From IMG/VR virus record IMGVR_UViG_3300042545_001134, positions 1 through 64,000 of that record: 64,000 nucleotides of DNA. One strand, 5' to 3'. Positions 1-64,000 of the stretch are shown here, piece by piece. Below the pieces are notes generated by a model, which was not told the origin of the DNA, ran no database searches, and saw only the letters and a program-made list of their open reading frames with translations. Made by a program: the position numbers and the translations under genes. Positions within the stretch are counted from its first letter, which is position 1. The number at the start of each line of letters is the position of its first letter.

Positions 1-2
1 TT

Positions 3-140
3 GAAACACCTAACGGAGATTGGGACTTTATTGATAAAATGTACTTCAAGGGTAAAGAACTTCAGATGGACTTTAACCACCAAGAAACTCGAGGTAAGGC
101 ATTAACAATAGAACTTTGGACATTAGAGAATACCAAATAA
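3..140 (+). CDS. 3' end of a CDS entering from the left edge (hypothetical)
   Basis: Open frame from base 3 (ETPNGDWDF...LENTK) to TAA at 138-140. Confidence 0.6.
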   Translation, partial: ETPNGDWDFIDKMYFKGKELQMDFNHQETRGKALTIELWTLENTK

Positions 141-148
141 TTCTTTAA

Positions 149-222
149 GGACCCTTAGCTCAGTTGGTTAGAGCAACTGACTCATAATCAGTAGGTCACA
201 GGTTCGAGCCCTGTAGGGTCCA
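149..222 (+). tRNA. tRNA with CAT anticodon, most like tRNA-Ile2 (lysidine type)
   Basis: Acceptor GGACCCT/AGGGTCC, anticodon arm ACTGA-CTCATAA-TCAGT, T-loop GGTTCGAGCC. Confidence 0.9.
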
Positions 223-226
223 CACA

Positions 227-355
227 TGTGGTCGTACACTTAACTCCAATACCCGAAAGGGAAATCGTTATGTGAAGGCCACTCCCCTTGGTAGACCTTA
301 AAAAGGGCCCTTCCGTTGGTACGACAACGGCTCGCTGGGCCCGGGTCTACTTTTT
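227..355 (+). ncRNA. Candidate structured RNA(s) inside the tRNA cluster
   Basis: GC-rich nested stems GTGGTC/GGCCAC, CCC-GAAA-GGG, GTAGACC/GGTCTAC, GGGCCC/GGGCCC, CCGTTG/CAACGG, then a T-run. Confidence 0.45.
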
Positions 356-427
356 GCGAATATCGTATAGTGGTTATTACTCCATCCTTCCAAGTTGGAG
401 ACGACAGTTCGATTCTGTCTATTCGCT
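356..427 (+). tRNA. tRNA-Gly(TCC)
   Basis: Acceptor GCGAATA/TATTCGC, anticodon loop CTTCCAA, T-loop GTTCGATTC. Confidence 0.9.
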
Positions 428-432
428 CATAT

Positions 433-503
433 TATCCTCTCGTCTAATGGCAGGACCTCAGATTTTGATTCTGATTGTCGAGGTTCGAATCCTCGGGGGA
501 TAA
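433..503 (+). tRNA. tRNA-Gln(TTG)
   Basis: Acceptor TATCCTC/GGGGATA, anticodon arm TCAGA-TTTTGAT-TCTGA, T-arm CGAGG-TTCGAAT-CCTCG. Confidence 0.9.
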
Positions 504-516
504 CTAAAAACACAAT

Positions 517-605
517 GGAAGGTTACCCAAGTTGGTGAAGGGGGCAGTTTGCTAAATTGTTAGGGTGTCACAGCCGCGAGGGTTCGAGCCCCTCACCTTC
601 CGCCA
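517..605 (+). tRNA. tRNA-Ser(GCT)
   Basis: Acceptor GGAAGGT/ACCTTCC, loop TTGCTAA, long variable arm, encoded CCA. Confidence 0.92.
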
Positions 606-638
606 CATAAAAAATATACTTATGATAAACTAAAGGAC

Positions 639-1100
639 ATGAAAATTTTTAAGACATTACACGGAACACCGGTAAATGACATCATCAACTACATCAAAGA
701 TTACCTAAAAGGACGAGAAGACGTTGAACTATTAATTGGTTCAGACTCACAATCGTTTAGTAATTCTAAAACAGTGTATGGGGTTGTTATTGCTCTTTAC
801 ACAAAAGGAAAAGGTGCACACGTGTTATGTACTAAAGATACAACTCCTTTTGAAAAAGACACATCTAGTAGATTAATGACTGAGGTATGGAAGGCGGTAG
901 AAATTGCTGAGTTCCTTAGAGAAAATGGATTACCAAGGGCATCATGGATTGATATCGACTTGAATCCTGACCCAAGATATAAATCAAACAAAGTTCTAAG
1001 ACAGGCGGTTGGTTTAGTTGAAGGTATGGGTTATAGAGTTAGATATAAACATAACGGTGCAATGATAACCTATAGTGCGAACCACTTAGTAAGAATATAA
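639..1100 (+). CDS. RNase H-like protein, YkuK/DUF458 family
   Basis: Motifs LIGSDSQ, RLMTEVWKAVEIA, IDIDLN. Confidence 0.8.
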   Translation: MKIFKTLHGTPVNDIINYIKDYLKGREDVELLIGSDSQSFSNSKTVYGVVIALYTKGKGAHVLCTKDTTPFEKDTSSRLMTEVWKAVEIAEFLRENGLPRASWIDIDLNPDPRYKSNKVLRQAVGLVEGMGYRVRYKHNGAMITYSANHLVRI

Positions 1101-1528
1101 TGGAAAAGAACATCAACATAGTTAACAGACGTGCAAAATTCGAATATCATTTTATTGATACCCTCATTGCGGGGGTATCATTGAATGGTGTTGAAGTTAA
1201 GTTCATTAGGAAGGGACATTTAACTTTTACACCTGATTCGTTTTGTCATTTTCAAAATGGTGAACTGTTCTTAAAGAATGTTACCATATCGGGAATTGGT
1301 GATGATAACATGAAGAGAGATAGAAAATTGTTACTCAAGAAAAAAGAGTTGACTAAACTTAATAAAGAACTCACCAACGGTTTAACAATTATACCATATC
1401 GTTTATTTGAGAATGATAGAGGAATGTTTAAAGTTGAAGTGTGTCTTGCCAAAGGAAAAAAACTTCACGATAAACGTGAGACAATTAAAGAAAGAGATAT
1501 TCAAAGGGAAATAAAAAATTTCCACTAA
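1100..1528 (+). CDS. smpB: SsrA-binding protein SmpB
   Basis: NRRAKFEYHF, AGVSLNGVEVK, RDRKLLLKKKE, LAKGKKLHDKRETIKERD. Confidence 0.95.
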   Translation: MEKNINIVNRRAKFEYHFIDTLIAGVSLNGVEVKFIRKGHLTFTPDSFCHFQNGELFLKNVTISGIGDDNMKRDRKLLLKKKELTKLNKELTNGLTIIPYRLFENDRGMFKVEVCLAKGKKLHDKRETIKERDIQREIKNFH

Positions 1529-1632
1529 ATAATTCATTCTTTATGAATACGGAGAATATTTTCCACTAAAACCCCATTTTCGGTGATTATTTTCCATTAT
1601 AAAAAAATATTTTAAAAAAATTTACAAAAACA

Positions 1633-1663
1633 CTTGTTTTTTAAAATATATTATGTACCTTTG
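1633..1663 (+). promoter_or_regulatory. Bacteroidota sigma70-type promoter
   Basis: (C)TTG-N19-TACCTTTG upstream of the 690-aa gene. Confidence 0.7.
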
Positions 1664-1689
1664 TATTACAACAATTAATTACGACATTT

Positions 1690-3762
1690 ATGACGACAAG
1701 AAATTTAGTTTCCTTTCAGAAGGGTTTGGTATGTTCACCAAACGACGGTCAAGATAATAGAATCGCAGTGGCGACCGTTCAATCTCACTTAATGGAGTGG
1801 GGTTATATGTTAGACGAAGATGCATTCTTCGCATTATCCAAATCAGATTTATCGTTCATAGAGAACTTCAACAACGAAGTCGTTACACATTTGAAAAATG
1901 TAATGGGAGGTAATCGTAATTACCAACCTTTATATAAAAACTTCCCACAAGAAGTTATGTCAATGTCTGATTTCGAATTGTATATTAATGCAATTACCCA
2001 CTATTGGAGTAACGGTACTTGGGAACCATCTACCCATACTTTTGAAAAAGAAATCAAGTTTGAGAAAATCAAATACAACTTGATTAAGTATGGCACATCG
2101 GAAAGATTTTCACAAATCTTCACTGATTTGGTTTCAATTAATACATCATTGACACCTCAAGACCTTGAGATTGTTAAATGGTTCGTTAACAGTGGTGAAA
2201 CATTAGTATTCCCTAATACAATTCCATTCAAAGAGAATTTGTGTACATTGGCGGCAATGGGAATTGAGGGATTACCAGTTAAGACATCAACTGACGTGTT
2301 AAGAATCGCCGTTCATCTTTCAGGTGGAGACATCAGTTTACCTAAAGTTCCTGAAAAGGAAATTAGATTAAACAGATGGTCATCTGCAAAGGGTGAGAAC
2401 CCTGAAAGAGAAAAGTTTAAATTCAAGAAGTTCACTCGTAAAGAGAGACGTTACATCTTGGGTTTACTTGAGAACACAAACTGTGACCCACGTGAAATGG
2501 TTTTAAAAGACCAACGTTGGATTCGTTTAGGTGAAATATTACATCCAGGTGAATATAAAAATCAATTCCCAAAATCTTTTGATGCATTCAATAAGATTAG
2601 AAACGAGAAAGTAAAATCTTGGTTCTCACTTGTTAATGAAGGTTTCAATAAAGGTCTTGAGAATGGTTTGAGAGTATTGTCTCAAAAACCCGGTGAATTC
2701 GCAAGAAGAATCGATTGGTTGGTTCGTACATATCCAAAAGATATCGAAGTAATCATGACACACTTCAGCGAAACGGTAAAAGGTACATCGAACAAAGTAT
2801 TGTTTGAAGTTTACGCTCACTTTGAAAATCGTACTGAACCTATGGATAATAGGTCCGTTATGATAAAGGGGTCAAGAAAACGTACCATGTTACCATCACT
2901 ACCAGCAATCCCTAAAGAGATTGTGGAAACCATCCACTCTAAATTATTTGAAACACTTAGAGATAAGTTTTCAGTAATGGATTCTTTGGGTAACTGTTGG
3001 ATTGATGAGGAATTGAAAAAGATTCCTTTACCAACCAACATGAGAAGTATGAACTTTTCAACTAAACCAACAATCAGAGGTCAAAGAGTTCCACTCGATA
3101 ACCCTGATGCAAAAGTTATCAGACCTTTCATTCATTGGATGGATAAACATGGTAGTGAAGATTTGGATTTAAGTGTTACGTTTGTTGGTGAAAAAGTGTC
3201 AGATGTATTATCTTTCAGTAACTTGAGAGTTGGTGAATCTGTTCACTCGGGGGACGTGAGACACAGACAGGGTCCTTGTGCTGAGTACATCGACATTGAT
3301 ATGGAAGATGCATTGAACCGTGGATACAAATATGTAGTCATTGACGTGAGAAACTTCAATGGTGGTAGTTTGAATTCACTTGAAACATCTTTTGGTATCA
3401 TGGAGAGAGAACACCCCGAATCAAATAAAACATGGTTACCTGAGACAATTTCAAATTGTCAATCATTGGGGTCAACGTCGTCAAACACTTTGATTTCAAT
3501 CATTGACCTTGAAACCAAGGAGTATATCATGTTGGATATAGATTCAGAAGGTTTTGTAACCGCAAGAAGTGACTTCAAAAACACCCTTAAAGTAATTCAA
3601 CAATACGCTGAGTTACCAAAAGTAAGTGTTTACGACCTTATTCTTCTACACGTAGAAGGAAGAGGTAAACAAGTTACCCTTGACGAGAATGTGGATACAC
3701 ATTTTAAGTACGAGGACTTCTGTTACTCTTATGAAGAGACAGGAAAATTGATGGGTGTGTAA
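1690..3762 (+). CDS. Large helical-repeat protein with C-terminal TerD-like domain (resembles the MXAN_6230/SCO0854-type family)
   Basis: KPGEFARRIDWLVR, DLDLSVTF, HSGDVRH..AEYIDID motifs; family assignment from memory. Confidence 0.6.
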   Translation: MTTRNLVSFQKGLVCSPNDGQDNRIAVATVQSHLMEWGYMLDEDAFFALSKSDLSFIENFNNEVVTHLKNVMGGNRNYQPLYKNFPQEVMSMSDFELYINAITHYWSNGTWEPSTHTFEKEIKFEKIKYNLIKYGTSERFSQIFTDLVSINTSLTPQDLEIVKWFVNSGETLVFPNTIPFKENLCTLAAMGIEGLPVKTSTDVLRIAVHLSGGDISLPKVPEKEIRLNRWSSAKGENPEREKFKFKKFTRKERRYILGLLENTNCDPREMVLKDQRWIRLGEILHPGEYKNQFPKSFDAFNKIRNEKVKSWFSLVNEGFNKGLENGLRVLSQKPGEFARRIDWLVRTYPKDIEVIMTHFSETVKGTSNKVLFEVYAHFENRTEPMDNRSVMIKGSRKRTMLPSLPAIPKEIVETIHSKLFETLRDKFSVMDSLGNCWIDEELKKIPLPTNMRSMNFSTKPTIRGQRVPLDNPDAKVIRPFIHWMDKHGSEDLDLSVTFVGEKVSDVLSFSNLRVGESVHSGDVRHRQGPCAEYIDIDMEDALNRGYKYVVIDVRNFNGGSLNSLETSFGIMEREHPESNKTWLPETISNCQSLGSTSSNTLISIIDLETKEYIMLDIDSEGFVTARSDFKNTLKVIQQYAELPKVSVYDLILLHVEGRGKQVTLDENVDTHFKYEDFCYSYEETGKLMGV

Positions 3763-3789
3763 ATCACCTGTCAGTTCTTTGAAATATTA

Positions 3790-4100
3790 ATGTGGCTATG
3801 TGAGTCACTGAGAGGATAACCTTTACCTATTATAGGTGACCACGTAGTGGTACTATCTTAGGTCTTAGAGAAGGTGAAAGTATCGGTGCAAATGTCTTAC
3901 TTCTAACATACAAAAATCAGATACAACGTTAGACACACAATTCTCCACATAAACTTATTGACGGCTATGTACCGGGTTACTTCTACAAAACAATTGGATG
4001 TTAAACCACCCGTACTCTTTCCGTCTACCTTATTACCGGCTATGAGTGTAGTTACTTCTAAACCTATCTAAATGAAAAAACCACTCGTTCAATTTCCGGT
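3790..4100 (+). ncRNA. Three tandem homologous structured RNA units (GGCTATG...TTACTTCTA)
   Basis: Units at 3790-3950, 3961-4024 and 4035-4100 keep the same loop sequences with different, compensatory stems. Confidence 0.7.
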
Positions 4101-4140
4101 ATATTTTATTAACAATAACAATAATTTAAAAACAACAATT

Positions 4141-4590
4141 ATGACAACATCAAAAACAACAGATGAAAAAGTAAAAGAACTATTCGACTTAGTTCAATCA
4201 AAAAAATTAGCAATTGAAAAGGCTGAAAGACCTTGCTGGAAAACAAGTGGTAATTTCGGTTACTCAGCAAATTCAGCACATGACAGAACGTCTATCCCAA
4301 CGGTAACAGACACTCGTAAAATCGTTGAAATGTTCGCATTTCTAATCGATAGAAAAGATAAATCTGAATCTGCAGCAAAAGAACTTGGTGTGGACTATAA
4401 TTTTACTTGGTTAGGATTCGGTGTTGATGAGTGGAAAGAAGATTTTCAAACTCGTGTAAACCAAATCTCAGTCCAAGAAAAACGTAAGGAACTTGCCGAA
4501 TTAGAATCTCGTTTGAATGCAATTATCTCACCTGAGTTAAAGGCACAAATGGAACTTGAGGCAATCGCCAAACTTTTAGAGAATAACTAA
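4141..4590 (+). CDS. Hypothetical coiled-coil protein
   Basis: ORF 4072..4590; likely start MTTSK at 4141 after an A-rich leader. Confidence 0.8.
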   Translation: MTTSKTTDEKVKELFDLVQSKKLAIEKAERPCWKTSGNFGYSANSAHDRTSIPTVTDTRKIVEMFAFLIDRKDKSESAAKELGVDYNFTWLGFGVDEWKEDFQTRVNQISVQEKRKELAELESRLNAIISPELKAQMELEAIAKLLENN

Positions 4591-4651
4591 AAGTGTTTTT
4601 CTTAGTTTAGTAAAACTAAGTGGTGGAGTCGACTTCGGTCAGCACCCGAAA

Positions 4652-4684
4652 GGGGGGTTGGATTTGTCTAACCTCCTTTTTTTT
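4652..4684 (+). terminator. Rho-independent terminator
   Basis: GGGGGGTTGGA/TCTAACCTCC stem plus T-run. Confidence 0.7.
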
Positions 4685-4711
4685 ATCAAATATTTTTTAT
4701 ATCTTTATATC

Positions 4712-5470
4712 ATGAGAATTGTATGTATATCGGATACTCACGGACTCCATAAAAAAATGGAGTTTTTTAACCCATTACCTGAAGGTGATATTTTAATTCA
4801 CGCGGGTGACTGTACCAATGTTGGTAAACCTCATGAGGTTAAAGAATTTGTTGAGTGGTTTCAAAACGTAAAAGGATTTGAAACAAAAATCTTTATTGCG
4901 GGAAACCATGATTGGTCATTCCAAAAAGTTAATGAACCCCACCACTCAGGTGATTATGATTGGTTCCGTCATTTAATCAATGAAGAGAATCTATCCCAAT
5001 CTGATGTGACATATTTAGAGGACACCAATTTTACAATTGAAAGTTCAGAGTTTTCAAAACCAATAAAAATCCACGGTAGTCCATGGCAACCTAATTTTTA
5101 TGATTGGGCATTTAACCTACCAAGATTGGGTGATGAGATTAAAAGTAAATGGGATATGATTCCCGATGATACCGATATTTTAATCACACACGGTCCACCA
5201 CATGAAATCAGAGATTTTGTCAGTAATTGGAGACAAGGTGATAGGAACGTTGGGTGTGAATTATTGAGGTATGAATTGGATAATAGAATCAATCCACTAA
5301 TACATGTGTTTGGACATATCCACGGTGCATACGGTGCCACATACATTAAAGATACTCTTTATGTGAACGCATCAACCTGCACAGAAGGATACGTACCATC
5401 AAATAAACCAATCGTTATTGACGTAACAGAGAATGACGGTAAATTAATCGCAACGTATGTCGAAATATAA
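4712..5470 (+). CDS. Metallophosphoesterase (calcineurin-like)
   Basis: ISDTHG, HAGD, IAGNHD, ITHGPP, FGHIH motifs. Confidence 0.9.
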   Translation: MRIVCISDTHGLHKKMEFFNPLPEGDILIHAGDCTNVGKPHEVKEFVEWFQNVKGFETKIFIAGNHDWSFQKVNEPHHSGDYDWFRHLINEENLSQSDVTYLEDTNFTIESSEFSKPIKIHGSPWQPNFYDWAFNLPRLGDEIKSKWDMIPDDTDILITHGPPHEIRDFVSNWRQGDRNVGCELLRYELDNRINPLIHVFGHIHGAYGATYIKDTLYVNASTCTEGYVPSNKPIVIDVTENDGKLIATYVEI

Positions 5471-6134
5471 TGAACCGATAACAGTAGTAATCTCAACAAG
5501 AAAAATTGATGAGAACTATGTTAAACAAACAAAGAAGAGTTTTTCTCACCCAAAGACACAGGTATTAATTTACGAAAATAATGGTGAATTCTCACTACCT
5601 CAACTTTATAATAAAGGTTTGGATGAATCGGTAAACGATGTTGTGGTTTTCATGCATGATGACATTGATATTGAAACTACCGGTGTAACCAATAAACTTT
5701 TAAGACTTTTTGATACACATCCCGAACATGGAATTATTGGACTTGCGGGTACTGATGATTTGGTGAGTGGTATGTGGTGGCAAAAAAGAGAAAGGATGTA
5801 TGGACAGGTTAAACACGAACATCTTGGTAAGGTACATCGTAATAACTATTCTGGAACGTTTGGAGACGGTTTAAAGGATGTTGTGATTGTCGATGGGTTA
5901 TTTATCGCAGTACACAAGAAAAGGATTGTGGAGAGGTTTGATGAGGAGTTTCCGGGGTTTCACTTCTATGACACACCATTCTGTGTTTTAAACCACTTAA
6001 AAGGGGTTAAAATAGGTGTTACAACTAAAATATTGGTTGTACATAAGTCAGTTGGTGCGGTAGATAAGAAATGGGAAAAGAATAGGTTATTCTTCGAGGC
6101 AAAGTATGGTCACAATCTACCCTTGACTATTTAA
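5457..6134 (+). CDS. Glycosyltransferase family 2-like protein
   Basis: YNKG, VFMHDD, VDGLFIAV, FDE..FHFYD. Confidence 0.85.
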   Translation: MSKYNEPITVVISTRKIDENYVKQTKKSFSHPKTQVLIYENNGEFSLPQLYNKGLDESVNDVVVFMHDDIDIETTGVTNKLLRLFDTHPEHGIIGLAGTDDLVSGMWWQKRERMYGQVKHEHLGKVHRNNYSGTFGDGLKDVVIVDGLFIAVHKKRIVERFDEEFPGFHFYDTPFCVLNHLKGVKIGVTTKILVVHKSVGAVDKKWEKNRLFFEAKYGHNLPLTI

Positions 6135-6178
6135 TGTATCTGACGTATATTTTATTATATTTATAAAAAAAACCACTT

Positions 6179-6415
6179 ATGAAGAAATTAATTGAAATCG
6201 TAAAACAATTCTTAGGTCTTGGAAAAACAGCAAAGGCCATAACCACAGTAACTCAACTAAACAACGAGGTTAAAGAAGCAATCGTTGAAGTTAAGGAAAA
6301 GGTAGAAGAAGTAAAAAAGAAAACAAGATATTATTCTAAACCAAAATCAAAACCATCTGTAGAAACTACTACAGAAAAAAAATCAAAAAAACCGAACAAA
6401 CCTAAACAACAATAA
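6179..6415 (+). CDS. Small basic hypothetical protein
   Basis: ORF preceded by TATTTATA (6158-6165). Confidence 0.7.
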   Translation: MKKLIEIVKQFLGLGKTAKAITTVTQLNNEVKEAIVEVKEKVEEVKKKTRYYSKPKSKPSVETTTEKKSKKPNKPKQQ

Positions 6416-6450
6416 AAAAGTTTACTTACCTTTGTATCGTAATATACAAT

Positions 6451-6857
6451 GGGGATGAATGGAATTGATTGGCGTTGGTATTGTACGTGGGCACGTAGTC
6501 GGATGTCATCTACGACTTAAATAAATGGTGGTAACAATTAGACGGCAACGTTTACAACAACATGGAAGTAGCTGGTTTACTAGCAACTTCTAAGGTGGCA
6601 GCCTAACCGCTCCCACTGGACGGGTCGATGGACATATAACCTTGGAACAGAAGTCCTCACGGTGTGGTACCTACCCAAAAAGGTACAAATGGTCTCGTTC
6701 AGAGTGCTACCATAAAAAAAGTGAACTCGACACAGTTTCTGATAACGATGTCAAAATAGGAATCAGATATTTGTCGGTTGTGAATAATCGAATAAACGTG
6801 TAGTCCATTTATGGTATGGCGAACAAGACGAGGGTTCAAATCCCTCCATCTCCACCA
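6451..6857 (+). ncRNA. ssrA: tmRNA; tag (A)GNVYNNMEVAGLLATSKVAA
   Basis: 5' GGGGATGAATGG, 3' T-arm GGTTCAAATCC and acceptor CATCTCCACCA, tag ORF 6544-6606, TACCTTTG promoter upstream. Confidence 0.95.
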
Positions 6858-6863
6858 AAAAAG

Positions 6864-6888
6864 AAACCCCTCAAAAGAGGGGTTTTTT
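6864..6888 (+). terminator. Terminator after ssrA
   Basis: AAACCCCTC-AAAA-GAGGGGTTTTTT. Confidence 0.8.
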
Positions 6889-6892
6889 ATTT

Positions 6893-7378
6893 TTATTTTA
6901 CTACTGTTTGACTTGGGTCGGATAAATTTTGAATGTAAGCGTCAATTAATCTACTAACGGCTTCGGGTTTTTCGTCAGCCTTAAATTTTACTTTAATTTT
7001 AGCCAAACCCGACCTGTCCGTATTCTTACCTGAATCCACCTCAATGCCTTTAATATTGTGTTCATACCCCTGTTTCTTAAATAACCCCAAAAGGGACCTC
7101 TTTAAATCTGAAACATTGGTTTCATCTTCACCAAATATTAATCTGGCTTCAAATTCAATATCTAATTCATCTAAACCAATAGATGAATGGTCCGCCAATA
7201 TGTATAGAGGTACAACTAATTCCCTCTCCCCAATATAGAACGTTTTTACTTTAGGTGTACCGTCTTCATTGAAGTAGTTTCTTAATGAATTAATATGTTG
7301 TCTTTCACTTATACCTTGAGCGACCATTGCCGCTTCCAATAGACCACCAACAAGTTCCTCAATGTTCAATCTAGCCAT
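6893..7378 (-). CDS. DUF2589-family protein
   Basis: VPLYILADHSSIGLDELDIEFE pattern; tandem with the next gene. Confidence 0.65.
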   Translation of the reverse strand: MARLNIEELVGGLLEAAMVAQGISERQHINSLRNYFNEDGTPKVKTFYIGERELVVPLYILADHSSIGLDELDIEFEARLIFGEDETNVSDLKRSLLGLFKKQGYEHNIKGIEVDSGKNTDRSGLAKIKVKFKADEKPEAVSRLIDAYIQNLSDPSQTVVK

Positions 7379-7435
7379 TTATAATTTTTTATGTTACTAA
7401 TATAACATAATTTTTTGACTAAATCAAGTCATTAA

Positions 7436-8032
7436 TTATTTACTTGGGTCAACTGTAAGTGGAATTAAAGATGGCTCTAACATTTGTGTCAAATAGTCAG
7501 ACAATTTCAACATACCTTCAGTTGGAGGTAATTGTTCTGCATGAACTTTAACTTCATATTTTGCTGAGTTATCTGTACTTCTTGTGTTTTCTTTGTGGGT
7601 TGCCACTTTACCCGCAACTGTTGCGTTAAATTTCATACCCCACCAACTTGCAGATGCTGAAGCCGAATAAGAAGATTCACTGTCAGAACTTTCTTTACTT
7701 GTTTCAGATGTCTTAACTTCCATTGTAAATGCAATGTCAGCCGATGTAATTGCCAAAGAAGGTAATGGAACTAATGGTAACATTGGAACTTTATTATACA
7801 ATTTTTGTATTTCTTGTTCACCAGTTTCTCCGTTAGTAACAACCCTGTTCATTTCAACATCTAATGAACGAGCGGTTGTTTTACCGTCTTTATCTTTTTC
7901 AAATGCAACTTCAGAGATGTATCTCCAAGTTACTTCATTTAATTTTGCTTGACCTTTTGCCATTCCGACAATAGGTGAAACAATCAAATCTTCGATTGGA
8001 AGACCTGCGAAATTGTCTGCGATTCCTGCCAT
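7436..8032 (-). CDS. DUF2589-family protein
   Basis: FAGLPIEDLI..P, VPMLPLVPLPSLAI, STDNSAKYEVKVHAEQ. Confidence 0.75.
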   Translation of the reverse strand: MAGIADNFAGLPIEDLIVSPIVGMAKGQAKLNEVTWRYISEVAFEKDKDGKTTARSLDVEMNRVVTNGETGEQEIQKLYNKVPMLPLVPLPSLAITSADIAFTMEVKTSETSKESSDSESSYSASASASWWGMKFNATVAGKVATHKENTRSTDNSAKYEVKVHAEQLPPTEGMLKLSDYLTQMLEPSLIPLTVDPSK

Positions 8033-8090
8033 AGTTTTTTTTTTAATTTGTTTTTATTACTTATAAATACAAAGAAGTTTATTAAAAGGA

Positions 8091-8294
8091 CTAGTCAAAC
8101 TTTGCCATCCCTTTGTATCTGGTTTTAATTTTTTTTATTTCCCCCATGGCCTCATTATATGATTTTTTGATATCTTCATTGACCGTGAAATCGAGTACAG
8201 TTTCACACCTGGGACACGCTGAAACGGGATGTTTAATAATAAATTCTAATGTTAACCCAAGAGGGGTTTTACACATTGGGCAAGGTAATGACAT
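8091..8294 (-). CDS. Small zinc-ribbon protein
   Basis: CPMC...CPRC. Confidence 0.7.
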   Translation of the reverse strand: MSLPCPMCKTPLGLTLEFIIKHPVSACPRCETVLDFTVNEDIKKSYNEAMGEIKKIKTRYKGMAKFD

Positions 8295-8538
8295 AATCTA
8301 AAATATAGGGATACTAATAGAGAATATAAAGGGTATTCGTAATTGGGTACCCCTATAACGAACAAAGGAGTCAATTAAGACCCCTTCGCCGAGATGTGGA
8401 TACCTCCTTTCGTTTTTAGTTTTAGTTATCGTTTACGGGCGACCAAACCAATAAACTCTATTAATAAATATCCAAAAAAAAAGAGTTAGTAACTAAACTA
8501 ACCCTTTTTTTAAAATTTATTTTAAATATTTTTTAATC

Positions 8539-9957
8539 TTATTTTTTCCATTTGTATTTCATTGTGATATCTTCGTCACCCCTGTCACCAGTTTCTCTTT
8601 GTCTAACTTCAGTGTAACCTTTTTCTTCCAATGATTTACTTAAAATGTAGTAGTCAGGTCCACTCAATTTAGGTCCTTTCCATACAACTACTTTTCCCCC
8701 TCTTCTTACAACCAAATTGTTACTCGATAAAAGTTCTTGTAATTTATTTTTATCCATTACAGGTTCCGCCGGTACCGGTGGAGGTGTAATTGGAGGAAGT
8801 GTTGAACCCGTAGTTGTTCCTGTTAATGTGGTTGTACTACCTGTTGTTGTTCCTGTGGTAGCAGCAACCGGTGGTGCCGGAACAACAGTTGTTCCTTTAC
8901 ATTTGGCAATGATTGCATCATACGTTTCTTTTGTTAATTCTTTCGAACCACCAAGAGCAACCATTGTCTTAGGTCCAAAGTTACCTGTTTGTAAATCCTG
9001 AGACATACCTAAACAAGATTGGACTTCTCTAATTTGGTCACTACTACATCCATATGCCATTGGGAATGATGTACACGGTGTGTATTTAGTTGAACTTCCA
9101 CCGCCAGTGTTTCCACCACCAGTGTTTCCACCACCACCTTGTGTTCCATCATTTCCATCTGGGTCTAACACCACAACCGCTTCATTCGGATACATTTTAC
9201 CGATTAAGTAAAGAACCGCAGCACCTGTGATACCCAATACCGCCAATGTTTTCCATTGACCTCGAGATAAACTAAACACTTTAATGTTACTTTGACCTAA
9301 AGATTTTGCATCCGCACTAAGAAGTTGACCACCTTTTACAATGTTAACTTTACCACCTTTTACTTTACTAAGAAGTGCCGCCCCTTGTTTACCTTCACCA
9401 ACTAATTTTAAGTTGGTTTTAAGTAATGTGGTTGCTTTGTTATATTTTATCTTATCTAACGCTGCGATGGACTTAGTAATCTGTGAGGTTTTCTGACCCA
9501 TTTTCACTACCTTAGCACCTTTTAAATTATCAATATTACCAACTATTTGTTTACCTGCAGTTTGTAATTCTTTTTTAATAACATCATCTAAACTTTTACT
9601 TGCCTCTTTAATAAGGGTTTGTTTTTCAGCTGCAACTAACTGTTTATAAGTTTTACCGAATTTTTTAATCGCCAAATCCTCAACTAAAACCGATAAACTT
9701 CTTTTATAACCCGGAGCGGCTCTAATTGCCGTCAATGAAACTTGTTTAGAGTTTGATTTTGCTAACGTACCAACAACCTTACTAATTTCTTCCGATGCGT
9801 ATTGTAATACTTTAGCGTCAGATGACCTAAATATATTTTTTAAACCTGTAAGAACACTCTTACCAAATCTAGCCAAAAATGCGCCAATTCCGGCAAATTC
9901 ATCTACCTGTTGCGGTGTGGTTTCCATTTCTTTATTTTCCATTTCTTTATATTCCAT
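8539..9957 (-). CDS. Putative virion protein with TM segment, Gly/Thr linker and peptidoglycan-binding-like segment
   Basis: LAVLGITGAAVLYLIG; QIREVQSCLG..GNFGPKT. Confidence 0.6.
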   Translation of the reverse strand: MEYKEMENKEMETTPQQVDEFAGIGAFLARFGKSVLTGLKNIFRSSDAKVLQYASEEISKVVGTLAKSNSKQVSLTAIRAAPGYKRSLSVLVEDLAIKKFGKTYKQLVAAEKQTLIKEASKSLDDVIKKELQTAGKQIVGNIDNLKGAKVVKMGQKTSQITKSIAALDKIKYNKATTLLKTNLKLVGEGKQGAALLSKVKGGKVNIVKGGQLLSADAKSLGQSNIKVFSLSRGQWKTLAVLGITGAAVLYLIGKMYPNEAVVVLDPDGNDGTQGGGGNTGGGNTGGGSSTKYTPCTSFPMAYGCSSDQIREVQSCLGMSQDLQTGNFGPKTMVALGGSKELTKETYDAIIAKCKGTTVVPAPPVAATTGTTTGSTTTLTGTTTGSTLPPITPPPVPAEPVMDKNKLQELLSSNNLVVRRGGKVVVWKGPKLSGPDYYILSKSLEEKGYTEVRQRETGDRGDEDITMKYKWKK

Positions 9958-9979
9958 TTTTTTATTTATTTTTTATTTT

Positions 9980-11110
9980 TTAACCAAAAACCCCCATCGC
10001 TTCAGCGTCCGCCATGATATCGGGGTTTACATCTGTTGATGTATTTTCATTATCTGTCGATGCAGTTGCACTTTGAGTTTTTTCTTTTGATGGTGTTAAT
10101 GCCGTAACAACACCCGCCGTTGCCACACCTACCGCCACAGCCTTTGCCCCTTGTTTTGATAATAATTTACCTAAAAATGCTTGAAGTTTAGTTAGTACAC
10201 TATCAATTGCGCGTAAAATAACTGAAATGACAGTATCTCCCTTAAATTTCTTTGCCAACGAGTTACCTACGTTTTTTAATGTGCCTTTTAATGCTGGTAT
10301 CTTAGTTGCTAATGAGTTTAACATTTTAACCATTGTAGGTGCTGCTTTTTTAACACCAACCTTTTTAATCATTGGAATTGATTTACTAAATACTTTACCA
10401 ATTGCGGCGGTCAACACTAGAGACAATGCGTCCCCAATTAAAAACATGAAAGGTGATTCCTTTCTTTCGGGGTCTTTCGGGTCATAATCATTAGTTGCGA
10501 TTTCATAGATATCTAATAACACAACAATAGCCCAAACAATTGCGTTTGTTTTTACCGCAAGTATTGAAACAACAACGTCAATAACAATACCGACACCTGT
10601 GTATAATCCACGACGAACCCATCTTAAAAATGGTAGAACTCCGTTTTTAAACACCCACTCCATACCTTTCATGATTGTACTACCGACATTCTTGACTCCT
10701 GATTTTATACCATCCCATGCAGTTGATGCTCCCGATTTAATAGTATCCCAAAGACCTTCGTTAATTATTTCACCGTTTTTAATCCATTCATAAACCATAT
10801 CTTTAGACCACTTAGTGTTCTCAAGAATATTGTTTACTTCACTATGAACACTTTCAGTGATTGTATCACCAAGTTTCGTAAGGGATTCTTTTATTAACTC
10901 GTTGAATACATGGGTATTTTCCCATATACTTCCAATTGATTTTCCATCTCCACCAGCAACAAAAACCTCGTCCATCATGATAAGGTATTTGTTATTTTCA
11001 GTTAATACAAAATCAAACACAAAATCTCTTTTTTCAACAAGACCATACATCTTTTTGATGTTCTGTTTTTCAGACTCTGTAATTACGATTTTTCTTTGAT
11101 TTGAGTACAT
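9980..11110 (-). CDS. Putative virion/membrane protein with ITES leader
   Basis: KIVITESEKQNIKKMYG; hydrophobic helices. Confidence 0.65.
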   Translation of the reverse strand: MYSNQRKIVITESEKQNIKKMYGLVEKRDFVFDFVLTENNKYLIMMDEVFVAGGDGKSIGSIWENTHVFNELIKESLTKLGDTITESVHSEVNNILENTKWSKDMVYEWIKNGEIINEGLWDTIKSGASTAWDGIKSGVKNVGSTIMKGMEWVFKNGVLPFLRWVRRGLYTGVGIVIDVVVSILAVKTNAIVWAIVVLLDIYEIATNDYDPKDPERKESPFMFLIGDALSLVLTAAIGKVFSKSIPMIKKVGVKKAAPTMVKMLNSLATKIPALKGTLKNVGNSLAKKFKGDTVISVILRAIDSVLTKLQAFLGKLLSKQGAKAVAVGVATAGVVTALTPSKEKTQSATASTDNENTSTDVNPDIMADAEAMGVFG

Positions 11111-11149
11111 AATTCTTTATTATCTATATAAATATACCGATTTATGAGT

Positions 11150-11398
11150 TTATTTTAAAGGGTTTGATTTACCTCTTTTTAATAATGAACCAACAATATC
11201 CGACCATTTGGTAACACCTACTTGATTCGCAGGACCTCGAGTCACCCCACTCTCCCATTTACCAACCTCGGGATATCCCTGTTTTGAACCAGAACTCGAT
11301 GTTCCGGCGGTTGGTTGTGCGGCTGCGGGGTCCTCACCTTGTTCGGTAATCCCACTTTTTATGAGGTTATATTGTTTCTCCGATACTATTATTTTCAT
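11150..11398 (-). CDS. Small protein with VSEKQ leader
   Basis: Likely start MKIIVSEKQ at 11398. Confidence 0.65.
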   Translation of the reverse strand: MKIIVSEKQYNLIKSGITEQGEDPAAAQPTAGTSSSGSKQGYPEVGKWESGVTRGPANQVGVTKWSDIVGSLLKRGKSNPLK

Positions 11399-11485
11399 GT
11401 TATCATATAAATATCCCAAAAAAAGTTTAAAAAAAATTTGTGATATTCTAAAAAATAAATATCTTTGTCTAAATAATAACCATAA

Positions 11486-12061
11486 ATGGTAACTAATATG
11501 AAAAATTTAATCTTTATTATTGGAGTAATACTCCTTACGGGATGTGAGAAGTATGAATTGGAAAGTCCACCCAAATTAACGGGTGGTAAGTGGATTTTAA
11601 CCGATTACGATATTATCGTAATAAGTTCAATTAGTGACGTTACAGTTGTGAAGAATGATACTGTGTGTATTAATTCGTTTAGTTTACAACATGTAGATAG
11701 TGGTAGAATCGTGATGAGACAAGACTATAATGGTACCGCATTAGATAGACGTTTTATAAAAGGAAGAACAACTTGGGAATTTGATGGTAATGATAAAGAA
11801 TTGTATTGTAACTATATCCAAATGCCGGGGGTTCCTCGACCTAACCCATTTTGGGTTAACTTATCATTGTATGATAAAAATTTAGAAATACTGAACACCA
11901 CAAATGGGTCAGTTACTAATTACACGTATCAAGCAAATGATGTTGGATACCCAAGGACTTTGACATTATTAAGCCCATCAATTGTTACGGATTTGTATAT
12001 GTCTGACGGTACTCGAGATAAGGCTGTAACTGTAAAGATTACCTTATATTTTATGAGGTAG
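11486..12061 (+). CDS. Lipoprotein
   Basis: Lipobox LLTGC after a hydrophobic signal. Confidence 0.7.
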   Translation: MVTNMKNLIFIIGVILLTGCEKYELESPPKLTGGKWILTDYDIIVISSISDVTVVKNDTVCINSFSLQHVDSGRIVMRQDYNGTALDRRFIKGRTTWEFDGNDKELYCNYIQMPGVPRPNPFWVNLSLYDKNLEILNTTNGSVTNYTYQANDVGYPRTLTLLSPSIVTDLYMSDGTRDKAVTVKITLYFMR

Positions 12062-12062
12062 A

Positions 12063-12431
12063 TTACTCGTCATAGATGGTTTCATCCATCTGTGCAAATA
12101 GTTTGATGTATTGTCCCGCCTTTGAGTTTGCCTCATCTTCAATATCCCCTCCGATATCTGCGGGTTTGACTTTTAAACGACCTTGTTCGAATTGTTTGTG
12201 GTGAACCATTTCGTGGGCAATACTTCTTAAAATATCAACCAACGCTCTGTTTTTAACATTTATCTTAACAAACTTCTCCTCATTAGAATAATTGTAGGCC
12301 GCGGTTGTTTTGAGTTTACCTCTCCCGTTCTGTAAAACCACAGTAGGACACTTCTCTAATTGAAGTTCCTTCTTTACAAATTTTACAAATTCGGATACCT
12401 TGTCTCTTTTATTCTCGTCTAAAAAACTCAT
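12063..12431 (-). CDS. Zn-metallopeptidase-like protein
   Basis: IAHEMVH (HExxH). Confidence 0.65.
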   Translation of the reverse strand: MSFLDENKRDKVSEFVKFVKKELQLEKCPTVVLQNGRGKLKTTAAYNYSNEEKFVKINVKNRALVDILRSIAHEMVHHKQFEQGRLKVKPADIGGDIEDEANSKAGQYIKLFAQMDETIYDE

Positions 12432-12517
12432 ACCAATAAATACTACGAAAAATTATTTTAGGTATACGTAAATTTGTATATATAATTAATCGGTTTTTTC
12501 ATATACTTACCAATACA

Positions 12518-12844
12518 ATGGACTGGTACGTAATCCAATATTTGTATCCAACGGCACTGAATAGGTTCTGCAACACAATGTTTCCAAACGTTGGCATACC
12601 TTGTGTTTCGGTGTTGGAGTTCTATGATATTAAAAAATTATATCACTTTTTTGACAAACAGGGAATCTACCTAACAGTTGAAATGATTACACGTGATATG
12701 TGGGTTTATATGGTATCATTAGATAATGGGAGAGTTATCGCCCCGAGTCAAGATTCTAAAAAAAAACGAGAAGACGTTGAGGTACAAGGTTTCTATGAGT
12801 GTTTTCAATTACTTGAGAGTAAATTACGAAATAGTTATATATGA
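12518..12844 (+). CDS. Hypothetical protein
   Basis: ORF track. Confidence 0.7.
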   Translation: MDWYVIQYLYPTALNRFCNTMFPNVGIPCVSVLEFYDIKKLYHFFDKQGIYLTVEMITRDMWVYMVSLDNGRVIAPSQDSKKKREDVEVQGFYECFQLLESKLRNSYI

Positions 12845-13155
12845 TGGAAGAGAACTTTTTATTCCTATTACAGTCGGCAAAACATATTAAATCGGGGAAT
12901 TATGCTGATGATGATATTGATTTCATCACTGAATTAGTATTAACCATTGACAATGAGATATTAATTGGGTATAATAGTACATGTAGTATTACTTCGTTGG
13001 GTAATGATTTAGAATTTTTCAATAAAATTGTTAACTTTCTACTTCGATACTATGAGGAAACCGAAGAATATGAAAAATGTGAACTTTTACAAAATAAACT
13101 AACTGAGTCTACGGACATAAAGAATCAAAAATTGACAGAAAATGAGCATAATTAA
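12841..13155 (+). CDS. Hypothetical protein
   Basis: ORF track, overlaps upstream stop. Confidence 0.7.
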   Translation: MMEENFLFLLQSAKHIKSGNYADDDIDFITELVLTIDNEILIGYNSTCSITSLGNDLEFFNKIVNFLLRYYEETEEYEKCELLQNKLTESTDIKNQKLTENEHN

Positions 13156-13274
13156 AATGAGTGATGAAGAGAAACAAAAAATTCTCGAAAAACACAAACA
13201 GTCCATCAAGGACTCAAATGACAAAAAAGAAGAATTAAAGAAGGGTTTACAAAAACCTGAAAACACAAAAAAAC

Positions 13275-13517
13275 CTAATCAATAAGATTAGGTTTTTCTT
13301 TTTTAGACAATGTTCTCGAAAAGAAAATATACGACAACCAAAAACATCCGGAAATAAAGTAAAAAATTATATCTGCAGCCCAATATGAGCCAGTTATTTC
13401 CATCAGTAATCTGAAAAGGGCGTCGTACCCAAATGGGAGAAAGAACATTGCTAACATTAGCGACGTATCTCTGAAGAGGGTTAATCTCTTTTCCTTGTCT
13501 TTTAATTTTACTATCAC
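13275..13517 (-). CDS. Small membrane protein
   Basis: Two hydrophobic segments. Confidence 0.55.
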   Translation of the reverse strand: MIVKLKDKEKRLTLFRDTSLMLAMFFLPFGYDALFRLLMEITGSYWAADIIFYFISGCFWLSYIFFSRTLSKKEKPNLID

Positions 13518-13588
13518 CTTCGGGGTCCATGTATTATAATTAATCTTATTATGGGTCTAAATCTAAAACGAAATCCTTAATATAAATA

Positions 13589-15988
13589 TCACCAAGTAGG
13601 AAGATAAAATTGATTAAAGTGTCTTAAAATTTCATTAGACATATCTATTGAGCGATTATACTGATGTACTATTTTAAATAGTTCACCATTACTATTATAA
13701 ACCACTTTATTTCTACTAATTTGAATATTTCTAAATCTACCCTTATCAATTGGGTCGTTGAATATTGTATGTAAATGCGCCGCCAATGGTACATCTTCTC
13801 TTAATCCCGTTTTTTTCAGTATTTGAGACGCATACATTAGTTTTAAAATTATTGCTTGGTCTACTCCGTAAATTGATTTTGTATGTTCAGGAATTTTACC
13901 ATATTCATCTAAAACAATATCGGCAAATTCGGATAGTGTTTTTCTATTACCCGCAATAACCCCACAGTTTAATACTTCATACGGACCTACTGCATTTGCC
14001 ATATCATTACCATAAACATTTCCAATAACACCATAGTTCCATTTTTGGTCTTGTATCGGAATACCTTCAGATGATATAATAATATTATCCTTAGGTAGTG
14101 TATCTAAAATTTCAAACGGATTCCCTTGGAAATAGATATCACTAAAGTCCACGCACAATATTGTTTCATAATCGTGAGTATTTGCGAATTCTTTAAACGC
14201 AACTAATCTATCTAAAAATAGATTATCATAAACAGGTTCCCTATCTATAATTTCAAAATCAAACGCAGTTAATTCTCGTCTAACCGTTTCGTCTTTTTCT
14301 TTTGATGCGTCGATAACATATAAATCGTAATTATATGACGCAAAATAACTAACACTCTTTATAAATGGGAACTTAATAGATGAGTTAATATCTTTTATGT
14401 AAGTTATTACCACATTTTTATTTTTAACGTTAGTTGGTGCCAAAAATAATGGTTCTATATTATGTTTATAGATATTCTCGTCTATTTTAGTTAATGAATG
14501 GGTTCGACCATAATGGTTGGTGTCGAACATACTATCAACATTTCTATTTGGTGTGGTTCTTAAAATTCGACTACTATTACTATAGTTTACCGCTTGGAAC
14601 TCTCTATTATGATTTTGATACTTTGTATCGTATTCTACTGTATAATCGAGTAATGTCGTCACATCAACTGTTTTGATACCGGATTGGTGTAGTTTTGTGT
14701 TAAGGTCATTATCCTCAGACCCCCAACCCCAAAAACCATTTCTATAACCACCAACCTTAAAGAAATCATTATAATGCATCAATGTACTACCATAATCACC
14801 CATGTTAAAGTACGCCTCGTTTAAATTTGGCCACTTCCACTCACCATCAATAGGATAAACATCAACATGGTGAATATAGAGGAATTTATATTTGTTCTTT
14901 TTTCTAAAGTTAATAACCGAATTACAGGACAATCCGGCATTCCACTCACCAATATTATCTAACTCCGCAATTAAAATATCGTAAGTAATTCCCCTATCTT
15001 TAAAGAATTTTGGGGTTTTAACTAAATAATCTTTTAGATGTTGTTCACGATTTCTGTATGGTACAACGATTAATACGTCCTTTTCTTCTGGTTTATTTAA
15101 TGTTGCGGAACTAAACTCTAAATTATTTAGTATTTCAAATTCATTAAGACTTCTAACGGTACCTAATGGATAATCTGTTTTATATGTTGGGTCAAAATAT
15201 TTTTTTTCTGCATGCTCGTTTGATTTGTTTTCCCTATGCATCGTATTCTGAACTTCGTTGTAGTGTCTTGGTGAACCACCACCAGTGTTATATTTGTGCC
15301 AAATTAAACATTCAGGTGTCCCAAAAAAATCCCACCCATTGGTAAACGCTCTAAGTGTTTGGTCGGTTTCTTCATAGTTCCAATATAACTGTGGGTCATA
15401 TGGTAACTCTTTTACGTATTCAATTGGTGCAAAAACAAATCCAGCAGCGAATGTTGTCCCTAAAATGGGTTTATTATCACCATGGTCTAAATTACATGCA
15501 TTTTTATCGAGACCAAACCCTAAAGAGGTAACGGCCTTTCTATTAAATGCCCTAATTTCATTCTTAATGATGTTACTTTGAGTCTTACCATTTTCATAAT
15601 CAAATGCGGACGGGTAAAATGATAAAACCGGTTTTTTACTATTTGACTCTTTTAAATATTGTATAAATTTATCATCCCAATCCTTACCAAAACGCATGTG
15701 TGCATCAATTTGTAAGTAATATTTTTCTTGTTCAATAAATGTTTGAATTTTGTGTCTAACCCAAGATACCCCTTTAGTATTTTTATAATCTAAAGAGTAA
15801 ATCTCAACCTGTCGATTACCAAAATCCATTTTATAAATCTCATCAGCCTCAAAATCAGTTTGGTTAAATACAACAACCCTTATTCTATCTGGGTCTTTAG
15901 CGTTTTCATATAGGTCATTAATTGTGTTTATTAAGTCAGCATCTCTATAGGATGCAATGCTTACAAAAATTTCACAGTTTTTAATCAT
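13589..15988 (-). CDS. Multi-domain glycosyltransferase (GlcNAc-transferase-like + GT7 galactosyltransferase-like + third GT-A-like domain)
   Basis: IFVSIASYRD/LQIDAHMRF; IVVPYRNRE/GWGSEDNDL; LCVDFSDIYFQGNP/LNCGVIAG. Confidence 0.75.
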   Translation of the reverse strand: MIKNCEIFVSIASYRDADLINTINDLYENAKDPDRIRVVVFNQTDFEADEIYKMDFGNRQVEIYSLDYKNTKGVSWVRHKIQTFIEQEKYYLQIDAHMRFGKDWDDKFIQYLKESNSKKPVLSFYPSAFDYENGKTQSNIIKNEIRAFNRKAVTSLGFGLDKNACNLDHGDNKPILGTTFAAGFVFAPIEYVKELPYDPQLYWNYEETDQTLRAFTNGWDFFGTPECLIWHKYNTGGGSPRHYNEVQNTMHRENKSNEHAEKKYFDPTYKTDYPLGTVRSLNEFEILNNLEFSSATLNKPEEKDVLIVVPYRNREQHLKDYLVKTPKFFKDRGITYDILIAELDNIGEWNAGLSCNSVINFRKKNKYKFLYIHHVDVYPIDGEWKWPNLNEAYFNMGDYGSTLMHYNDFFKVGGYRNGFWGWGSEDNDLNTKLHQSGIKTVDVTTLLDYTVEYDTKYQNHNREFQAVNYSNSSRILRTTPNRNVDSMFDTNHYGRTHSLTKIDENIYKHNIEPLFLAPTNVKNKNVVITYIKDINSSIKFPFIKSVSYFASYNYDLYVIDASKEKDETVRRELTAFDFEIIDREPVYDNLFLDRLVAFKEFANTHDYETILCVDFSDIYFQGNPFEILDTLPKDNIIISSEGIPIQDQKWNYGVIGNVYGNDMANAVGPYEVLNCGVIAGNRKTLSEFADIVLDEYGKIPEHTKSIYGVDQAIILKLMYASQILKKTGLREDVPLAAHLHTIFNDPIDKGRFRNIQISRNKVVYNSNGELFKIVHQYNRSIDMSNEILRHFNQFYLPTW

Positions 15989-16090
15989 ATTGGTCTCTTT
16001 CTGATAAAAATAATATTTTTTAGGGGATAAGTAAAGGTATGTTTTGTTTTTTCAAAAATATTGCTTATACTTTAAATATAAGTATTAATA

Positions 16091-16456
16091 ATGGGAACAA
16101 CATACCAACCAATCGTGATAAGTCACGCAGAAAATATCATAGAATCATTTAATGAAAGTGGTTTTTTTGAGGATTATGAAATTGAAGATAAGAGTTATGC
16201 CATGGGTTATCTATGTGATAAACTAACGGATAAATTCATTTTAGGAGAACTAAATGAGGATATTGAGGAATATGTGTTTACCGAAGATGAAATGGAAAAA
16301 ATATTACGGGAAATAATTGCCGGAACCTACTTAACCGAATTACAAGATAAAGGGTTGGTCGATTCAATTGAAGACAATAATGAAGAAGAAAGATTTTTCC
16401 TAACAGATTTAGGTAAAGAATGGGCCGATAAGATTAAAAAAGAAAAAGAGGAATAG
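16091..16456 (+). CDS. Acidic hypothetical protein
   Basis: ORF track with host-type promoter. Confidence 0.7.
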   Translation: MGTTYQPIVISHAENIIESFNESGFFEDYEIEDKSYAMGYLCDKLTDKFILGELNEDIEEYVFTEDEMEKILREIIAGTYLTELQDKGLVDSIEDNNEEERFFLTDLGKEWADKIKKEKEE

Positions 16457-16457
16457 G

Positions 16458-16892
16458 TTATTTGTGTTTTATTAACAATTCACCAATAACCTCAATTAGA
16501 CCAACTAATTTCTGAAATTCAACTTGTTCGATATTCATATCTCCCTTGGTTGATTTATATAATTTGTCAAGAAGTTCTTTATATTCTTTTTTACTAGATT
16601 CAACATCAAACTTACCTTCCGCTGCCTTTTTATAATAAGGTAACTTCACCCTAAAGTGATGGTAGGTCAACAATGAGGGTCCACCCTTTTCTTTTGCGTT
16701 ATCCACAATTTTCTTAGCACCACCCATTCTTTTTTCTGCAAACGTATCGAATGATTTTGGGTGGTTATCATGTCCACATTTGTGACAGACATACAAATCG
16801 TCACCACCTTCGGACTTTTTCCATTTCCAATCACAGTGTTCACAATTAATCATCTCAGATGATTCATTTAATATGTCAAAAAATTTTATCAT
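16458..16892 (-). CDS. Hypothetical protein with zinc ribbon and LNES leader
   Basis: CEHC..CHKC. Confidence 0.7.
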   Translation of the reverse strand: MIKFFDILNESSEMINCEHCDWKWKKSEGGDDLYVCHKCGHDNHPKSFDTFAEKRMGGAKKIVDNAKEKGGPSLLTYHHFRVKLPYYKKAAEGKFDVESSKKEYKELLDKLYKSTKGDMNIEQVEFQKLVGLIEVIGELLIKHK

Positions 16893-17185
16893 TTTTTCTT
16901 TTCGTCAACTTGTTGTTGATTAGTTCCTCTTTTGTGGTCCCTTATTTTGTTTTTAAGCACTTTAAGCATTTTGTTTGCGTCATTTAAATTTGATGAGATT
17001 GAACTTAAACGTCCACTTGAGATTGTTTTTAACCCTTCAGGTATACAATCCTGTACTTTACGTAGTTCTTTAACGGTTTCCGCCAATTGACCCTCAAGTT
17101 CATCTATTTTGAATTGAACCTTATTGTAGTCGTTTCTATTGACTTTGGATGTTTCTTCAGAAATTATTTTTCTGATGGTCTCCAT
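16889..17185 (-). CDS. Coiled-coil hypothetical protein (start uncertain)
   Basis: METIRKIISEE start downstream of TATTTATT. Confidence 0.6.
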   Translation of the reverse strand: METIRKIISEETSKVNRNDYNKVQFKIDELEGQLAETVKELRKVQDCIPEGLKTISSGRLSSISSNLNDANKMLKVLKNKIRDHKRGTNQQQVDEKKK

Positions 17186-17331
17186 TATATATTCTTCGTT
17201 AATTTTGTGTTGCATAATAATAAATACTTGGTAAAAGAGTATTTTCCTAAAAAAGAACTCCCCCATTTTATTGGGGGAGCGTGGTTTTATAATATTAGGG
17301 TAAGTCCCTTTAGGGGGGTTAAATAAGTGAG

Positions 17332-17565
17332 TTACTCAACTCTAAAATCGTTGTTTTCTTTACTACTAATTTCGTTATCTTGTTTCATACCCTCTTTAAT
17401 GTAGGTACGTATTAGTTTAGAAACACTCATATTCTTCTTAGTGGCAACTTTCTCGATTTCTCGAAAATACGCCGGTACTACTCTAAATGACAACATTTGT
17501 ACCAATTGTTTCGATTTTGGTACGTCAGGTGTATGTGTATCTTCGTTAAAATTATTGATTTCCAT
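17332..17565 (-). CDS. Ribbon-helix-helix DNA-binding protein
   Basis: MLSFRV..IEKVATKKNMSVSKLIRTYI. Confidence 0.65.
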   Translation of the reverse strand: MEINNFNEDTHTPDVPKSKQLVQMLSFRVVPAYFREIEKVATKKNMSVSKLIRTYIKEGMKQDNEISSKENNDFRVE

Positions 17566-17636
17566 AATTGGGATTTTTATATAAATATTTGGTATTACGC
17601 AAATAATTTCGTATTATTTAAATAAAACAAATAATC

Positions 17637-17990
17637 ATGTCAACAGAAACACAAATCTCAGCAACCAAACAGTGTGAGGAGTTATATCCTGAAACAACTG
17701 CGGAATTTAAAAAAATCCTAAAGGAACAATATGAGTTGTTCTGTAAAAAACAATTAAATTACGGACCAGATAACATTTCAGTGGGAACAAAGTTAGCAAC
17801 CCCCGAAGAAATTAAGTTGTCACAAACAGGATTGTGGTTCCGTATGAATGATAAAATCCAACGATTAAAACAGTTAGTTCTCTTGGGTAGAGAAGACCAA
17901 GTTGGTGAAACAGTTCAAGACACATACTCGGACCTATCCGTTTATGGAATTATCGCACAAATTGTTATTAGAGGTAAATGGGGTAAATAA
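17637..17990 (+). CDS. Nucleotide-modification-associated domain 1 (DUF1599-like) protein
   Basis: KKQLNYGPDNI, RMNDKIQRLK, DTYSDLSVYGII. Confidence 0.75.
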   Translation: MSTETQISATKQCEELYPETTAEFKKILKEQYELFCKKQLNYGPDNISVGTKLATPEEIKLSQTGLWFRMNDKIQRLKQLVLLGREDQVGETVQDTYSDLSVYGIIAQIVIRGKWGK

Positions 17991-18094
17991 CAATTAGTTA
18001 TGTGTCAAAAACCAAAAATAAGGGGGGTAAAAATGTACCCCCTTTGTTTTTAAAGTAAGACCCAAAATATTTATAATAAACGAAAAAAGGGCAT

Positions 18095-18454
18095 ATGAAA
18101 ATCAACACAAATCATCCGACATTTATTTCCTTCTTAGACGGTGTGAATGGGAATATACTATCTAACATCAGTCCTGAAAAGTATTTTTCATTAACCCCAT
18201 CAAGGAAGGTAAGTTTACAATATTTAACTTTAAAACTCGTTATCCAATCAGTTAAGATTAGAGCCAAGTTGACCGATAGTGAATTATCGGAGTTTACCGA
18301 AATTCTAAAAAAGAAGAACGAGGAAAATGAAAATTACGAGTTTGCTGCGGTTTTAAAAGATGTTCTTACAAATTTTGACACCCTAAATGAGATGACTAAA
18401 ACCGGTATAAGACAGAAAAGAACTGTTAAGACCGATAAAACAACAAATGAGTAG
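18095..18454 (+). CDS. Hypothetical protein (UVR-like motif)
   Basis: EENENYEFAAVLKD. Confidence 0.65.
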   Translation: MKINTNHPTFISFLDGVNGNILSNISPEKYFSLTPSRKVSLQYLTLKLVIQSVKIRAKLTDSELSEFTEILKKKNEENENYEFAAVLKDVLTNFDTLNEMTKTGIRQKRTVKTDKTTNE

Positions 18455-18842
18455 GGGAGAAATTGATACTAAACTAAAAATCATATATGCCAAATCCGCA
18501 TTGGAGTGGTGTGAGGTTACTTTAGGTATTAACACCCGTAAAAGACGTAAACTGGAACTAAGGATAAGTGAAAGAAAAAGAAAAAGTGGTAAGTTTTATT
18601 TTTATGGTAATTATTGTTTTTACAGGAATCGAATTGTGATTTACATTTCTAATTGTAAAACATACAAAGACATTGCATCAACGATAATCCACGAATACAC
18701 TCATTATTTACAATCAAGAACAAAATATGAGGAATACGAGAAGTTATATTACTATTCAACCAACCCATATGAAAGACAGGCGAAGAGAAATGAGGTAAAG
18801 TATACTAAAATGTGTTTAAGTGACATTAGGAAAAGTCTCTAA
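18447..18842 (+). CDS. Zn-metallopeptidase-like protein
   Basis: IIHEYTHYLQ..NPYERQA. Confidence 0.7.
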   Translation: MSRGEIDTKLKIIYAKSALEWCEVTLGINTRKRRKLELRISERKRKSGKFYFYGNYCFYRNRIVIYISNCKTYKDIASTIIHEYTHYLQSRTKYEEYEKLYYYSTNPYERQAKRNEVKYTKMCLSDIRKSL

Positions 18843-19040
18843 AACCTCAGCTTCAGGTATTTCCCTTAAAAATAATAATAAAACATCACCTCCTTGGTGA
18901 TTGTTTTGTTTTAGGACCATATCACAATACCAATAGTCTCTAACAGTCGTTATACCTTCCGGTTTTATTTGAGATTCTTTAACTTTTCTATAGACCCAAA
19001 ATAATCGACCTTGGTAATTTAATAATTCTTTTTTTAACAT
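18816..19040 (-). CDS. Hypothetical protein
   Basis: Coupled to the upstream nuclease gene. Confidence 0.6.
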   Translation of the reverse strand: MLKKELLNYQGRLFWVYRKVKESQIKPEGITTVRDYWYCDMVLKQNNHQGGDVLLLFLREIPEAEVLETFPNVT

Positions 19041-19645
19041 TAATGTTTACATGTTGATGACTTGTGTTGTTCCCATTTAGTTGTGGGTTTTTCATTGGCG
19101 AAATAATAACACTCCGTCTTTTTAGATTTGTCCCAAGTAATAAACATATGAAACCCGTCAGGAACTGTTGCACCTGTAGGTAATTTTACACTTTTTATTG
19201 AGTAATCTAAAATTATCTTAACTGTTATTGGTTCAGTATCATCCCATTTTCTAACTTGGTCTTCTAATATTCTCCACTCACCTCTATTAAGGTATTGGTT
19301 TTGTAGTGCGCAATTCAAATAAGAGAACGTCTGTTTAAGATTTTCCATATTATCTGAGAACGCGGCTGCCGGTGCTAAATGTCCTTTATCGTATAAATTT
19401 GTGGCGTAATCCGCAGCATCTGATGTGTGGATTGTCTTTTCAGTATAGAAATCCATAGAACCTCTATTAACGGTTGTTGGTCTATTTGTTGAGTGATAAA
19501 TCAACCATAAAGGTTGTTCTAACTTCTGAGAGTATGATACTTCAAATACTTTATTTTTAACGTGAACAACATCTTTTATCGGTAGGAATGATGACGCTAA
19601 TAGAGTTAGTAGGGTTAGATTAACTATTAAAAGGAATTTTTTCAT
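19040..19645 (-). CDS. DNA/RNA non-specific endonuclease (NucA/EndA type), secreted
   Basis: YDKGHLAPAA, LNCALQ..LNRGEW..LE; signal peptide. Confidence 0.9.
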   Translation of the reverse strand: MKKFLLIVNLTLLTLLASSFLPIKDVVHVKNKVFEVSYSQKLEQPLWLIYHSTNRPTTVNRGSMDFYTEKTIHTSDAADYATNLYDKGHLAPAAAFSDNMENLKQTFSYLNCALQNQYLNRGEWRILEDQVRKWDDTEPITVKIILDYSIKSVKLPTGATVPDGFHMFITWDKSKKTECYYFANEKPTTKWEQHKSSTCKH

Positions 19646-20195
19646 GGGTGTTGTTTTTTATATAGTTAAATATGTCATCTGAGGTATTGGGACCTACAGA
19701 GAATTCAACAAATGGTATGTTATGGGTTATTAGTTTATTCTTAATGTCTTCATCAATCTGTTTTGATTCGTTAAGATTTTGAAATCTACCATTCTCATCA
19801 TACGTTGAATCGTCTCTTTTTAATAGGATGTTTAGATTATTATACTTTTTGAATAGACCTAAAACAAAAAAATCAAACGAATCATCATAAAAAGATGCGG
19901 GATATGATGGTTCCGAATCGTATCGGTCCTTATAGACCATACCTAAAATTATGGGAGAATCAACAATTATGTGTTGAACTTTACCATACAATCTACTGAT
20001 ATTCCTGTGTTGGTTTGCGGTGATATAAAATTGGTCCTTAATTGCGGAATAATTTTCCTCCCACGCAACTATTTTAGGAAACTCAAAGGTTAATTCAACA
20101 TCCATGTGGGTTTTCTTCATTAGGGTAAACAATTGGGCACTTTGGGTTGATTTACCAATACCGGGGCCGCCAAAAAAATTAATTATTAAACTCAT
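19620..20195 (-). CDS. P-loop nucleotide kinase/ATPase (AAA_28/NadR-like)
   Basis: GGPGIGKST, IIVDSP. Confidence 0.75.
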   Translation of the reverse strand: MSLIINFFGGPGIGKSTQSAQLFTLMKKTHMDVELTFEFPKIVAWEENYSAIKDQFYITANQHRNISRLYGKVQHIIVDSPIILGMVYKDRYDSEPSYPASFYDDSFDFFVLGLFKKYNNLNILLKRDDSTYDENGRFQNLNESKQIDEDIKNKLITHNIPFVEFSVGPNTSDDIFNYIKNNTHEKIPFNS

Positions 20196-20287
20196 GTTGA
20201 AAATATAAGAATTTTTAAGATAAAGGTCAAGACCTAATACAATTTGGGGATAACGTTATATTTATTGTAATAAATAAAAAACATAAT

Positions 20288-20614
20288 ATGGATTCACAGT
20301 CATTCTATACTGTTTTAATAACAGCAGTTACAGTTTTAGGTTCCGCAAGTGCTTGGAGATTCTACGAAAAAAGAGCCATGAGAAAAGAGAGGTCAGAAGA
20401 TTATATGAAAGATGAATGTCGAGAAAGGATAGCAAAATTGGAAGTCTTGTTGGAAAGGTCTTCAATAGAAAAGGATGACATGCGTTCAAAAATATTAGAC
20501 CTTACTCGTGAAGTGGCCGAACTTAGGGTAAAAGTGGAATTCTTAGAAGACAAGAACATAGAATTAAAAAAAAGTGTAACACCTAAAACAACAAGAACTA
20601 AAAAAACACAATAA
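20288..20614 (+). CDS. TM + coiled-coil protein
   Basis: N-terminal hydrophobic helix then heptads. Confidence 0.65.
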   Translation: MDSQSFYTVLITAVTVLGSASAWRFYEKRAMRKERSEDYMKDECRERIAKLEVLLERSSIEKDDMRSKILDLTREVAELRVKVEFLEDKNIELKKSVTPKTTRTKKTQ

Positions 20615-21000
20615 TGAAAAAATACGTATTAACAGAATCACAATTTAAATCCTTAATGGATAAAGTAATCACCGAAGAAAGTGGTAAGGGTAAGGGATAT
20701 GGTTGTCCTCGTTCGGGTACACTTGGTCAATGTCTACAAAAATCAGGAATTAAAGGTAAACCAATGTTCAAATTAGAAGGTCCAACCCAATTATTCTCTA
20801 TGTTATATCAAGTAATGGCTGGAGATACATGGAACGGAATTATGAATACCGTATTAGGATTGGATGGATTTTATGGTAAGGATGTAAAGAGTTATGAAAG
20901 ATACTCAAATATCAATTTAAGTATGAATCCAGGTCTTGGTGGTAAAAAAGAATCAATTCAACAAGGATACGTTTTACATTTAGAAGGTCCTTACGATTAA
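20614..21000 (+). CDS. Protein with LTESQ leader
   Basis: MKKYVLTESQFKSLMDKVITEE. Confidence 0.65.
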   Translation: MKKYVLTESQFKSLMDKVITEESGKGKGYGCPRSGTLGQCLQKSGIKGKPMFKLEGPTQLFSMLYQVMAGDTWNGIMNTVLGLDGFYGKDVKSYERYSNINLSMNPGLGGKKESIQQGYVLHLEGPYD

Positions 21001-21563
21001 GAATCTTTTGTCAATTGGTCAAAAACCTCAATAATGTGGGTTAAACCATCATAAGAAAAACATTCAGAGTAACCCGAAAAGTTCTCTAAGAGGGGTCGAT
21101 ATTTTTTGACTCCTCTTTTTTTTGCTAATCGGTCTTTAATCTTCCCCTCCAACTTTTCAGCATCCTTAGTGTCGATTCTTCTCAGTATGGTTTGAAGTAC
21201 ATATCCTTCATATCCGTAGTCTTTACTAAATCTACGCATGATAAACTTCTTAGAAGTTATCCCCACTTTTACAAATGTATTACCCGTACTCTCCTCTTTC
21301 ATCAATATAAGGTATAAAGATTTAGGTAACTCTTTGATTTTCTTTTGTTTATCCTTAGTATGTTTTGATAATTTCTTAAAAACATATGTTTTTGCATCTT
21401 CCAAACTATTGAAGTCTTTCACGTCCCTATAAGGGTTGGGTAAATACTTCTTAAATCGTTGAGAATAAAGGAGTTTACCACTATCTACGGTATATATTTT
21501 TTTGGTCCCTGACTTCTTTTCGTAGAAGGAGTAAAATCCCATTTTAAGTATCGGCTCGGCCAT
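20997..21563 (-). CDS. GIY-YIG/T5orf172-like nuclease-domain protein
   Basis: LYLILM..FVKVGIT..RRF..GYSECF. Confidence 0.6.
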   Translation of the reverse strand: MAEPILKMGFYSFYEKKSGTKKIYTVDSGKLLYSQRFKKYLPNPYRDVKDFNSLEDAKTYVFKKLSKHTKDKQKKIKELPKSLYLILMKEESTGNTFVKVGITSKKFIMRRFSKDYGYEGYVLQTILRRIDTKDAEKLEGKIKDRLAKKRGVKKYRPLLENFSGYSECFSYDGLTHIIEVFDQLTKDS

Positions 21564-21652
21564 GTTGAATTACTTTCCTAATACATATTCGTAGTTTTAT
21601 TTTGTATATCCCAATTTTTTTATATCTTTGCGACAGTTAAAACCAAAAATAA

Positions 21653-21985
21653 ATGGAAAACATAAAAAAGTGTACCGGTTGTAGAAATGAACAACCACTG
21701 AGTAATTTTTACAAAAACAAGTTAGTTCACGATGGTCACAGTAACTATTGTGTTGAATGTACTCGTGTTAATTCTAAGAAGTATTTCCAAAGAAAAAAGG
21801 AAAAAGTGGTTAGGGTTGAAAATGACAATTTAATGAAGATGGTTCTTTTATCTAATAACGATTCTAACAACGCAGATAACCTTATGAAGGTCATGATGAT
21901 TGAAAAGATGTGTAAGACCATTTTAGATGAAGTTGAACACTTAAAGAGAGGTTTCGTTAAGACTGAGTCGGAAGTAGTAAGATAA
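21653..21985 (+). CDS. Zinc-finger protein (HNH-associated type)
   Basis: KKCTGC..FYKNK..DGHSNYCVEC. Confidence 0.7.
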   Translation: MENIKKCTGCRNEQPLSNFYKNKLVHDGHSNYCVECTRVNSKKYFQRKKEKVVRVENDNLMKMVLLSNNDSNNADNLMKVMMIEKMCKTILDEVEHLKRGFVKTESEVVR

Positions 21986-22035
21986 TGTGCACAAACCTAT
22001 GTTTATAGGTATTTATTGTATATATTAATTTTACT

Positions 22036-23559
22036 ATGAAGTTCAACGAAATTATAACAAATGTCATTTATGAAGAGATAAAGAATAAAAAACTCTTCAA
22101 CGCATTAATGGACAAGTGGAAGATGGAAAAACCTAACCTATCTCCAGATGAGGCGGAAACGTTAATCACCTCTTTCCAACGAATCCAAAATGGTTTAAAA
22201 CCAGAAAAACCACAAGTCTTTTCATTCCTAAGCAGGTTCGATGGAGAACAAGGTTTTGAAAGATTCGACCCCAATAATCTAAAGGATATTACAAAGTATA
22301 GTTACCAACAAATATTATTTTTAGTTGGTGAATATGATGATGCTGAGGAAGAAGTTCAAGGTGATGTATTTGTCGGTAAGGACACTAAACCAACCGAAGA
22401 AAGGATTGCAGCATCTAAAGAACTATGGAGTGGAGAAGAAAACCTAATCATAAACGAGGACGGATTAAGAGTATACAGTATACCTGACCAAAAAACCTCC
22501 ATGAAATATGGTTATTATGTTCAAGTAATAAACAAGGCCATACCAAATAGTAACGGTCCTTGGTGTGTAACGTGGAGAGCCGACCAAGGAACAAACATGT
22601 GGGGTAATTATCGAAACAATAGAAGTTTTTATTTCGTTATTGACGAATCAAAAGATACCACAGATAAATACTATTTGGGGGCACTACAAAGAGATGTTAC
22701 AGTTAAATCGGATTTTAGATTAACCTCAACACAAAATAACGGGGATAATCCAATGACTTGGGAGGAAATTGTTCAAATTTACCCTAAACTTGATAACCAC
22801 AAAGATAAGATTGTTGTAAAACCTTACTCTCAAAATGAATTAGAGGAAAAAAGTATAGTGGGTCAGATTACCGAGAGAGTAGGTCATCAATATGAATTTA
22901 AAAGACTTGGTAAAGACCTTAAAAGGGCATACATCAATAACCAAGGTGTACTTAGTAGTCCAGAATCTTGGAGGTCGATGGATGATAAACTAAGAGCGCT
23001 TTATATTTTATCAACAACTGAGTATCAAGTAAAAGATAAGTTTAATAACTTTGATTTTGTTAATGAAATTAGGAAAGTTGGTAGTGAATTTAACCTTTTA
23101 AATAATCGTTTAAAACAAGTAGGTTTAAGTGGTGTTGGTGTTATATATGACCATTTAATGGCCACTGAATTCAGAGTTGCGAGAGTGTCGGCTGACAATG
23201 AAAACATCAGATTATATGAAAGTAAAATCAACGGTAAATCGGGATTATACAACGTAAGAGCAACCGATTGGGTTGAATTGGGGGGACACAGATACGAACC
23301 ATTATACGAACAAATCGATACTGATTTATTCTTTGATGATGAGGGAGAAACGTATGTTGTTGAGACATTCAGTAAATCAATGCAACCATCTAATGATTCC
23401 TTTTATTCTGTTTATTCAGTGGGTGATTCAAATCCCGAATTAAATTCACATTTCCTATCCTCAACGGCGTGGGAAAAATTAAAAAGTAATTTAAAATCTG
23501 AAGACGAAGATGTCTCTAAGAAACCCGGTGAAGAAACCGATATAAAAGAATACAAATAA
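22036..23559 (+). CDS. Putative virion protein with PcfJ-like WCVT domain
   Basis: GPWCVTW..FYFVID; IYEE leader. Confidence 0.55.
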   Translation: MKFNEIITNVIYEEIKNKKLFNALMDKWKMEKPNLSPDEAETLITSFQRIQNGLKPEKPQVFSFLSRFDGEQGFERFDPNNLKDITKYSYQQILFLVGEYDDAEEEVQGDVFVGKDTKPTEERIAASKELWSGEENLIINEDGLRVYSIPDQKTSMKYGYYVQVINKAIPNSNGPWCVTWRADQGTNMWGNYRNNRSFYFVIDESKDTTDKYYLGALQRDVTVKSDFRLTSTQNNGDNPMTWEEIVQIYPKLDNHKDKIVVKPYSQNELEEKSIVGQITERVGHQYEFKRLGKDLKRAYINNQGVLSSPESWRSMDDKLRALYILSTTEYQVKDKFNNFDFVNEIRKVGSEFNLLNNRLKQVGLSGVGVIYDHLMATEFRVARVSADNENIRLYESKINGKSGLYNVRATDWVELGGHRYEPLYEQIDTDLFFDDEGETYVVETFSKSMQPSNDSFYSVYSVGDSNPELNSHFLSSTAWEKLKSNLKSEDEDVSKKPGEETDIKEYK

Positions 23560-23585
23560 AAAAGGGGGTTTAAAACCCCCTTTTT

Positions 23586-24425
23586 TTATGATAATAATGA
23601 ATAATATTCTTTAAAGTGTTTAATTCTATCGGCTAATCCGATTGTTCCACCATTTACTCTTTTTGTAATTTGAGTTACAACTTGGTCACTTGAACCTGTG
23701 TCTGCAATTTTGTGTAAACCATTCTTACTGAAGAACCATGCGGCAGATAACAACGCATAATTAGATGCGACCTTATCAGGGTTTGAACAAATGTCTTCAT
23801 TAATTGATTTACCAAATGCGGTATAGTTTTCTTTACCTGTCAATTGGATGTATCCACGACCACGAAATTTAAAACCTTCTTTTGTTGCTTCCGCACCGTT
23901 ACCCATTCTACCACCATAGACTCTTGACGCAATTGCTTCAGGTTTTCTTTGGTATTGATTGGCAAGTGCTTCTGTTGGGAAATACTTTTTAAAGATACCC
24001 ATTAGACCTTTTGCTGAGTAATTCAAGTTTTCTTGAGTTGCCTTAAATCCACCACTTTCGTGACCACATTGAGCCAAGAAATGTGCAAGTCTTAATGGTG
24101 TGTTAATTCCAAATTTTGCCGCAGTATCGGGAATCATCGCGATAACCGCTTCGGGAATGTGACCTCTTAATTTCTCTAATTTAAGACCTGTACCATTAGG
24201 TACCGGTGCTGGTTCAGTGATTACACCTACAGGTGTGGTACTTTCCCCGAACATTTTTGCCCAAGTTCCATCCCCAACAAGACCGTCAGGTGTTAAATCA
24301 TGTTCTATTTGCCATTTTTTTACTTCTTTTTCTGTACCGGGACCGAACACACCGTCAGCACCCAATCCCAATTTTGATTGGAGTTTTTTTACATCATCTC
24401 CTCTTGAACCTACTTTTAATAACAT
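23586..24425 (-). CDS. Endolysin: peptidoglycan-binding domain + glycoside hydrolase family 19
   Basis: LKVGSRGDDVKKLQ..DGVFGPGT; HFLAQCGHESG; FRGRGYIQLTG; INGG-like VNGGTIGLADR. Confidence 0.92.
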   Translation of the reverse strand: MLLKVGSRGDDVKKLQSKLGLGADGVFGPGTEKEVKKWQIEHDLTPDGLVGDGTWAKMFGESTTPVGVITEPAPVPNGTGLKLEKLRGHIPEAVIAMIPDTAAKFGINTPLRLAHFLAQCGHESGGFKATQENLNYSAKGLMGIFKKYFPTEALANQYQRKPEAIASRVYGGRMGNGAEATKEGFKFRGRGYIQLTGKENYTAFGKSINEDICSNPDKVASNYALLSAAWFFSKNGLHKIADTGSSDQVVTQITKRVNGGTIGLADRIKHFKEYYSLLS

Positions 24426-24540
24426 AGTTTTAGTTTTATCTGTTTTATTTAACTATAAATACTATAAAAATATTTAAACATTTTTTGGAATATTCGAAAA
24501 TAGTATTATCTTTGTTTCATCAATAACTAAAATTTACATT

Positions 24541-25086
24541 ATGAAACGTTTAATTTTAATCTTGCTATTAGTCCCTTCATTAGGGTTTTCACAGACTGTA
24601 GTTAACAATGACTCATTGTTATATCATTTTAAACATATCTTAAATAACTATCGTAAATCCTACGGATTGAACCCTCTTGAGGTCGATGGAGTAATGAAAT
24701 CATTTACCGATAAATGGTCAAAACAAATGTCATTAACCAATTTGGTTGGTCACGGTAGTGGGGATAATTCATTTCAAAAAAGAATTGAAACGTGTGGTTG
24801 TTTCCCACCCGCAACGTTTTGTCTTGAAAACTGTACTGAGATTTACACACCGGACGTAAATACAAATGACCCAGTTTCATGTCCGGTTAAAAACATCGAA
24901 CCGTACATTAAAAAGACGTTTTCGGGTAATATCACCCAATATGAGTTGGCATATTTTGCATTTTTAAACTTTAAAAATTCACCACCACACAACGCGGGAA
25001 TGTTAAATAAGGATACCAAATATTTCTATATTTCGGGCAGTAGAAAGAATGGGTCAACATTTATTGCATATATTGGGAGGAGTTAA
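24541..25086 (+). CDS. Secreted CAP/SCP-domain protein
   Basis: LNNYRKSYGLNPL..SPPHNAGML. Confidence 0.75.
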   Translation: MKRLILILLLVPSLGFSQTVVNNDSLLYHFKHILNNYRKSYGLNPLEVDGVMKSFTDKWSKQMSLTNLVGHGSGDNSFQKRIETCGCFPPATFCLENCTEIYTPDVNTNDPVSCPVKNIEPYIKKTFSGNITQYELAYFAFLNFKNSPPHNAGMLNKDTKYFYISGSRKNGSTFIAYIGRS

Positions 25087-25104
25087 TCTATTTATAAACG
25101 TAAT

Positions 25105-25650
25105 ATGAAGTTAAAGGTAGTCTTATTTGTTTTTATGGTGGTATCGATTACATCATACGGTCAAACTGTTGTTAATAACGACTCTGTATTATATTACTTC
25201 AAAACAATACTAAATGATTATAGAATGGTTAATGGTTTAAAACCTTTGACCATTGATAAGAAAATAAAACCGTTTACAAAATCATGGGCCGAACACATGT
25301 CATCAGTGAATAAAGTTTATCACGGTATTGACAGTACTGGTTTTTCTTTTAGGGCTCAAAAATATTTCGGTAGTGACACTTATTGTGTTGAGACATGTTG
25401 TACTATAACCACACCGAAAGTTTTAAGTGATGGATATATTACCTGTCCGATAAGGGAATTAATCCCATTATTAAGAAAATCATATGATGGGACCGCAACC
25501 CAAGAAGACTTTGCTTATTTTACATTTATTCTTTGGAGAACATCTCCAGACCATAATGAGGCATTACTTGACCCGAACATTAAAAAATTCTATTTAAGTT
25601 CATCCCCATCAAAAGATGTCACATATATGGAATTTGTTGGGACAAATTAA
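25105..25650 (+). CDS. Secreted CAP/SCP-domain protein (paralog)
   Basis: LNDYRMVNGLKPL..WRTSPDHNEALL. Confidence 0.75.
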   Translation: MKLKVVLFVFMVVSITSYGQTVVNNDSVLYYFKTILNDYRMVNGLKPLTIDKKIKPFTKSWAEHMSSVNKVYHGIDSTGFSFRAQKYFGSDTYCVETCCTITTPKVLSDGYITCPIRELIPLLRKSYDGTATQEDFAYFTFILWRTSPDHNEALLDPNIKKFYLSSSPSKDVTYMEFVGTN

Positions 25651-25684
25651 TCAAATAAAGATATTTATAGTTTAAAGAAAAGTT

Positions 25685-26143
25685 ATGGCTAAGTTTATAT
25701 TCACAGAATCACAAATGAAAATAATAAAAACTCAGTTAAATGAGAGTAGAGAAGATACATACGATGTTGGTAAATGTGACATTAATCTTTATTATGGTGA
25801 ATTAACATATAAAGGACACGAGATTAACGACATCAGTGCTCCTGAAATTAGTTTTACATTTTATATTGATATGGATATTAAGAGTTATGGTATAAGAGGT
25901 ATTTCTCTTTATAATCCTGAAGGTCCTTCTGAAATTGAGTTGGAGGTTTCTTATTATACCGGTGAAGACGATGATGAGAGTGAAGACATAGTAACAATAC
26001 CATTAGATTGGGAAAATGTTAACGAAGATGATGGCGATAATGGGTGGATAGGTTATGAAAACCGAATCGAGATTAGATTAAAAAATGATGAAAGTGGTAA
26101 TATTGTTGTTGATTCGATGACCCTTTTCAAAAATAGTTTTTAA
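25685..26143 (+). CDS. Acidic protein with FTESQ leader
   Basis: MAKFIFTESQMK..LNES; TATTTATA at 25662. Confidence 0.7.
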   Translation: MAKFIFTESQMKIIKTQLNESREDTYDVGKCDINLYYGELTYKGHEINDISAPEISFTFYIDMDIKSYGIRGISLYNPEGPSEIELEVSYYTGEDDDESEDIVTIPLDWENVNEDDGDNGWIGYENRIEIRLKNDESGNIVVDSMTLFKNSF

Positions 26144-26297
26144 TACTTTACAGATTGTAAGGTTTTCACTTTACACTTTGTAAAATTTCCTTATACTTAT
26201 TATTAGACCTTGTGGTTGAATCGGAAGTGTCCCTGAGACATTTGAGTTGGAATTGATACCAACGAATTCGGGTTCAAATACAAAAAAATATAAGGAA

Positions 26298-27137
26298 ATG
26301 AATTACACAACCTCAAATAGGTATGTTGTACCTCAATCGTTTGTTACTAAGAGTAAACAAAGATTAAAACAGCACATTGACACCGTTTATCTTAACAACG
26401 GTGATGAGTTCGAAATCGAACTTTACAACCCAACATCAAATAAAGTTTTAGCTAAGATTGAACTGAATGGTAAATCCATCGGTAATGGTATTATACTTCG
26501 TCCTGGTGAGCGAGTATTCCTCGAAAGGTATATGGACGAGGCAAAGAAGTTTTTGTTCGAGACATACGTTGTAAATGGGAATAATCAAGAAGTTAAAGAT
26601 GCAATTGCCAACAATGGTGATGTGGTGGTTAAATTTTATGATGAAACCACATTTTTTAACTCAGGAACAAGTACATCAACAGTTGGTCTGTCTTACCCAT
26701 GGTGGACTACAACGGGTACCTCATTAAATTACCCACCGGGTGTTAGAACCTTTACCACGAGTAATCCTAATACATACTTTACAAATAGTTCAGGTATTAG
26801 CGGTGTATCCAATGGAACCATTACAACATCAAACTATAGTTATACGACTAACTCAATTGTTAATGATTCTAATGTGAATTACACTAAATCAAAAACGAGT
26901 GAAGTTAGACACGTTGAAACAGGTAGAGTTGAAAAAGGTTCTAATTCTGACCAATCATTTACATATGATAATACAAGTTTCAACTCGTATCCGTGTAAAA
27001 CCAATTGGTGGAAATTAAAACCATTAAGTACAAAAGTTCTTGTTAAAGAGGACTTGGTTGTCTATTGTTCCGAATGTGGTTCAAAGAGAAAAAAAGACAA
27101 CCATAAATTTTGTCCACAGTGCGGAACAAAATTCTAA
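26298..27137 (+). CDS. Hypothetical protein with C-terminal double zinc ribbon
   Basis: GRVEKGS; CSECG..FCPQCG. Confidence 0.75.
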   Translation: MNYTTSNRYVVPQSFVTKSKQRLKQHIDTVYLNNGDEFEIELYNPTSNKVLAKIELNGKSIGNGIILRPGERVFLERYMDEAKKFLFETYVVNGNNQEVKDAIANNGDVVVKFYDETTFFNSGTSTSTVGLSYPWWTTTGTSLNYPPGVRTFTTSNPNTYFTNSSGISGVSNGTITTSNYSYTTNSIVNDSNVNYTKSKTSEVRHVETGRVEKGSNSDQSFTYDNTSFNSYPCKTNWWKLKPLSTKVLVKEDLVVYCSECGSKRKKDNHKFCPQCGTKF

Positions 27138-27188
27138 AATAAACTAATCACAAGGTCTTTAAGGGGGGTTACATTTTGTAACCCTTTT

Positions 27189-27482
27189 TTATTTAAAAGA
27201 AATTGGAATTGTTTTAATATCTGATATACGAACATTTTTAAGTGCCAATGTTCCATGGGCGATTGGTGCAAACACACCTTGTTGATGTAGAAATTGAAAA
27301 TAATAATAAAGGTAACCCGGGTCAACTCTATCTTTAAATTCATCCATTATTTTAACACCAATGTTTTCTTCGTAGAAATCTTTGGTTGGTGTTCCTACAG
27401 TTTTTTCAGAACCTTTACGTTGTAACCAAAAATCCGCATCGGGGAAGTTGGTTTTAAAAATACAAATATCTCCTATAGTCAT
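27189..27482 (-). CDS. Small protein resembling a type I R-M specificity (HsdS) TRD fragment
   Basis: DPGYLYYYFQFL..GTLALKNVRISDIKTIPI. Confidence 0.5.
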   Translation of the reverse strand: MTIGDICIFKTNFPDADFWLQRKGSEKTVGTPTKDFYEENIGVKIMDEFKDRVDPGYLYYYFQFLHQQGVFAPIAHGTLALKNVRISDIKTIPISFK

Positions 27483-27485
27483 AAT

Positions 27486-29042
27486 TTAATTTATTTCGCT
27501 TAATCTATCATTTAGGTGTGAGTTAAAATCTTCATCGTCAATATCTGGTGACCACCTGTCATCTAAACTAAATTTTGGTTTATCATAATAACTTCCCAAC
27601 ATTTCATCGAATGCACAACTTGCACTTTCATCACATCTTTCCATTATTTCGTCAACCTCTTCTTCACCTAACCCCATATCACTAATCACCTTATTTAAAT
27701 CAATACGAATTGTTACCCCCTCGTCATTTAATTTAGTAACATCCCCGTATTCTTCTAAAGTACTACGTAGTTCCTTCATCGCATAATCGTAATATGAACT
27801 ATTCGCCGAATCAGAATATGCGGAACCTAATGAATTTTTAATTTCATAATCATTATCATACTCATCTATTAGAGACTCCAATGATTCCTCAGGGTCGTAA
27901 TCCTCACCCGCTCTTTGTTGGATTATGTTACGTATGGTCTGTGAGTTTTCTTCGTTTGTGTAATACTCCAATGCACCTTTCCAATCGTCGTGGTAACCTT
28001 CCATTAAATCCCATATATCTCCCGATAATAGAGTTTCAATATACGATGTTTTACCAGTGTTACCATTCTTATCTTTCCACTGTCTAACCGTCCAATCACC
28101 ATCAACGTAGTTACCAACATAGGTTGGTTCGATATCTAAATCAAAAACCATATCAATTTCTTGATACTGACTTGAATCTAAAATACCCATCTTAACTAAT
28201 TGTCTTTTTAGTTGTCTCGTGTTAAACAATTCGGGACGCGAATCATAAACTTTTTTAATATCTGACTCAGGTAAATCTGTTATTTTAAAATCGGTTGAAC
28301 TTTGATATTCGGAACCAAATCCTTGTATTGTTTCTTTATTGATAATTAAATCAACAATATATGGGTGAAACTCCTCTTTTGGTTTGGAGTTTTTTGTTCC
28401 CTTCATTTGGTAAATAATACCATCACTACTCCCCACCGCAGCAGTCAGGTGACTTTTATTGATTGTATATTGTTCGTTGATTCTTTTGGTTTCCCTTAAT
28501 GAGTAAATTGTGTTATCTGAACTTGTTCTACCGCAATGACCCATTCTATTACATTCCTCATCAGAATTATTTGTTTCGAGGTCAGACCAATAAAACCCAA
28601 TACCGTCTTTTCTATAGTCACGAAGAATTGTATTTTCCTCAATATAATTAATCGCCCCCGACCCCGTATCTAACGATTCGTGCCACTCTCTTGATTTTTT
28701 ATATAAATTACCAAAACCAACATTTTTATATTCATTAACGTTACCGTTTAGTCCAACACGAATCCAATCCATAATGGATACAATTTCACTTCTTCTTCCT
28801 CGTACACCCGAACCTTTATTGAAAACACCAATCGCCTCTTGTTTTGTGATGGGCTCTTCTTGCTCCATTGAACGAATTAGAACTGTATATTCAATTAATT
28901 TGTTACCTAACCATACAGATAGGGCACCCGATAATTTAGATAATAAATCGGCATTATCCTCACTGAAACCAAGTTTTTGGATAAGAACATCCTTCTTACT
29001 TGCCTCAATTATTAATTCTTCTATTAGGTTTATAATCTTCAT
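27486..29042 (-). CDS. Putative virion protein with PcfJ-like MGHCG domain
   Basis: EECNRMGHCG; LIIEA leader. Confidence 0.55.
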   Translation of the reverse strand: MKIINLIEELIIEASKKDVLIQKLGFSEDNADLLSKLSGALSVWLGNKLIEYTVLIRSMEQEEPITKQEAIGVFNKGSGVRGRRSEIVSIMDWIRVGLNGNVNEYKNVGFGNLYKKSREWHESLDTGSGAINYIEENTILRDYRKDGIGFYWSDLETNNSDEECNRMGHCGRTSSDNTIYSLRETKRINEQYTINKSHLTAAVGSSDGIIYQMKGTKNSKPKEEFHPYIVDLIINKETIQGFGSEYQSSTDFKITDLPESDIKKVYDSRPELFNTRQLKRQLVKMGILDSSQYQEIDMVFDLDIEPTYVGNYVDGDWTVRQWKDKNGNTGKTSYIETLLSGDIWDLMEGYHDDWKGALEYYTNEENSQTIRNIIQQRAGEDYDPEESLESLIDEYDNDYEIKNSLGSAYSDSANSSYYDYAMKELRSTLEEYGDVTKLNDEGVTIRIDLNKVISDMGLGEEEVDEIMERCDESASCAFDEMLGSYYDKPKFSLDDRWSPDIDDEDFNSHLNDRLSEIN

Positions 29043-30859
29043 TATAATAAATTCTTGATGTTTTTTACATTCTCGAACAATTTATAATTGGTCGCATATG
29101 TTGCGAGATTTTCAATTTTAACCGGTCCACTTTCACGAGTACCTTTCTTTTTATCACCCAGCACGATGACGATAGACCCCTTCTCACAATCAATTTTCAT
29201 TGAGGGTAAAAAAATATCAAACTCCTCGTTTTCAATTCTATCGGAACCTTTGAATACTTTCTGTACAACATCATTTAAAATTTTACGATATTCAGCACAC
29301 GTCTTCACACCTTCAAAGTCATTGAATACTTTTTCAAAATAATCCTCAATGGGTTTTTGTAAATCTTCATATGTCACCTCATCGGTTTGGTGGTCCCAAA
29401 TACCCTCATAATCGTTATCAATATTGTAGTAACTTGCATAACCATCCAAAACATCAATCATATAATTTTCTTTTCCGTCGATGATTGTGTAATCTTTTTT
29501 TACTAGATATAGTAAAAAATAAGGTATTTTAACTTTTACAAGATTCTCTTTGGTGTAACTATCAAAGTCCATGTATTTTACAATATCATCAACTTGAGCC
29601 TGTGCTGCGTTCTCAAGGTGTATAGTATTTTTATTTACATAATCACTGGAATACCATTCCCAAATATCATCATCTTGAGTGAAATTATCATAGTGGTCCA
29701 TTTTAAATTGTTCGTAATCCGAATACCCGTATAATGTCTTTAATTCTTCACCATTTCTTTTATAATATTCCTCCAAATAGTTAGCCAACACATCTTTTAT
29801 GTAATCACTATCTTCATTGTACATTCTATCCCACAAGACTTCACTCCCATTATTAGCCTCACCCTCATAATAACTCAATGTATCTCGAGTGGTATTTAAA
29901 CTTCCGCCATATGAGGTTATAAATTCAACATTTAACCACTCACCTTCAATTTCCAACGATGCCAAATCATCATCCGTTATAATCTTTTCTAATGCATCAA
30001 TATCTTTATTGATTAATGCGGCGATTATTGGGTTGTTTTTTGCTGATGTGGAAACCAATTTATTTACCAATATCGTAGTATCGTCATCATCAAGGGCATT
30101 TAACCTTTCGATTTGAGTTTTTAGTGTACTCTCATCTACATCATCACCAATAAGTGACGGGAAAAAGAAGTGTTTCACCTCCTCATTCTTATTTAAAAAT
30201 TCTTGTATGTTGATTCTCGCATCTTCTTTATCCATATATTGTTTGGATTGAAAGTGGAGTTGATATTTTTCATTAATATCTGAGTTCTTTATTAAAATAT
30301 AAAGATGCCCCTGTGAGTGATATCTTGAATATAAACTACCTCTATCCTGATGTTTTGGGTTTAAAGATTGTGGACCCCAAGTTGTACACCATTCAGTGTT
30401 TACTCCTAAGTAACAAGATGCCTTCTCCGTGAATGGTACAAAAATCGTCCATAACTCACTTTGAAAGACCTTCCTATACTCTTTCTCATCTAATGCGGAG
30501 ATAATCGAACCAAGGTCTCTTGTGTCCTTCGCATAGTATCCTTTTACTACGTCATATAAATCATTTAATGATTTAATCTTATTTGAATCGAGTGAGACAC
30601 TATGTTTGTAAACATAATCCAAATATTCCTTTGCTCTTGGTAAATCCTCAAGTTTTAATGTTTTCTTTCTATATAAGTTAATCAACAATTTGGCAAACTT
30701 ACCAATTCGTTGAATACCATTTTCGTTTGATTTACTTTGAGGGTCAGACATAACAACTTGATTGAACTCTTCTCTTGGAATGTCCTTATAGTATGAGTTA
30801 TAAATCTCATCGGGAGTCGCCTCCAATAGTAATGATTCAAATAAATCCTCTAATCTCAT
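29042..30859 (-). CDS. Putative virion protein with PcfJ-like WCTT domain
   Basis: ASCYLGVNTEWCTT..LYILI..KYQLHF; LLLEA leader. Confidence 0.55.
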   Translation of the reverse strand: MRLEDLFESLLLEATPDEIYNSYYKDIPREEFNQVVMSDPQSKSNENGIQRIGKFAKLLINLYRKKTLKLEDLPRAKEYLDYVYKHSVSLDSNKIKSLNDLYDVVKGYYAKDTRDLGSIISALDEKEYRKVFQSELWTIFVPFTEKASCYLGVNTEWCTTWGPQSLNPKHQDRGSLYSRYHSQGHLYILIKNSDINEKYQLHFQSKQYMDKEDARINIQEFLNKNEEVKHFFFPSLIGDDVDESTLKTQIERLNALDDDDTTILVNKLVSTSAKNNPIIAALINKDIDALEKIITDDDLASLEIEGEWLNVEFITSYGGSLNTTRDTLSYYEGEANNGSEVLWDRMYNEDSDYIKDVLANYLEEYYKRNGEELKTLYGYSDYEQFKMDHYDNFTQDDDIWEWYSSDYVNKNTIHLENAAQAQVDDIVKYMDFDSYTKENLVKVKIPYFLLYLVKKDYTIIDGKENYMIDVLDGYASYYNIDNDYEGIWDHQTDEVTYEDLQKPIEDYFEKVFNDFEGVKTCAEYRKILNDVVQKVFKGSDRIENEEFDIFLPSMKIDCEKGSIVIVLGDKKKGTRESGPVKIENLATYATNYKLFENVKNIKNLL

Positions 30860-32178
30860 TATTGTGTTTTAATTGTTTTACTAAACGGTGGTATTGGTGT
30901 TAATTCAAATCTTCTATTTGGTGCGGTATCTTCCACCTTGGTTGGGGCTTGTGCTGTCCACCCTGGCCCAAACTTAGTTGTTTCACCCGCACCATAGAAA
31001 CCAAAACTAAGTCCTGTTCCCGTTAATTTTTCATTTATAATATCTGCAATTCGTTTTGCTCTTGCCTCAGATAAACATTTATTATATTCACCTCTTGTTG
31101 CCACTGATTTACACGGAGCATATTTCCCCGTTATTTTTTGTTCTGAATTGGCATCAATACTTGCGTAACCTACAATTTTAGGTGACGACTTCATAATGTG
31201 GTCCGTAAGTGGTTTACCGTGTTGATTAGCATTTGTTTTCATTTTATTCACAAACCCATCAATTTGACCCATTGATTTTCCTTCATCAATAAAGTTAGTC
31301 TCATCAAATTTAAAAACGTCAACTAATGAGAATTCAACTTTAATTACGGTCTCACTTGGAGTTTTACCCGTTGTTGTTGCGGTTCTTGGTACATCTCCCC
31401 CAATTTTCATATTGGGGTTACTATTGAAAACAAATTTCTGTAATTCTAAAAATAAACCTCCCGATTGTAGATACGCATAAACATCATTGTTCACTTTCAT
31501 TGGTAACCTATTATACTTAAAATATGTACCTAATGGGTATTCATCACCCGCGGCAACTGACTCTTTAGATGTGGCCCTATCAGGTTTACCCGTAAAACCC
31601 AATATAAAACGTCCACCATTCTGACGGTCAGTTTTAATGGTAACATCAACCATACCCTTTTCTATTTCCAACAAGTATCTTGGGTTTTTTTCAAAAAACA
31701 TCGCCACTTTAGGGTCCTCTTTTAATATGTCAGCGGCGAACGCCGTTGAGACTGCCCCAACTTTGAACATTCCGTCAAAATCTCCAACATAATAGTATTC
31801 TTTTGTTTCCTCAAGAGGTACCTCACCCTCAACCACTTTACCATTTTCAGTACCTTTAATAACAACAGAGTATGAGTCATTTGGACCTTGTTCCACTCGA
31901 ATTGTAAGTAAGTTTAATAGTTCAGTCTGTTTGTTTGGAAGAATTTCCATATTCATTCTCTCCTCGATATATCTTATCACATCGGCATCAGAAATAAAAT
32001 CAGGTTGTTCGTTAATAACTTTACTAACCAATTTAACTAAATCCGATTCGGTTAATTTAACCATTTTTTGTTTGGTCGTTGGTGGGGACACCGTTCTATC
32101 TGAGGATGTTGGTTGCTCAAGTATATTTTGAACCATATTCTTTAAATCATTCTCAGTAAGTTTTATAATTTTCGCCAT
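30859..32178 (-). CDS. Protein with duplicated LTE leader and C-terminal OmpA-like domain
   Basis: IVGYAS..YNKCLSEARA..GAGET..NRRFE. Confidence 0.65.
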   Translation of the reverse strand: MAKIIKLTENDLKNMVQNILEQPTSSDRTVSPPTTKQKMVKLTESDLVKLVSKVINEQPDFISDADVIRYIEERMNMEILPNKQTELLNLLTIRVEQGPNDSYSVVIKGTENGKVVEGEVPLEETKEYYYVGDFDGMFKVGAVSTAFAADILKEDPKVAMFFEKNPRYLLEIEKGMVDVTIKTDRQNGGRFILGFTGKPDRATSKESVAAGDEYPLGTYFKYNRLPMKVNNDVYAYLQSGGLFLELQKFVFNSNPNMKIGGDVPRTATTTGKTPSETVIKVEFSLVDVFKFDETNFIDEGKSMGQIDGFVNKMKTNANQHGKPLTDHIMKSSPKIVGYASIDANSEQKITGKYAPCKSVATRGEYNKCLSEARAKRIADIINEKLTGTGLSFGFYGAGETTKFGPGWTAQAPTKVEDTAPNRRFELTPIPPFSKTIKTQ

Positions 32179-32255
32179 AATATTAAATGTTACCTATAAA
32201 TATACCAAAATCCGTCTTTATGTTGTAGGAATAACCTTGGGTTGTGTCTTTTAAA

Positions 32256-32337
32256 TTTTACCCAGTATTTATACTAGCACTAGATTCTAGCAATCTAGAA
32301 ATAACTAGAAAAGCATCTAGTATTATACTGGGTAAAA
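32256..32337. repeat. Near-perfect 21-bp inverted repeat enclosing six CTAG sites
   Basis: TTTTACCCAGTATTTATACTAG ... CTAGTATTATACTGGGTAAAA. Confidence 0.85.
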
Positions 32338-32341
32338 TCAT

Positions 32342-32611
32342 ATGAAAGTAATTGTTTCTGAAAAAACGTTAAGTAAGGTAATTGGTAAGTTAGTTACCGA
32401 AAACTATGAATCTGAGAAATTATACCACAGAGAGTCGTTGGTGAAGAAATTATTGGTTAAAAACCAAAAAGGTTTCTTTGTTGCTCCTAAAGAGATTAGG
32501 TCATTAATCGAAAGATTACCGTATATTGAATGTACTGATTCCCAAGGTAACCCCCAAACTTGTACTAAAATACCCGAAGTACTCTACGTTTATTTAACCG
32601 GAAGATATTAA
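32342..32611 (+). CDS. Small protein with VSEK leader
   Basis: ORF track. Confidence 0.65.
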   Translation: MKVIVSEKTLSKVIGKLVTENYESEKLYHRESLVKKLLVKNQKGFFVAPKEIRSLIERLPYIECTDSQGNPQTCTKIPEVLYVYLTGRY

Positions 32612-32665
32612 TAAAAAAACCCTCATAAGAGGGTTTAATTTTTTATAAGGTATTCAAATTGGTTA

Positions 32666-32884
32666 TTAAAAGAATCTTTTAAAACTTGCTTTGATTTTTT
32701 CAACTGATTCGTTCACTAAATCATCAGTCTCATTTTCAATACCGTCTTCAGAATCGCATTCCTCACACACTTCCTCTTCGTTTTGTTCCATTTCAACTGA
32801 TTCGTCAGTTTCTTGTGTAACGAATGAATGACGACGTTCCATAATCATTTTCAATTGACTTTCTGTGATTTTAATTTTTTTCAT
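32666..32884 (-). CDS. Small acidic protein with ITESQLK leader
   Basis: MKKIKITESQLK. Confidence 0.65.
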   Translation of the reverse strand: MKKIKITESQLKMIMERRHSFVTQETDESVEMEQNEEEVCEECDSEDGIENETDDLVNESVEKIKASFKRFF

Positions 32885-32929
32885 TTTTTCGGTTTCTATA
32901 TAAATATCAAGTTATTGTAAAAGATTAAA

Positions 32930-33442
32930 TTACTTAAAGTAACCATCGATTCCAAATTTACGTACAAGTCTATTTCTTCTTTTACATGCTGGATTCTGTC
33001 TCGTACCTCCACGGAAGATTAATTTACCCAATTTTACAATAATAATAATCGCAATTAAACCGGCAACAACTATAACCGCAACCGCAGGTACTGCCACTCC
33101 GGCAATTAAAATTGTCGCACCAACTTGTTCTTGAACAACCGGTTGTTGTGTTATTGGTTGTTCAGGTTGTTTTTTAATTGATTTAACCTGTTTTAAGACC
33201 ATAATAAGGTCATTAACATCCATTGTATCCAATTTAGATTTAATGTTGTTTACAACGTCCGCATACTCCGCTGGTGGTTCCTCAATTGGACACTCAGGTG
33301 ATACTTCCATTTTCTCTTCGGGTGTTAATACGATTCCTGCCTGAGCCAACGCATTGTCAAATTGTTGTTCTTCTGTTGATTCGGTATAAAGTCCTCTGAT
33401 ACGGTTTCTTTCTTCTTCTGTTAATGTAAATTTTTGTCCCAT
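32930..33442 (-). CDS. Protein with LTEEE leader and C-terminal TM helix
   Basis: Start MGQKF at 33442. Confidence 0.65.
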   Translation of the reverse strand: MGQKFTLTEEERNRIRGLYTESTEEQQFDNALAQAGIVLTPEEKMEVSPECPIEEPPAEYADVVNNIKSKLDTMDVNDLIMVLKQVKSIKKQPEQPITQQPVVQEQVGATILIAGVAVPAVAVIVVAGLIAIIIIVKLGKLIFRGGTRQNPACKRRNRLVRKFGIDGYFK

Positions 33443-33553
33443 ATTAATGTTTATTATAAATATCATAAAAATGGGGATAGAAGTAGCGAATTCCTATCCC
33501 CGTGTCCGTGACTAGTCCCGGTCCTAAAGTGAGGTTTTCAAACCTCAACTATC

Positions 33554-34498
33554 TTAATTTGTCGGTTGCTGTACAAGACCTGGTGTCACTGTTTCAGGAT
33601 TTGATACGGTTGGTTTCAACGGTTCCATTGGTTTTAGTTCCTCAGTATCTCTTGATAAAAATTTACGTCCATTAGTGTTCCAAGCTTTTTGAGTTCTTGG
33701 ACCAAAAATACCGTATCCCTTACCATTTTGACCTTTATTAATAATACCACCATTATATCCCACGGCCCAACCTTTAGCATTTACGTCTAACCAATCTTGG
33801 AATAATTTAATTCCATTGGCATCTTTTAATTCTTTTGGTGTTGGTATCAATACTTTTTTAGGTGCAACTTTAAATTCTGGGTCTTTACATGTGTAATTTG
33901 CCATCGTTTTATTTGCCAACATTTTTCTACCGTTAGCAAAATACGTAACACCATTTATTAAGTATGACATTGTACCATCACTATATTTTTGTTGTTTTGC
34001 ACCTTTAAATCCCGTTACACATGGATACTTTAACCAAGGGTCAGTCGCGGGTGCGGCAGGTGCTGCTACAGGTGTCGCTAATAATTTGAAACTATTGGTT
34101 TTAAAATACTTAACAGATGGTTTGTATTTGTCGGCATTTGTTTCATAGGTATTATTTACCCCAATACTTTTCAAGTGTTTAGAAACCATTTCCACGGTGT
34201 ATAAATTATCCACGCCCATATCACTATTAATCCATCCCGCAACATCTAACTCTGAATATAGTTTTTTAAGTTCGGCATTTACTAATGAAAATTGTGCAGC
34301 GTCTTTAATCTTCAAAACTCCATTTCTAAATTTTGTGGGGTCAGTACCGGGACCACTAACTGATGCGTGTATCTCTTTCGCGATACCAATATTTATGTCC
34401 ACGGCTTGTTCATTTAATGGATTACCATATCCATGTTTCTTATGCATATTAAGGATTTCTTCCTTTTCTGACTCTGTTAGTAAAAAATTTTTATACAT
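33554..34498 (-). CDS. Protein with LTESE leader and peptidoglycan-binding-like segment
   Basis: IKLFQDWLD..GIFGPRTQKAW. Confidence 0.65.
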   Translation of the reverse strand: MYKNFLLTESEKEEILNMHKKHGYGNPLNEQAVDINIGIAKEIHASVSGPGTDPTKFRNGVLKIKDAAQFSLVNAELKKLYSELDVAGWINSDMGVDNLYTVEMVSKHLKSIGVNNTYETNADKYKPSVKYFKTNSFKLLATPVAAPAAPATDPWLKYPCVTGFKGAKQQKYSDGTMSYLINGVTYFANGRKMLANKTMANYTCKDPEFKVAPKKVLIPTPKELKDANGIKLFQDWLDVNAKGWAVGYNGGIINKGQNGKGYGIFGPRTQKAWNTNGRKFLSRDTEELKPMEPLKPTVSNPETVTPGLVQQPTN

Positions 34499-34616
34499 TG
34501 TTTTAGTTTTTTTATAAATATTTAATTTTATGGGGTTATCATCCGTTTAACCGAATAAAATATTATTAAAGAAAAGAAAATAGACAAATAAACCGTCTGT
34601 GATATCAATCTCTTCA

Positions 34617-35246
34617 TTACCCGCAATTCCATAATATTGGGTCAGTTTCAAATAGGTTTTTAAAATCCAAGAATATAAGTTCCGCTAGTTTCACCAAGAA
34701 ACTCTTTTGGATATCTAAACCACAACTAACACTTATACTTCCAAGACCTTCGTAAATGTGACACCTTAAAAGACGTAAAATTAACCACGCACCAATTGCG
34801 ATGAATACACCTACAGGTAATGCCAATAAAAATACTTTAACTGATTCAAATGCCGCCATTGCTCCCGCCTGTTCATTCATTTGTGCCGGTTGTTCTTGTG
34901 GTGTTGGTTGTTGTTTATCTTGTCTTTTTTGTCTTCTCATCGCCTTTAGTTCCTGAATCATCAGTTTTAACTCATCTTTCGATGCGGTTGGGAGAACGGG
35001 ATTAAGAATTGATGCAACTTTCTTTTTTGCATTTGTAATTTCGGGAGTCTCGGCGGTTGAACTTGAAACATCCTCTTTAGATACCCCAAGTTGACTTATC
35101 TCGGATGCCAATGTTTTAACAAATTGTAACCCCTGAGCGGATTCGGGACTAAAACAATTTGATTCATCCTCGTTGATTTTACCTTTACAGCAACCCATGA
35201 TAGATTTAATTCTACCTATTTCTTCGTTTAATGTTTGTTTTTTCAT
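34617..35246 (-). CDS. Protein with LNEE leader and TM helix (related to 32930 gene)
   Basis: Start MKKQTLNEE at 35246; QQP..EQ(A/V)GA-TM arrangement shared. Confidence 0.6.
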   Translation of the reverse strand: MKKQTLNEEIGRIKSIMGCCKGKINEDESNCFSPESAQGLQFVKTLASEISQLGVSKEDVSSSTAETPEITNAKKKVASILNPVLPTASKDELKLMIQELKAMRRQKRQDKQQPTPQEQPAQMNEQAGAMAAFESVKVFLLALPVGVFIAIGAWLILRLLRCHIYEGLGSISVSCGLDIQKSFLVKLAELIFLDFKNLFETDPILWNCG

Positions 35247-35250
35247 TATT

Positions 35251-36303
35251 TTATATAAATGGTTGAATAAATTTAGCATAATTAGTTCCACCATCAGGTC
35301 TACTTTCTTTGATGCCGAAATAATATAACATTTCGGGGTCATTAATACGAACTTCTTTTTGTGGAACTGTGTTCATGTTAGTAATAAATTTCTTGTCATA
35401 GGCAAAACGAACCACCCTTTCAATTTTATCGTCATCACCCCAATAAAATACCCACCTAAGGATAGGTGCGGTCCATGGGTCAGCAACCACATTTGTGTTC
35501 CATTTAATCTCATATGCGGTCATGTGTTTGTTGTCCCACTTATTTCTAAGTAACTTTTCACGTTGTTTAACAAACATATCGTCTACCGCCACCATACCAA
35601 GAGAATTTTTACCGTTAGCATAATACGACCCAGTTAAAATCATATTTGCGTTAATGTCTGTATATGTTTCAATAGTATCGGTACTCGTTTTACCCGTTGT
35701 AGTTACGGTTGTTATGTCTTTCTTGTATTTGAATACAAGTGTAACGTTCATAAACTGACCTGGGTTGGGATATTTGGTTGTATCTCTTACTTCATCCTTA
35801 ACACCACCTGTATTCAATACGATGGTTTTAAACGCAACTTTCGCAACATCAGAATCGGAGATTTTATTTTTTTTAAGGAAGTTGAATAGTGCGGGGCGAA
35901 ACGACTGTGCTCTTAACAACGCCAATTGAACATTCTTTTTATACAGGGGGTCCTCAAGGTTTTGACCTTTTGGTGCAACTGCGTAATTATTTTCCTTATC
36001 GTATGGTGTTACCTTACCTAACCATGTGTTACTTGCACCGGCTGTAAAGGTTCCATTAGTAAAAGTCATTTCACCACTTTTTAACATAGCGGGACCATTC
36101 GGTGTTGCATTAATCTTTTCCAATAATGTTTTGGTGAAGTCAGCAAGAAATGGAGTTGGGTCCGACGAGTTAACGGGATACGCCGCCTTAAAGTTAAAAC
36201 TAACTTTAACTTCAATAGGGGTTGTTACCTCATTTAATAATGATGTCCCATTCTTACCGATTAACGATTTAAGTTGGGACTCCGTGATGATGATTTTTCT
36301 CAT
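35251..36303 (-). CDS. Protein with ITESQLK leader
   Basis: MRKIIITESQLK. Confidence 0.7.
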   Translation of the reverse strand: MRKIIITESQLKSLIGKNGTSLLNEVTTPIEVKVSFNFKAAYPVNSSDPTPFLADFTKTLLEKINATPNGPAMLKSGEMTFTNGTFTAGASNTWLGKVTPYDKENNYAVAPKGQNLEDPLYKKNVQLALLRAQSFRPALFNFLKKNKISDSDVAKVAFKTIVLNTGGVKDEVRDTTKYPNPGQFMNVTLVFKYKKDITTVTTTGKTSTDTIETYTDINANMILTGSYYANGKNSLGMVAVDDMFVKQREKLLRNKWDNKHMTAYEIKWNTNVVADPWTAPILRWVFYWGDDDKIERVVRFAYDKKFITNMNTVPQKEVRINDPEMLYYFGIKESRPDGGTNYAKFIQPFI

Positions 36304-36529
36304 ATAGACTAATATTAATAAATACCTGAAACGGTATTATTGTTTAACGGTGGTTAGATAATAACTCAACCCATTATATATAATGAATTGTATATTGTCT
36401 TCACCTTCAATGGGACGGTAACGTGTCCAAATTTCGGTTAATCCTATTTCCCCTTTAATGGGTTTCATTGTTATTTTGTTTTCTTCAAATCTAATCGTAC
36501 GCATATAATATTTTTACTATAAGTACCGA

Positions 36530-36712
36530 TTAATTCCTATGAAGAATAACTTTTTTCAGTGAATCGGATTTTTCGATTGTAATTTCAATGTTAATGTTTT
36601 TCTCACCTCTAAGACGGGCAAGTTCCTTTTGTTGAAAGTAACAGATGATAAGGAGACTTATTGCTCCCGCCATACTGATGTGTTTTTGATATTTTTGAAA
36701 AAATTTAATCAT
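36530..36712 (-). CDS. Small membrane protein
   Basis: One TM helix. Confidence 0.55.
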   Translation of the reverse strand: MIKFFQKYQKHISMAGAISLLIICYFQQKELARLRGEKNINIEITIEKSDSLKKVILHRN

Positions 36713-36719
36713 TGTTCTT

Positions 36720-37268
36720 TTATTTTTTTATCCACCATTGTTGTTGATTACCAATGGCATTTATGTTGTCCTCTCCAAACATTTCGTTTACCGACTCATA
36801 TACACCAGGCCAACAGGTGCAGTAATCATCACCACAAATAAACCCACCGGGTTTTACTTTGGGTAACCAAGACTGTATATCGTTTTTAACGGAATTATAA
36901 TCATGAGCCCCGTCGATGTACACAATATCAAAATACTCATCTTCGTATAATGACGATTGTGAAACGGAATTATTCTTATGGATGTTTATAAGGTCTTTTA
37001 AGGGTATTAAATTGTTTCGAGTTATAGTTTCATAGTCCACACCCTTAACGTGTTCTGGTGACCCCTCAAAGTGGTCAATGGCGTGATATTCGAAATCAAC
37101 ACCTTTATTGATTAGGTCGACACATATCAGTGCGGTACCTCTACCCTGGTAAACCCCAATCTCGGCGATTTTTAATTTACCTGACGGGTTATCTACAATT
37201 GTATTAAATAATTCCCCTTGTTCATGTGGTTGAGCCCAACCTTCTATATTTTGATAGAAATGTTCCAT
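36720..37268 (-). CDS. Class I SAM-dependent methyltransferase (Methyltransf_24-like)
   Basis: AEIGVYQG, DIVYIDGAHDY, LPKVKPGGFICGDDY. Confidence 0.88.
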   Translation of the reverse strand: MEHFYQNIEGWAQPHEQGELFNTIVDNPSGKLKIAEIGVYQGRGTALICVDLINKGVDFEYHAIDHFEGSPEHVKGVDYETITRNNLIPLKDLINIHKNNSVSQSSLYEDEYFDIVYIDGAHDYNSVKNDIQSWLPKVKPGGFICGDDYCTCWPGVYESVNEMFGEDNINAIGNQQQWWIKK

Positions 37269-37326
37269 AATTAAGATTTACACAAATAAATATGGTCCCC
37301 TTTAATTAACGGTCCACAATCTCATT

Positions 37327-37346
37327 CCGGCGTACGAGGTTCATTT
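37327..37346. repeat. 20-bp direct repeat, copy 1 (copy 2 at 39631-39650)
   Basis: CCGGCGTACGAGGTTCATTT identical at both sites. Confidence 0.85.
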
Positions 37347-37580
37347 TTTAGAGAACATTCTCAATGCACTTATCATAAGGATGGTCATACCAACCCCGAG
37401 GGTGCAAGAAACGTCAAAAGACATATTATGAATTCCTGAATGGAACAAAGATGCGAACACCACGGCGGTTAGAATATAAATCCAAAACAACTTAATGAAA
37501 TGATACATCCCAACTGCCAGTATGGTAAATGCGCCCAAAAAGAATGCAAATACAACTTCTAATAATTTTATCATAAACAT
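37341..37580 (-). CDS. Small membrane protein
   Basis: Strongly hydrophobic. Confidence 0.55.
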   Translation of the reverse strand: MFMIKLLEVVFAFFLGAFTILAVGMYHFIKLFWIYILTAVVFASLFHSGIHNMSFDVSCTLGVGMTILMISALRMFSKK

Positions 37581-37651
37581 AAATAGAATATATATGGAAC
37601 AAAAAACCCCACCTTTAAGGGGTAGGGTTTTAATGATTTATTTTAACTTTA

Positions 37652-38050
37652 TTATTTTCTAATCGAAAGAGCACTATCCAATTCGTCATTCGTACCCTCG
37701 AATCCTGGCATTTCAGTATTATCCCTATAGTCCGTTCTACCATCATCCTCGGATTTTGTGAAACCCATAAATTTATATGCCTCTTCATCACTTTGGTTTA
37801 AAACCATTTTATTAAGACTTGTATAAAACTGTTTCATGAATGTCCATTTAATACCACCTTCTTGTTGGGGACCAACAAAATGACTATATTCATCCACTAA
37901 CATTTTTGAAATTTTGTTTGCGGCCTCATCTGCCGCCATCATAGCGATTTGAAGACCACCTAAACCTTCAGATAGTGTGGATTCATTATTAATCCCCATT
38001 ATTTCTTTAACTCGGGATAACTCTTCGTTCAATTTTATTTTGTTTGACAT
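37652..38050 (-). CDS. Protein with LNEE leader
   Basis: MSNKIKLNEELSRVKEIMG. Confidence 0.65.
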   Translation of the reverse strand: MSNKIKLNEELSRVKEIMGINNESTLSEGLGGLQIAMMAADEAANKISKMLVDEYSHFVGPQQEGGIKWTFMKQFYTSLNKMVLNQSDEEAYKFMGFTKSEDDGRTDYRDNTEMPGFEGTNDELDSALSIRK

Positions 38051-38116
38051 AATATAATGTTTAAGAATAAATATCATATAAAATGAAAAACCCCTCGTAT
38101 TAGGAGGGGTTAATTA

Positions 38117-38548
38117 TTAAATTAGTTCGATGGTGTTAATCTTATCACCTTGTCTGATGTTGTCAATTATATCCAACCCTTCCACAACCTTACCGAAACA
38201 GGTATGGTTTCTATCGAGGTGTTGTGTTCCTTGTCTACCGTGGCAGATGAAAAACTGTGAACCACCGGTATTTCTACCAGCGTGGGCCATAGATAACACA
38301 CCTTTATCGTGGAATTGTTTATCGGCGTTTACTTCGCACTCGATGGTATAACCGGGTCCACCGTTACCAATACCGTTAGGACAACCTCCCTGAATAACAA
38401 AGTTAGGGATAACTCTATGGAAGTTTAATCCATCATAGAATTTCAAACCAATTAGTTTAAGGAAGTTACTTACGGTGATAGGGGTTTCGTTGTCGTACAA
38501 CTCAGCAACCATGTCACCTCTGTCTGTGGAAATTTTTACTTTACTCAT
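38117..38548 (-). CDS. Cyclophilin-type peptidyl-prolyl cis-trans isomerase
   Basis: FYDGLNFHRVIPNFVIQGGCP, LSMAHAGRNTGGSQFFI, HLDRNHTCFG. Confidence 0.95.
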   Translation of the reverse strand: MSKVKISTDRGDMVAELYDNETPITVSNFLKLIGLKFYDGLNFHRVIPNFVIQGGCPNGIGNGGPGYTIECEVNADKQFHDKGVLSMAHAGRNTGGSQFFICHGRQGTQHLDRNHTCFGKVVEGLDIIDNIRQGDKINTIELI

Positions 38549-38639
38549 ATATCTCGTTTTTCCAATAATACGAAAAAAATATTAATCAATCAAGACTATG
38601 TTATAAATAAAAAACCCACCTTGTGGGTGGGTCTTAATA

Positions 38640-39545
38640 TTAAAATCCAAAACTAATTTTTTCATTATCGAACTTCGAAAGTACTTCGGAATCGGGTAAT
38701 GCCCCGTTATATATTTTAACTGATTTCAACCAACCACCCCAATACTCAGCGCCATCCCATCTTCTCATCAATCTAATACCACTCTCATTACTACTTAAAG
38801 TTTGTCCTGTTACTTCTTGAGTTTCAGCAAGACCACCATTCACATAAAGTTTAAGGTTTGTACCATCAAAACTACCGACGATATGATACCACGCATTTAT
38901 GGTGTCGATTGAATATCCCGTATCTGTATAGTGCCAAGAACCATTGTAGAATGATGTTGCCAAATTGGCGTTATTTGGTGGACTAAATCCACTACAACCT
39001 AATACGTAGTTTATTCCATAAGAACCCCCTTGAAGGTACGATTCATTAACAATGGTAGGAGCGTCACCTGTATTGGTTCCCGTATAGTAATGCCACACTT
39101 CTACCGTCCAAGTTGGTAACAATGGAAGTGATGTTGGAGTACTGGCCCATTGGTCGGTACCGTTAAAACTTAAAAACGCCCCGATATATTCTGGTGAACC
39201 ATGTAGTGTGAATTCTTTATCACCAACTAAATCGGTCCAAGTTGTTCCTGTACCGGGATATGATAATGGGTCACCTGAGTCCAAGTGTAATAACAACGAC
39301 GTAGTTGATGTAATAGACCAATCAATCACATATGTAACATGTGTACCAAAATCATTTGTTCTTTTTGTAACCTGATATCCATATGTGTCAATTAAAATTA
39401 ACATCATGTCATCGTCCATATGTGAGGAATGAACTAAAATACTATATAGACCCTTATCACATGCGTCCACAACTAAGTCGTTTATGTAACTTAACGAACT
39501 TATCGTTAAATCACTATCTAAATTACTATCTGATGAAATATCCAT
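38640..39545 (-). CDS. LamG/concanavalin-like domain protein (putative tail/receptor-related)
   Basis: LHLDSGD..SYPGTG, WYHIVGSFDG..LYVNG. Confidence 0.75.
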   Translation of the reverse strand: MDISSDSNLDSDLTISSLSYINDLVVDACDKGLYSILVHSSHMDDDMMLILIDTYGYQVTKRTNDFGTHVTYVIDWSITSTTSLLLHLDSGDPLSYPGTGTTWTDLVGDKEFTLHGSPEYIGAFLSFNGTDQWASTPTSLPLLPTWTVEVWHYYTGTNTGDAPTIVNESYLQGGSYGINYVLGCSGFSPPNNANLATSFYNGSWHYTDTGYSIDTINAWYHIVGSFDGTNLKLYVNGGLAETQEVTGQTLSSNESGIRLMRRWDGAEYWGGWLKSVKIYNGALPDSEVLSKFDNEKISFGF

Positions 39546-39630
39546 TATATTCTGTTTTTATATAAATACCACTTAGTGGGTATGTGGATAAAGTCCAATA
39601 TAATAAAAAATTCATCCCGGCGTCGGAGTA

Positions 39631-39650
39631 CCGGCGTACGAGGTTCATTT
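39631..39650. repeat. 20-bp direct repeat, copy 2
   Basis: CCGGCGTACGAGGTTCATTT. Confidence 0.85.
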
Positions 39651-39659
39651 ACCAATGAA

Positions 39660-40931
39660 TTAATAGTTATTCGATAATTTAAGGTTGTCTTCGGCAATCA
39701 TAAGGTCCATATTATCGAAGGTTGTGGAACCTCCTTTTGAATGGGGTTTATTCTTATGGTTCCCATGGACTCTCTTTCCGTTGGTGGACTGCAATGGGGT
39801 AATAACCTCGGTTGTACCATCCAAACGATTAATAACACCTCCAGTCTCAATGCACTTGGCAATCTTATCCTTCTCTGTAAAGGTCCTAACACTATCGAGG
39901 GTATAAAAGAAATCAGATACAAAGGGAATCATATCGTTATATATGGTGTTGAACTTAACTATATGGAATTGTACAATGTTCCTATTGATATTGGCCCAAT
40001 TGGAATCTGATGGGTTGTAGTATGTAGAATCAATTCTGTGGTTCTCCAATTCAAGGTACTTGTTAACAAAATCTTGAATTGTATCTTTCTTTAGGACCGA
40101 GTTATATGAACGGTCCATATCTAACAGATACATGAATAGATTAAATGAAAAGGACTTGGTAATATCTGAACCTGTTTGATGTATCAGTTGAACACATATA
40201 CTCCACGTCTTGAGAGTATCCAAGAATTGTTTCTCGTTATATATAACCGAACTTTTAAATAGGTTGTTTAAGTTGGTATTGGTAATAGTACTTCCTTTGG
40301 ATTGGTGATATAATAAGAAGTGACTCATAAGTTCCAAATCCTTCATCCTTGGAAAGGTGACACCTTTAATGAGTTTGGTTGTCTCACTATAGGTATTACC
40401 CCATTTACGAATAAAATCAGATATAATACCATGACACGCGTTTCGTTTCTCTTGTTTGTTCCAACTCTCACCACTGTTAAGGTATGATGCAATATCATGT
40501 AAATCTAACTTGGTGGCGTTATTAATGATTACCACAGAAATGGGAATGTTAAAGAAGTCCCACACATCGTCAGGGACATCATTCCAGTTAACCTCATCAT
40601 GTAACTTCATAAGATAACGGGTTCTATTACCCCCATCTATTGAAACATATCTTACACCCTGATTATGTAGTTCAGAAAAGTATTGGTGGTCATAAGTACT
40701 CTTTGTGGTTTGTGCAAGAGTCATACAACCCTGAACATCCGCCATTACAATGTTACTTACATCTTTTCCTAATAATAGACACTCCCTATATTCGACCCCA
40801 TTACGTTTTGTCCACACTTGTCTTCGTTGAATCGATTCATCATAACAAATTTTCTTCCCTAATTGTAGAAAATTTTTAATACTCATGTCTTGTCTCATCT
40901 TACCAATTGGTATAGTTCTGTTTGTTTCCAT
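39660..40931 (-). CDS. DUF262 (ParB-like) + HNH protein, GmrSD-like
   Basis: IQRRQVW, IDGGNR, H..PHSKGGSTTFDN..EDN. Confidence 0.7.
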   Translation of the reverse strand: METNRTIPIGKMRQDMSIKNFLQLGKKICYDESIQRRQVWTKRNGVEYRECLLLGKDVSNIVMADVQGCMTLAQTTKSTYDHQYFSELHNQGVRYVSIDGGNRTRYLMKLHDEVNWNDVPDDVWDFFNIPISVVIINNATKLDLHDIASYLNSGESWNKQEKRNACHGIISDFIRKWGNTYSETTKLIKGVTFPRMKDLELMSHFLLYHQSKGSTITNTNLNNLFKSSVIYNEKQFLDTLKTWSICVQLIHQTGSDITKSFSFNLFMYLLDMDRSYNSVLKKDTIQDFVNKYLELENHRIDSTYYNPSDSNWANINRNIVQFHIVKFNTIYNDMIPFVSDFFYTLDSVRTFTEKDKIAKCIETGGVINRLDGTTEVITPLQSTNGKRVHGNHKNKPHSKGGSTTFDNMDLMIAEDNLKLSNNY

Positions 40932-40939
40932 ATATGGTT

Positions 40940-41230
40940 TATTAATTGTGGGACAAAAGTATGTATATTTTTGAATATTCCAAAAAATTCTGAAAATTTT
41001 TTTTTCACTATAGGGGGTGTTTCCCGATTTCCCAAAATTTTCTGGAAATTTCCGGAACGGGTTTCCCCTAAAAAGTCGATTTTTTGGATTTTTTCTGGAA
41101 AAATTTCAGTCACGGCATTGACCCCCCTTTTAGACATAGGTAAATACCCCTATATAAGGGGGGATACGGGAGGGAGGGGGGTATGGTTTAAGGGGAGGGG
41201 GTAGGTATATAACCATAGGGGGTGGTGCCA
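40940..41230. other. Divergent non-coding tract rich in homopolymer runs and a G-rich strand (candidate origin or genome terminus)
   Basis: Strand switch; TTTTCTGGAAA twice; GGGG runs 41150-41225. Confidence 0.45.
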
Positions 41231-41332
41231 ATCAATAATCAACCTGTGGACCTGGGTGGTGAAAATAAATTTGATATAATCGAAATATCTTTTTATCTTC
41301 GTATTGTCTACTAACCAATAGACCCAAACATT

Positions 41333-41605
41333 ATGATAAAGTCATTTGAATTTAGTTATTGTCTTGATGAGGTAGAGTTCATTGAGGGCAATGTAAACAT
41401 CACTATTGATGAGAGTGTGGAGATTGTAAACAAGTTAATGAAGTCCGATGAGATATATGTCGGAGAAAGAACAAGGGGGAGTGTAACCTTTGATGAGAAC
41501 ATTCAACCTATCGTTTACGATGTCAACTATGAGTATTGTAGTGAAGTCGGAGAGGATTGGGATGAGGATAAGTGGGAGGTGTTAAGTGTTCAAGTTCAAC
41601 TATAA
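41333..41605 (+). CDS. Small acidic hypothetical protein
   Basis: Own promoter and terminator. Confidence 0.7.
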   Translation: MIKSFEFSYCLDEVEFIEGNVNITIDESVEIVNKLMKSDEIYVGERTRGSVTFDENIQPIVYDVNYEYCSEVGEDWDEDKWEVLSVQVQL

Positions 41606-41812
41606 CCAAAGGGGGTACGAAAGTATCCCTTTTTTTTTGACCACAGATTTACCATCGGGATTCAAATGTAATTTTGATTGGCACCGACCTTTACCTTACT
41701 ACCAATGTTTATGTTGCCAAACAAGTTTAGCGAACCAACATCTGTTCCCGACATCTTCCCCTTTGCCAAACAAATTATTTCTCCGAAGGTCAGGGTTCGG
41801 GTTCAAAAAAAA

Positions 41813-41833
41813 TGTTGATAACTATGTGGATAA
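41813..41833. promoter_or_regulatory. Tandem DnaA-box-like 9-mers
   Basis: TGTTGATAA (41813) and perfect TGTGGATAA (41825). Confidence 0.45.
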
Positions 41834-41928
41834 CTAAACGAAAAAAAATATAAAAAAAATACTTTTTTATTTGGTACTAATCAATTTTTGACTATATTTG
41901 TGTACCAAACAATTAAAAAACATCAGTT

Positions 41929-42453
41929 ATGACAAAAGAAACAATCAACATCACAAAAAACGAGTTAATCACTTTATTAAGTGAAATTGACAAACCAACT
42001 TTTACTAATGTAGTAATGGAAACAATGGTACGAATGAACAAGACCAATAACCCATACTATAACAAAGTAGTAAAAAGAAGTAAGTGTAACTATTCGTTAG
42101 GGGTAAACTACGAAAATCGTGTGAACAACAACTACGAAAAAGAGGGTATTGAAAATACCTTTGAAACTGAAAAACCAAGTGGCAAAACCCACATTTCAAA
42201 ATGTCTTTTAGTTAGTGACAAAGACAATTCAGTTCACTATGTAATGTTGGAACGATTTGACGAAATCAAACCTACAAACGAATTTATCTTTGAGGGTAAC
42301 GAAATTGACAAACAACTTTTTCAAGATTTTATGGTAAAGTACACCGAGAGTGTTAAACAAGAACAAGAGAGAAAAGTATCAGTTATCACACCGAAAATTG
42401 AGAACATCAAAGAAATCTCACTCAACGGAATGAAGTACATCATTGGGGAGTAA
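41929..42453 (+). CDS. Hypothetical protein
   Basis: ORF with TATATTTG promoter. Confidence 0.8.
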   Translation: MTKETINITKNELITLLSEIDKPTFTNVVMETMVRMNKTNNPYYNKVVKRSKCNYSLGVNYENRVNNNYEKEGIENTFETEKPSGKTHISKCLLVSDKDNSVHYVMLERFDEIKPTNEFIFEGNEIDKQLFQDFMVKYTESVKQEQERKVSVITPKIENIKEISLNGMKYIIGE

Positions 42454-42683
42454 GTTCCCCAACTATGAAAACCGAAGTCCCCACTTGAAAAAGTGGGGAT
42501 TTTTTTTGTCCGAAGAATTTTTCGGGACTCGTGGATTTTGAACTTTGTTTGGCATCGTATTACACGGGGGAGGAAGACGGATTCTGAAATTTGATTGGCA
42601 ACAATGGTATAGATAATTGTATTACATATACTACCCCTGCCAACCAATATTCCGGATGGAGACTCGTCTGAGTGAAAAATAAA

Positions 42684-42715
42684 TTTGGAGTATAAGAAAA
42701 TTTGTTTTATATTTG
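42684..42715 (+). promoter_or_regulatory. Example Bacteroidota sigma70 promoter; similar ones precede most cassettes at 41-59 kb
   Basis: TTTG-N20-TATATTTG. Confidence 0.85.
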
Positions 42716-42738
42716 TATAACCAATAAAAATAAAAGTT

Positions 42739-42954
42739 ATGAAAGTTATCAATTCTCGTATTACGGAACAACCCAAAAGTTTCTTTGACCCGATACCACA
42801 AGTATTCGTTACTATGGAGAATGGAGAAGAACAATTCCTATTTGATTATTATCCCGATGAGATTAGTTTCACACCTAATGAGTTCGTGGGATTAACACTT
42901 GATGAGTGTAGACACTTGAAGTTTATCAAAGACAAGAAGTATCTAACAAGTTAG
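42739..42954 (+). CDS. Hypothetical protein
   Basis: LFDYYPDEISF..EFVGLT. Confidence 0.75.
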   Translation: MKVINSRITEQPKSFFDPIPQVFVTMENGEEQFLFDYYPDEISFTPNEFVGLTLDECRHLKFIKDKKYLTS

Positions 42955-43245
42955 TGTATGAGTAAGTCATCATATAAAGAAAGATTCAAGAGTTTGGGGG
43001 TACTGATTTTGGTATCCCCTTTTTTGATTTATTATTATCTAAGGTTTTTCCTGACGGGGAGATGGTGAACCTTCCCCGATTTTGGTCGGCAATCGTATTA
43101 CATATGGTGTGGTGCCAATCAAATTTCCGGATGGACGGAGATGAGTGGGGTGGTCAAAATAAATTAAAAATAATTGAAAATAAATTTGGTTTATTAAAAT
43201 ATAATGATTACATTTGAATATGTTAAACACTAAAACTATATTATT

Positions 43246-43653
43246 ATGTCATTAGAATTCAATCCAAGAGCACAAGACCATAAGTTTTATGGTACAACTA
43301 TCGGTCAATTTACCGAAGAAGAAAAAGAACTATTCCAAGTTGACCTTATGATGTCAATGGGTTTTTCAATGGTACACCTCTCAAACAAAGATGATGGGGA
43401 GATGAAAGACGAACTGAACAAATTGGGAATGTTAAGGACACACCTTTGTATTCAACTTTTAGAAATCCCCGAAGTGTTATGTAAGATTATGGGGTTTGAA
43501 AAAACACACGAGATGATTGAGGAAAGTAAGTATGGGTTTTCGAGTTTCTTAAAATCCCAAGATGAGAACACGAAAGAACACATGGAAGAAATTGAGGAAT
43601 TAGTTAGTAACCTCAAACGAGATGTTATGATGAGTAACATATCGATGAACTAA
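43246..43653 (+). CDS. Hypothetical protein
   Basis: Cassette ORF. Confidence 0.75.
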   Translation: MSLEFNPRAQDHKFYGTTIGQFTEEEKELFQVDLMMSMGFSMVHLSNKDDGEMKDELNKLGMLRTHLCIQLLEIPEVLCKIMGFEKTHEMIEESKYGFSSFLKSQDENTKEHMEEIEELVSNLKRDVMMSNISMN

Positions 43654-43671
43654 AAGATGTTTGTTTCGAAA

Positions 43672-43701
43672 AGACCTCCACAGAAATGTGGGGGTTTTTT
43701 T
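43672..43701 (+). terminator. Terminator of the CAGAAATG-loop family (also ~47138, ~50073, ~53340)
   Basis: ACCTCCACAGAAATGTGGGGGTTTTTT. Confidence 0.8.
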
Positions 43702-43899
43702 ATGTCCACAGAATTTGGGTTCAGGGACCTGGTGAGAATTTGATTGGCAACGTATTACATGTAGTAGTGGTTCACTGGTGTGCCAATCAAAATGTTTCCG
43801 ACGCCACGGGGTGAGTGAAAATATGTTGAAATTATTTTTTCTTAATGTTGTGTATAATGATATGTGTTGTATATTTGGGTATAATTAAAAACAAACAAA

Positions 43900-44517
43900 A
43901 TGAAAAAGGAGAACATCGCACAAGGAGTAGTGGTCGGAACTATCGTTATTCTTTCACTTTTACTATCAAGTTGTGAAACACAACATTGGAAGTTTGATGA
44001 GGGAATGAAGTTCGGTACGAGTTTGACTATTAAGAACAACACCTATGGAGTGAATGACTTTAAGGTTGGTGAAGTTGGAACGTATGTCGTATCATCGGGT
44101 AGTATTGATTATGGTCGTAACATTGGAAGTACGTGGTATTTCAACGAGTACGAACCTTCTATTACTAACGGAACATATAGTGGTGAGTTACTTACGAAGT
44201 TGTACCAAGATAGTATCGGTACTATTACTTTCAACGAAAACGGAAGTGGAACACTCAACATTACCAATCAGGACACCCTGACGACAGCGGTGAAGTTTGT
44301 TTGGCAAGTTCTTAAAGAAACCAACAACGGAACTTACTTATCTATGGAGTTTGAGAACATACCAATTAAAACGTATGTAACCGAAGAACCTTTGTTTGTG
44401 TTTGGTTATGAAAAGGTGGGAGAGAAGTTGTGGAAGTATGAAACCACAATGGACACTTATAGTGGTAGGTGGAAATGGATAGGTAACAAGTTGTTAAATG
44501 ATGAAGGGGGTAATTAA
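43900..44517 (+). CDS. Lipoprotein
   Basis: Lipobox LLSSC. Confidence 0.75.
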   Translation: MKKENIAQGVVVGTIVILSLLLSSCETQHWKFDEGMKFGTSLTIKNNTYGVNDFKVGEVGTYVVSSGSIDYGRNIGSTWYFNEYEPSITNGTYSGELLTKLYQDSIGTITFNENGSGTLNITNQDTLTTAVKFVWQVLKETNNGTYLSMEFENIPIKTYVTEEPLFVFGYEKVGEKLWKYETTMDTYSGRWKWIGNKLLNDEGGN

Positions 44518-44724
44518 CCCCCTTTTTTTATGTCCACAGAATTTACATCCCCGGTCTTCTGGAAATTGGTTGGCAACCAATTTGTTGACACCAACAATAT
44601 GGTCTGTTGCCAATCAAAATGTTTCCGACGCTGCTGTCTGAGTTGGGTGGATAAAAATAAATGAAAATAAATTTGGTTTATAAAAGAATTTGTTTTATAT
44701 TTGTATAAACAAACACGAAAAACT

Positions 44725-45051
44725 ATGGACTTACAAGTATTAAAACCTCTTTGTCAAAGAGAGTTCGACCCAAACGAAACTTTAAAAGTTTTAAAACACA
44801 ATCCAACAATCTTTTGGACTTGGGGAGTTAGTAAAATGGCTAATGTAGAAGACAAAGGTTTACTGATGAAAGTAAACGGACACCACCACAAGGGGTATGT
44901 TTTTATTACATTGGCGTTTGATGACACCTATTCAGTACATATTATTTCCACACATGGAAATATTAAACAAACCTTTGATATGGTTTACTTTGATGTCTTA
45001 ACGGAAATCATCGACAACCGAATCGAAAGAATTAAAAATTATTCGTTTTAG
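44725..45051 (+). CDS. Hypothetical protein
   Basis: FWTWG..VNGHHHKG. Confidence 0.75.
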   Translation: MDLQVLKPLCQREFDPNETLKVLKHNPTIFWTWGVSKMANVEDKGLLMKVNGHHHKGYVFITLAFDDTYSVHIISTHGNIKQTFDMVYFDVLTEIIDNRIERIKNYSF

Positions 45052-45457
45052 TTGTCATTGGTATTTAGGAACTATTAAAGACAACTAATCGAAGGGGGTG
45101 AGAAATCATCCCCTTTTTTTGTGCTCAATTGGCACTGTATTTCAGGAACTGTACTGGTCCCGACAGGTGTGAATTTGATTGGCAGAACGGAAACCCTTGT
45201 AAATAAAGGAAGTATTACATCTGGGCGCTGCGCTGGTAAACCAGCACGTGCTGCTGTTCTGAGCTCAGTGAATTTGATTGGCACTGTATTACAGATAATA
45301 AGTAAACATTTTTGCTTACAAAACTTGCCAATCAATATTCCGGATGGAGCCACGGTTCGTATCCCCATAAAAATATTTTAAAAATAAATGTAAATAAATT
45401 TGGATATTAAAAAATATGTTGTATATTCGTATAATCAAACAATAAAAATATATAACT

Positions 45458-45751
45458 ATGATTAATGTAATTTTAGACACACGACCTAATGTGTACGGAT
45501 TCGGACACGATTGGTTCTTGAATGTAGAGACGAACTCTTGTTCAAAACAATTCAGACTTGGACAAGATGTTAAAGTTTGTTCACGACTTTTAGGAATGAC
45601 ACCTAAAGAAGTTACAACCGAAATTGGAAGTAACGACTTACGAAGAAAAACTACTCGTAAGAAACTTGGGGAGTATATTCTATACAAGATTGGTATTTGT
45701 TACGAAGAAGAAATTGAAACTTTACAACCTTGGGAACTTTCAGTTGATTAA
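45458..45751 (+). CDS. Hypothetical protein
   Basis: Cassette ORF. Confidence 0.75.
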   Translation: MINVILDTRPNVYGFGHDWFLNVETNSCSKQFRLGQDVKVCSRLLGMTPKEVTTEIGSNDLRRKTTRKKLGEYILYKIGICYEEEIETLQPWELSVD

Positions 45752-46045
45752 GACCTTTCATTTTTGTTTAACCCTCGGACTTAATTGTTCGGGGGTTTTT
45801 TTATGTCTGAAGAACTTGAGTCAGGGGCCCGGGTGAGAATTTGATTGGCAACAAATCTTGCCGAACAAGTTTCACAGTGGGCCCTGAACTGAGATGGAAA
45901 CTTCTTGATGTTGCCAATCAATATTCCGGATGGTGCATGGTGAAGTATCCTTCAGAAAAATAATTTGAAAATAAATGAAAATAAATTTGGAATATCCAAC
46001 TATTCATATTATATTTGTGTATTGTTAATCACTAATACTATTATT

Positions 46046-46249
46046 ATGTCAGAAAAACTGAAAATTCAAAGTTCAATCGTACCAACTGAAAGACCATCTT
46101 TCAACGAATGGGTACAAGAAAAAAATGTATCGGGTTTGTATCTTGAACCAACGGAGTACTATCGAGGTAATTCTACCACAATAGGAATGATGTACCTTAA
46201 AAAAGAAGAAACCCCATTATCTAAATTTATTAAATTCTTTTCAATATGA
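46046..46249 (+). CDS. Hypothetical protein
   Basis: Start MSEK at 46046; ERPSFNEW motif. Confidence 0.65.
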   Translation: MSEKLKIQSSIVPTERPSFNEWVQEKNVSGLYLEPTEYYRGNSTTIGMMYLKKEETPLSKFIKFFSI

Positions 46250-46482
46250 TGAGTAACGAATTAATCGGAAAAAGAATCAAACTTATTACAATGTTTGATG
46301 ACCCACACCCAATCGAAAGTGGAAGTATGGGAACAATTTCTCACGTCGGTGGTGATGTGATGAATGTAACTTGGGACAACGGGAGAAGTCTTGGTGTAGT
46401 AATCGGAGTAGACAAGTACGAAATACTTGAAGACACTGACCTACCACCCCACAATTTTCTTGTCTTTTCGGGAAATATCTGA
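46246..46482 (+). CDS. DUF4314-like protein
   Basis: MFDDPHPI..GTISHV..VTWDNGRSLGV. Confidence 0.75.
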   Translation: MMSNELIGKRIKLITMFDDPHPIESGSMGTISHVGGDVMNVTWDNGRSLGVVIGVDKYEILEDTDLPPHNFLVFSGNI

Positions 46483-46591
46483 GGGACAGCACACGGGTGG
46501 AATTTGATTGGCAACAAAATAAAGTTTCACCCATTGTATATCCCAAAAATTAATCGTATATTTGTACCACAATTTAAAACCCTATATAGAG

Positions 46592-46915
46592 ATGTTAATT
46601 AAACTAACGTATTACGGAACAGGTAAACCAACTTTGGTGAACCTTGAAAGTGTAGAAACAATGTACCAAGTGATAGACAAGAATAGAACTCGTTTATCTA
46701 CAAAGGTGTCATTTAAAGGTGGTAACTATATCAACGTAGAGGAAGAACTGCAGGAAATTTTAAAACACCAATCGAATCTGATGAAAGGCATCGACCAAGA
46801 TTTTGATTGGCAAAGTCCAACAATAGACGATATGTTAGAACTTGATTACAATCGTCAACAAACACATCCTAAACGTGATTGGACACGTAACGAAAGAGTT
46901 ATTAATAACTATTAA
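46592..46915 (+). CDS. Hypothetical protein
   Basis: Start MLIK at 46592. Confidence 0.7.
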   Translation: MLIKLTYYGTGKPTLVNLESVETMYQVIDKNRTRLSTKVSFKGGNYINVEEELQEILKHQSNLMKGIDQDFDWQSPTIDDMLELDYNRQQTHPKRDWTRNERVINNY

Positions 46916-47401
46916 AATAAACGACTATGATTAGTATGTTAAAAGAATTCTACACTTTGAGTAAAGAAGTGTATTACACAGATAGGAAAGAATTTTGGGA
47001 ATCCATATTAGGTATGGTACTCATAGTGGGAATGTTCTTGGTAACGTTCTACGTACTCATCCCTATCTTCACGGAAGGCCCGTCATATCTTGATTAATCA
47101 TTGTTTGGTTCATATTGATTAGTGTTTGGTTAGTAAGAAATCCCTCATCAGAAATGGTGGGGGTTTTTTCTGCTCTGAAGTTTCTTTCCCACTGCGGTCC
47201 GCATGCGGGACCAGGTCCAATTTTGGTTGGCAGTGTATGACATATAAAGGGTGTATTACACTTAGGGTTGCCAATCAAATTCAGGGATTAGCATGACGGT
47301 GAGCAACTCCTCAAGAAAAAATAAATTTAAAATAATTGAAAATAAATTTGGATTATACTTAAAACTGTTTTATCTTTGTGTAACAATTAAAAAATAATCA
47401 A

Positions 47402-48259
47402 ATGACAGAACAAACAAATCGTGTTCAAGATGTACTGAATCAGACAGGCTTGAATTGGACAGTTAGAGAAGAATCTCTTACAACTGAAAGTGGTATCATT
47501 ATCCCACAACAAAAGGCAATCATCCGTGATGATACGAACACGGTATTGTCAGTTCACGGTGAGGGTTATTACCCTTATCAAAATCATCAACTAATTGAGT
47601 TACTTGATAAGGTATCTCAACAAGTAGGTTTACCTATTCACAAAGGTGGTATGTTTGGTGATGGTAAGAAAGTGTTTATCCAATTAAAGTCTAATGACCT
47701 TAAGCTGGGAACAGACAGAGTAGAGGGTTTCATTACTGGTGTTAATTCATTCGATGGTTCAACATCATTGGCATTCGGACCCAGTAACATTACTATCTCT
47801 TGTCAAAACACATTCTTCGCAGCGTTCCGTAACATGGACACTAAAGTTCGCCACACTAAAAACATGGTGATGAGAGTAGATGAAATCTGCCGTGGTTTGG
47901 AAAGAGTTATTGAAGAAGAAGCTGTGATGTTTGAAGATATCAAACAAATGGCGGACACTAAAATGACAAAGGAAAACCAAGAGTGGGTATCTCGTGTATT
48001 GTTTAATATCGAAAGAGAAGTAAACCTTAACGATGAGAAGTCGTTGTCAACTGTTACTCGTAACAAACTATCTCGTTTTGAAATTGACCTTAATGGTGAA
48101 TTGAAAGATAAAGGTGATAGTCTTTGGGGTTTGTTTAGTGGTGTAACAAAATACACAACTCACTCAATGATTAAAGGTGATAATAGTGAGAACAAAATGT
48201 TTGGTGTTTACGGACAAAGAGAACGAAACATTTTCAAACAACTTGTAGAGTTGGTGTAA
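47402..48259 (+). CDS. DUF932/DUF945 phage-plasmid protein
   Basis: GLNWTV, NSFDGST, CQNTF, LWGLFSGVT.Y..H. Confidence 0.85.
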   Translation: MTEQTNRVQDVLNQTGLNWTVREESLTTESGIIIPQQKAIIRDDTNTVLSVHGEGYYPYQNHQLIELLDKVSQQVGLPIHKGGMFGDGKKVFIQLKSNDLKLGTDRVEGFITGVNSFDGSTSLAFGPSNITISCQNTFFAAFRNMDTKVRHTKNMVMRVDEICRGLERVIEEEAVMFEDIKQMADTKMTKENQEWVSRVLFNIEREVNLNDEKSLSTVTRNKLSRFEIDLNGELKDKGDSLWGLFSGVTKYTTHSMIKGDNSENKMFGVYGQRERNIFKQLVELV

Positions 48260-48452
48260 TACGATAAATTTATTTTTTTCTAATCTAAAACCCCGTTGTC
48301 GTGAGATAGTCGGGGTTTTTTTATGCGCTGAAGTGTGCAGTGGAGCCGCACAGTTGCAGCTCAGAATTTGTTTGGCATAAAAAAATATAAAATAAATTTG
48401 GTATAATAAAATAATTGTTTTATCTTTGTATAATAATCAAAACACAAACACT

Positions 48453-48674
48453 ATGATAAAATCTATTGATGAAAAAAAGAGAGGTAAGGTAGAGATTGAC
48501 CTTACCGGTCCTGACGGAAACGCATTTGTACTATTAGGTCTTGCGAGTAAATGGTCTAAACAAGTTGGTTTAGATTCTAAAAAGATTCACGATGAAATGA
48601 CAAGTGGAGATTATGAGAACTTAGTCGACACTCTCGAAAAGTATTTCGGAGATTATATTATCCTTTATCGTTAA
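48453..48674 (+). CDS. Hypothetical protein
   Basis: IDLTGPDGNAF..SGDYENL. Confidence 0.75.
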   Translation: MIKSIDEKKRGKVEIDLTGPDGNAFVLLGLASKWSKQVGLDSKKIHDEMTSGDYENLVDTLEKYFGDYIILYR

Positions 48675-48690
48675 TAACATAATAAAATAT

Positions 48691-48927
48691 ATGGAAAAAG
48701 AAATCATTTTAGAGCAGTTAGAAAAAATAACAAAAAACAAATGTGGTGGTTGGGAATTGAGATATTTTCATCACACCCTCTACGACACAATCAATAATAG
48801 TATATTAAAAGTATTGGAGGAAATAACAAGTAGTGATGACTTTGAGAAAAAATTAGAAGAAAAGATGATTGAATGTACGTTGAAAAAAATAAAGTTGTCG
48901 TCAATCTACGAAAAACTAAACCAATAG
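48691..48927 (+). CDS. Hypothetical protein
   Basis: ORF track. Confidence 0.65.
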   Translation: MEKEIILEQLEKITKNKCGGWELRYFHHTLYDTINNSILKVLEEITSSDDFEKKLEEKMIECTLKKIKLSSIYEKLNQ

Positions 48928-48933
48928 GTTAAG

Positions 48934-48960
48934 AACCCCGAATAACATCGGGGTTTTTTT
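48934..48960 (+). terminator. Terminator, near-identical to 49533-49558
   Basis: ACCCCGA(A/G)TAACATCGGGGTTTTTT. Confidence 0.8.
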
Positions 48961-49013
48961 ATGCCAACTGTGCACTGTACCTGCACAGGTGACAGGGGTG
49001 ATTTTGTTTGGCA

Positions 49014-49217
49014 TTACATATCATCTAAGAACCTATCACTATATTCCTTTTCATCATCTTTTATTTCTTTGTGTAACCTATACATGTAATAGATAACAAA
49101 GACAAACAACTCAACCCATATCGTATATAATATTCCTTCTACCATGTGTAATAAATATGCCAACCAAAATCGGGAGTCGGACGACAGGTGGTCATCTCCG
49201 TAAAAGATTTTGGTCAT
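49014..49217 (-). CDS. Possible small membrane protein, counter-oriented in the block
   Basis: ORF track only. Confidence 0.35.
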   Translation of the reverse strand: MTKIFYGDDHLSSDSRFWLAYLLHMVEGILYTIWVELFVFVIYYMYRLHKEIKDDEKEYSDRFLDDM

Positions 49218-49278
49218 TCACAAATAAATTTGGTAAAAAGAAAAAATTATTATATCTTTACATTCTAAATTAAAAATT

Positions 49279-49527
49279 ATGGAATATTCAGTAGAACCAA
49301 AAATGTTAAAACAATGGACTGACTTATCGAAAGAAGTCCTTCAAGGTAAAACAATTACCGAAGTTCGGTATCTCAATGATGAAGAAATGAAAATGATGGG
49401 TTGGTACAAACGACCAATTTGTTTTTTCTTAAACGATGGTACAAGTTGTATTCTCTCTTGTGATGATGAGGGTAATGATGGTGGAGTTTTATTTTATGGA
49501 AAGGATGGAGTACTTCCCGTATTGTAA
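49279..49527 (+). CDS. Hypothetical protein
   Basis: DDEGNDGG. Confidence 0.75.
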   Translation: MEYSVEPKMLKQWTDLSKEVLQGKTITEVRYLNDEEMKMMGWYKRPICFFLNDGTSCILSCDDEGNDGGVLFYGKDGVLPVL

Positions 49528-49681
49528 ACAAAGACCCCGAGTAACATCGGGGTTTTTTAATTCCCGTGGCGGGAAGGTTCAGGGCGGAATTTGATTGGCA
49601 AAAATAAATGAAAATAAATTTGTTTTATAAAGGTATTAGTTTTATATTTGTATCGTCTACTAACCAATAGACACCAACACT

Positions 49682-50068
49682 ATGAAAAGTACAATTAAAG
49701 AGTATTATGATTTCTTGAAGAAACAAGATTCAGAGAGATTGGAAAAATTATCTCAAGTAAAAGGTCAGGTTGATAATCAAATGGATACCTATATGTCCAA
49801 ACATGGTTGGGTACGAAAAGGTAAAAGTCAAAAGGTATTCTACACCAAACAATTCAATGGTAAGGATATCGTTGTCGAATATCGTTGTAACTACGGAAAG
49901 GACTTTGATTGTGGGTTACCCGAGTTCGTACACGACAAGTCAATCCCTCATAGTGTTGATAAAATACAAATGGGTTACTTTCATTGGAACGACCAAGACA
50001 CAAGTGGTTGGAGTTTAGATGTGGTAATGGAACGAATGGAAGTCTTTTATGACAAGTACACGAAGTAA
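49682..50068 (+). CDS. Hypothetical protein
   Basis: Cassette ORF. Confidence 0.7.
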   Translation: MKSTIKEYYDFLKKQDSERLEKLSQVKGQVDNQMDTYMSKHGWVRKGKSQKVFYTKQFNGKDIVVEYRCNYGKDFDCGLPEFVHDKSIPHSVDKIQMGYFHWNDQDTSGWSLDVVMERMEVFYDKYTK

Positions 50069-50308
50069 AACGAAACCCTCACAGAAATGTGGGGGTTTTT
50101 TATTTACCTGAAGACTTGAGTCGGGGCCCCTGATGGAATTTGGTTGGCACACAATAGACCATTACAATATGTAATACGTTGCCAACCAATATCCGGATGG
50201 AGACTCACATCTGAGATGGTCTATCAAAAAAAAATAAAAAAAGTATAAAATAAATTTGGTTATACGAAATATTGTTTTATCTTTGTATTGTAATCAAACA
50301 AACAAATT

Positions 50309-50509
50309 ATGTCAAAGTATCAAGTATTATCACCCGATGGGTTTACCATCGAAAGAGAACCCTCTTACTACACAAGTAAGAAAAAGGCGATGGAATCGTT
50401 TTTAAAGTGGAAAGAAAATTACCAAAGACAAGGTTACTACTCATCTACAAAGTATGGTAGAATTCATTTGTCTGATTTAGGAGAGTATTGTCAATTTATA
50501 AAATTATAA
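50309..50509 (+). CDS. Hypothetical protein
   Basis: Cassette ORF. Confidence 0.7.
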   Translation: MSKYQVLSPDGFTIEREPSYYTSKKKAMESFLKWKENYQRQGYYSSTKYGRIHLSDLGEYCQFIKL

Positions 50510-50513
50510 TCGT

Positions 50514-50834
50514 ATGGAAAAGTTCAATCAATTATGTGTATGGTCAGGCACACTTGTAGGTGTAGACCAAATTAAAGATTTTGAAAAGTTTATGTTAGAG
50601 GATGTAGGTGCTCGTGTTAAATACGAAACTGAAATCGAAACATTACCAACTGATGGTGTACCCGAAACGGGAGGAAGAAACGATTTGTTCTTCTTTATTC
50701 ACGATGACGACATCATGAAATTCGCGGTACCTCGTTTATCAATGGGTATTCGTTGGTGGGAAGATGTGTTAAGTAATGGTGGTGGAGTATTGTACAAAGA
50801 AGAAGTATTAATAAAATATCCTAAAACTTGGTAA
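50514..50834 (+). CDS. Hypothetical protein
   Basis: GGRNDLFF..RWWED. Confidence 0.75.
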   Translation: MEKFNQLCVWSGTLVGVDQIKDFEKFMLEDVGARVKYETEIETLPTDGVPETGGRNDLFFFIHDDDIMKFAVPRLSMGIRWWEDVLSNGGGVLYKEEVLIKYPKTW

Positions 50835-50836
50835 TC

Positions 50837-51103
50837 ATGGAAAAATTTAATTTCTACCTTGACCAAAAGGTAACAACATGGATGAGAACGGAATTCTCAG
50901 TCGAAGGTGAATCCCGTGAAGTTGCTCGGCAGATGGCAGTGGACTTCGTAAAGAAAGGTAATACATCAGAGTTACCTTGGGAGGAAGTGATGGACACCAA
51001 AGAGATTATGTTTCTTAAAGATAATGGTGGTATGTCTACCGAAGAAATCTTTGAAGAAGATGGAACTTATGTTTATGTAAATGGAAAGGACGAAGATGAG
51101 TAA
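50837..51103 (+). CDS. Hypothetical protein
   Basis: Operon continuation. Confidence 0.7.
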   Translation: MEKFNFYLDQKVTTWMRTEFSVEGESREVARQMAVDFVKKGNTSELPWEEVMDTKEIMFLKDNGGMSTEEIFEEDGTYVYVNGKDEDE

Positions 51104-51263
51104 TCTAATTGAATGTACCTTTTGTTATTGGGTGGGTGAGGAAGATGAACTCCTTACACAAATGGTAGATAATCAGAATAACCCACAAGACCACACCTTG
51201 TACGAGGAAGTAGTATGTCCACAATGTAAAACCAAAGAAGACCTATCATGCAATATAAAGTAG
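51096..51263 (+). CDS. Small zinc-ribbon protein
   Basis: CTFC..CPQC. Confidence 0.65.
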   Translation: MSNLIECTFCYWVGEEDELLTQMVDNQNNPQDHTLYEEVVCPQCKTKEDLSCNIK

Positions 51264-51601
51264 TATCGTCATCAAACCCATCTGAACTTTCGTCGAAGGT
51301 ATCTGAGATGGTGAATTTAGGTTGGCAACCGGTAGGTGGTCATCAAGTAACCACAACACGAGAAGTGAATCGTTATAGTGGACAACAACACATGGATACG
51401 ATGTATCACACCGAGTACACCCAAACAATGGTAAAGGATGTATTACACATTAAAGACGAAGTTGTGAAAGTCCTTAACACGTTAAAGACCGATGCCGAGA
51501 TGGCGTTAAGTGGAGAATGGGATTGTACTACATCGGAAGGAATGGAAAGTTTCAATGACCAAATTGAACTAATAGATAAAGTACTTGACATTTTGAAATA
51601 G
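51248..51601 (+). CDS. DUF1737-like protein
   Basis: YKVVS..LSSKVSEMVNLGWQPVGG. Confidence 0.6.
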   Translation: MQYKVVSSSNPSELSSKVSEMVNLGWQPVGGHQVTTTREVNRYSGQQHMDTMYHTEYTQTMVKDVLHIKDEVVKVLNTLKTDAEMALSGEWDCTTSEGMESFNDQIELIDKVLDILK

Positions 51602-52009
51602 GTTTCGTATTATTAAGTATATAGACTACATTTCATAGTTGTGGTTTGTGTTTGGTTGAATGGGGGTAAGAAATTATCCCCTTTCTTTTTGTCCAAAATT
51701 CCCGATACAATATACGCCAGGGGGAATTTCTGGGCCACCAGTCGATTTTTGCTTGGCAAGAATTAGTATGTTGCCAACCAATATTCATCAGGACCCAGGG
51801 TCAGAACTTCAGGATAATCGTTAAGAAAGAAATTCTAAAATAAATTTGGATATTCCAACTTTTATTATTAACTTCGTTCTATACAAAGTCAAAGTTATAT
51901 GTGGATAACTTTCATCAAAATAAATAAAAATAAATTTGGTGGACTGAAATAAACTTTATATCTTTGTATTGTAAATTAATTATTATTCATTTAACTAAAT
52001 CAAAAGAAG

Positions 52010-52756
52010 ATGATTTCAAACGGAAAAAAAGTGAACCAAGTGTTCCAAACAAAAAACTACGGAATTTTTAAGTTCCGTACCGACAACCGAGTACTTAACC
52101 CTACTCACATTAAAAAACTATCTGAAAAGATGAAGAACATTGGGTGGATTCCCGGTTCTTATGTTGTAATCAACGAGAAAGGTGAAATTATTGACGGACA
52201 ACACCGAGTAAGTGCCGCCAAAATGGTAGGAGTTCCTATCTCTTACACCATTGAAAGAAAGTCAAACTTTGACACCATTCGTAGTTTGAACCAAAACCAA
52301 AAGAATTGGTCATTCACCGATTACATTCACGGATATGTTAAAGAGGACAATGTACATTATACATTGTTAGATGAATTCCTTACCGAGTTCAAAGATTTCA
52401 AACCAACCGAGGCGTTGATGTTTTTACAAAACAATTCAAATCCCGTACATCGTGATGTATTTGAAAGTGGTTCGTGGGAATCAAAAGATGTGGAGTTAGG
52501 TAAAGATTGGGCTAAAAAGATTCAATCACTTAAACCATTCTTTGATAAAGGTTACAACAAGTCAATCTTTGTAAGGTCAATGATTAAGTTGATGTCAAGA
52601 AAACCCGAGTTTACCTTTGAGGAGTTCTTACACAAAGTTCAACTAAGACCTGGAATGATTCACCTTTGTGGTTCAGTTGAATTATACACCGAAATGATTG
52701 AGGACATCTACAACTATCGTAGACGAAACAATGAAAAACTTAATCTTCGTTTTTGA
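52010..52756 (+). CDS. ParB N-terminal-like domain protein
   Basis: HIKKL..VINEKGEIIDGQHRVSAA. Confidence 0.75.
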   Translation: MISNGKKVNQVFQTKNYGIFKFRTDNRVLNPTHIKKLSEKMKNIGWIPGSYVVINEKGEIIDGQHRVSAAKMVGVPISYTIERKSNFDTIRSLNQNQKNWSFTDYIHGYVKEDNVHYTLLDEFLTEFKDFKPTEALMFLQNNSNPVHRDVFESGSWESKDVELGKDWAKKIQSLKPFFDKGYNKSIFVRSMIKLMSRKPEFTFEEFLHKVQLRPGMIHLCGSVELYTEMIEDIYNYRRRNNEKLNLRF

Positions 52757-52940
52757 TTTAGGAACGATGAATAACGAGAGGGGGTATCTGAAAAGATATC
52801 CCTTTTTTTTGTGTCATACATTTCCTTCCCGCCGCAGGACCTGAGATGTCGGATTTTGTTTGGCAAACTTTTTTTTGATATTTTATTGTTTATTCAAATA
52901 TTCTTCTTACCTTTGCTCTTGAAATCAACTACATAGTATT

Positions 52941-53312
52941 ATGTTTCAAAAAGAAAAAAAGAACAACGCGGTCTCATTGAAGAAATCTTTAAATGAAATT
53001 CGTAAGTGTTTAAACAAAAGTATCCCTAATATTTCTGATAAAGAATTAGTAGGGGTGAAGTTTTCTCGTATTGGTGCAGAGTATCGTATAGAGAACGCTC
53101 CCATTCCACCATCTGATACAATCGGATTACAACTTGAAAAGTCATTCAACGACTTCATGAGTAATCTGAATATAAACTATGGTGGAGTTAAGATTGAAGG
53201 TTCCATGTTTTTGGGAACTAAATCGGACATGTTCATGTTGGGTTACAACAACTACGAACGAAAAGGAAAGAAAATAACCAAAAATGGTTATTCAATAGAT
53301 GGAAGTTTATAG
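52941..53312 (+). CDS. Hypothetical protein
   Basis: Cassette ORF. Confidence 0.65.
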   Translation: MFQKEKKNNAVSLKKSLNEIRKCLNKSIPNISDKELVGVKFSRIGAEYRIENAPIPPSDTIGLQLEKSFNDFMSNLNINYGGVKIEGSMFLGTKSDMFMLGYNNYERKGKKITKNGYSIDGSL

Positions 53313-53675
53313 TGTAGATTAATAATTGTTCGGTTCAGGAAACCTCGGCAGAAATGTCGGGGTTTTTTTATGCTGCAAAATCTGTAGCAACGCAGCGCGC
53401 AAACATCCAGTGATTTTGTTTGGCAGAATGTAAACCCCCGTAAATAAAGGAATTCTTATTTCTAGTTAAAACAGCACATCGCCAGTAATGGCAGCGCAAC
53501 CTGGTGCTGTTGCTGCCAGGTGATTTTGTTTGGCAGTTGCCAACCAACATTCACAGTGGGCCCCTGAAGACGACTCGAAAAAATAAATGAAAAAAAATAT
53601 AAAAATAATTTGGTTATACGAAATATTGTTTTATCTTTGTACTGTAATCAAAACATAAACAAAAAAATTAAAATT

Positions 53676-54275
53676 ATGGGTCAGTATTTTAAAGCAATCG
53701 TATTAGGTAACGAACCTAAAGACGGAGAACAAGAAGTAGTAAAGTCGTGGGTATATTCACATGAATATGACAACGGACTTAAACTGATGGAACATTCCTA
53801 TCAAGGAAACACTTACGTTTCTACATTTGAAAAGGAATTAACTCGTAGAGGTACAAACTATAAAAGTCGTGTAGTTTGGGCTGGTGATTATGCGGATGTG
53901 GAACCTGGAGTAAAAATCATTCAAGAAGGTAAAGAGTACGATGCAAATTTGTATTCACTTTGTCATGACGGCAACGAGGTTAAACCTAAAGTGGGAAACA
54001 CTAAAGATTACCCGTACATTTTAAATCACTCTAAAAAATTATTCGTGGATAAAAACAAGGTTCCCGAAATTCAGGATTGGGAAGGCACAAAGATTCACCC
54101 TTTACCATTATTAACATGTGAAGGTAACGGACAAGGTGGTGGAGATTTTAGGGGTGAACATGTTTTAATTGGTTCATGGGCAAGAGATGTTATTTCTGTG
54201 GAAAAAGATAATCCCGTAATAACTCACGGAACTATGGACTACACCGAGATAATTTTTGATTTGAAAGAAGGATAG
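53676..54275 (+). CDS. Hypothetical protein
   Basis: MGQYFK..KLMEHSY..VWAGDYAD..HPLPLLT.EGNG.GGGD. Confidence 0.8.
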   Translation: MGQYFKAIVLGNEPKDGEQEVVKSWVYSHEYDNGLKLMEHSYQGNTYVSTFEKELTRRGTNYKSRVVWAGDYADVEPGVKIIQEGKEYDANLYSLCHDGNEVKPKVGNTKDYPYILNHSKKLFVDKNKVPEIQDWEGTKIHPLPLLTCEGNGQGGGDFRGEHVLIGSWARDVISVEKDNPVITHGTMDYTEIIFDLKEG

Positions 54276-54391
54276 ATAAATAATCCCCCCTAACAGGGGG
54301 GAATTTGTTTGGCAAAAATAATTGAAAATAAATTTGGTTTATAAAAGTATTCGTATTATATTTGTATTACCAAACATTAAACACTAAAAAT

Positions 54392-54787
54392 ATGAAAAGT
54401 ATTAAAGTTCGTTTCAATCTCGGTAGAGGTAAAAACTATTTGAAGTGGAAGGTAACACATCCTGATGGTGATGTTATCTACTATAGTCCTGATGAAGTAC
54501 AAATGGTAATGACCGAGTGTACATTTAAGAACCACAAGAGTACCGCACAGAAAATTTTCGATGGTGCACACAAAACAGTTTGTGCGTGGATACTATGTAA
54601 GGACATTAAGATTTACACAGGTAAACCAATCACGGATGAAAGTAGAAGGGTTCGTTATAATCCACGTGTCCAACCTAACTGGATATTCGATGGTCATATC
54701 ATGGATAATGATGGGGTGCCGAAATTACACACAATTGAAAGTGGCGTTTATATCACAGAAGGAAAAGGTGAAAATTGTTTGGCATAA
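54392..54787 (+). CDS. Hypothetical protein
   Basis: KVRFNL..HKTVCAW..YNPR. Confidence 0.75.
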   Translation: MKSIKVRFNLGRGKNYLKWKVTHPDGDVIYYSPDEVQMVMTECTFKNHKSTAQKIFDGAHKTVCAWILCKDIKIYTGKPITDESRRVRYNPRVQPNWIFDGHIMDNDGVPKLHTIESGVYITEGKGENCLA

Positions 54788-54865
54788 AATAAATAAAAAA
54801 AACTTTAAAAATAATTTGGTATAATAAAATAAATGTTATACCTTTGTACCACAAACAAATTTAAT

Positions 54866-55177
54866 ATGAAAAAGACCAAAGAACTTTATCGAAGTAAACT
54901 ACACACAAGAGATAAATCTCACGATGTAGTAATCATCCAAGACATTACAAGAGTAAGTGGATGTAAATTAAAAATGACCTACGAATGTTACAACGCAGTT
55001 GAACGATTTACAGGTGAACGACTTGTAGGTGGTAAATGGGAGTTTAACTTCTCGATGTCAGATTTGGGTGTATCATCCGATAGTTCAATGTATGTGAGTA
55101 GTCAAGATAACCGACTATCACGAGCAGAGGACTTAATGAAAAGAGGAATAGAATTGTTTAACATTTTAAATCAATAA
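54866..55177 (+). CDS. Hypothetical protein
   Basis: Cassette ORF. Confidence 0.7.
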   Translation: MKKTKELYRSKLHTRDKSHDVVIIQDITRVSGCKLKMTYECYNAVERFTGERLVGGKWEFNFSMSDLGVSSDSSMYVSSQDNRLSRAEDLMKRGIELFNILNQ

Positions 55178-55181
55178 GAAA

Positions 55182-55730
55182 ATGGGATTAGATATGTATC
55201 TCTCGAAAAAGACCTATGTTAAAAATTGGTCTCATCAAACTCCTGAAGAAAAACATTCAGTTGAAGTTAAGAAAGGTGGTGTATTACGCACAGACATCAA
55301 ACCTGAAAGAATAAGTTATATTACTGAAGAAGTAATGTATTGGAGAAAGTCAAACCAAATTCACGGATGGTTCTGTAACAACACGGAAGAATTGGTGGAC
55401 AATGTAAGGTACGATGTATCGAGAGACCATCTTGAACAACTACTCTCTGATTGTAAGAAGGTTTTGGAAATCTTAAACACTTCAACTAAATCAATAACTC
55501 AAGTTGCTGGTGGTTGGAAAGATGGTAAGGAATATATGGTTGATGTCGAAGTGTATGACAATGTGGATGAGGTGATGGAAATTCTACCACCAACACAGGG
55601 GTTCTTCTTTGGTTCAGATACTATCGATGATTGGTATAAGCAGGACATCGAAAACACTATCAATGTTCTTACCGAAGAACTAACAGGTATAGAGGCGTAT
55701 TCGGATTACTCATACTACGCATCTTGGTAA
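55182..55730 (+). CDS. Conserved phage hypothetical protein (MGLDMY family)
   Basis: MGLDMYL, YWRKSNQIHGWF, GFFFGS, YYASW. Confidence 0.8.
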   Translation: MGLDMYLSKKTYVKNWSHQTPEEKHSVEVKKGGVLRTDIKPERISYITEEVMYWRKSNQIHGWFCNNTEELVDNVRYDVSRDHLEQLLSDCKKVLEILNTSTKSITQVAGGWKDGKEYMVDVEVYDNVDEVMEILPPTQGFFFGSDTIDDWYKQDIENTINVLTEELTGIEAYSDYSYYASW

Positions 55731-55808
55731 ATTAAAAATAATGGGAATACCATTAGGAATAATGGTATTCTCTTTATATCTTTGTATCACATATAAAAAA
55801 TAGAAATC

Positions 55809-56450
55809 ATGCCAAACTGGTGTAATAACTTCATAGAAATTCAAGGGGATAAGAAAACTATCCAAAAATTAAGTCGAATCATTGAGAGTTCAAAGATTCC
55901 GGGCGATGATAATCGTGGTGTGTTCTCCGCATTGATTGGGATTAAACCATCTGTTACAGCGGAAGATTATGATAAAGGTGAGTGGTATGACGCAAACACA
56001 TCTTGGTTTGGAACTAAATGGGACATCTCATATGATGAATGTAATTACACATTTGATGATGAGTCCATTTCATTTAGTTGTGAAACGGCGTGGTCGCCCC
56101 CAATTTCATTCCTTGCCACTTTATGTAAGATGTATGGGGTATCAGGTGTTATTACATATGAGGAGGGTGGTTGTGACTTTGCGGGTAAGACCACAATCAA
56201 TGAAGAAGGTGATATATTGGAGGAAGAAGATTACACATACAATGAAGGATTATATTTTCTTAATAATGAATGTTTTTGGATGGAGTTGGAAAGTAACATT
56301 GAATACCACGCAGACGAGAATACTTCACCAGATGATTTCGTTTCCAATTACGATTATGTAACGGACGAAGACAAAGTAGAAATAAAGAAACTTTACGAGG
56401 AGTATCTCGTAGATAACGATATCACAATAGAGAAAGAAGAAAATGCATAG
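55809..56450 (+). CDS. DUF1281/YubB ferredoxin-like protein
   Basis: MPNWCNN, WFGTKWD, CETAWSPP, YEEGGCDFAG. Confidence 0.8.
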   Translation: MPNWCNNFIEIQGDKKTIQKLSRIIESSKIPGDDNRGVFSALIGIKPSVTAEDYDKGEWYDANTSWFGTKWDISYDECNYTFDDESISFSCETAWSPPISFLATLCKMYGVSGVITYEEGGCDFAGKTTINEEGDILEEEDYTYNEGLYFLNNECFWMELESNIEYHADENTSPDDFVSNYDYVTDEDKVEIKKLYEEYLVDNDITIEKEENA

Positions 56451-56688
56451 TACACAACATAGGTCAGTAGTAGAACCCCCCGAGAGGGTTTCGTTTGAAG
56501 AATGGTTTGAGGAGTTTAATGTTTCACGACTCCACAGAGCAAAAAGTATGGAACAACGAGTTCTATTAGATGAAACAGCAGCGTTCGCTGAAGAATATGA
56601 GAAAAAAACAGACGGGACAGCAGCAACCGAGAATTTGCTTGGCAAACTTTTAAAATTTAAAAACAGAATACATGGGACGAGTAAATAA
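56443..56688 (+). CDS. Hypothetical protein
   Basis: ERVSFEEW motif; 3' half contains a box module. Confidence 0.5.
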   Translation: MHSTQHRSVVEPPERVSFEEWFEEFNVSRLHRAKSMEQRVLLDETAAFAEEYEKKTDGTAATENLLGKLLKFKNRIHGTSK

Positions 56689-57160
56689 GACAATTGAGGG
56701 GGTTTTCACAAACATCGTAGGTACCTCAAGTGAAATCAGTACTTACAATCAATTCATTAATCAAGGTGAGGATTTAAATATTTCTAAGGAACTACAGGAC
56801 CTCACTGACACATATGTGAAGTTAGTTAACGAAAGTAAGAACACATTCGAACAGTTGGCATCTTTGGAGGAGATTATCATGCAAATGAGAATCAAGGAGA
56901 ACTTAGATGATATCAAATTATCATTGGTTCGTGAATACATCTACGCAAGGACTCCATTCTATCGCAAGGATAAGAAGGCCAAGGATGTTAGGGTCATAGT
57001 GAACAAAGTGGAGTTTCATCCTGAGGTGGACAGTGAAGGAATCGAGATTTTGTTTGGCAATGAGGAATTCATGGCAAGAGCAAAAGAGAAGTTGGTTCAG
57101 TCAATGGACAGTGAGATAAAGGAGAACATCCGATTACTAAAACAAATGTTGAACAATTAA
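56672..57160 (+). CDS. Hypothetical coiled-coil protein
   Basis: ORF track. Confidence 0.75.
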   Translation: MGRVNKTIEGVFTNIVGTSSEISTYNQFINQGEDLNISKELQDLTDTYVKLVNESKNTFEQLASLEEIIMQMRIKENLDDIKLSLVREYIYARTPFYRKDKKAKDVRVIVNKVEFHPEVDSEGIEILFGNEEFMARAKEKLVQSMDSEIKENIRLLKQMLNN

Positions 57161-57421
57161 ATTTGGAGTCATGGACGAAAGAGCACAATTCATTAGAATC
57201 GCAATGGCAAGATTAAACTCTGTGTACATTTTTAAACCACAGAGGTTGGCGGTTGCGGCAAAGATGTACCGAAAGTACTTGGAACGGAAAGAACAGAGAA
57301 ACGACTAACCGTCCTCAGGATGGTGACAGGTGGTCGATTTTGTTTGGCAGAAAAAAATATCATAAAAGATTTGGAATATTCTAGAATTAATATTAACTTC
57401 GTACTTTAAAACCAAAATATT

Positions 57422-57739
57422 ATGTCATATAAACAACAAGTACAGGATTTACAGAATGATATTATAAAAAATATCAAACGATTCGTGGGTGAACTCGGTC
57501 AAGATGAATTACATTTTAACGAGATGTTTAGAGTTTGGGTAACGATATCAACTTGGGACGATGATTATGTTCGTGTGTCATACGCGGCAGTCGGGTTACG
57601 GGGTGAGTTTGTTATCTGCACCAGTGAGGTTGAGGAAGAAGAAATTCAATTAGGGGAACTCGACATATATGAGTTGTCATACATTTTAGATTTACTAATA
57701 TCAAATCAATTTAAAACCGATAACAATGGACAAGATTAA
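57422..57739 (+). CDS. Hypothetical protein
   Basis: Cassette ORF. Confidence 0.7.
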   Translation: MSYKQQVQDLQNDIIKNIKRFVGELGQDELHFNEMFRVWVTISTWDDDYVRVSYAAVGLRGEFVICTSEVEEEEIQLGELDIYELSYILDLLISNQFKTDNNGQD

Positions 57740-58307
57740 ATTAAACAGTAAGGTCGTTGTATCCGACCCTTGTTACACAATTCCAACTTGGTGTCAGGCC
57801 ATAGTTGATGGTGTATTACCTGGCAACTATAATGTGTTCTGTAAAAGACACGACTTAGGTGACTGGGGAGTTCGTAACTCAATGTTACTTATAGTACACG
57901 AGGACCACACAAACGACACTCTTGAGTGGGAATCACATCCCGCAACAATTGGTGTTGACTCTGGTCAGTGTGGATTCTTCTCAAGTGAATCATATCGTAA
58001 TGACTCTCACCCAATTGAAAAGGGTGGGGCTGACTTCTCTTGTTCTCGAGGTGAAGAAGGTGATGAGTTCTATGACAAGATGGGACAGAGAACTTTGACC
58101 ACAGAGTCATATGGTGTGTATGACGAGGGTGCGGTGTGTTCATCAGGTATAGGAGATGGTTCATATATGTTGTTTACGGCAGAGGATGATTTTGGTAATG
58201 TAATAGGAATGGCGGTGGACTTCTTAATTGAGGGTCCTGAAGACGAGGAGGATGATACAAACAACTTCATCGATTTCGAATTCTATAAAGAAGAACTTGT
58301 AAAATGA
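57726..58307 (+). CDS. DUF4241-like protein
   Basis: VVVSDPCY, IGVDSGQCG, SSGIGDGSY. Confidence 0.7.
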   Translation: MDKIKLNSKVVVSDPCYTIPTWCQAIVDGVLPGNYNVFCKRHDLGDWGVRNSMLLIVHEDHTNDTLEWESHPATIGVDSGQCGFFSSESYRNDSHPIEKGGADFSCSRGEEGDEFYDKMGQRTLTTESYGVYDEGAVCSSGIGDGSYMLFTAEDDFGNVIGMAVDFLIEGPEDEEDDTNNFIDFEFYKEELVK

Positions 58308-58368
58308 TAGTAATAGGAATCATCATCGTTATCGTACTTTTGTCGATACTAAAAGAAATAAAGAAGAA

Positions 58369-58635
58369 ATGAAAAAGTTATTCATAGTGATGGGATTGGC
58401 AATCGGTGGTTGCCAATCACCACAAACCTTAATCATGAAGTCGGACTTCACCGCAGTAAATCAGGACTCCACTAAGTTGTGGATTAAGGATACTGAATTT
58501 GGTAAACATCTGTACAACGCATGGAAGACAGGAGTTTATGGGGACGACACGAAAGTATACCTGTTGGACAGCACAGAATTCAACAATTTGGTTGGCACAA
58601 AATCAAAGTCCAAGAATCCGACGGTGAGTCTGTAG
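58369..58635 (+). CDS. Small lipoprotein
   Basis: Lipobox AIGGC. Confidence 0.6.
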   Translation: MKKLFIVMGLAIGGCQSPQTLIMKSDFTAVNQDSTKLWIKDTEFGKHLYNAWKTGVYGDDTKVYLLDSTEFNNLVGTKSKSKNPTVSL

Positions 58636-58682
58636 ACCCCCCGATTTTGTTTGGCAAGAAATATTAATTTAAATAAATCCAT

Positions 58683-59120
58683 ATGGAACCGAATTTAATT
58701 ATCAAACCATCCCAATGGTTAAACCTTGGGTGGTACGCATTAACAGTGGGAGGATTATACATCCATGAGTACTTGGGGTTATTCTTCTTAGTAATCCTGA
58801 TTTATAAAATCTTGGACATCTACTGTTGGAGTTACAGGTTCTACGACGATATCATTGTGGAGAAGAGAGGAATCCTGAATGTGACCCAAGAAGAGGTTCA
58901 TTACTTCAGAATCAAATCCATGATGGTGGAGGAACCATTCTTCCAACGTTTATTGGAACTGTCGACCATCAACATGTCTACATCTGAACATCTCAAACAG
59001 AACTTCGTTCTACATGGTATTTTAAAGGCAGAGGAAACTAAAGAATACCTTGCGAAGATGACCAAGACTAAGAGACGTAGTAATGGAATCCGCGAGATGG
59101 ATATCATCAACGGGTACTAA
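58683..59120 (+). CDS. Membrane protein with bacterial PH (bPH_2) domain
   Basis: TM hairpin, EKRGIL..YFRIKS..QRLLELSTI. Confidence 0.75.
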   Translation: MEPNLIIKPSQWLNLGWYALTVGGLYIHEYLGLFFLVILIYKILDIYCWSYRFYDDIIVEKRGILNVTQEEVHYFRIKSMMVEEPFFQRLLELSTINMSTSEHLKQNFVLHGILKAEETKEYLAKMTKTKRRSNGIREMDIINGY

Positions 59121-59337
59121 CCCTGATGGACCTGAAGACAGGTGACGATTTTGTTTGGCAGGGATTACCGTCCGACGGGACCTGAGATGGTCGATTTTGT
59201 TTGGCAAGGGTTAACCTTCCTCAGGACGACCCCGGAATCAGGATTTTGTTTGGCAATAGTTTTTTGAAATATTTTGTAACGGGATTTGGAAATGTCAGAT
59301 TTATTGGTTATATTTTATATATAAAACTGATAATATT

Positions 59338-59523
59338 ATGGCAAACAAAAAAATCACTCAGAGACAACCAGGTAAGGTAACTGCATACGAACCTGTGTCG
59401 CATCACATCTACCACGATGGTTATTCATATCGTGTACGTGTGATTAAGAACGGTACCCGTTACAGTCAGAATTTCTCTAGTAGAAAGAAGGCAATGGATT
59501 TCCGCAAGTCATTGTTATCTTAA
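59338..59523 (+). CDS. Small basic protein, AP2/Arm-type DNA-binding-like
   Basis: IYHDGYSYRVRVIKNGTRYSQNFSSRKKAMDFRK. Confidence 0.55.
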   Translation: MANKKITQRQPGKVTAYEPVSHHIYHDGYSYRVRVIKNGTRYSQNFSSRKKAMDFRKSLLS

Positions 59524-59724
59524 TAGGATAACTTTACGTGGGTTCTCCATTCCACAATGGGGGACCACTAGACCCGTGGTAACCCCACGGGTTTTTTTCG
59601 TTACCACAGAAACCTGACTCAGGATGGTATCCTGGATTTTGTTTGGCAAGGACACCCGTGTTGTAACATCTAACACTGTCGATTTTGTTTGGCAAGGATG
59701 TGTATGACAGAACTATTTATATGT

Positions 59725-60465
59725 ATGACACAGAAACTAATAAACCTACTGAATGAGGACGATACTCAAAAGGTAGAACAAATGATACAAGACTTCGAGG
59801 GGTACAACCAAAATGGTATCGAGGTGGTTATGGTGAAGAAAGGTGATAGTGGTGGGGCCATAATGATGATACGGATAACATCCCCAACAATAACAGATGA
59901 TATAGTAAACGAAAAGTTAGAGGTCATCTCAAAGGACTTACAGTCCAAAGGGTATGGTGACCTAATTTTACTTTTCGTAGTTAGTGCCGTATACTATACA
60001 CCTGAAGGTGTGGATTTAAAAATCGATGTGATGAACTATCAACCACACCAAATCAAAAATAACCTGAGATATGAGTACCCTTCAATTCAGGATATACTAA
60101 TGGGTAATGTGGACTTTACTATACAATCCAATGTAATACCTACGGTTAATCAGGACACCGCAGAGTGGATTCGTATTAAGAAGAAGAGATGTATGACAGT
60201 ATATCAGGTACTCCAAAAAGGTTCAGTTAATGGTGTGTCATACACACTAGGTCCCATCCATGGGATGAGTGAGGTGGAACCTACGGTTACTCCGAACTAT
60301 AAAAAGACCTTACAGAGGGACACCATTAATCAACTTCTGTTATCCGTCGAATTAAACGTCCGTATTACAGAGGTCTCCGACCTCAATAGAAAGGACGAAG
60401 TCTCATACGGTATCAAAGAGAAGTTCGAAAAGTTTGGTGTCAACGTGGAAGTCATGGTGAACTAA
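59725..60465 (+). CDS. Hypothetical protein with LLNED leader
   Basis: TATTTATA at 59714 just upstream. Confidence 0.7.
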   Translation: MTQKLINLLNEDDTQKVEQMIQDFEGYNQNGIEVVMVKKGDSGGAIMMIRITSPTITDDIVNEKLEVISKDLQSKGYGDLILLFVVSAVYYTPEGVDLKIDVMNYQPHQIKNNLRYEYPSIQDILMGNVDFTIQSNVIPTVNQDTAEWIRIKKKRCMTVYQVLQKGSVNGVSYTLGPIHGMSEVEPTVTPNYKKTLQRDTINQLLLSVELNVRITEVSDLNRKDEVSYGIKEKFEKFGVNVEVMVN

Positions 60466-60752
60466 AACACATATACATATTTACATATATAGACCCTGTC
60501 ATACGACGGGGTTTTTTATTTTAGGACCGATATAACGATATCCATAGTATACATTTCCAGGAAATTTAAATTTATGTCCTTACTTCACACAAGGTACAAT
60601 CCCAGGGTAAATGTCACTGAGTGGTAAAAAGTGGGGGAAAGTGGCATTGTAATACGCCCAGCCCAAAAACCGGTCATTTTGACCTGACAAAAGTAGGGGA
60701 TTTTCGTTACGACAAAAAATGTCTGGATAGTAGGGTTAAAAACGGGGTTTTT

Positions 60753-61097
60753 TTAGGGGTTATTTTTAGAATCATAAACCAATGGTTCCTCACATACCGG
60801 ACACTCATCCAGTACAATCATATTGTTCCTGCGGAACGACCAACGTTCCACGGTAGGTAATTCATCTACTGTAAGAACCGTATAACCATCCATACATTTT
60901 ACTTCACCATCTATATCATAGTACCTACCTTTATACCTTGTTACTATATGGTTTTTTCTTTGAGAAATATATGGGGTACAATCTTTATACATCTTCTTTA
61001 GTAGGATATGAAACCTATAACATCCTCCTTCGGTATAGATGTATCTTATGTACCCATCTGTATTTCTCAGTTCATCTATGAATGTTAGTATATTCAT
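60753..61097 (-). CDS. Hypothetical protein
   Basis: GGCYRF..YYDIDG; C-terminal CPVC. Confidence 0.75.
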   Translation of the reverse strand: MNILTFIDELRNTDGYIRYIYTEGGCYRFHILLKKMYKDCTPYISQRKNHIVTRYKGRYYDIDGEVKCMDGYTVLTVDELPTVERWSFRRNNMIVLDECPVCEEPLVYDSKNNP

Positions 61098-61118
61098 TTT
61101 ATACTTTATGGTATTATA

Positions 61119-61403
61119 CTATATGGTATTATTGGAATCAACTATCCTTCTATACAATTCATGTTGTAATCTATAAGTCTCTAATCTTTGTTGTTCTTCA
61201 TTAATAGTTATGGTATTATTCTCAATTGGATTGTGTCTTCTTCTATATCGTTCATGACGTATTCTATAACTTTCTTCTTCTGCCTCTATACCATACCTTA
61301 ACGTATCTCTTATTCTTCTTCTTACAGATTCTTCTAATTCATTGGGATATACTTCTATTATACTATTATCAATATATCCCCTGCCAAGTTTAAAATTGTT
61401 CAT
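61119..61403 (-). CDS. Hypothetical protein (MNNFKLGRGY N-terminus)
   Basis: Shares its first 10 aa with the 61413 gene. Confidence 0.6.
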   Translation of the reverse strand: MNNFKLGRGYIDNSIIEVYPNELEESVRRRIRDTLRYGIEAEEESYRIRHERYRRRHNPIENNTITINEEQQRLETYRLQHELYRRIVDSNNTI

Positions 61404-61412
61404 ATATATGGT

Positions 61413-61697
61413 TTAAGACATAAGACTGTCTATTATTTTATCCTGTAATTCAAATATACTATCCATGTTGATATTATCATAATTCAATTCCTCCATAACG
61501 TATTCTGCCCAAACAATATAGTGGGTAAACGTGAGATTATCCTTTATTGATACAATATCCGTGGCAACCCTATTAAACCCCTCATATTTTATCTCAATAC
61601 GGATTGTGGTTTCATCTATATGATATAGTATTATCGATAACCCATATTGGGATATGATTTTGGTATTATATCCCCTGCCAAGTTTAAAGTTGTTCAT
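61413..61697 (-). CDS. Hypothetical protein (MNNFKLGRGY N-terminus)
   Basis: Shares its first 10 aa with the 61119 gene. Confidence 0.6.
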   Translation of the reverse strand: MNNFKLGRGYNTKIISQYGLSIILYHIDETTIRIEIKYEGFNRVATDIVSIKDNLTFTHYIVWAEYVMEELNYDNINMDSIFELQDKIIDSLMS

Positions 61698-61753
61698 ATA
61701 TATGGATTTCTTCAATTTATAGGTTTTAACCCCCTCGATTTTATATCTACACC

Positions 61754-61872
61754 ATAAACAACGTAGAGATACTTATATTATAAAAGTAATCACAGTTGTA
61801 TATACCTTTCAAATTGTGATTATAAACAACTGCAGAACAAATATCAACCTGTGTAGAACAGTTGTATACACC
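61754..61872 (-). CRISPR. Mini-array downstream of cas: half repeat (61861-61872), 30-nt spacer, divergent 36-bp repeat (61795-61830), 32-nt spacer, 9-nt repeat stub
   Basis: Plus strand GTTGTATACACC and GTTGTATATACCTTTCAAATTGTGATTATAAACAAC match the main repeat. Confidence 0.75.
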
Positions 61873-61985
61873 AATAAAAAGTATTTAGTGAGTGGGTTAT
61901 TACCCCGAGATTATCTCCTCCTGTTTATTCAGGGAATCACTATGGGTTGTACAACCAACCCCATCACTTGTGGTGATGAAAATAT
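61873..61985 (-). ncRNA. Guide scaffold copy 1 (omegaRNA/sgRNA-like), overlapping the cas 3' end
   Basis: Homologous to 63751-63868; hairpin GGGTTG-GTTGTA-CAACCC on the minus strand. Confidence 0.7.
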
Positions 61986-63327
61986 CTTGTTTTTTCTGTA
62001 GACCTTTTAATAGTCTACCTTTCTTACTCTTACCTTTTACTTCGTTACCTTCAGCGTAAGTTATATTATATGCCCCAACAATATCGGCATCCTTTAGTTT
62101 ACCGTAATCGTCACACTCAATGTTAATACAGGTGAATTTGGTTTTATCCTTATCCTTTCTATTCTCCTTATCCACATTCTTACAAGTTGGACATGTAATA
62201 GATGTATCTTTTGGATTCACCCACAGGATTTGAATCCCCACCATCTTTGCTTTATATTCAATATCCGTTTGAAGTTGATAATATGCCCACGATTTTAAAA
62301 ACAAATCTTTAGTGTTTGTGGTTATACCAGTTAAGTCCTCCATCTTAATAATACCCACATTGTATTGTTGGGCAATATCAATAACATCCCTACTGATATC
62401 GTGATTCATTAACACGGACCAATTGTGTTCCTTTTCCTTTAATCTTTCCATTCCCAACATCTTTCTTGTTCTTCCATGTCCACCCTTGGCAAACTTCATG
62501 GATTGTTGAAGTGCTCTTCGTATCTTATAGAACTTCATTCTCTCAGTTTGAATCTTTTCACCGATTGAAATCTGTGATGGTTGATGTTTCTCCCCGTCAA
62601 TGTATATTGATACTGGTCTGTTTATACCCAAATCAATTCCCATTACCTTATCAGGAATCATATCCTTTGATTTTGTATCAGGTACTGTACATGTTAATAA
62701 TAAAATAAAATCTTCATCCTTAATTTGAATAGAACTGGTGTTCATTTTGTATTCACCATTCAATATTCTATTGACAATTTTTTCATTACCACTTCTATCC
62801 CTTCCGTAATGTAATTTGAATTTAATTCCTTTGTGAATACTTCTCTCTGATGACGATAATGGTAAGTTAAAAACATAATCCTCCCCTTCTTTACTCACCA
62901 CAGGTTCTTTATTTACCGTACCTTTAAATGGTATTGTTAATGATGTTTTTCTAAATGATGGTATTGACATCTTTCCTTGTAAAATATCATAAAAACTCTC
63001 ATCAATAGTTTTATATATCTTTTGACAAAACGACGATTTTATGTTCGATGATATGATGGTATTTTTCTTCATTAAGTTATAACCCATATTCTCCACCATC
63101 GCCCCGTATTTTTCCTTGAAAATCTCTTTTGATTTAACTTTAGTAATATTAGTTGAATTTTTTATCTCATCCAACTCGTACTGGTTACAAACAGTTAACC
63201 TAATAACTTCGTTTCCAATTTGAACCAAGTCAGATGCAATTCTTTTTACGTAATTGTACGATGCAGTTCTGTCCTTGCTGGTTTCACCAACCGCAATCAA
63301 TTTGATTTTTCTTGTGATTATTGACAT
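61900..63327 (-). CDS. cas12f: Compact type V effector, Cas12f (Cas14)/TnpB-derived RNA-guided nuclease, 475 aa
   Basis: RuvC-I VMGIDLG, GGHGRTRK, RuvC-II KMEDL, W.YYQLQ..IEYKA, Zn finger CPTC..C...EC, RuvC-III DADIVGAYNI; adjacent array. Confidence 0.85.
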   Translation of the reverse strand: MSIITRKIKLIAVGETSKDRTASYNYVKRIASDLVQIGNEVIRLTVCNQYELDEIKNSTNITKVKSKEIFKEKYGAMVENMGYNLMKKNTIISSNIKSSFCQKIYKTIDESFYDILQGKMSIPSFRKTSLTIPFKGTVNKEPVVSKEGEDYVFNLPLSSSERSIHKGIKFKLHYGRDRSGNEKIVNRILNGEYKMNTSSIQIKDEDFILLLTCTVPDTKSKDMIPDKVMGIDLGINRPVSIYIDGEKHQPSQISIGEKIQTERMKFYKIRRALQQSMKFAKGGHGRTRKMLGMERLKEKEHNWSVLMNHDISRDVIDIAQQYNVGIIKMEDLTGITTNTKDLFLKSWAYYQLQTDIEYKAKMVGIQILWVNPKDTSITCPTCKNVDKENRKDKDKTKFTCINIECDDYGKLKDADIVGAYNITYAEGNEVKGKSKKGRLLKGLQKKQDIFITTSDGVGCTTHSDSLNKQEEIISG

Positions 63328-63351
63328 ATCATGTTCTATTTTATGTTCATC

Positions 63352-63692
63352 GTTATATTAAAAACTTCAAGTAAGAGGTATTTACAACATAAATCCCATT
63401 AGTTCGTATGGGTTCGTAGTTGTATACACCTTTCAAATAAGAGGTATTTACAACGTACTTGATGACCTGCAACAGGTCCATCAGTTGTATACACCTTTCA
63501 AATAAGAGAAACCCAAAGTACATGTTGTATACACCTTTCAAATAAGAGGTATTTACAACGTTTTCTCTTTCCCATGAGGTGCATCACCTGTTGTATACAC
63601 CTTTCAAATAAGAGGCATTTACAACTATTAACGGATGTACCAAAAATTAACATATAGTTGTATACACCTTTCAAATAAGAGGCATTTACAAC
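63352..63692 (-). CRISPR. CRISPR array, 36-bp repeat GTTGTAAATACCTCTTATTTGAAAGGTGTATACAAC (minus strand), 6 repeat units, 29-31-nt spacers
   Basis: Plus-strand repeats at 63352 (degenerate), 63419, 63484 (truncated to 25 bp), 63524, 63590, 63657. Confidence 0.95.
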
Positions 63693-63750
63693 ATGGTTAA
63701 CCCCATCTTATTATGAATCAACATATTGTGAATGATTCCCTTATTAAAAA

Positions 63751-63895
63751 ATAAAAGGTATTTAGTGAGTGAGAAGTTAATCTCCAGAAAAATTCCATCC
63801 TGTTTATTCAGGATTCACTATGGGCTGTACAACCAGCCCCACCAAAGTTTTACCTCTGATGAAAATATATTGAAGTTTCCAATATTTCAAAGAAC
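63751..63895 (-). ncRNA. tracrRNA-like scaffold copy 2
   Basis: Hairpin GGGCTG-GTTGTA-CAGCCC with loop complementary to the repeat 3' end; anti-repeat TAAATACCTTTT. Confidence 0.75.
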
Positions 63896-63899
63896 AATA

Positions 63900-63930
63900 C
63901 AAAGATACGTGTATTTTTTAGATATCCAAA
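63900..63930 (-). promoter_or_regulatory. Bacteroidota sigma70 promoter driving tracr-array-cas
   Basis: Minus strand TTTG-N19-TATCTTTG. Confidence 0.8.
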
Positions 63931-64000
63931 TTTTTTTTTAAAAATATTTTTTTATTCATCATCCTCCAACGAATCACTGTATGTGGGTTTATCCTTTGGG

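What the first reader, a model, noticed from the sequence alone, without database searches (positions are those of the whole stretch)
9980..38050. Shared N-terminal leader on about 18 unrelated proteins: a candidate capsid-targeting/cleavage signal
Seen: MYSNQRKIVITESEK (9980), MKIIVSEKQ (11150), MKKYVLTESQFK (20614), MAKFIFTESQMK (25685), MAKIIKLTENDLK repeated internally as KMVKLTESDLVK (30859), MKVIVSEK (32342), MKKIKITESQLK (32666), MGQKFTLTEEE (32930), MYKNFLLTESEK (33554), MRKIIITESQLK (35251), MKKQTLNEE (34617) and MSNKIKLNEE (37652). Shorter variants end LNES/IIEA/LLEA/IYEE. Most have a second L/I-x-E-[QSA] about 10-20 aa later and a TATTTAT promoter. Established: T4 internal proteins use a short N-terminal capsid-targeting sequence removed by prohead protease after Glu. 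Inference: a large cargo set (OmpA-like, PG-binding, PcfJ-like) loaded into the head by a portable tag, potentially useful for engineering.
Basis: partly seen in the sequence, partly recalled or inferred. Interest (0 to 1): 0.65.

Follow-up and report, generated by a model that had tools for sequence, protein, structure and literature searches.

The report
Shared leader peptide on phage cargo
A freshwater jumbo T4-like phage puts the same ~21-residue N-terminal helix, ending in its head protease's cut motif, on a dozen unrelated late proteins; this most likely loads them into the capsid like T4's capsid-targeting sequence, but no experiment has shown it.

Summary
Twelve window ORFs carry 13 leader copies, and two more leader ORFs lie elsewhere in the 310.7-kb genome. 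All start with M-K-K-I-I-I-T-E-S-Q-L-K-K-phi-phi...[L/I]-x-E, and their bodies are unrelated.

The leader is found across the whole phage clade. Eighty-four leader ORFs from eight genomes fall into 59 body clusters. A profile search of 1.84 billion proteins finds 1,266 representatives, and 136 of the best 150 match at residue 1.

On orthologous bodies, three leader subtypes replace one another. All of them end in [L/I]-x-E just before a variable linker. AlphaFold2 models the leader as a loose helix running from Glu to Glu.

The genome encodes a T4 gp21-type prohead protease, and T4's enzyme cuts after L/I-X-E. The major capsid protein has an invariant L-I-N-E at the propeptide position. A late-promoter-like TATTTAT motif precedes both leader genes and head genes.

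Cargo includes OmpA-like folds. In relatives it also includes a Tae4 amidase, a C39 peptidase, a CCA-type nucleotidyltransferase and a weak GNAT match.

Best reading: an enlarged, sequence-distinct analogue of the T4 capsid-targeting propeptide. Neither packaging nor cleavage has been tested, and no cultured relative carries the leader.

The parts
9980..11110 (-). Leader-tagged ORF, 376 aa. The leader spans aa 1-26 (nt 11033-11110) and ends L-V-E|K. The body has several transmembrane-like helices and a weak tape-measure-like stretch.
   Evidence: profile E 5.6e-8; phrog_1272 1.4e-5
11150..11398 (-). Leader-tagged ORF, 82 aa. The leader spans aa 1-19 (nt 11342-11398) and ends I-T-E|Q. Orthologues in relatives keep the leader.
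20614..21000 (+). Leader-tagged ORF, 128 aa. The leader spans aa 1-21 (nt 20614-20676) and ends I-T-E|E. It has no promoter motif of its own and directly follows ORF 20288-20614, which has one.
   Evidence: (E 7.4e-11)
25685..26143 (+). Leader-tagged ORF, 152 aa. The leader spans aa 1-20 (nt 25685-25744) and ends L-N-E|S. Three relatives have orthologues with the leader.
30859..32178 (-). Leader-tagged ORF, 439 aa, with two tandem leaders: aa 1-21 ending I-L-E|Q and aa 38-57 ending I-N-E|Q. The C-terminal domain has an OmpA-like peptidoglycan-binding fold.
32342..32611 (+). Leader-tagged ORF, 89 aa. The leader spans aa 1-20 and ends V-T-E|N.
32666..32884 (-). Leader-tagged ORF, 72 aa, with a canonical leader and a very acidic body.
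   Evidence: (E 4.6e-10)
32930..33442 (-). Leader-tagged ORF, 170 aa. The leader spans aa 1-21 and ends Y-T-E|S. The body has a C-terminal transmembrane helix.
33554..34498 (-). Leader-tagged ORF, 314 aa, with a subtype-3 leader (..T-E-S-E-K-E-E-I-L-N-M-H..) ending L-N-E|Q at aa 30. The C-terminus has only a faint PG_binding-like motif.
34617..35246 (-). Leader-tagged ORF, 209 aa, with a subtype-2 leader (..L-N-E-E-I-x-R-I-K-x-I-M-G..) ending I-N-E|D at aa 26. The body has a transmembrane segment.
   Evidence: E 1.6e-11
35251..36303 (-). Leader-tagged ORF, 350 aa. The leader spans aa 1-25 and ends L-N-E|V. The confidently modelled body starts at about aa 28, and its first domain is OmpA-like by fold.
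37652..38050 (-). Leader-tagged ORF, 132 aa, with a subtype-2 leader.
   Evidence: E 2.3e-11
11128..11135 (-). Late-promoter-like motif ATATTTAT. The same motif lies at 11407-11414, 32196-32203, 32900-32907, 33456-33463, 34514-34521 and 38067-38074 (-) and at 25661-25668 (+). The variant GTATTTAT lies at 36318-36325 (-).
   Evidence: The same motif precedes the protease, scaffold-like, portal and sheath-like genes of the genome.

Best explanation
The leader is a self-contained propeptide module about 21 residues long.

Anatomy: a short hydrophobic strand (K-I-I-I), an N-cap Thr/Ser/Asn, and an amphipathic helix running from an invariant Glu to a second Glu. Both Glu residues sit in L/I-x-E contexts.

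Proposed mechanism (inferred, by analogy with the T4 capsid-targeting sequence):
1. Late in infection the helix docks the tagged protein onto the scaffolding core of the assembling prohead.
2. Once the shell closes, the gp21-type prohead protease cuts after the boundary Glu, and perhaps after the first Glu as well.
3. The mature cargo stays in the head and is delivered with the DNA.

Where the module sits inside a longer ORF, the same cut would split a polyprotein.

Shown here: the shared portable leader; its clade-wide spread; its helix-plus-linker model; conservation of the junction motif; the presence of the protease; the matching capsid-protein motif; and the shared promoter-like motif.

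Inferred, not shown: binding to the core, cleavage, presence in virions, and ejection.
For: Portability:
- 84 leader ORFs from this genome and seven relatives fall into 59 body clusters.
- 1,266 cluster representatives worldwide match at E<=0.001, and 136 of the best 150 match at residue 1-5.

Module swapping on orthologous bodies:
- The 30859-32178 family carries one, two, or two separated leaders, and three different leader subtypes. All end phi-x-E-Q before a variable Gly/Asp/Pro linker.
- In the 35251-36303 family the [LI][LI]-x-E junction survives even where the first half of the leader is lost.

Structure: AlphaFold2 puts helices exactly at Glu9-Glu21 and Glu44-Glu57 and at aa 8-18. These have pLDDT about 40-64, disordered linkers, and confident bodies.

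Protease link:
- A Peptidase_S77 gene is present and aligns to T4 gp21, PDB 5JBL, at E 1.9e-12.
- T4 gp21 cuts after L/I-X-E (PMC9026906).
- The junction site has P3 = L/I in 51 of 58 leaders and is enriched (P 2e-18).
- The capsid protein has an invariant L-I-N-E at aa 57-60 in the window genome and all 80 clade relatives compared. This is about 15 residues downstream of the position that aligns with the T4 gp23 cut.
- The scaffold and the 243-aa core-like protein have 2-3 times the proteome density of L/I-x-E, at conserved sites.
- Both genomes at least 90% complete that carry leaders also carry the protease.

Timing: the TATTTAT motif is shared with head and tail genes.

Cargo resembles injected effectors: OmpA-like folds and, in relatives, Tae4 amidase, C39 peptidase, a CCA-type nucleotidyltransferase, an OmpA domain and a weak GNAT match.

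Precedent: T4 internal proteins are diverse and share only a capsid-targeting sequence (PMC3012670, PMC9958956).
Against: - There is no direct evidence of virion location or cleavage.
- The leader is about twice as long as the T4 sequence. From memory of the T4 sequence, it shows no resemblance to it.
- More distant T4-like phages with the same protease family lack the leader, so the protease does not require it.
- The [TSN]-E at the start of the helix and the Asn near its end can also be read as ordinary helix caps.
- Internal and C-terminal copies are not known for the T4 sequence.
- Several cargoes bind or cut peptidoglycan. That requires delivery to the periplasm, whereas T4 internal proteins go to the cytoplasm.
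Confidence: 0.55

Rival explanations
1. The helix is an uncleaved docking or oligomerisation module. It attaches diverse proteins to some common hub, such as the tail or baseplate, the portal exterior, or a non-virion complex. The L/I-x-E pattern would then be just the hydrophobic/acidic pattern of an amphipathic, capped helix.
For: - The module also occurs internally and at the C-terminus (P0059, P0060, P0067).
- Thr/Ser/Asn-Glu is a good helix N-cap and Asn a good C-cap.
- The hydrophobic positions follow an i, i+3, i+4, i+7 pattern.
- Conserved N-terminal anchors on variable bodies are usual for tail fibres and spikes (general knowledge).
Against: - A Glu at the C-terminal end of a helix is disfavoured by the helix dipole, yet it is the best-kept residue of the junction across three otherwise different leader subtypes.
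- The junction tetrapeptide equals the invariant capsid-protein L-I-N-E.
- The cargo is small, acidic, membrane-spanning or enzymatic, not fibre-like.
- Twenty residues is far shorter than known virion anchor domains.
Confidence: 0.2
2. The leader is a localisation or timing signal for late proteins that act on the infected cell's own envelope, for example in lysis, superinfection exclusion or envelope remodelling. It would not be a head-loading signal.
For: - Many cargoes are OmpA-like, peptidoglycan amidase or membrane-spanning proteins.
- The gene cluster also holds an endolysin-like gene with the same promoter motif.
Against: - The leader has no hydrophobic core, so it is not a Sec, Tat or lipoprotein signal.
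- The endolysin-like gene lacks the leader.
- The leader also sits on cytoplasmic-type enzymes: a CCA-type nucleotidyltransferase, a weak GNAT match and a weak P-loop kinase match.
- No export system that reads such a tag is known.
Confidence: 0.1
3. The shared 5' end has no role in the protein. It would be a recombination or expression cassette (promoter plus first codons) that shuffles genes in a hyperplastic region, or a translation-initiation optimum.
For: - The leader genes cluster in a variable region, and most have the same promoter-like motif at a fixed distance.
- A-rich M-K-K starts are common in highly expressed genes (general knowledge).
Against: - Synonymous codons vary freely while the amino acids are kept.
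- Copies occur inside ORFs, far from any promoter.
- Conservation extends 20 residues, with helix periodicity.
- The leader is as conserved as the folded body across orthologues down to 24% identity.
Confidence: 0.04

Closest known systems
Capsid-targeting sequence (CTS) of phage T4 internal proteins IPI/IPII/IPIII and Alt
   Same: - A short N-terminal peptide shared by otherwise unrelated, diverse, late-made proteins.
- It ends in the L/I-X-E motif cut by the gp21 prohead protease.
- The genome has a gp21 homologue and a T4-type portal/scaffold/protease/capsid gene order.
- The tag is portable.
(PMC3012670, PMC9026906, PMC9958956.)
   Different: - About 21-26 residues, against about 10 in T4.
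- The sequence is different and forms a predicted amphipathic helix.
- At least 14 tagged genes per genome, against 3-4 in T4.
- Three interchangeable subtypes.
- Tandem, internal and C-terminal copies.
- Cargo includes peptidoglycan-binding and peptidoglycan-cutting domains.
- Nothing has been shown experimentally.
Propeptides of ejection and inner-body proteins of giant phages phiKZ, 201phi2-1 and SPN3US
   Same: Jumbo myoviruses with a gp21-related protease that cuts after Glu. Many head-internal proteins lose an N-terminal propeptide. Paralogues gp53/gp54 of SPN3US share an identical 15-residue N-terminus. Propeptides contain several cut sites (PMC5694885, PMC10052503).
   Different: Those propeptides are mostly over 100 residues long. 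The cut motif is S/A/G-X-E. The sharing is between paralogues, not across dozens of unrelated folds. The phage clade is different (chimalliviruses and relatives).
Cargo-loading peptides of encapsulins
   Same: A short portable peptide that brings unrelated enzymes into an HK97-fold protein shell (general knowledge).
   Different: It is usually C-terminal, it is not removed, and it binds the shell protein itself. These are bacterial nanocompartments, not virions. I did not test for any similarity here.

Membership tests
T4-type capsid-targeting propeptide | Short N-terminal peptide shared by proteins that are otherwise unrelated | tested here: met
   no body similarity among window proteins; 59 body clusters for 84 ORFs; 136 of the 150 best global hits match at residue 1-5.
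T4-type capsid-targeting propeptide | Peptide ends in the prohead protease motif L/I-X-E | tested here: met
   58 of 78 leaders have the motif, with P3 L/I in 51 of 58 (P 2e-18); the junction motif is kept across subtypes and orthologues. Motif definition from PMC9026906.
T4-type capsid-targeting propeptide | Genome encodes a gp21-type prohead protease within a T4-like head module | tested here: met
   (PF03420, 77.6 bits against a cut-off of 27). (phrog_207; portal phrog_213; capsid phrog_138). (T4 gp21, 5JBL, E 1.9e-12).
T4-type capsid-targeting propeptide | Sequence similarity to the T4 capsid-targeting sequence itself | not tested
   No tool-derived T4 sequence was compared. From memory, the T4 sequence resembles this leader only in ending phi-x-E. 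tblastn of a 40-aa leader against 50,697 cultured phage records, which by the organism names listed include many T4-type phages, gave no hit at E<=10.
T4-type capsid-targeting propeptide | The tagged protein is incorporated into proheads, and incorporation depends on the peptide | not testable with these tools
   Needs virion proteomics or a reporter-fusion experiment. No cultured relative carries the leader.
T4-type capsid-targeting propeptide | The peptide is removed by the prohead protease during maturation | not testable with these tools
   Needs N-terminomics or an in vitro cleavage assay.
Sec/Tat/lipoprotein signal peptide | Hydrophobic core of about 10-20 residues after a basic N-region | tested here: not met
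   the consensus alternates hydrophobic and charged residues (K-K-I-I-I-T-E-S-Q-L-K-K). AlphaFold2 models an amphipathic helix. By contrast, ORFs 24541-25086 and 19040-19645 in the same window do have classical signal peptides.
OmpA-like peptidoglycan-binding domain (cargo of 30859-32178 and 35251-36303) | OmpA C-terminal-like fold | tested here: met
   OprF 5u1h E 3.7e-5, target TM-score 0.68, followed by many OmpA/Pal/MotB/TagL hits; 3td3 E 1.3e-4, target TM-score 0.50 (weaker).
OmpA-like peptidoglycan-binding domain (cargo of 30859-32178 and 35251-36303) | Match to Pfam OmpA (PF00691) above threshold | tested here: not met
   no hit even at E<5 for the window proteins. A different leader protein of a relative does match (L093:12339-13193, E 4.5e-6).
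   no such hit at E<5.

The most novel reading that the evidence does not exclude
A large clade of uncultured jumbo T4-like phages, with this member from lake water, uses one modular helix cassette as a general 'load and release' address.

Any protein fused behind it would be packed into the head, cut free by the prohead protease, and injected. In tandem or internal position the cassette would also turn single ORFs into self-splitting polyproteins.

The tagged proteins form a pool of more than a thousand sequence clusters. They include peptidoglycan binders, a Tae4-type amidase, a peptidase, an acetyltransferase-like protein and a CCA-adding enzyme. The phage head would then be an effector-delivery device comparable in breadth to a secretion system with marker-tagged effectors.
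Probability: 0.35. Interest if true: 0.75.

Novelty: new variant of a known kind. Interest (0 to 1): 0.6.

Why it matters
If the leader works as proposed, it does three things.

1. It gives a simple sequence rule for reading the injected-protein repertoire of a large group of uncultured jumbo phages directly from metagenomes. Here that is at least 14 proteins per genome and more than 1,000 sequence clusters overall, nearly all of unknown function.

2. It offers a second portable packaging tag, with a different sequence from the T4 capsid-targeting sequence that is already used to load foreign proteins into T4 heads.

3. It points to cargo that acts on the cell wall. That bears on how large myoviruses cross the envelope of their hosts. 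The hosts are probably Bacteroidota, but this was not tested.

The general principle is already known from T4 and the phiKZ-like phages.

Tried and rejected
- Complex prediction of scaffold + protease + 40-aa leader gave no verdict (score 0.01, mark 0.32). It counts neither for nor against binding.
- A word-index search restricted to leader residues 1-40 returned only four orthologues, so it says nothing about how widespread the leader is.
- tblastn of a canonical 40-aa leader against 50,697 cultured phage records found nothing at E<=10.
- The leader profile gave no hit at E<=0.1 in Rhodothermus phage RM378, Microcystis phage Mel-JY01 or LR756511. It gave two weak hits in LR756508, one of which (L104) I translated and found broken by stop codons. 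It gave one weak hit in Flavobacterium phage immuto, E 0.007.
- The subtype-2 profile hit none of those five records. It recovered its three training copies plus one weak hit in the own genome.
- Pfam, PHROGs and NCBIfam gave nothing usable for the window cargo. A sequence search of solved structures found nothing for 30859-32178.
- BLAST of the ~150-aa insert of the long orthologues (P0006) against all fetched loci found no separate gene of that kind.
- The contig that carries the three-leader ORF P0059 is only 3.2 kb long and gives no context.
- No RNA run holds the region, so I did not lay reads and expression is untested.
- Rejected idea: that the leader is basic and pairs with the very acidic scaffold. 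The mean net charge of the leader is only +0.8.
- Rejected as members: the tail-fibre-like proteins P0068 and P0116. Their internal 'I-T-E-S-Q-V' repeats mimic the leader core.

Full report
**Context**

The window is the first 64 kb of a 310,691-bp IMG/VR virus record, about 35% G+C, with a CheckV completeness estimate of 93%. It has a T4-type head module at 276.5-285.3 kb:
- major capsid protein (phrog_138, E 1e-65);
- a very acidic 395-aa scaffold-like protein;
- prohead protease (PF03420 at 77.6 bits; phrog_207; aligns to T4 gp21, PDB 5JBL, E 1.9e-12);
- a 243-aa core-like protein in the position of T4 gp67/68;
- portal (phrog_213);
- large terminase.

By capsid protein, the nearest database phages are distant, at 30-40% identity: an uncultured 484-kb phage, Rhodothermus phage RM378 and Flavobacterium phage immuto. 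IMG/VR holds at least 596 contigs with a capsid protein related to this one; the best 80 are 63-82% identical. The region of the finding occurs in 24 lake-water or freshwater DNA runs from 2016-2024, and in no RNA run.

Yes. All twelve quoted N-termini are present.

The consensus comes from 78 aligned leaders of this genome and seven relatives. It reads M-K-K-I-I-I-T-E-S-Q-L-K-K-[IL]-[IV]-K-K-[IL]-[IL]-N-E, followed by an acidic or polar stretch. Two further leader subtypes occur:
- M-N-L-Q-E-N-I-Q-R-I-K-E-M-M-G-L-x-x-E, in window ORFs 34617-35246 and 37652-38050 and at genome position 275214;
- ..E-S-E-K-x-x-I-L-x-M-H.., in window ORF 33554-34498.

The bodies are unrelated. Codon choice for the conserved residues varies. 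Enrichment at N-termini is significant for a simple core pattern (12 observed, 3 expected, P 1.7e-5).

The leader profile is specific. It finds 14 N-terminal hits in this genome and none at E<=0.1 in three distant T4-like genomes. One of those is 595 kb.

I do not count them.

**How widespread is the leader?**

In ten large relatives, eight have 3-16 leader hits each, clustered in one region of the genome. The two without hits are fragments of 37-38% estimated completeness.

Eighty-four leader ORFs from eight genomes fall into 59 body clusters.

An exact DNA pattern for M-K..T-E-S-Q-L-K-K finds 41 IMG/VR contigs, 13 of them over 100 kb. Eleven of these were searchable. All eleven have 1-14 leader hits. 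Both that are at least 90% complete have a Peptidase_S77 gene. The four without one are 29-75% complete.

A profile of 36 leaders was searched against 1.84 billion cluster representatives. It gives 1,266 proteins at E<=0.001. In 136 of the best 150, the match starts at residue 1-5. A few of these hits are unrelated tail-fibre repeats (P0068, P0116).

No Pfam, NCBIfam or PHROG model covers the leader. Full-text searches for the concept returned only the T4 and SPN3US literature.

**Anatomy**

AlphaFold2 models of two window proteins were built from 30 and 23 homologues. They place a helix exactly from the first conserved Glu to the second: Glu9-Glu21 and Glu44-Glu57 in ORF 30859-32178, and aa 8-18 in ORF 35251-36303. 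Confidence in these helices is low (pLDDT about 40-64). They are followed by a disordered linker and then a confident body with pLDDT 80-97. The leader is therefore not part of the fold it is attached to.

The Thr/Ser/Asn before the first Glu is a typical helix N-cap. The hydrophobic positions follow i, i+3, i+4, i+7.

**The junction**

A [LIVMF]-x-E with its Glu 9-17 residues after the first Glu is present in 58 of 78 leaders, against 22% of other N-termini (P 2e-18). P3 is Leu or Ile in 51 of 58. P2 is most often Asn, and P1' is most often Gln.

Orthologue families show what is under selection.
- In the family of ORF 30859-32178 (35 homologues, down to 24% identity), most members have one leader and the window copy has two in tandem. 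Four members have leader, a ~140-aa insert, a second leader, and then the same body. The same body carries all three leader subtypes. Every version ends phi-x-E-Q before a linker of variable length.
- In the family of ORF 35251-36303, the stretch between helix and junction varies in length, but [LI][LI]-x-E is kept. It is kept even in three members that have lost the first half of the leader.
- Elsewhere, single ORFs carry two or three leader-tagged modules, or a copy at the C-terminus (P0059, P0060, P0067).

**Link to the protease**

T4 gp21 cuts after Glu in the motif L/I-X-E. The first ten residues of IPIII suffice to target proteins into the T4 prohead core and are then removed. The T-even internal proteins are diverse and share only that sequence (PMC9026906, PMC9958956, PMC3012670, PMC5694885).

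This genome shows four matching features.
- The capsid protein of the window genome and all 80 clade relatives compared has an invariant L-I-N-E at residues 57-60, followed by a variable small-residue stretch.
- Residue 24 of mature T4 gp23 aligns with residue 68 here. The T4-equivalent cut therefore lies near residues 45-60.
- L-I-N-E matches the consensus at the leader junction.
- The scaffold-like and 243-aa core-like proteins have 2.5 and 3.7 L/I-x-E sites per 100 residues, against 1.2 for the proteome. Most scaffold sites are conserved in 92-100% of 26 orthologues.

**Timing**

[AGT]TATTTAT lies 16-32 nt upstream of 10 of 14 leader genes, against 46 of 348 other genes (P 2e-6). It also precedes the protease, scaffold-like, portal, sheath-like and other structural genes. 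I read it as a late-promoter-like element, but this is inference. Two of the four leader genes without the motif directly follow, on the same strand, a gene that has it.

**Cargo**

The window cargo has no family assignment by sequence. By fold:
- the C-terminal domain of ORF 30859-32178 is OmpA-like (OprF 5u1h, E 3.7e-5, target TM-score 0.68);
- the first body domain of ORF 35251-36303 is more weakly OmpA-like (E 1.3e-4, target TM-score 0.50).

Three window cargoes have transmembrane segments. ORF 9980-11110 has a weak tape-measure-like stretch.

In relatives the same leader precedes:
- a poly(A)/CCA-type nucleotidyltransferase (E 2e-40);
- a C39-like peptidase;
- a Tae4 peptidoglycan amidase (E 1.7e-12);
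- an OmpA domain;
- weak matches to GNAT, P-loop kinase, SprT and phosphatase families.

The 'PG-binding' label for ORF 33554-34498 rests on a faint motif only. 'PcfJ-like' is unsupported.

**Interpretation**

The simplest account of all these features together is a capsid-targeting propeptide of the T4 kind. It is enlarged to a ~21-residue helix cassette and used on many more proteins. The junction Glu would be the maturation cut. The first Glu could be a second cut, which would help clear the peptide as described for other phages (PMC5694885), or it could be only a helix cap.

I put this reading at about 0.55. No experiment or proteome bears on it, the leader shows no evident resemblance to the T4 sequence (from memory, not compared with a tool), and the peptidoglycan-directed cargo implies delivery to the periplasm.

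Three rivals remain:
- an uncleaved docking helix for some other common hub (0.2);
- a signal for late, envelope-directed proteins of the infected cell (0.1);
- a non-protein cassette effect (0.04). Synonymous variation and the internal copies argue against this one.

Chance is excluded.

**Novelty**

The principle is known from T4 and from the phiKZ/SPN3US group. This particular leader appears undescribed, as do its helix form, its three interchangeable subtypes, its tandem and internal use, and its breadth of cargo. I class it as a new variant of a known kind.

Noticed in passing
window 1100-1528 (+) and 6451-6857 (+); tRNAs at 149-605 (+): The phage carries its own trans-translation pair. 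SmpB matches PF01668 at E 1e-40, and the tmRNA has the tag peptide GNVYNNMEVAGLLATSKVAA. Four tRNAs (Met, Gly, Gln, Ser) lie nearby.
   Followed up: partly
window 61900-63327 (-): A TnpB/Cas12f-like protein: OrfB_IS605 plus the Cas12f1-like TNB domain, E 1.4e-14.
   Followed up: no
window 38117-38548 (-): A cyclophilin-type peptidyl-prolyl isomerase (E 5e-42) lies directly beside the leader gene cluster.
   Followed up: no
window 16458-16892 (-); L091:6804-7154 and L092:11493-11843: Homologues in relatives start with the canonical leader. The window copy instead starts M-I-K-F-F-D-I-L-N-E-S, followed by a CxxC..CxxC segment. This looks like a case of leader replacement.
   Followed up: partly
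proteins P0006, P0008, P0010, P0013 (orthologues of window 30859-32178); P0059, P0060, P0067: These single ORFs contain two or three leader-tagged modules, and P0067 has a leader copy at the very C-terminus. If the junction is cut, they would be polyproteins.
   Followed up: partly
proteins P0068, P0116 (global search): These tail-fibre-like proteins have 7-8 internal repeats of G-I-T-I-T-E-S-Q-V-T-G-L. In P0068 the repeat continues ..S-N-T-G-H-T-H. The repeats mimic the leader core and give false positives for any short leader pattern.
   Followed up: no
window 13589-15988 (-), 19040-19645 (-), 24541-25086 and 25105-25650 (+), 23586-24425 (-), 6893-8032 (-): Other genes in the region:
- a GlcNAc/GT7 glycosyltransferase;
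- a non-specific endonuclease whose N-terminus looks like a signal peptide;
- at 24541-25086, a CAP-family protein (Pfam); its neighbour 25105-25650 has a similar N-terminus and was not scanned; both have ..G-F-S-Q / ..Y-G-Q-type signal peptides (by eye);
- an endolysin-like PG_binding_1 + GH19 protein with the late-promoter motif but no leader;
- two DUF2589 proteins.

   Followed up: no
L102:1501-1992 (Flavobacterium phage immuto, MW353176.1 111631-): This is the only cultured-phage ORF with a faint leader-like N-terminus (M-K-K-Q-I-L-S-E-Q-F-R-R-M-Q-K-L-A-G-I-I-T-E-S-Q). The type-1 profile gives E 0.007, and the subtype-2 profile gives no hit.
   Followed up: partly
genome 92582-93895 (-), 87834-88073 (-), 272752-273477 (+), 280961-281692 (-): These are further late-promoter genes with leader-like but sub-threshold N-termini, for example M-K-K-T-L-Q-E-E-L-E-R-I-H-E-I. 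They include the 243-aa core-like protein between the portal and protease genes.
   Followed up: no

What the first reader, a model, noticed from the sequence alone, without database searches (positions are those of the whole stretch)
41226..59694. About 50 copies of a polarised TTTGNTTGGCA box confined to the early-type block
Seen: by eye about 35 forward and about 15 inverted (TGCCAANCAA) copies. Almost every intergenic gap has one between the terminator and the next promoter, often as an inverted pair with 3-60 bp between. Copies also fall inside ORFs (about 44296, 46802, 54776, 56635, 57048, 58385-58410, 58587). In the first 41 kb I noticed only isolated matches (e.g. 23955). Established analogies are mycobacteriophage stoperators, parS arrays and KOPS-like polar motifs. 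Inference: a high-density protein-binding code that silences, compacts, protects or pulls in this DNA segment. I do not recognise it as a described system.
Basis: partly seen in the sequence, partly recalled or inferred. Interest (0 to 1): 0.8.

Follow-up and report, generated by a model that had tools for sequence, protein, structure and literature searches.

The report
Polar DNA box array in phage early block
A 14-base asymmetric DNA box with a GC-rich flank occurs about 48 times in one 18.5-kb block of small early-type genes of an uncultivated 310-kb freshwater phage. It is kept unchanged in distant relatives, so it is almost certainly a protein-binding signal marking the borders of each gene unit, but its binder and exact job are unknown.

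Summary
TTTGNTTGGCA has 36 exact hits (0.18 expected), all in 41673-59694. With relaxed matching there are about 48 copies, 34 forward and 14 inverted, and the other 45 kb is at chance level.

The window is the first 64 kb of a 310,691-bp IMG/VR contig, a jumbo phage of a probable Bacteroidota host. The full box is R-A-W-T-TTG-N-TTGGCA, preceded by about 30 nt of GC-rich, non-conserved DNA.

Forward copies follow 17 of 19 forward terminators. Inverted copies lie 34-68 nt before promoter -33 boxes. Close pairs are always convergent, and their spacers are phased at about 10 bp.

In-ORF copies use three reading frames. Relatives at 42-80% protein identity keep the same box at 10-39 copies per 20 kb in the syntenic block, and almost none in structural regions.

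The box is not a hairpin, not coding, not a sigma-54 or sigma-70 element, and not a host-genome repeat.

Best reading: an operator or roadblock array for a dedicated DNA-binding protein that insulates and coordinately controls about 20 host-transcribed early units, in the manner of stoperators or KorB sites. The binder is unidentified. A ParB/KorB-like protein in the block is a weak candidate.

I class it as a new variant of a known kind. The function is inferred, not shown.

The parts
41226..59694 (+). Whole motif-bearing block: about 37 small forward-strand genes in about 20 transcription units
   Evidence: motif confinement. (intergenic anatomy). (21 of 25 forward Bacteroidota-type promoters of the window lie here). 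(terminators 40 against 12.7 expected).
41226..41238 (-). Leftmost copy, inverted, just upstream of the first promoter of the block
41671..41776 (.). Module after gene 41333-41605: forward copy at 41671, inverted copies at 41715 and 41764
42542..42650 (.). Module: two forward copies 46 nt apart (42542, 42588), then inverted copy at 42638. The spacer holds GTATTACA.
43079..43125 (.). Convergent pair: degenerate forward copy (TCGGCA) at 43079 and inverted copy at 43113, spacer 21
43737..43793 (.). Convergent pair, spacer 31, between the terminator of 43246-43653 and the promoter of 43900-44517
44294..44306 (+). In-ORF copy (ORF 43900-44517; the core reads F-V-W-Q)
44563..44620 (.). Convergent pair, spacer 32
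45172..45338 (.). Module: forward copies at 45172 and 45271, inverted copy at 45326 (spacer 42)
45838..45924 (.). Convergent pair, spacer 61
46501..46513 (+). Single forward copy directly after ORF 46246-46482. Orthologous copies occur in L234, L237 and L236.
46800..46812 (+). In-ORF copy (ORF 46562-46915, frame F-D-W-Q). Absent from orthologues.
47220..47281 (.). Convergent pair, spacer 36, upstream of the DUF932 gene
48365..48377 (+). Single forward copy after the DUF932 gene terminator, 19 nt before the -33 box of the next promoter
49001..49170 (.). Wide convergent pair (spacer 144): forward copy at 49001 after a terminator, inverted copy at 49158 before a promoter
49588..49600 (+). Single forward copy, 18 nt before a -33 box
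50137..50192 (.). Convergent pair, spacer 30. The accessory GTATTACA word is in flipped orientation.
51315..51327 (+). Degenerate in-ORF copy (TTA instead of TTG), the variant that is common in relatives L237 and L244
51746..51784 (.). Convergent pair, spacer 13, upstream of the ParB-like gene
52010..52756 (+). ParB/Noc/KorB-like two-domain protein gene. It is the only recognisable DNA-binding candidate in the block and only a weak candidate binder.
   Evidence: Against.
52853..52865 (+). Single forward copy after the ParB-like gene terminator. It is the only conserved island in the alignment of five orthologous spacers.
53413..53550 (.). Forward copy at 53413, then a 22-bp palindromic pair with a 2-nt spacer (53523 forward, 53538 inverted)
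54302..54314 (+). Single forward copy placed immediately after a C6/G6 hairpin, so here the box also serves as the T-rich tail of the terminator
54772..54784 (+). Copy overlapping the last codons and the stop of ORF 54362-54787
56632..57349 (+). Three forward copies in an operon without spacers: 56632 (in ORF 56443-56688), 57047 (in ORF 56672-57160, conserved at the same codons in L234 and L235), and 57337 (intergenic)
58585..58656 (+). Two forward copies 59 nt apart: 58585 in an ORF, 58644 intergenic
59148..59255 (+). Tandem array of three forward units with periods of 46 and 49 nt and no gene between them
59636..59694 (+). Tandem array of two forward units (period 46) after a terminator, at the right edge of the block

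Best explanation
The box (R-A-W-T-TTG-N-TTGGCA plus about 30 bp of GC-rich 5' flank) is the recognition site of a dedicated sequence-specific double-stranded-DNA-binding protein. I expect the protein to be phage-encoded or virion-delivered.

One protomer reads one asymmetric half-site. Two protomers on a convergent pair touch each other across a helically phased spacer.

The sites bracket each of the roughly 20 host-RNA-polymerase-transcribed units of the block. A forward copy sits about 40 nt behind the terminator and an inverted copy about 60-65 nt ahead of the promoter. Extra forward copies lie inside ORFs where there is no spacer, and arrays lie at the block's right edge.

I infer that the bound protein acts as an orientation-dependent boundary or roadblock and as a co-ordinate regulator. 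It would stop read-through between units and out of the block, and most likely shut the whole early block off once the protein accumulates. The GC-rich flank roughly matches the footprint of a polymerase halted in front of the site.

Shown: non-randomness, polarity, confinement, anatomy, DNA-level purifying selection and family-wide conservation. Inferred: protein binding, the identity of the binder, and the regulatory outcome.
For: Enrichment and confinement: 36 exact copies against 0.18 expected, all in the block. Fifty of 60 relaxed matches are in the block and the rest are at chance. Convergent pairs occur only in the block across the whole 310-kb contig.

Anatomy: 17 of 19 forward terminators are followed by a forward copy, and the gap from T-run to box is 32-54 nt. 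Inverted copies end 34-68 nt before -33 boxes, mostly 61-68 nt. Single forward copies end 18-19 nt before -33 boxes.

Pairs: among close pairs, 35 are convergent and none is divergent below 62 bp. Spacers cluster at 2, 13, 22, 33, 42 and 61 nt, with Rayleigh R about 0.5 at a period of 10-10.5 bp and p about 2e-4.

Sharp information boundary: 10 invariant core positions sit next to an unconserved flank that is 50-56% GC against a 33% background.

Alternatives excluded: the flank is not a consistent hairpin (mean z -0.5) and no frame is open.

Selection: in-ORF copies are all forward and use three frames. Copy 57047 keeps TTG-TTT-GGC in three lineages while neighbouring codons vary. Relatives at 42-80% identity keep the same core at 10-39 copies per 20 kb, and about 74% of copies are co-oriented with the genes. 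Their structural regions have 0-2 copies per 20 kb. An alignment of orthologous spacers shows the box as the only island after the terminator.

Host transcription of the units: Bacteroidota -33/-7 promoters score 21 of 25 forward hits in the block against 3.9 expected.

Precedent: L5-type stoperators are asymmetric 13-mers, more than 20 per genome, intergenic and orientation-dependent (PMC9283540). KorB long-range silencing from multiple sites is described in PMC11790492.
Against: No binding protein is identified.

The only recognisable DNA-binding candidate in the block is the ParB-like protein. It has a 36%-identical full-length homologue in Flavobacterium phage lillamy9-1, whose genome has one copy of the box and no array.

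Sites lie between a terminator and the next promoter, where little transcription is expected, so a roadblock there looks partly redundant.

About 29% of copies are inverted although all genes run forward.

The helical-phasing statistic counts paralogous and orthologous modules that are not independent.

Metatranscriptome contigs cover the block but give no usable transcript ends.

The timing of expression ('early') is not shown.
Confidence: 0.45

Rival explanations
1. The boxes are loading or nucleation sites of a ParB-family NTP-dependent clamp. The in-block ParB/KorB/Noc-like protein would load there and coat, condense, position or protect this 18-kb DNA segment. Any silencing or counter-silencing of promoters would be a secondary effect, as with KorB or VirB.
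For: The protein at 52010-52756 matches PHROG 'ParB-like partition protein' (2e-27). Its AlphaFold model (pLDDT 84) aligns over about 240 columns with ParB-CDP, Noc, KorB and pNOB8 ParB-N at probability 1.0. An orthologue sits inside the motif block in every relative examined. Some pairs form a 22-bp palindrome with a 2-nt spacer. Sites every 400-600 bp would give uniform coverage. KorB and VirB precedents: PMC11790492 and PMC10770331. DndB-like ParB folds act as repressors (PMC12704722).
Against: Most sites are single asymmetric half-sites, not palindromes. The box II motif reads GQHRVS instead of GERRxR, so CTP-clamp chemistry is doubtful. TM-scores are low (0.3-0.4). Flavobacterium phage lillamy9-1 carries a homologue without any array. 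The co-occurrence in relatives is built into the search, because loci were fetched through this gene.
Confidence: 0.17
2. The boxes are ends or recombination sites of gene cassettes. Each unit (inverted copy, promoter, gene, terminator, forward copy) would be bounded by TG...CA inverted termini and exchanged by a site-specific recombinase or transposase. The array would be the footprint of cassette shuffling, in the manner of integron attC sites or T4 PeSL cassettes.
For: Every unit in the left two-thirds of the block is bracketed by an inverted copy on its left and a forward copy on its right. Gene order is shuffled between relatives, and strain variants show alternative cassette junctions. 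The only-convergent rule for close pairs follows automatically from this model. Two-nt-spaced pairs resemble serine-recombinase crossover sites, which I state from background knowledge.
Against: No target-site duplications flank the units (by inspection). No recombinase or DDE transposase was found in the window. The only transposon-type gene is a TnpB at 61900-63327, of a family that lacks terminal inverted repeats. In-ORF copies and one-ended units (the right third of the block) are unexplained. The strain junctions seen fall in the conserved promoter and terminator sequences, not at the box. The core is invariant across 42%-identity relatives while the rest of the unit is scrambled, which argues for function rather than recent spread.
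Confidence: 0.13
3. The box is a transcription signal read by a polymerase rather than by a separate regulator. It could be a promoter or terminator for a phage-encoded RNA polymerase or sigma-like factor (a middle-class signal doubling each host promoter), or a factor-dependent termination or pause element acting on read-through RNA.
For: The box is polar and sits upstream of nearly every gene. Forward copies lie at a fairly fixed distance after terminators. At 54302 the box directly follows a GC hairpin and supplies its T-rich tail. In three places its TTTG lies 21-22 nt upstream of a TAnnTTTG word, so it could serve as a -33 box.
Against: Convergent pairs 2-60 bp apart make no sense as promoters. 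No polymerase or sigma gene is seen in the 64 kb, although 250 kb remain unread. No downstream element lies at a fixed distance. The sigma-54 spacing is off by one, and sigma-70-type sites are not enriched (75 found against 72 expected). Hairpins are not general. Helical phasing of pair spacers points to duplex-DNA recognition. No Rfam family matches in the block.
Confidence: 0.1
4. The box is a polar signal for a DNA-tracking machine: a Chi-like attenuator of a host exonuclease, a KOPS-like guide for a translocase, a nicking site, or a DNA-entry signal. It would be concentrated on the segment that enters the cell first.
For: There is a strong strand bias, 34 to 14 in the window (p 0.006) and about 140 to 50 in relatives. 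The gene content resembles plasmid leading regions and anti-restriction sets: DUF932, DUF4314, DUF1281_C and a ParB-like fold. A ParB/Srx nuclease-type fold could nick DNA, which I state from background knowledge.
Against: At about 14 bp the box is long for Chi or KOPS, which are 5-8 nt. Inverted copies are systematic partners, not noise. Copies are tied to terminators and promoters rather than evenly spread. The genome ends and the entry order are unknown. No read-level data on nicks were available.
Confidence: 0.08
5. The box is a selfish or neutral repeat (MITE-, REP- or BIME-like) that spread in AT-rich spacers and has no function for the phage.
For: It is intergenic, lies after terminators, often forms inverted pairs, and has GC-rich surroundings, like REP/BIME elements (background knowledge). 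Units can be tandemly amplified.
Against: There is no palindromic hairpin and no target duplications. The core is invariant while flanks are randomised at orthologous positions across relatives down to 42% identity. In-ORF copies are conserved at synonymous sites. Strict confinement to one block is repeated in many genomes.
Confidence: 0.04

Closest known systems
Stoperators and operators of Cluster A mycobacteriophages (L5 gp71-type repressor)
   Same: Both are asymmetric 13-14 bp sites with tens of copies. Both lie mostly in short intergenic spaces, some at gene ends or inside genes, and their orientation is correlated with transcription. They are read by one protomer (PMC9283540).
   Different: Here the sites are confined to one 18.5-kb block rather than spread genome-wide. 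About 29% are inverted partners in helically phased convergent pairs. Each site carries a GC-rich, non-conserved 30-bp flank. They sit after intrinsic terminators. The phage is a 310-kb, probably lytic, phage of Bacteroidota. No gp71-like repressor was found.
KorB-OB sites of plasmid RK2 (also VirB-virS, Noc-NBS): ParB-family regulators with many dispersed sites
   Same: Multiple sites lie in intergenic DNA at variable distances upstream of promoters. A ParB-fold protein with a helical DNA-binding domain is encoded within the regulated region.
   Different: OB, parS and NBS sites are palindromes of 13-16 bp. Here most sites are single half-sites. The GERRxR nucleotide-binding motif is not conserved. 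A homologue occurs in a phage that lacks the array.
P1 C1 repressor operators (from background knowledge, not checked here)
   Same: An asymmetric 17-bp operator is present in many copies, either single or as inverted bivalent pairs, and controls many dispersed operons.
   Different: P1 operators overlap promoters and serve lysogenic immunity. Here the sites lie between terminator and promoter, have GC-rich flanks and are block-confined.
PeSL (promoter-early stem-loop) regulatory cassettes of T4-type phages (from background knowledge)
   Same: Small accessory early genes are each flanked by a near-identical host-type promoter and a stem-loop terminator, in a plastic region where gene order is shuffled between relatives.
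   Different: PeSL consists of the promoter and stem-loop only. The box described here is an additional, separately conserved element with polarity and pairing rules.

Membership tests
Stoperator system (Cluster A mycobacteriophage type) | Asymmetric 13-14 bp site in more than 20 copies | tested here: met
   The core is non-palindromic with 14-15 informative positions, and the window holds about 48 copies.
Stoperator system (Cluster A mycobacteriophage type) | Orientation strictly correlated with the direction of transcription | tested here: inconclusive
   71% of window copies (34 to 14) and about 74% in relatives (140 to 50) are co-oriented with the genes. The inverted copies are systematic partners of forward copies.
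Stoperator system (Cluster A mycobacteriophage type) | Sites distributed over the whole genome | tested here: not met
   Sites are confined to one block in the window, in the whole contig for pairs, and in relatives.
Stoperator system (Cluster A mycobacteriophage type) | Monomeric two-domain HTH immunity repressor encoded by the phage | tested here: inconclusive
   Pfam and PHROG scans of the block ORFs and of the 31 largest ORFs of the rest of the window found no such protein. About 250 kb of the genome was not read.
ParB-parS / KorB-OB type system | Palindromic 13-16 bp site | tested here: not met
   Only 6 of 35 close pairs form a contiguous palindrome (spacer 1-2 nt). Most sites are single half-sites.
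ParB-parS / KorB-OB type system | ParB-fold protein with a DNA-binding helical domain encoded nearby | tested here: met
   PHROG 12305 matches at 2e-27. Foldseek hits ParB, Noc and KorB at probability 1.0 over about 240 columns, though TM-scores are only 0.3-0.4.
ParB-parS / KorB-OB type system | Conserved CTP-binding GERRxR motif | tested here: not met
   The corresponding stretch reads DGQHRVSAA, which is invariant G63, H65 and R66 in the family alignment.
ParB-parS / KorB-OB type system | Protein and site array co-occur | tested here: inconclusive
   All relatives with at least 42% identity have the array, but they were fetched through this gene. Flavobacterium phage lillamy9-1 has a 36%-identical homologue and no array.
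Integron attC / site-specific recombination cassette | Integrase or recombinase adjacent, and promoterless cassettes | tested here: not met
   No recombinase was found in the window. Every unit has its own promoter and terminator.
MITE / REP-BIME repeats | Palindromic hairpin body or terminal repeats with target-site duplication | tested here: not met
   The flank is not a hairpin (mean z -0.5). Inspection of unit flanks shows no duplications.
Chi / KOPS polar motifs | Short 5-8 nt motif, skewed genome-wide with replication or entry polarity | tested here: not met
   The box is about 14 bp and block-confined, with paired inverted copies.
Sigma-54 promoter | GG-N10-GC spacing (TGGCAC-N5-TTGCW) | tested here: not met
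   TGGCA is present. The only recurrent downstream word (GTATTACA, in about 8% of units) is one base out of register and has A in place of G.
Intrinsic terminator | GC-rich hairpin immediately followed by a T-run | tested here: not met
   This is true for a few copies (54302, 53523, 59636) but not in general. Canonical terminators lie 32-54 nt upstream of the box.

The most novel reading that the evidence does not exclude
The box, its GC-rich 'landing pad' and its convergent phased pairs would constitute a previously undescribed kind of bacterial-virus boundary element. In this reading a protein-marked, orientation-dependent insulator is placed at both ends of every early transcription unit. 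It would be functionally akin to eukaryotic terminator-protein sites. It would let a jumbo phage run about 20 independent host-transcribed mini-operons and then silence or seal the whole segment at once. The binder might be an atypical ParB-fold protein that loads at half-sites.
Probability: 0.2. Interest if true: 0.8.

Novelty: new variant of a known kind. Interest (0 to 1): 0.6.

Why it matters
If the box is a boundary or shut-off operator, it gives a sequence handle on temporal gene control in a large, abundant and wholly uncultivated group of freshwater jumbo phages of Bacteroidota. More than 700 homologues of the block's ParB-like protein occur in metagenomes, on contigs up to 335 kb.

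It would add a second, independent example of stoperator-like polar silencing outside mycobacteriophages, with features not described there: GC-rich flanks, phased convergent pairs and confinement to one block.

It also marks the hypervariable accessory-gene block, which is probably anti-defence or host take-over. The box can therefore be used to find such blocks and their cargo in metagenomes.

Tried and rejected
- **Hairpin plus tail** (terminator, N4-type promoter or REP): folding the 32-nt flank of all 46 copies gave mean z -0.5, and only 7 copies fell below -1.5.
- **Coding repeat or C-terminal tag:** no frame is open through the units, and in-ORF copies use three frames.
- **Sigma-54 or sigma-70 element:** the spacing is wrong, no partner lies at a fixed distance, and sigma-70-type sites are not enriched.
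- **Known RNA family:** none in the block at Rfam gathering thresholds.
- **Host-genome motif:** the pair scan of 185,579 species genomes gave scattered single hits. The one dense locus (L291, 31 copies in 8 kb) is a short contig of a Bacteroidota MAG, most likely a binned phage relative.
- **Close cultured relative:** none by megablast. The proteins are only distantly similar to those of other jumbo phages.
- **Literature:** searching for the motif strings found only unrelated primers.
- **Metatranscriptome contigs:** the three RNA runs cover the block, but contig ends are uninformative and DNA carry-over cannot be excluded.
- **Other candidate binders:** Pfam and PHROG scans of all block ORFs found no HTH or other DNA-binding domain apart from the ParB-like protein. 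An Atlas search of the conserved 221-aa protein was uninformative.
- **Co-variation of the ParB-like protein with the box:** not testable, because all close relatives share the same core. The distant homologue loci (L251, lillamy9-1) have no array.

Full report
**Source and setting**

The window is the first 64 kb of IMGVR_UViG_3300042545_001134. Fetched loci carry identical motif spacing and contig coordinates equal to window coordinates. The contig is 310,691 bp and comes from lake-water metagenomes. It has no close relative among 50,697 deposited phage genomes. Its large proteins show only weak similarity to those of other jumbo phages.

The window carries four tRNAs and a tmRNA. The host is probably a member of Bacteroidota, on three lines of evidence:
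- The pattern TTTG-N18-22-TAnnTTYG is the -33/-7 promoter consensus known for Bacteroides and Flavobacterium (background knowledge). It occurs 25 times on the forward strand, 21 of them in the block, against 3.9 expected on both strands together.
- Sigma-70-type sites are not enriched (75 found, 72 expected).
- The ParB-like protein has its best cultured homologues in Flavobacterium phages, and a motif-dense relative contig is binned in a Bacteroidota MAG.

**Check of the observation**

| Pattern | Matches | Expected by chance | Location |
|---|---|---|---|
| TTTGNTTGGCA, exact | 36 | 0.18 | all in 41673-59694 |
| TTGNTTGGCA, exact | 47 | not computed | 46 in block (32 forward, 14 inverted), 1 at 23955 |
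| ATTTTGNTTGGCA, up to 2 mismatches | 60 | 12 | 50 in block; 10 outside, equal to chance |

One item, 58385-58410, is a different small palindrome that lacks the TTGN part.

**Anatomy of the box**

The information profile of the 46 copies shows a sharply bounded core, R-A-W-T-TTG-N-TTGGCA, followed by a weak A. Ten positions are invariant.

Positions -31 to -4 are GC-rich: 50-78% per column, against 35% for the window. They are not conserved in sequence. The flank is enriched in words such as TCAGG, CCTGA and ACCTG. It is not a consistent hairpin (mean z -0.5 against shuffles), and no reading frame is open through it.

Flank plus box make a unit of about 46-49 nt. This equals the period of the tandem arrays at 59148-59255, 59636-59694 and 42542/42588.

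An accessory word, GTATTACA, follows the box by 1-3 nt in about 8% of units, in this phage and in relatives.

**Anatomy of the block**

About 37 small forward-strand ORFs form roughly 20 units. Nearly every unit has a near-identical host-type promoter and a canonical intrinsic terminator.
- By inspection, 17 of 19 forward terminators are followed by a forward copy.
- Where a strict T-run could be scored, the gap from T-run to box is 32-54 nt, with a mode of 38-45 nt.
- Inverted copies always lie to the right of a forward copy. They end 34-68 nt before the -33 box of the next promoter, mostly 61-68 nt.
- Single forward copies end 18-19 nt before a -33 box.
- Six or seven copies lie inside ORFs. 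All are forward, and they use three different frames. Chance would give well under one.

**Pairing rule**

I pooled non-identical modules from the window and eight relatives. There are 35 convergent close pairs and no divergent pair closer than 62 bp.

Convergent spacers cluster at 2, 13, 21-25, 30-37, 41-42 and 61 nt. A Rayleigh test gives R about 0.5 at a period of 10-10.5 bp, with p about 2e-4 against uniform spacers. The modules are partly paralogous or orthologous, so this p-value is optimistic. Even so, the pattern is what two proteins on the same face of duplex DNA would produce, and what an RNA or single-strand hairpin would not.

**Conservation**

Searching IMG/VR with the ParB-like protein of the block returned 18 further loci, from contigs up to 334 kb. 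All loci with 42-80% identity carry the same core at 10-39 copies per about 20 kb, mostly co-oriented with the genes. A 32%-identity locus has none.

Gene order within the block is shuffled among relatives, yet forward copies follow the same orthologous genes. I aligned the spacer after the ParB-like gene from five lineages. The terminator stem varies with compensatory changes, the flank is scrambled, and the box stands out as the only conserved island. One lineage has a TTA-for-TTG variant.

The in-ORF copy at 57047 sits at the same codons (I-L-F-G-N) in three lineages, with TTG-TTT-GGC fixed while neighbouring codons differ synonymously. A fourth lineage has lost it. This is suggestive rather than conclusive evidence of synonymous constraint.

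**Controls for confinement**

Loci around a structural gene in 19 relatives, about 400 kb in all, have 0-2 copies each. These include the very contigs whose blocks carry 20 copies.

A complete scan of IMG/VR for convergent pairs, not limited by rows, found them in the source contig only between 40958 and 55952. Single copies beyond 64 kb of the source contig remain uncounted.

**Candidate binder**

The block encodes DUF932, DUF4314, DUF1281_C, an L5 gp82-like protein and a bacterial PH-domain protein. This set is reminiscent of plasmid leading regions and phage early accessory regions (background knowledge).

It also encodes a 248-aa protein at 52010-52756 that matches the PHROG 'ParB-like partition protein'. 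Its AlphaFold model (pLDDT 84) aligns with ParB-CDP, Noc, KorB and pNOB8 ParB-N over about 240 columns at probability 1.0, though TM-scores are only 0.3-0.4. Its box II reads GQHRVS rather than GERRxR.

It is the only recognisable DNA-binding candidate in the 64 kb. However, Flavobacterium phage lillamy9-1 has a full-length 36%-identical homologue and only one box in 38 kb, with no other repeated motif. The link between this protein and the box is therefore weak.

**Interpretation**

The data establish a DNA-level, sequence-specific, orientation-sensitive signal under purifying selection, tied to the ends of transcription units.

The best-supported mechanism is a multi-copy operator or roadblock array for a dedicated DNA-binding protein. 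It would insulate the units and allow the block to be controlled as one. It works like L5-type stoperators (PMC9283540) or KorB-type multi-site silencing (PMC11790492). It is not a member of either family, because defining features fail: genome-wide spread for stoperators, and palindromy and the CTP motif for KorB.

The idea that the GC-rich flank is the resting place of a polymerase stalled at the site is my inference only.

The rivals are kept open with lower weights, for the reasons given in their entries:
- ParB-type loading or condensation
- Cassette recombination sites
- A polymerase signal
- A polar tracking, nuclease or nicking signal
- A selfish repeat

**Limits**

- No protein-DNA binding, transcript-end or timing data exist for this phage.
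- The metatranscriptome evidence shows only that block sequence is present in RNA libraries.
- 'Early' rests on promoter type and gene content alone.
- About 250 kb of the genome was not read.

Noticed in passing
window 149-605 and 6451-6857: The phage carries four tRNA genes (Met, Gly, Gln, Ser) and a full-length tmRNA (Rfam 89.6 bits) with the predicted tag GNVYNNMEVAGLLATSKVAA.
   Followed up: partly
window 61900-63327 (-), with repeats at 61373-61394 and 61667-61688: A TnpB-like gene (OrfB_IS605 plus Cas12f1-like TNB domains) lies just right of the block. Two copies of a 22-nt direct repeat, 294 nt apart, lie downstream of it on its strand. These may be element-end or guide-RNA-related sequence.
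   Followed up: no
window 40932-41332: The 400-bp divergent region at the left edge of the block holds long G-tracts (from 41158) and repeated TTTCC/GGAAA words (from 41020). It could be a regulatory region or an origin.
   Followed up: no
window 41825-41833 and 51900-51908 (also 39583): Perfect DnaA-box nonamers (TGTGGATAA) lie in two AT-rich spacers of the block. The first has a near-copy 12 nt upstream. A variant-strain RNA contig shows another such box.
   Followed up: no
window 42557, 42619, 43095, 43752, 45212, 45286, 47253, 50170 (flipped); L235 (21 copies): A second recurrent word, (A)CGTATTACA, lies in the spacers. It is preferentially 1-3 nt after the TTGGCA end of a box and is very frequent in relative L235. 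It could be a second binding site or the core of the pair module.
   Followed up: partly
window 43156-43704, 44653-44708, 45169 (joints in runs X1 and X18): Contigs from related strains, DNA and RNA, join different units at the conserved promoter and terminator sequences. Gene order also differs between relatives. The block is modular and is shuffled by recombination between its near-identical regulatory sequences.
   Followed up: partly
window 58396-58416: A short palindrome, TTGGCAA-N7-TTGCCAA, lies inside the lipoprotein-type signal sequence (L-A-I-G-G-C) of ORF 58369-58635. It resembles the box ends but lacks the TTGN part and may be a coincidence of coding.
   Followed up: no
window 13589-15988 (-): A 799-aa protein combines a GlcNAc-type glycosyltransferase (PF11397) with galactosyltransferase family 7 domains. 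These families are mostly eukaryotic or giant-virus, so this is unusual cargo for a phage.
   Followed up: no
L291 (JBAXQU010000088.1, Bacteroidota MAG ELA565, 13-kb contig): This contig has 31 copies of the box in 8 kb, so a relative of this phage has been binned into a bacterial MAG. It gives a possible host clue, or it is bin contamination.
   Followed up: partly
L237, L244 and window 51315: Some relatives use a variant core, TTAGTTTGGCA, at about 9 further sites per 20 kb. My TTG-based counts for those relatives are therefore underestimates.
   Followed up: partly

What the first reader, a model, noticed from the sequence alone, without database searches (positions are those of the whole stretch)
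42480..54330. Intergenic terminator-box-promoter modules are mosaics of shared blocks, suggesting cassette shuffling
Seen: distant gaps share blocks. Examples are TTCCGGATGG (about 42650, 43126, 45337, 45925, and a variant at 50192), CACAGTGGGCCCTGAA (45873, 53552), TTTATGTCCACAGAATTT and GCCAATCAAAATGTTTCCGACGC (43.7 and 44.5-44.6 kb), GTAAATAAAGGAA (45.2 and 53.4 kb), GTATTACA (many), and near-identical terminators (43672/50073; 48934/49533). Established: PeSL elements mediate gene-cassette shuffling in T4-type phages. Inference: recombination between these modules adds, deletes and reorders single-gene cassettes, giving an integron-like accessory array with no integrase visible here.
Basis: partly seen in the sequence, partly recalled or inferred. 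Interest (0 to 1): 0.65.

Follow-up and report, generated by a model that had tools for sequence, protein, structure and literature searches.

The report
Shuffled early-gene cassettes in jumbo phage
A 19-kb block of small early genes in an uncultured 311-kb lake phage is punctuated by repeated terminator-box-promoter modules, and related phages show single genes gained, lost and reordered with junctions mostly inside those modules, much like the PeSL cassettes of T4-type phages.

Summary
39% of gap bases lie in 11-mers shared with another gap, against about 6% in resampled sequence.

The window is the first 64 kb of a 310,691-bp virus record. From 40.9 to 60.5 kb about 37 plus-strand genes are separated by composite modules:
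- an intrinsic terminator;
- a GC-rich spacer;
- a box, GAWTTTGNTTGGCA;
- in 11-14 gaps a loop with GTATKACA and an inverted box;
- a second spacer;
- an A-rich block and a Bacteroidota-type promoter (TTTG / TAnnTTTG).

46 of 53 genomic box copies lie in this array. Twenty-six related loci show permuted gene order. Six related genomes differ by 29 clean indels, 18 of them with 12-72 nt of junction homology in a box, terminator or promoter block.

No integrase, resolvase or Y1 transposase is found in the genome; a UvsX-like recombinase candidate is. The shuffling inference is therefore supported, as PeSL-like homologous recombination, and "integron-like" is only an analogy.

Two things are new. 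The box differs between lineages yet is uniform within each genome. It changes in step even at orthologous positions inside two genes. Its own function is unknown.

The parts
40933..60500 (+). The whole array: about 37 small plus-strand genes between minus-strand blocks, with 25 gaps of 40 nt or more (5,673 nt) that hold the modules.
   Evidence: ORF lists; GC-skew switches at about 40 and 60 kb; box and promoter-block distribution; gap table.
42454..42738 (+). Long module. Terminator 42474-42503; forward boxes 42545-42554 and 42591-42600; GTATTACA at 42557 and 42619; inverted box 42638-42647; TTCCGGATGG 42650-42659; AAATAAATTTGG 42677-42688; -7 motif TATATTTG 42708-42715.
43654..43899 (+). 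Long module. Terminator about 43676-43701; post-terminator block shared with 44523; forward box 43740-43749; GTATTACA 43752; inverted box 43781-43790 inside the 23-mer shared with 44609; -7 motif 43870-43877.
   Evidence: (D13, D16, D19, D20).
45052..45457 (+). Long module. Terminator 45091-45116; forward boxes 45175-45184 and 45274-45283; GTAAATAAAGGAA 45199-45211; GTATTACA at 45212 and 45286; inverted box 45326-45335; TTCCGGATGG 45338; promoter block and -7 motif at 45422.
45752..46045 (+). Long module. Terminator 45770-45797; a 62-nt terminator-to-box block 84% identical to 43690-43751; forward box 45841-45850; CACAGTGGGCCCTGAA 45873; inverted box 45912-45921; TTCCGGATGG 45924; -7 motif 46010.
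   Evidence: (D16).
47098..47401 (+). Long module upstream of the DUF932 gene. Terminator 47142-47163; forward box 47223-47232; GTATGACA 47235 and GTATTACA 47253 (18 nt apart); inverted box 47269-47278; promoter block; -7 motif 47371.
   Evidence: fold.
48260..48452 (+). Short module: terminator, forward box 48368-48377 directly followed by the A-rich block and promoter (-7 motif at 48421). The box's 3' edge is the left junction of the window-specific insertion 48378-48945 (two genes), absent from L001.
   Evidence: (72-nt junction homology, terminator to box).
48928..49278 (+). Module whose box (49004-49013) and inverted box (49158-49167) lie 145 nt apart. They enclose a conserved minus-strand mini-gene (49014 to about 49145, ORF up to 49217).
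   Evidence: tblastn conservation of the minus-strand ORF in L001-L011 and L020-L025 at 33-67% identity.
50069..50308 (+). Long module. Terminator 50072-50099; forward box 50140-50149; inverted GTATTAC at 50170; inverted box 50180-50189; ATCCGGATGG 50191; promoter 90% identical over 73 nt to the one at 53580.
   Evidence: (D3, D16, D19).
53313..53675 (+). Long module. Terminator about 53344-53369; forward boxes 53416-53425 and 53526-53535; GTAAATAAAGGAA 53440; inverted box 53538-53547, only 2 nt from the second box; CACAGTGGGCCCC 53552; -7 motif 53632.
54276..54391 (+). Short module: an 8-bp GC hairpin 54284-54302 running straight into box 54305-54314, then the A-rich block and promoter (-7 motif at 54357).
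   Evidence: (D2).
54440..54790 (+). Patch about 100% identical to relative L002 amid flanks of about 78% identity. Its left edge lies inside the gene 54392-54787. Its right edge is at box 54775-54784, which encodes the last residues of that gene. L002 carries an extra promoterless gene plus box right after it.
   Evidence: Sliding identity; junction sequences.
56635..56644 (+). Box inside the 3' end of ORF 56443-56688, 27 nt before the start of gene 56672-57160. Each lineage has its own box version at this orthologous place.
57047..57060 (+). Box inside gene 56672-57160 (codons for EILFGN). At the same codons each lineage carries its own box version.
   Evidence: Codon alignment; contrast with the other in-gene boxes, which are not box-like in relatives.
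59151..59255 (+). Three forward boxes 46 and 49 nt apart with no gene between them. Two more follow at 59639-59694, then two GTATGACA motifs at 59702 and 59723.
   Evidence: (D5, D7, D15).
59338..59523 (+). Conserved 61-aa gene between the two box clusters. The predicted fold is nearest to AP2 and integrase arm-type DNA-binding domains. It is a candidate, untested, cis-element binder.
   Evidence: Orthologues at 54-69% identity; AlphaFold2 pLDDT 79; best neighbours 6sy0 Z 5.1, 7et4 Z 4.9 (rmsd 2.2 over 46 residues), 3rmp Z 4.3, 3jtz Z 4.0. No Pfam hit.
47402..48259 (+). DUF932 gene, used as the anchor to fetch relatives.
   Evidence: Pfam PF06067, E 3e-27; 27 related loci.

Best explanation
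The 41-60 kb stretch is the early, host-polymerase-read accessory region of an uncultured freshwater jumbo phage whose promoters are of the Bacteroidota type.

Almost every gene or gene pair is its own transcription unit. Each gap is a composite regulatory module: an intrinsic terminator, a GC-rich spacer, a conserved box, sometimes a GTATKACA loop plus an inverted box, a second spacer, an A-rich upstream block, and a -33 TTTG / -7 TAnnTTTG promoter.

The same signals recur 15-45 times and are kept alike within a genome. They therefore offer 12-70-nt homology patches. General homologous recombination between them deletes, inserts and reorders whole units while keeping each one expressible. The recombination could be unequal exchange within a genome or exchange between co-infecting relatives, probably using the phage's own UvsX-like recombinase and SSB. 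This is the mechanism proposed for PeSL cassettes in T4-type phages.

Shown here: the repeat architecture, its confinement to the array, permuted gene order, and junction homology in module blocks.
Inferred: that the promoters and terminators work, that the recombination is homologous and phage-driven, and that these are early genes.

The box is an added element that PeSLs lack. Its lineage-specific yet genome-uniform sequence suggests a site read by a co-evolving factor, or strong gene conversion. Its function is not known.
For: Architecture and confinement
- 46 of 53 boxes and 14 of 16 promoter blocks lie in 41-60 kb.
- The same confinement holds in two relatives' genomes: 45 of 46 box hits in 152.5-181 kb of G001, and 42 of 45 in 210.7-235.7 kb of G002.
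- Terminator-like sites number 39 against 11.3 expected. Sigma-70-type promoter-like sites are not enriched, 75 against 70.9.
- TAnnTTTG sits about 20 nt after TTTG in at least 13 gaps. It is the sigma-A -7 consensus of flavobacteria (PMC9723704).

Shuffling
- Single-gene permutations appear across relatives.
- Unit indels were mapped at nucleotide level with a box at the junction. Examples: the L009 insertions at 6154-6448, 8455-8817, 11235-11540 and 13953-14449; the L006 insertion 5256-5740, where the only homology is the roughly 20-nt box; the L002 insertion near 15000-15480; and the window insertion 48378-48945.
- Two insertions have their junction in the terminator instead. Several group-C junctions lie in the promoter and 5' UTR block.
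- Of 29 non-redundant clean indels, 18 have 12-72 nt of junction homology. 13 touch a box against 7.4 expected, P about 0.016.
- In a lineage with a different box (TTTACTGGG / CCCAGTAA), one unit indel has a 60-73-nt terminator-to-box junction repeat, and another is a replacement ending in the box hairpin.

Ongoing recombination
- A 350-bp patch identical to L002 lies amid flanks of about 78% identity.
- A 73-nt repeat inside a module varies in copy number among otherwise identical genomes.

Machinery
- A UvsX-like recombinase candidate (phrog_97, E 1.8e-12) sits next to an SSB-like gene.
- There is no integrase, resolvase, Y1 transposase or CRESS-type Rep (the Rep search rang in no control genome either, so it is weak).

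Precedent: PMC2839356 and PMC4122927.
Against: - The excess of junctions at the box over random intergenic places is modest. The null is high because boxes are dense in the gaps.
- About a third of the indels have no junction homology. These are replacements or illegitimate joins.
- Recombination patches also start inside genes.
- Regions outside the array, which have no boxes, also differ greatly between the window and G002. The modules are therefore not needed for plasticity in general.
- Promoter, terminator and 'early' status rest on consensus only.
- The RNA-library contigs that cover the array may include DNA, and they break at the repeats.
- No circle or deletion junction was seen in reads. 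All reported joints are explained by paralogous modules elsewhere, for example the one at 53.38 kb.
Confidence: 0.72

Rival explanations
1. Site-specific, integron-like capture. The box, or the hairpin formed by a box and its inverted copy, is a dedicated recombination site like a folded attC. An unrecognised phage recombinase or structure-specific nuclease cuts and joins it, moving cassettes as units.
For: - The box is the commonest junction. Three events have homology limited to the 13-21-nt box.
- The inverted-repeat pairs have variable loops of 2-145 nt and a recurrent internal mismatch.
- The box sequence is specific to a lineage and uniform within a genome, as attC sites are in chromosomal integrons (the attC comparison is from my own knowledge).
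- A stand-alone protein with an integrase-arm/AP2-like fold lies at the array's end, amid box clusters.
Against: - No tyrosine or serine recombinase and no Y1 transposase is present in a genome estimated 93% complete.
- Junctions also fall in terminators, promoters and 5' UTRs.
- Tandem boxes with no gene between them (59151-59255) are not expected from precise site-to-site exchange.
- Empty sites keep one forward box, which fits recombination between direct repeats.
- Most units carry their own promoter and terminator.
- Only 11-14 of 25 gaps have the inverted pair.
Confidence: 0.08
2. Regulation only. The shared blocks are repeated because every unit needs the same signals and they descend from duplicated modules. 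The rearrangements come from ordinary illegitimate recombination, and selection merely removes events that break genes.
For: - The blocks match functional consensus elements.
- 11 of 29 indels lack junction homology.
- Box-free flanking regions are also highly variable.
Against: - 18 of 29 junctions carry 12-72 nt of direct repeat. Selection on random breaks would not create this.
- Boxes are touched more often than random intergenic intervals of the same length (P about 0.016).
- Copy number of a module-internal repeat varies among 100%-identical genomes.
Confidence: 0.1
3. The box and hairpin act mainly in RNA. Read-through transcripts fold the box against its inverted copy. The hairpin then serves as a processing site or insulator between units, like the RNase III sites between T7 or SP82 early genes. 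Its use as a junction is a side effect. This can hold together with the main explanation.
For: - In lineage L019 nearly every module has a perfect 16-17-bp hairpin with a 6-20-nt loop: 23 forward and 23 inverted copies.
- One pair there carries a compensatory change in both arms (153070/153099).
- Across 166 pairs, G-U-compatible mismatches on the plus strand outnumber A-C mismatches 75 to 48.
- The loop motif GTATKACA keeps one orientation.
- RNA-library contigs run through a terminator and a hairpin (46121-47350).
Against: - In the window about two thirds of the boxes are solo and cannot pair.
- The variable box position N is mismatched in 4 of 10 window pairs and shows no covariation.
- The forward and inverted copies differ systematically at N in several lineages.
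- The G-U excess rests on paralogues that are not independent.
- Rfam finds nothing in the array.
- Hairpins directly upstream of the box are no more frequent than in shuffled sequence: 11 of 32 against 35%.
Confidence: 0.2

Closest known systems
PeSL (promoter-early stem-loop) cassettes of T4-type phages (Arbiol et al. 2010, PMC2839356; Comeau et al. 2014, PMC4122927)
   Same: - Composite terminator plus strong host-type early promoter with an AT-rich upstream block.
- Dozens of copies concentrated in a plastic region of small genes of unknown function.
- Indels between close relatives are bounded by the motif.
- The proposed mechanism is homologous recombination between motifs, which moves genes together with their own signals.
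   Different: - The phage lineage is different: an uncultured 311-kb lake phage with no close cultured relative.
- The promoter is of the Bacteroidota -33/-7 type, not sigma-70.
- The modules are longer (100-400 nt). They hold extra conserved parts that PeSLs lack: a lineage-specific box, its inverted copy, and the GTATKACA loop motif.
- Mini-circles, shown for PeSLs, could not be tested here.
Integron cassette arrays (attC sites plus IntI), especially chromosomal arrays with species-specific attC
   Same: - An array of mostly single-gene units of accessory function.
- Imperfect inverted repeats with variable loops at unit borders.
- A repeat sequence that is uniform within a genome and differs between lineages.
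   Different: - No integrase is present.
- The units have their own promoters and terminators.
- There is no RYYYAAC/GTTRRRY core.
- Junctions are not at one fixed position.
- Many borders have only a solo box.
REP/REPIN elements with RAYT transposases
   Same: Short extragenic palindromic units that occur singly or as inverted pairs after genes, with lineage-specific sequence.
   Different: - No RAYT (Y1 transposase) is present.
- The elements are confined to one 19-kb region rather than dispersed.
- They are tied to terminator and promoter modules.
Conserved RNase III processing hairpins between early genes of T7 and of Bacillus phage SP82 (from my own knowledge)
   Same: Conserved intergenic hairpins recur between early genes of a lytic phage.
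   Different: - Here each hairpin lies after a full intrinsic terminator and before a separate promoter.
- Many modules have only half of it.
- No processing evidence exists.

Membership tests
PeSL-type regulatory cassette | A composite of a stem-loop terminator and a host-type early promoter with an AT-rich upstream region. | tested here: met
   Hairpin plus T-run in most gaps: 39 terminator-like sites against 11.3 expected. AAATAAATTTGG followed about 20 nt later by TAnnTTTG in at least 13 gaps. The consensus is that of Bacteroidota, not E. coli (PMC9723704). Activity was not assayed.
PeSL-type regulatory cassette | Many copies concentrated in a hyperplastic region, mostly upstream of small genes without known function. 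| tested here: met
   14 of 16 promoter blocks and 46 of 53 boxes lie in 41-60 kb of the 311-kb genome. Most of the 28 proteins scanned have no Pfam or PHROG function.
PeSL-type regulatory cassette | Insertions, deletions and replacements between close relatives are bounded by the motif. | tested here: met
   18 of 29 clean indels have 12-72 nt of junction homology in module blocks.
PeSL-type regulatory cassette | Mini-circles formed by exchange between neighbouring motifs. | not testable with these tools
   Only assembled contigs of the public runs were served. All joints reported are cross-matches of paralogous modules.
PeSL-type regulatory cassette | Carried by a T4-type myovirus. | not tested
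   No core-gene phylogeny was made. There is no nucleotide match to deposited phages, and the DUF932 protein has only distant matches, under 30% identity in the listed hits.
Integron | An IntI tyrosine recombinase next to the array. | tested here: not met
   PF00589 has no match in the 310,691-bp genome, while 14 of 14 control genomes matched. Also no resolvase.
Integron | Each cassette ends in an attC site with the inverse-core and core motifs (RYYYAAC / GTTRRRY). | tested here: not met
   The inverted repeats are TTGNTTGGCA and TGCCAANCAA. Only 11-14 of 25 gaps have the pair; the rest have a solo box.
Integron | Mostly promoterless cassettes read from one common promoter. | tested here: not met
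   Most units have their own promoter consensus and terminator. A few promoterless units exist, for example the extra gene in L002.
Integron | Crossover at one fixed position of the core site. | tested here: not met
   Junctions lie in the box, the terminator T-run, the promoter and 5' UTR block, and elsewhere.
REP/REPIN-RAYT | A RAYT (Y1 transposase) gene, and palindromic units dispersed over the genome. | tested here: not met
   PF01797 has no match. The boxes are confined to one region.

The most novel reading that the evidence does not exclude
The box, with its GTATKACA loop and inverted copy, is not a passive homology patch. It is the recognition site of a lineage-specific phage factor that directs breaks or strand exchange to unit borders. 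That would be an integrase-free, actively targeted gene-capture system in jumbo phages. The in-step change of the box in every module and inside two conserved genes would then reflect co-evolution with that factor.
Probability: 0.12. Interest if true: 0.85.

Novelty: new variant of a known kind. Interest (0 to 1): 0.58.

Why it matters
It extends the PeSL idea, in which regulatory signals double as recombination handles that let phages swap ready-to-express genes. The idea so far rests on T4-type phages of Proteobacteria. Here it appears in an unrelated, uncultured lake jumbo-phage family with Bacteroidota-type promoters, which suggests a general route by which large phages renew their early accessory (probably host-takeover or anti-defence) genes.

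It also brings up a new cis-element. The element is uniform within a genome, differs between lineages, and changes in step even where it overlaps coding sequence. That gives a clean case for asking whether such repeats are kept by a co-evolving binding factor or by gene conversion.

The phage recurs in lake metagenomes from 2016 to 2024, and several close variants are already assembled. Population-level tests are therefore feasible.

Tried and rejected
- **Deposited phages.** Megablast of the region found no match. tblastn of DUF932 found only distant hits, so there is no cultured relative to lean on.
- **Rfam.** Only tRNAs and a tmRNA, far from the array; nothing in the modules.
- **Sigma-70 promoter scan.** No enrichment, 75 against 70.9. 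The promoters are of the Bacteroidota type instead.
- **Box as the U-tract of a second terminator.** Three cases look like that. In general, hairpins ending next to the box are as frequent as in shuffled sequence, 11 of 32 against 35%. Rejected as a rule.
- **Box as a fixed-distance activator site.** The distances from terminator to box (25-58 nt) and from inverted box to promoter (34-63 nt) vary, as read. Not supported.
- **Covariation in the box / inverted-box stem.** None at position N in the window. There is only a weak G-U over A-C excess, 75 to 48, among sequences that are not independent.
- **Hairpin loop GTATTAC as a rolling-circle nick site.** It resembles the CRESS-virus origin motif (from my own knowledge). 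No Rep or Y1 protein was found (the Rep search rang in no control genome). Junctions are not in the loops. Set aside.
- **TnpB at 61.9-63.3 kb as the box reader.** It is absent from the 80-kb stretch of relative G002 around its array that was fetched, although G002 has the same box system. Rejected.
- **Read joints**. All are explained by paralogous modules, for example the letters between the two sides of one joint match the 53.38-kb module, or by the edge of the laid stretch. This is no evidence for circles, and contigs cannot show their absence.
- **Structure of the conserved gene 56672-57160.** pLDDT 47.8, unusable. Its weak BEN and Mei5 Pfam hits are below cut-off.
- **Literature search for the box sequences.** Nothing relevant.
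- **Not used.** The large protein searches and any other genetic code; neither was needed.

Full report
**What the window is.** The window is the first 64 kb of a 310,691-bp IMG/VR virus record, linear, with completeness estimated at 93%. GC content is about 35%. It has no nucleotide match among deposited phages. The DUF932 protein has only distant matches there, under 30% identity in the listed hits. The same 10-kb stretch occurs with all, or nearly all, of its sampled words in 16 lake or freshwater DNA runs dated 2016-2024, and in part in four metatranscriptome runs. It is therefore an abundant, persistent, uncultured freshwater jumbo phage.

**The observation.** Sharing between gaps is far above chance. 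321 distinct 11-mers occur in two or more gaps, against a mean of 23 (maximum 42) after resampling. They cover 39% of the 5,673 gap bases, against about 6% resampled. Terminator-like sites number 39 against 11.3 +/- 3.6 expected.

**Anatomy.** From 40.9 to 60.5 kb about 37 small genes all lie on the plus strand, between minus-strand blocks. Reading the 25 gaps gives one composite plan, in this order:

1. A GC hairpin with a T-run.
2. A GC-rich spacer of 25-58 nt.
3. A box, GAWTTTGNTTGGCA.
4. In the long form, a loop with one or two GTATKACA motifs and then the inverted box, TGCCAANCAA, often followed by TATTCCGGATGG.
5. A second GC-rich spacer.
6. An A-rich block ending in AAATAAATTTGG.
7. About 20 nt later, TAnnTTTG, and then an A-rich leader without a Shine-Dalgarno sequence.

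TAnnTTTG is the sigma-A -7 consensus of flavobacteria (PMC9723704). Lack of Shine-Dalgarno sequences is typical of Bacteroidota (abstract of PMC6847099). Sigma-70-type sites are not enriched. In the short form the box runs directly into the A-rich block. Read on the other strand, that side resembles the terminator-to-box side (T-run, CTGAAG, GAGTC, GGAAT, box). A long module therefore looks like two copies of a roughly 50-nt element facing each other.

**Confinement.** 46 of the genome's 53 copies of TTGNTTGGCA, and 14 of 16 promoter blocks, lie in this 19-kb array. Two relatives' genomes show the same. In G001, 45 of 46 box hits lie in 152.5-181 kb. In G002, 42 of 45 lie in 210.7-235.7 kb.

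**Gene content.** The genes are typical early accessory genes:
- DUF932, a ParB-like protein, and a DUF1281_C (Api92-like) domain protein;
- DUF1737 and an L5 gp82-like protein;
- a bacterial PH-domain membrane protein.

Most of the rest have no match.

**Test against relatives.** The DUF932 protein fetched 27 related loci at 38-83% identity. tblastn of the array's genes shows reordering of single genes:

| Genome | Order of the numbered array genes |
|---|---|
| Window | 17-18-20-21-22-23-24-25-26-28 |
| L002, L009 | 21-17-22-23-20-28 |
| L006 | 17-22-23-(fragment of 24)-20-28 |
| L003 | 23-21-17-22-20-24-28 |
| L001 | lacks 17, 18 and 21; gene 20 lies between 11 and 13 |

The right-hand part (54.4-59.5 kb) keeps its order even in distant lineages.

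**Where the junctions are.** L006 and L009 are about 92% identical, so junctions can be read directly.
- In L009 the homologue of gene 21 is inserted as a unit of promoter, gene, terminator and box. It is flanked by a 56-nt repeat of box plus promoter start.
- Three more L009 insertions and one L006 insertion are bounded in the same way. In the L006 case the only homology is the roughly 20-nt box.
- A remnant of gene 24 in L006 is joined to a box through a GGTGAA microhomology.
- L002 carries an extra promoterless gene that starts after one box and ends with another.
- The window's own two-gene insertion 48378-48945 starts exactly after box 48368-48377 and has a 72-nt terminator-to-box repeat.
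- Two insertions instead have their junction in the terminator T-run.
- In group C several junctions lie in the promoter and 5' UTR block or just after a stop codon.

An automatic survey of six genomes gave 29 non-redundant clean indels. 18 have 12-72 nt of junction homology. 13 touch a box, against 7.4 expected for random intergenic intervals of equal length (P about 0.016). The modules clearly host the junctions. The box is the commonest place, but not the only one.

**Signs of ongoing general recombination.**
- A 350-bp patch of the window (54440-54790) is identical to L002 amid flanks of about 78% identity. Its left edge lies inside a gene and its right edge at a box.
- A 73-nt repeat inside a module varies in copy number among otherwise 100%-identical genomes.
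- The genome encodes a UvsX-like recombinase candidate next to an SSB-like gene.
- It encodes no tyrosine recombinase, resolvase or Y1 transposase, and no CRESS-type Rep was found.

Homologous recombination between repeated regulatory blocks, as proposed for PeSLs (PMC2839356, PMC4122927), is thus the best-supported mechanism. 'Integron-like' is an analogy only.

**Limits.**
- The stretches flanking the array, which have no boxes, also differ greatly between the window and G002. The modules are not required for plasticity in general.
- The run data were contigs only. Every joint reported is explained by a paralogous module elsewhere or by the edge of the laid stretch. Circles could be neither shown nor excluded.
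- RNA-library contigs cover many array genes and some modules, but they break at the repeats and may include DNA.

**What is new: the box.** Each lineage has its own version:

| Lineage | Box version |
|---|---|
| Window | GAWTTTGNTTGGCA |
| L001 | TTAGTTTGGCA |
| L012 | TTGGTTGGCR, paired with CGCCAACCAA |
| L013-L018 | TTTACTGGG, paired with CCCAGTAA |
| L019 | GGATTTTGTCTAGTTTT, paired with its exact complement |
| L021 | TTGTGTGGCA and GTCTGGCAA |

- In L019 the pairs form perfect 16-17-bp hairpins in nearly every module.
- At orthologous places, for example just downstream of the DUF932 gene, each lineage shows its own version.
- The loop motif GTATKACA is shared by all lineages, usually as two copies about 20 nt apart in one orientation.
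- The box inside gene 56672-57160 sits at the same codons in all lineages and carries each lineage's own version: TTG TTT GGC A in the window, TTA CTG GGT in group C, TTG TCT GGC A in L021.
- The same holds for the box in the 3' end of the preceding ORF.
- Other in-gene boxes are not box-like in relatives.

A sequence that is uniform across 20-45 copies within a genome, differs between lineages, and changes in step even under coding constraint implies one of two things: a co-evolving factor that reads it, or very effective gene conversion. I could not tell these apart. The spacers next to the box stay diverse, which favours selection on the box itself.

**What the box might do.**
- A role as the U-tract of a second terminator is not supported in general.
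- Its spacing to the terminator and to the promoter is not fixed.
- Pairing between the box and its inverted copy is strong in L019. In the window it is weak and interrupted, about two thirds of the boxes are solo, and position N does not covary.
- A conserved 61-aa protein (59338-59523), set between the two box clusters at the array's end, has a confident predicted fold (pLDDT 79). Its nearest neighbours are AP2 and integrase arm-type DNA-binding domains (Z 4-5). The scores are low, as expected for so small a domain.
- The arginines of that protein's conserved YRVR strand are invariant across lineages. If it binds DNA, the equally conserved GTATKACA is a likelier target than the variable box. 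This is a lead, not a finding.

**Verdict.** The inference of cassette shuffling through the modules is supported, as PeSL-like homologous recombination in a new phage family with a new, unexplained third component. It is a new variant of a known kind and of moderate interest.

Noticed in passing
window 6451-6857 and 149-605: A phage-borne tmRNA gene (Rfam 89.6 bits; tag peptide GNVYNNMEVAGLLATSKVAA) and four tRNA genes (Met, Gly, Gln, Ser) lie at the start of the record.
   Followed up: no
window 61900-63327 (minus strand): A TnpB-like gene (Cas12f1-like TNB domain, E 1.4e-14, plus a weak OrfB_IS605 hit) lies just beyond the array's right end. It is absent from the 80-kb stretch of relative G002 that was fetched around its array, so it is probably a separate mobile insertion. 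No Y1 transposase is present in the genome.
   Followed up: partly
window 49014-49217 (minus strand; conserved part about 49014-49145): A small minus-strand ORF, probably a membrane protein, lies between a box and its inverted copy. It is conserved at 33-67% identity in all A-lineage relatives. It looks like a promoterless unit in inverted orientation inside the plus-strand array.
   Followed up: partly
window 41825-41833 and 51900-51908: Perfect DnaA-box-like 9-mers (TGTGGATAA) lie within a shared TATGTGGATAACT block in the two longest gaps. Both gaps also have two promoter-like blocks in tandem. Similar 9-mers occur in modules of L001 and L021.
   Followed up: no
L009 3340-3540, L010 3400-3520, L024 3470-3600: A 73-nt tandem repeat inside one module, starting with an inverted-box-like CGCCAATCTAATTTCC, has three, two, and two-plus-a-part copies in genomes that are otherwise 100% identical over more than 16 kb.
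   Followed up: partly
window 46797-46812 and 51299-51328: Box-like 15-30-mers lie inside two genes of the window: codons for DFDWQ in gene 46592-46915, and for MVNLGWQP in the DUF1737 gene. They are not box-like in other lineages. They may be coincidences of coding or local conversion by a box.
   Followed up: partly
G000:C1:83911-84459 (minus strand) against G002 array: A 182-aa gene that lies inside the array of relative G002 (71% identity) sits at 84 kb on the opposite strand in this genome, outside the array and without boxes. Genes therefore also move between the array and other regions.
   Followed up: no
G000:C1:219234-220256 and 220337-221182 (minus strand): A UvsX-like recombinase candidate (phrog_97, E 1.8e-12; RecA Pfam score below cut-off) lies next to an SSB-like gene (phrog_1192).
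   Followed up: partly
window 24500-31000 against G002: A block of about 6.5 kb (seven ORFs) lies in reversed order relative to the neighbouring collinear block (16-24.4 kb) when compared with relative G002.
   Followed up: no
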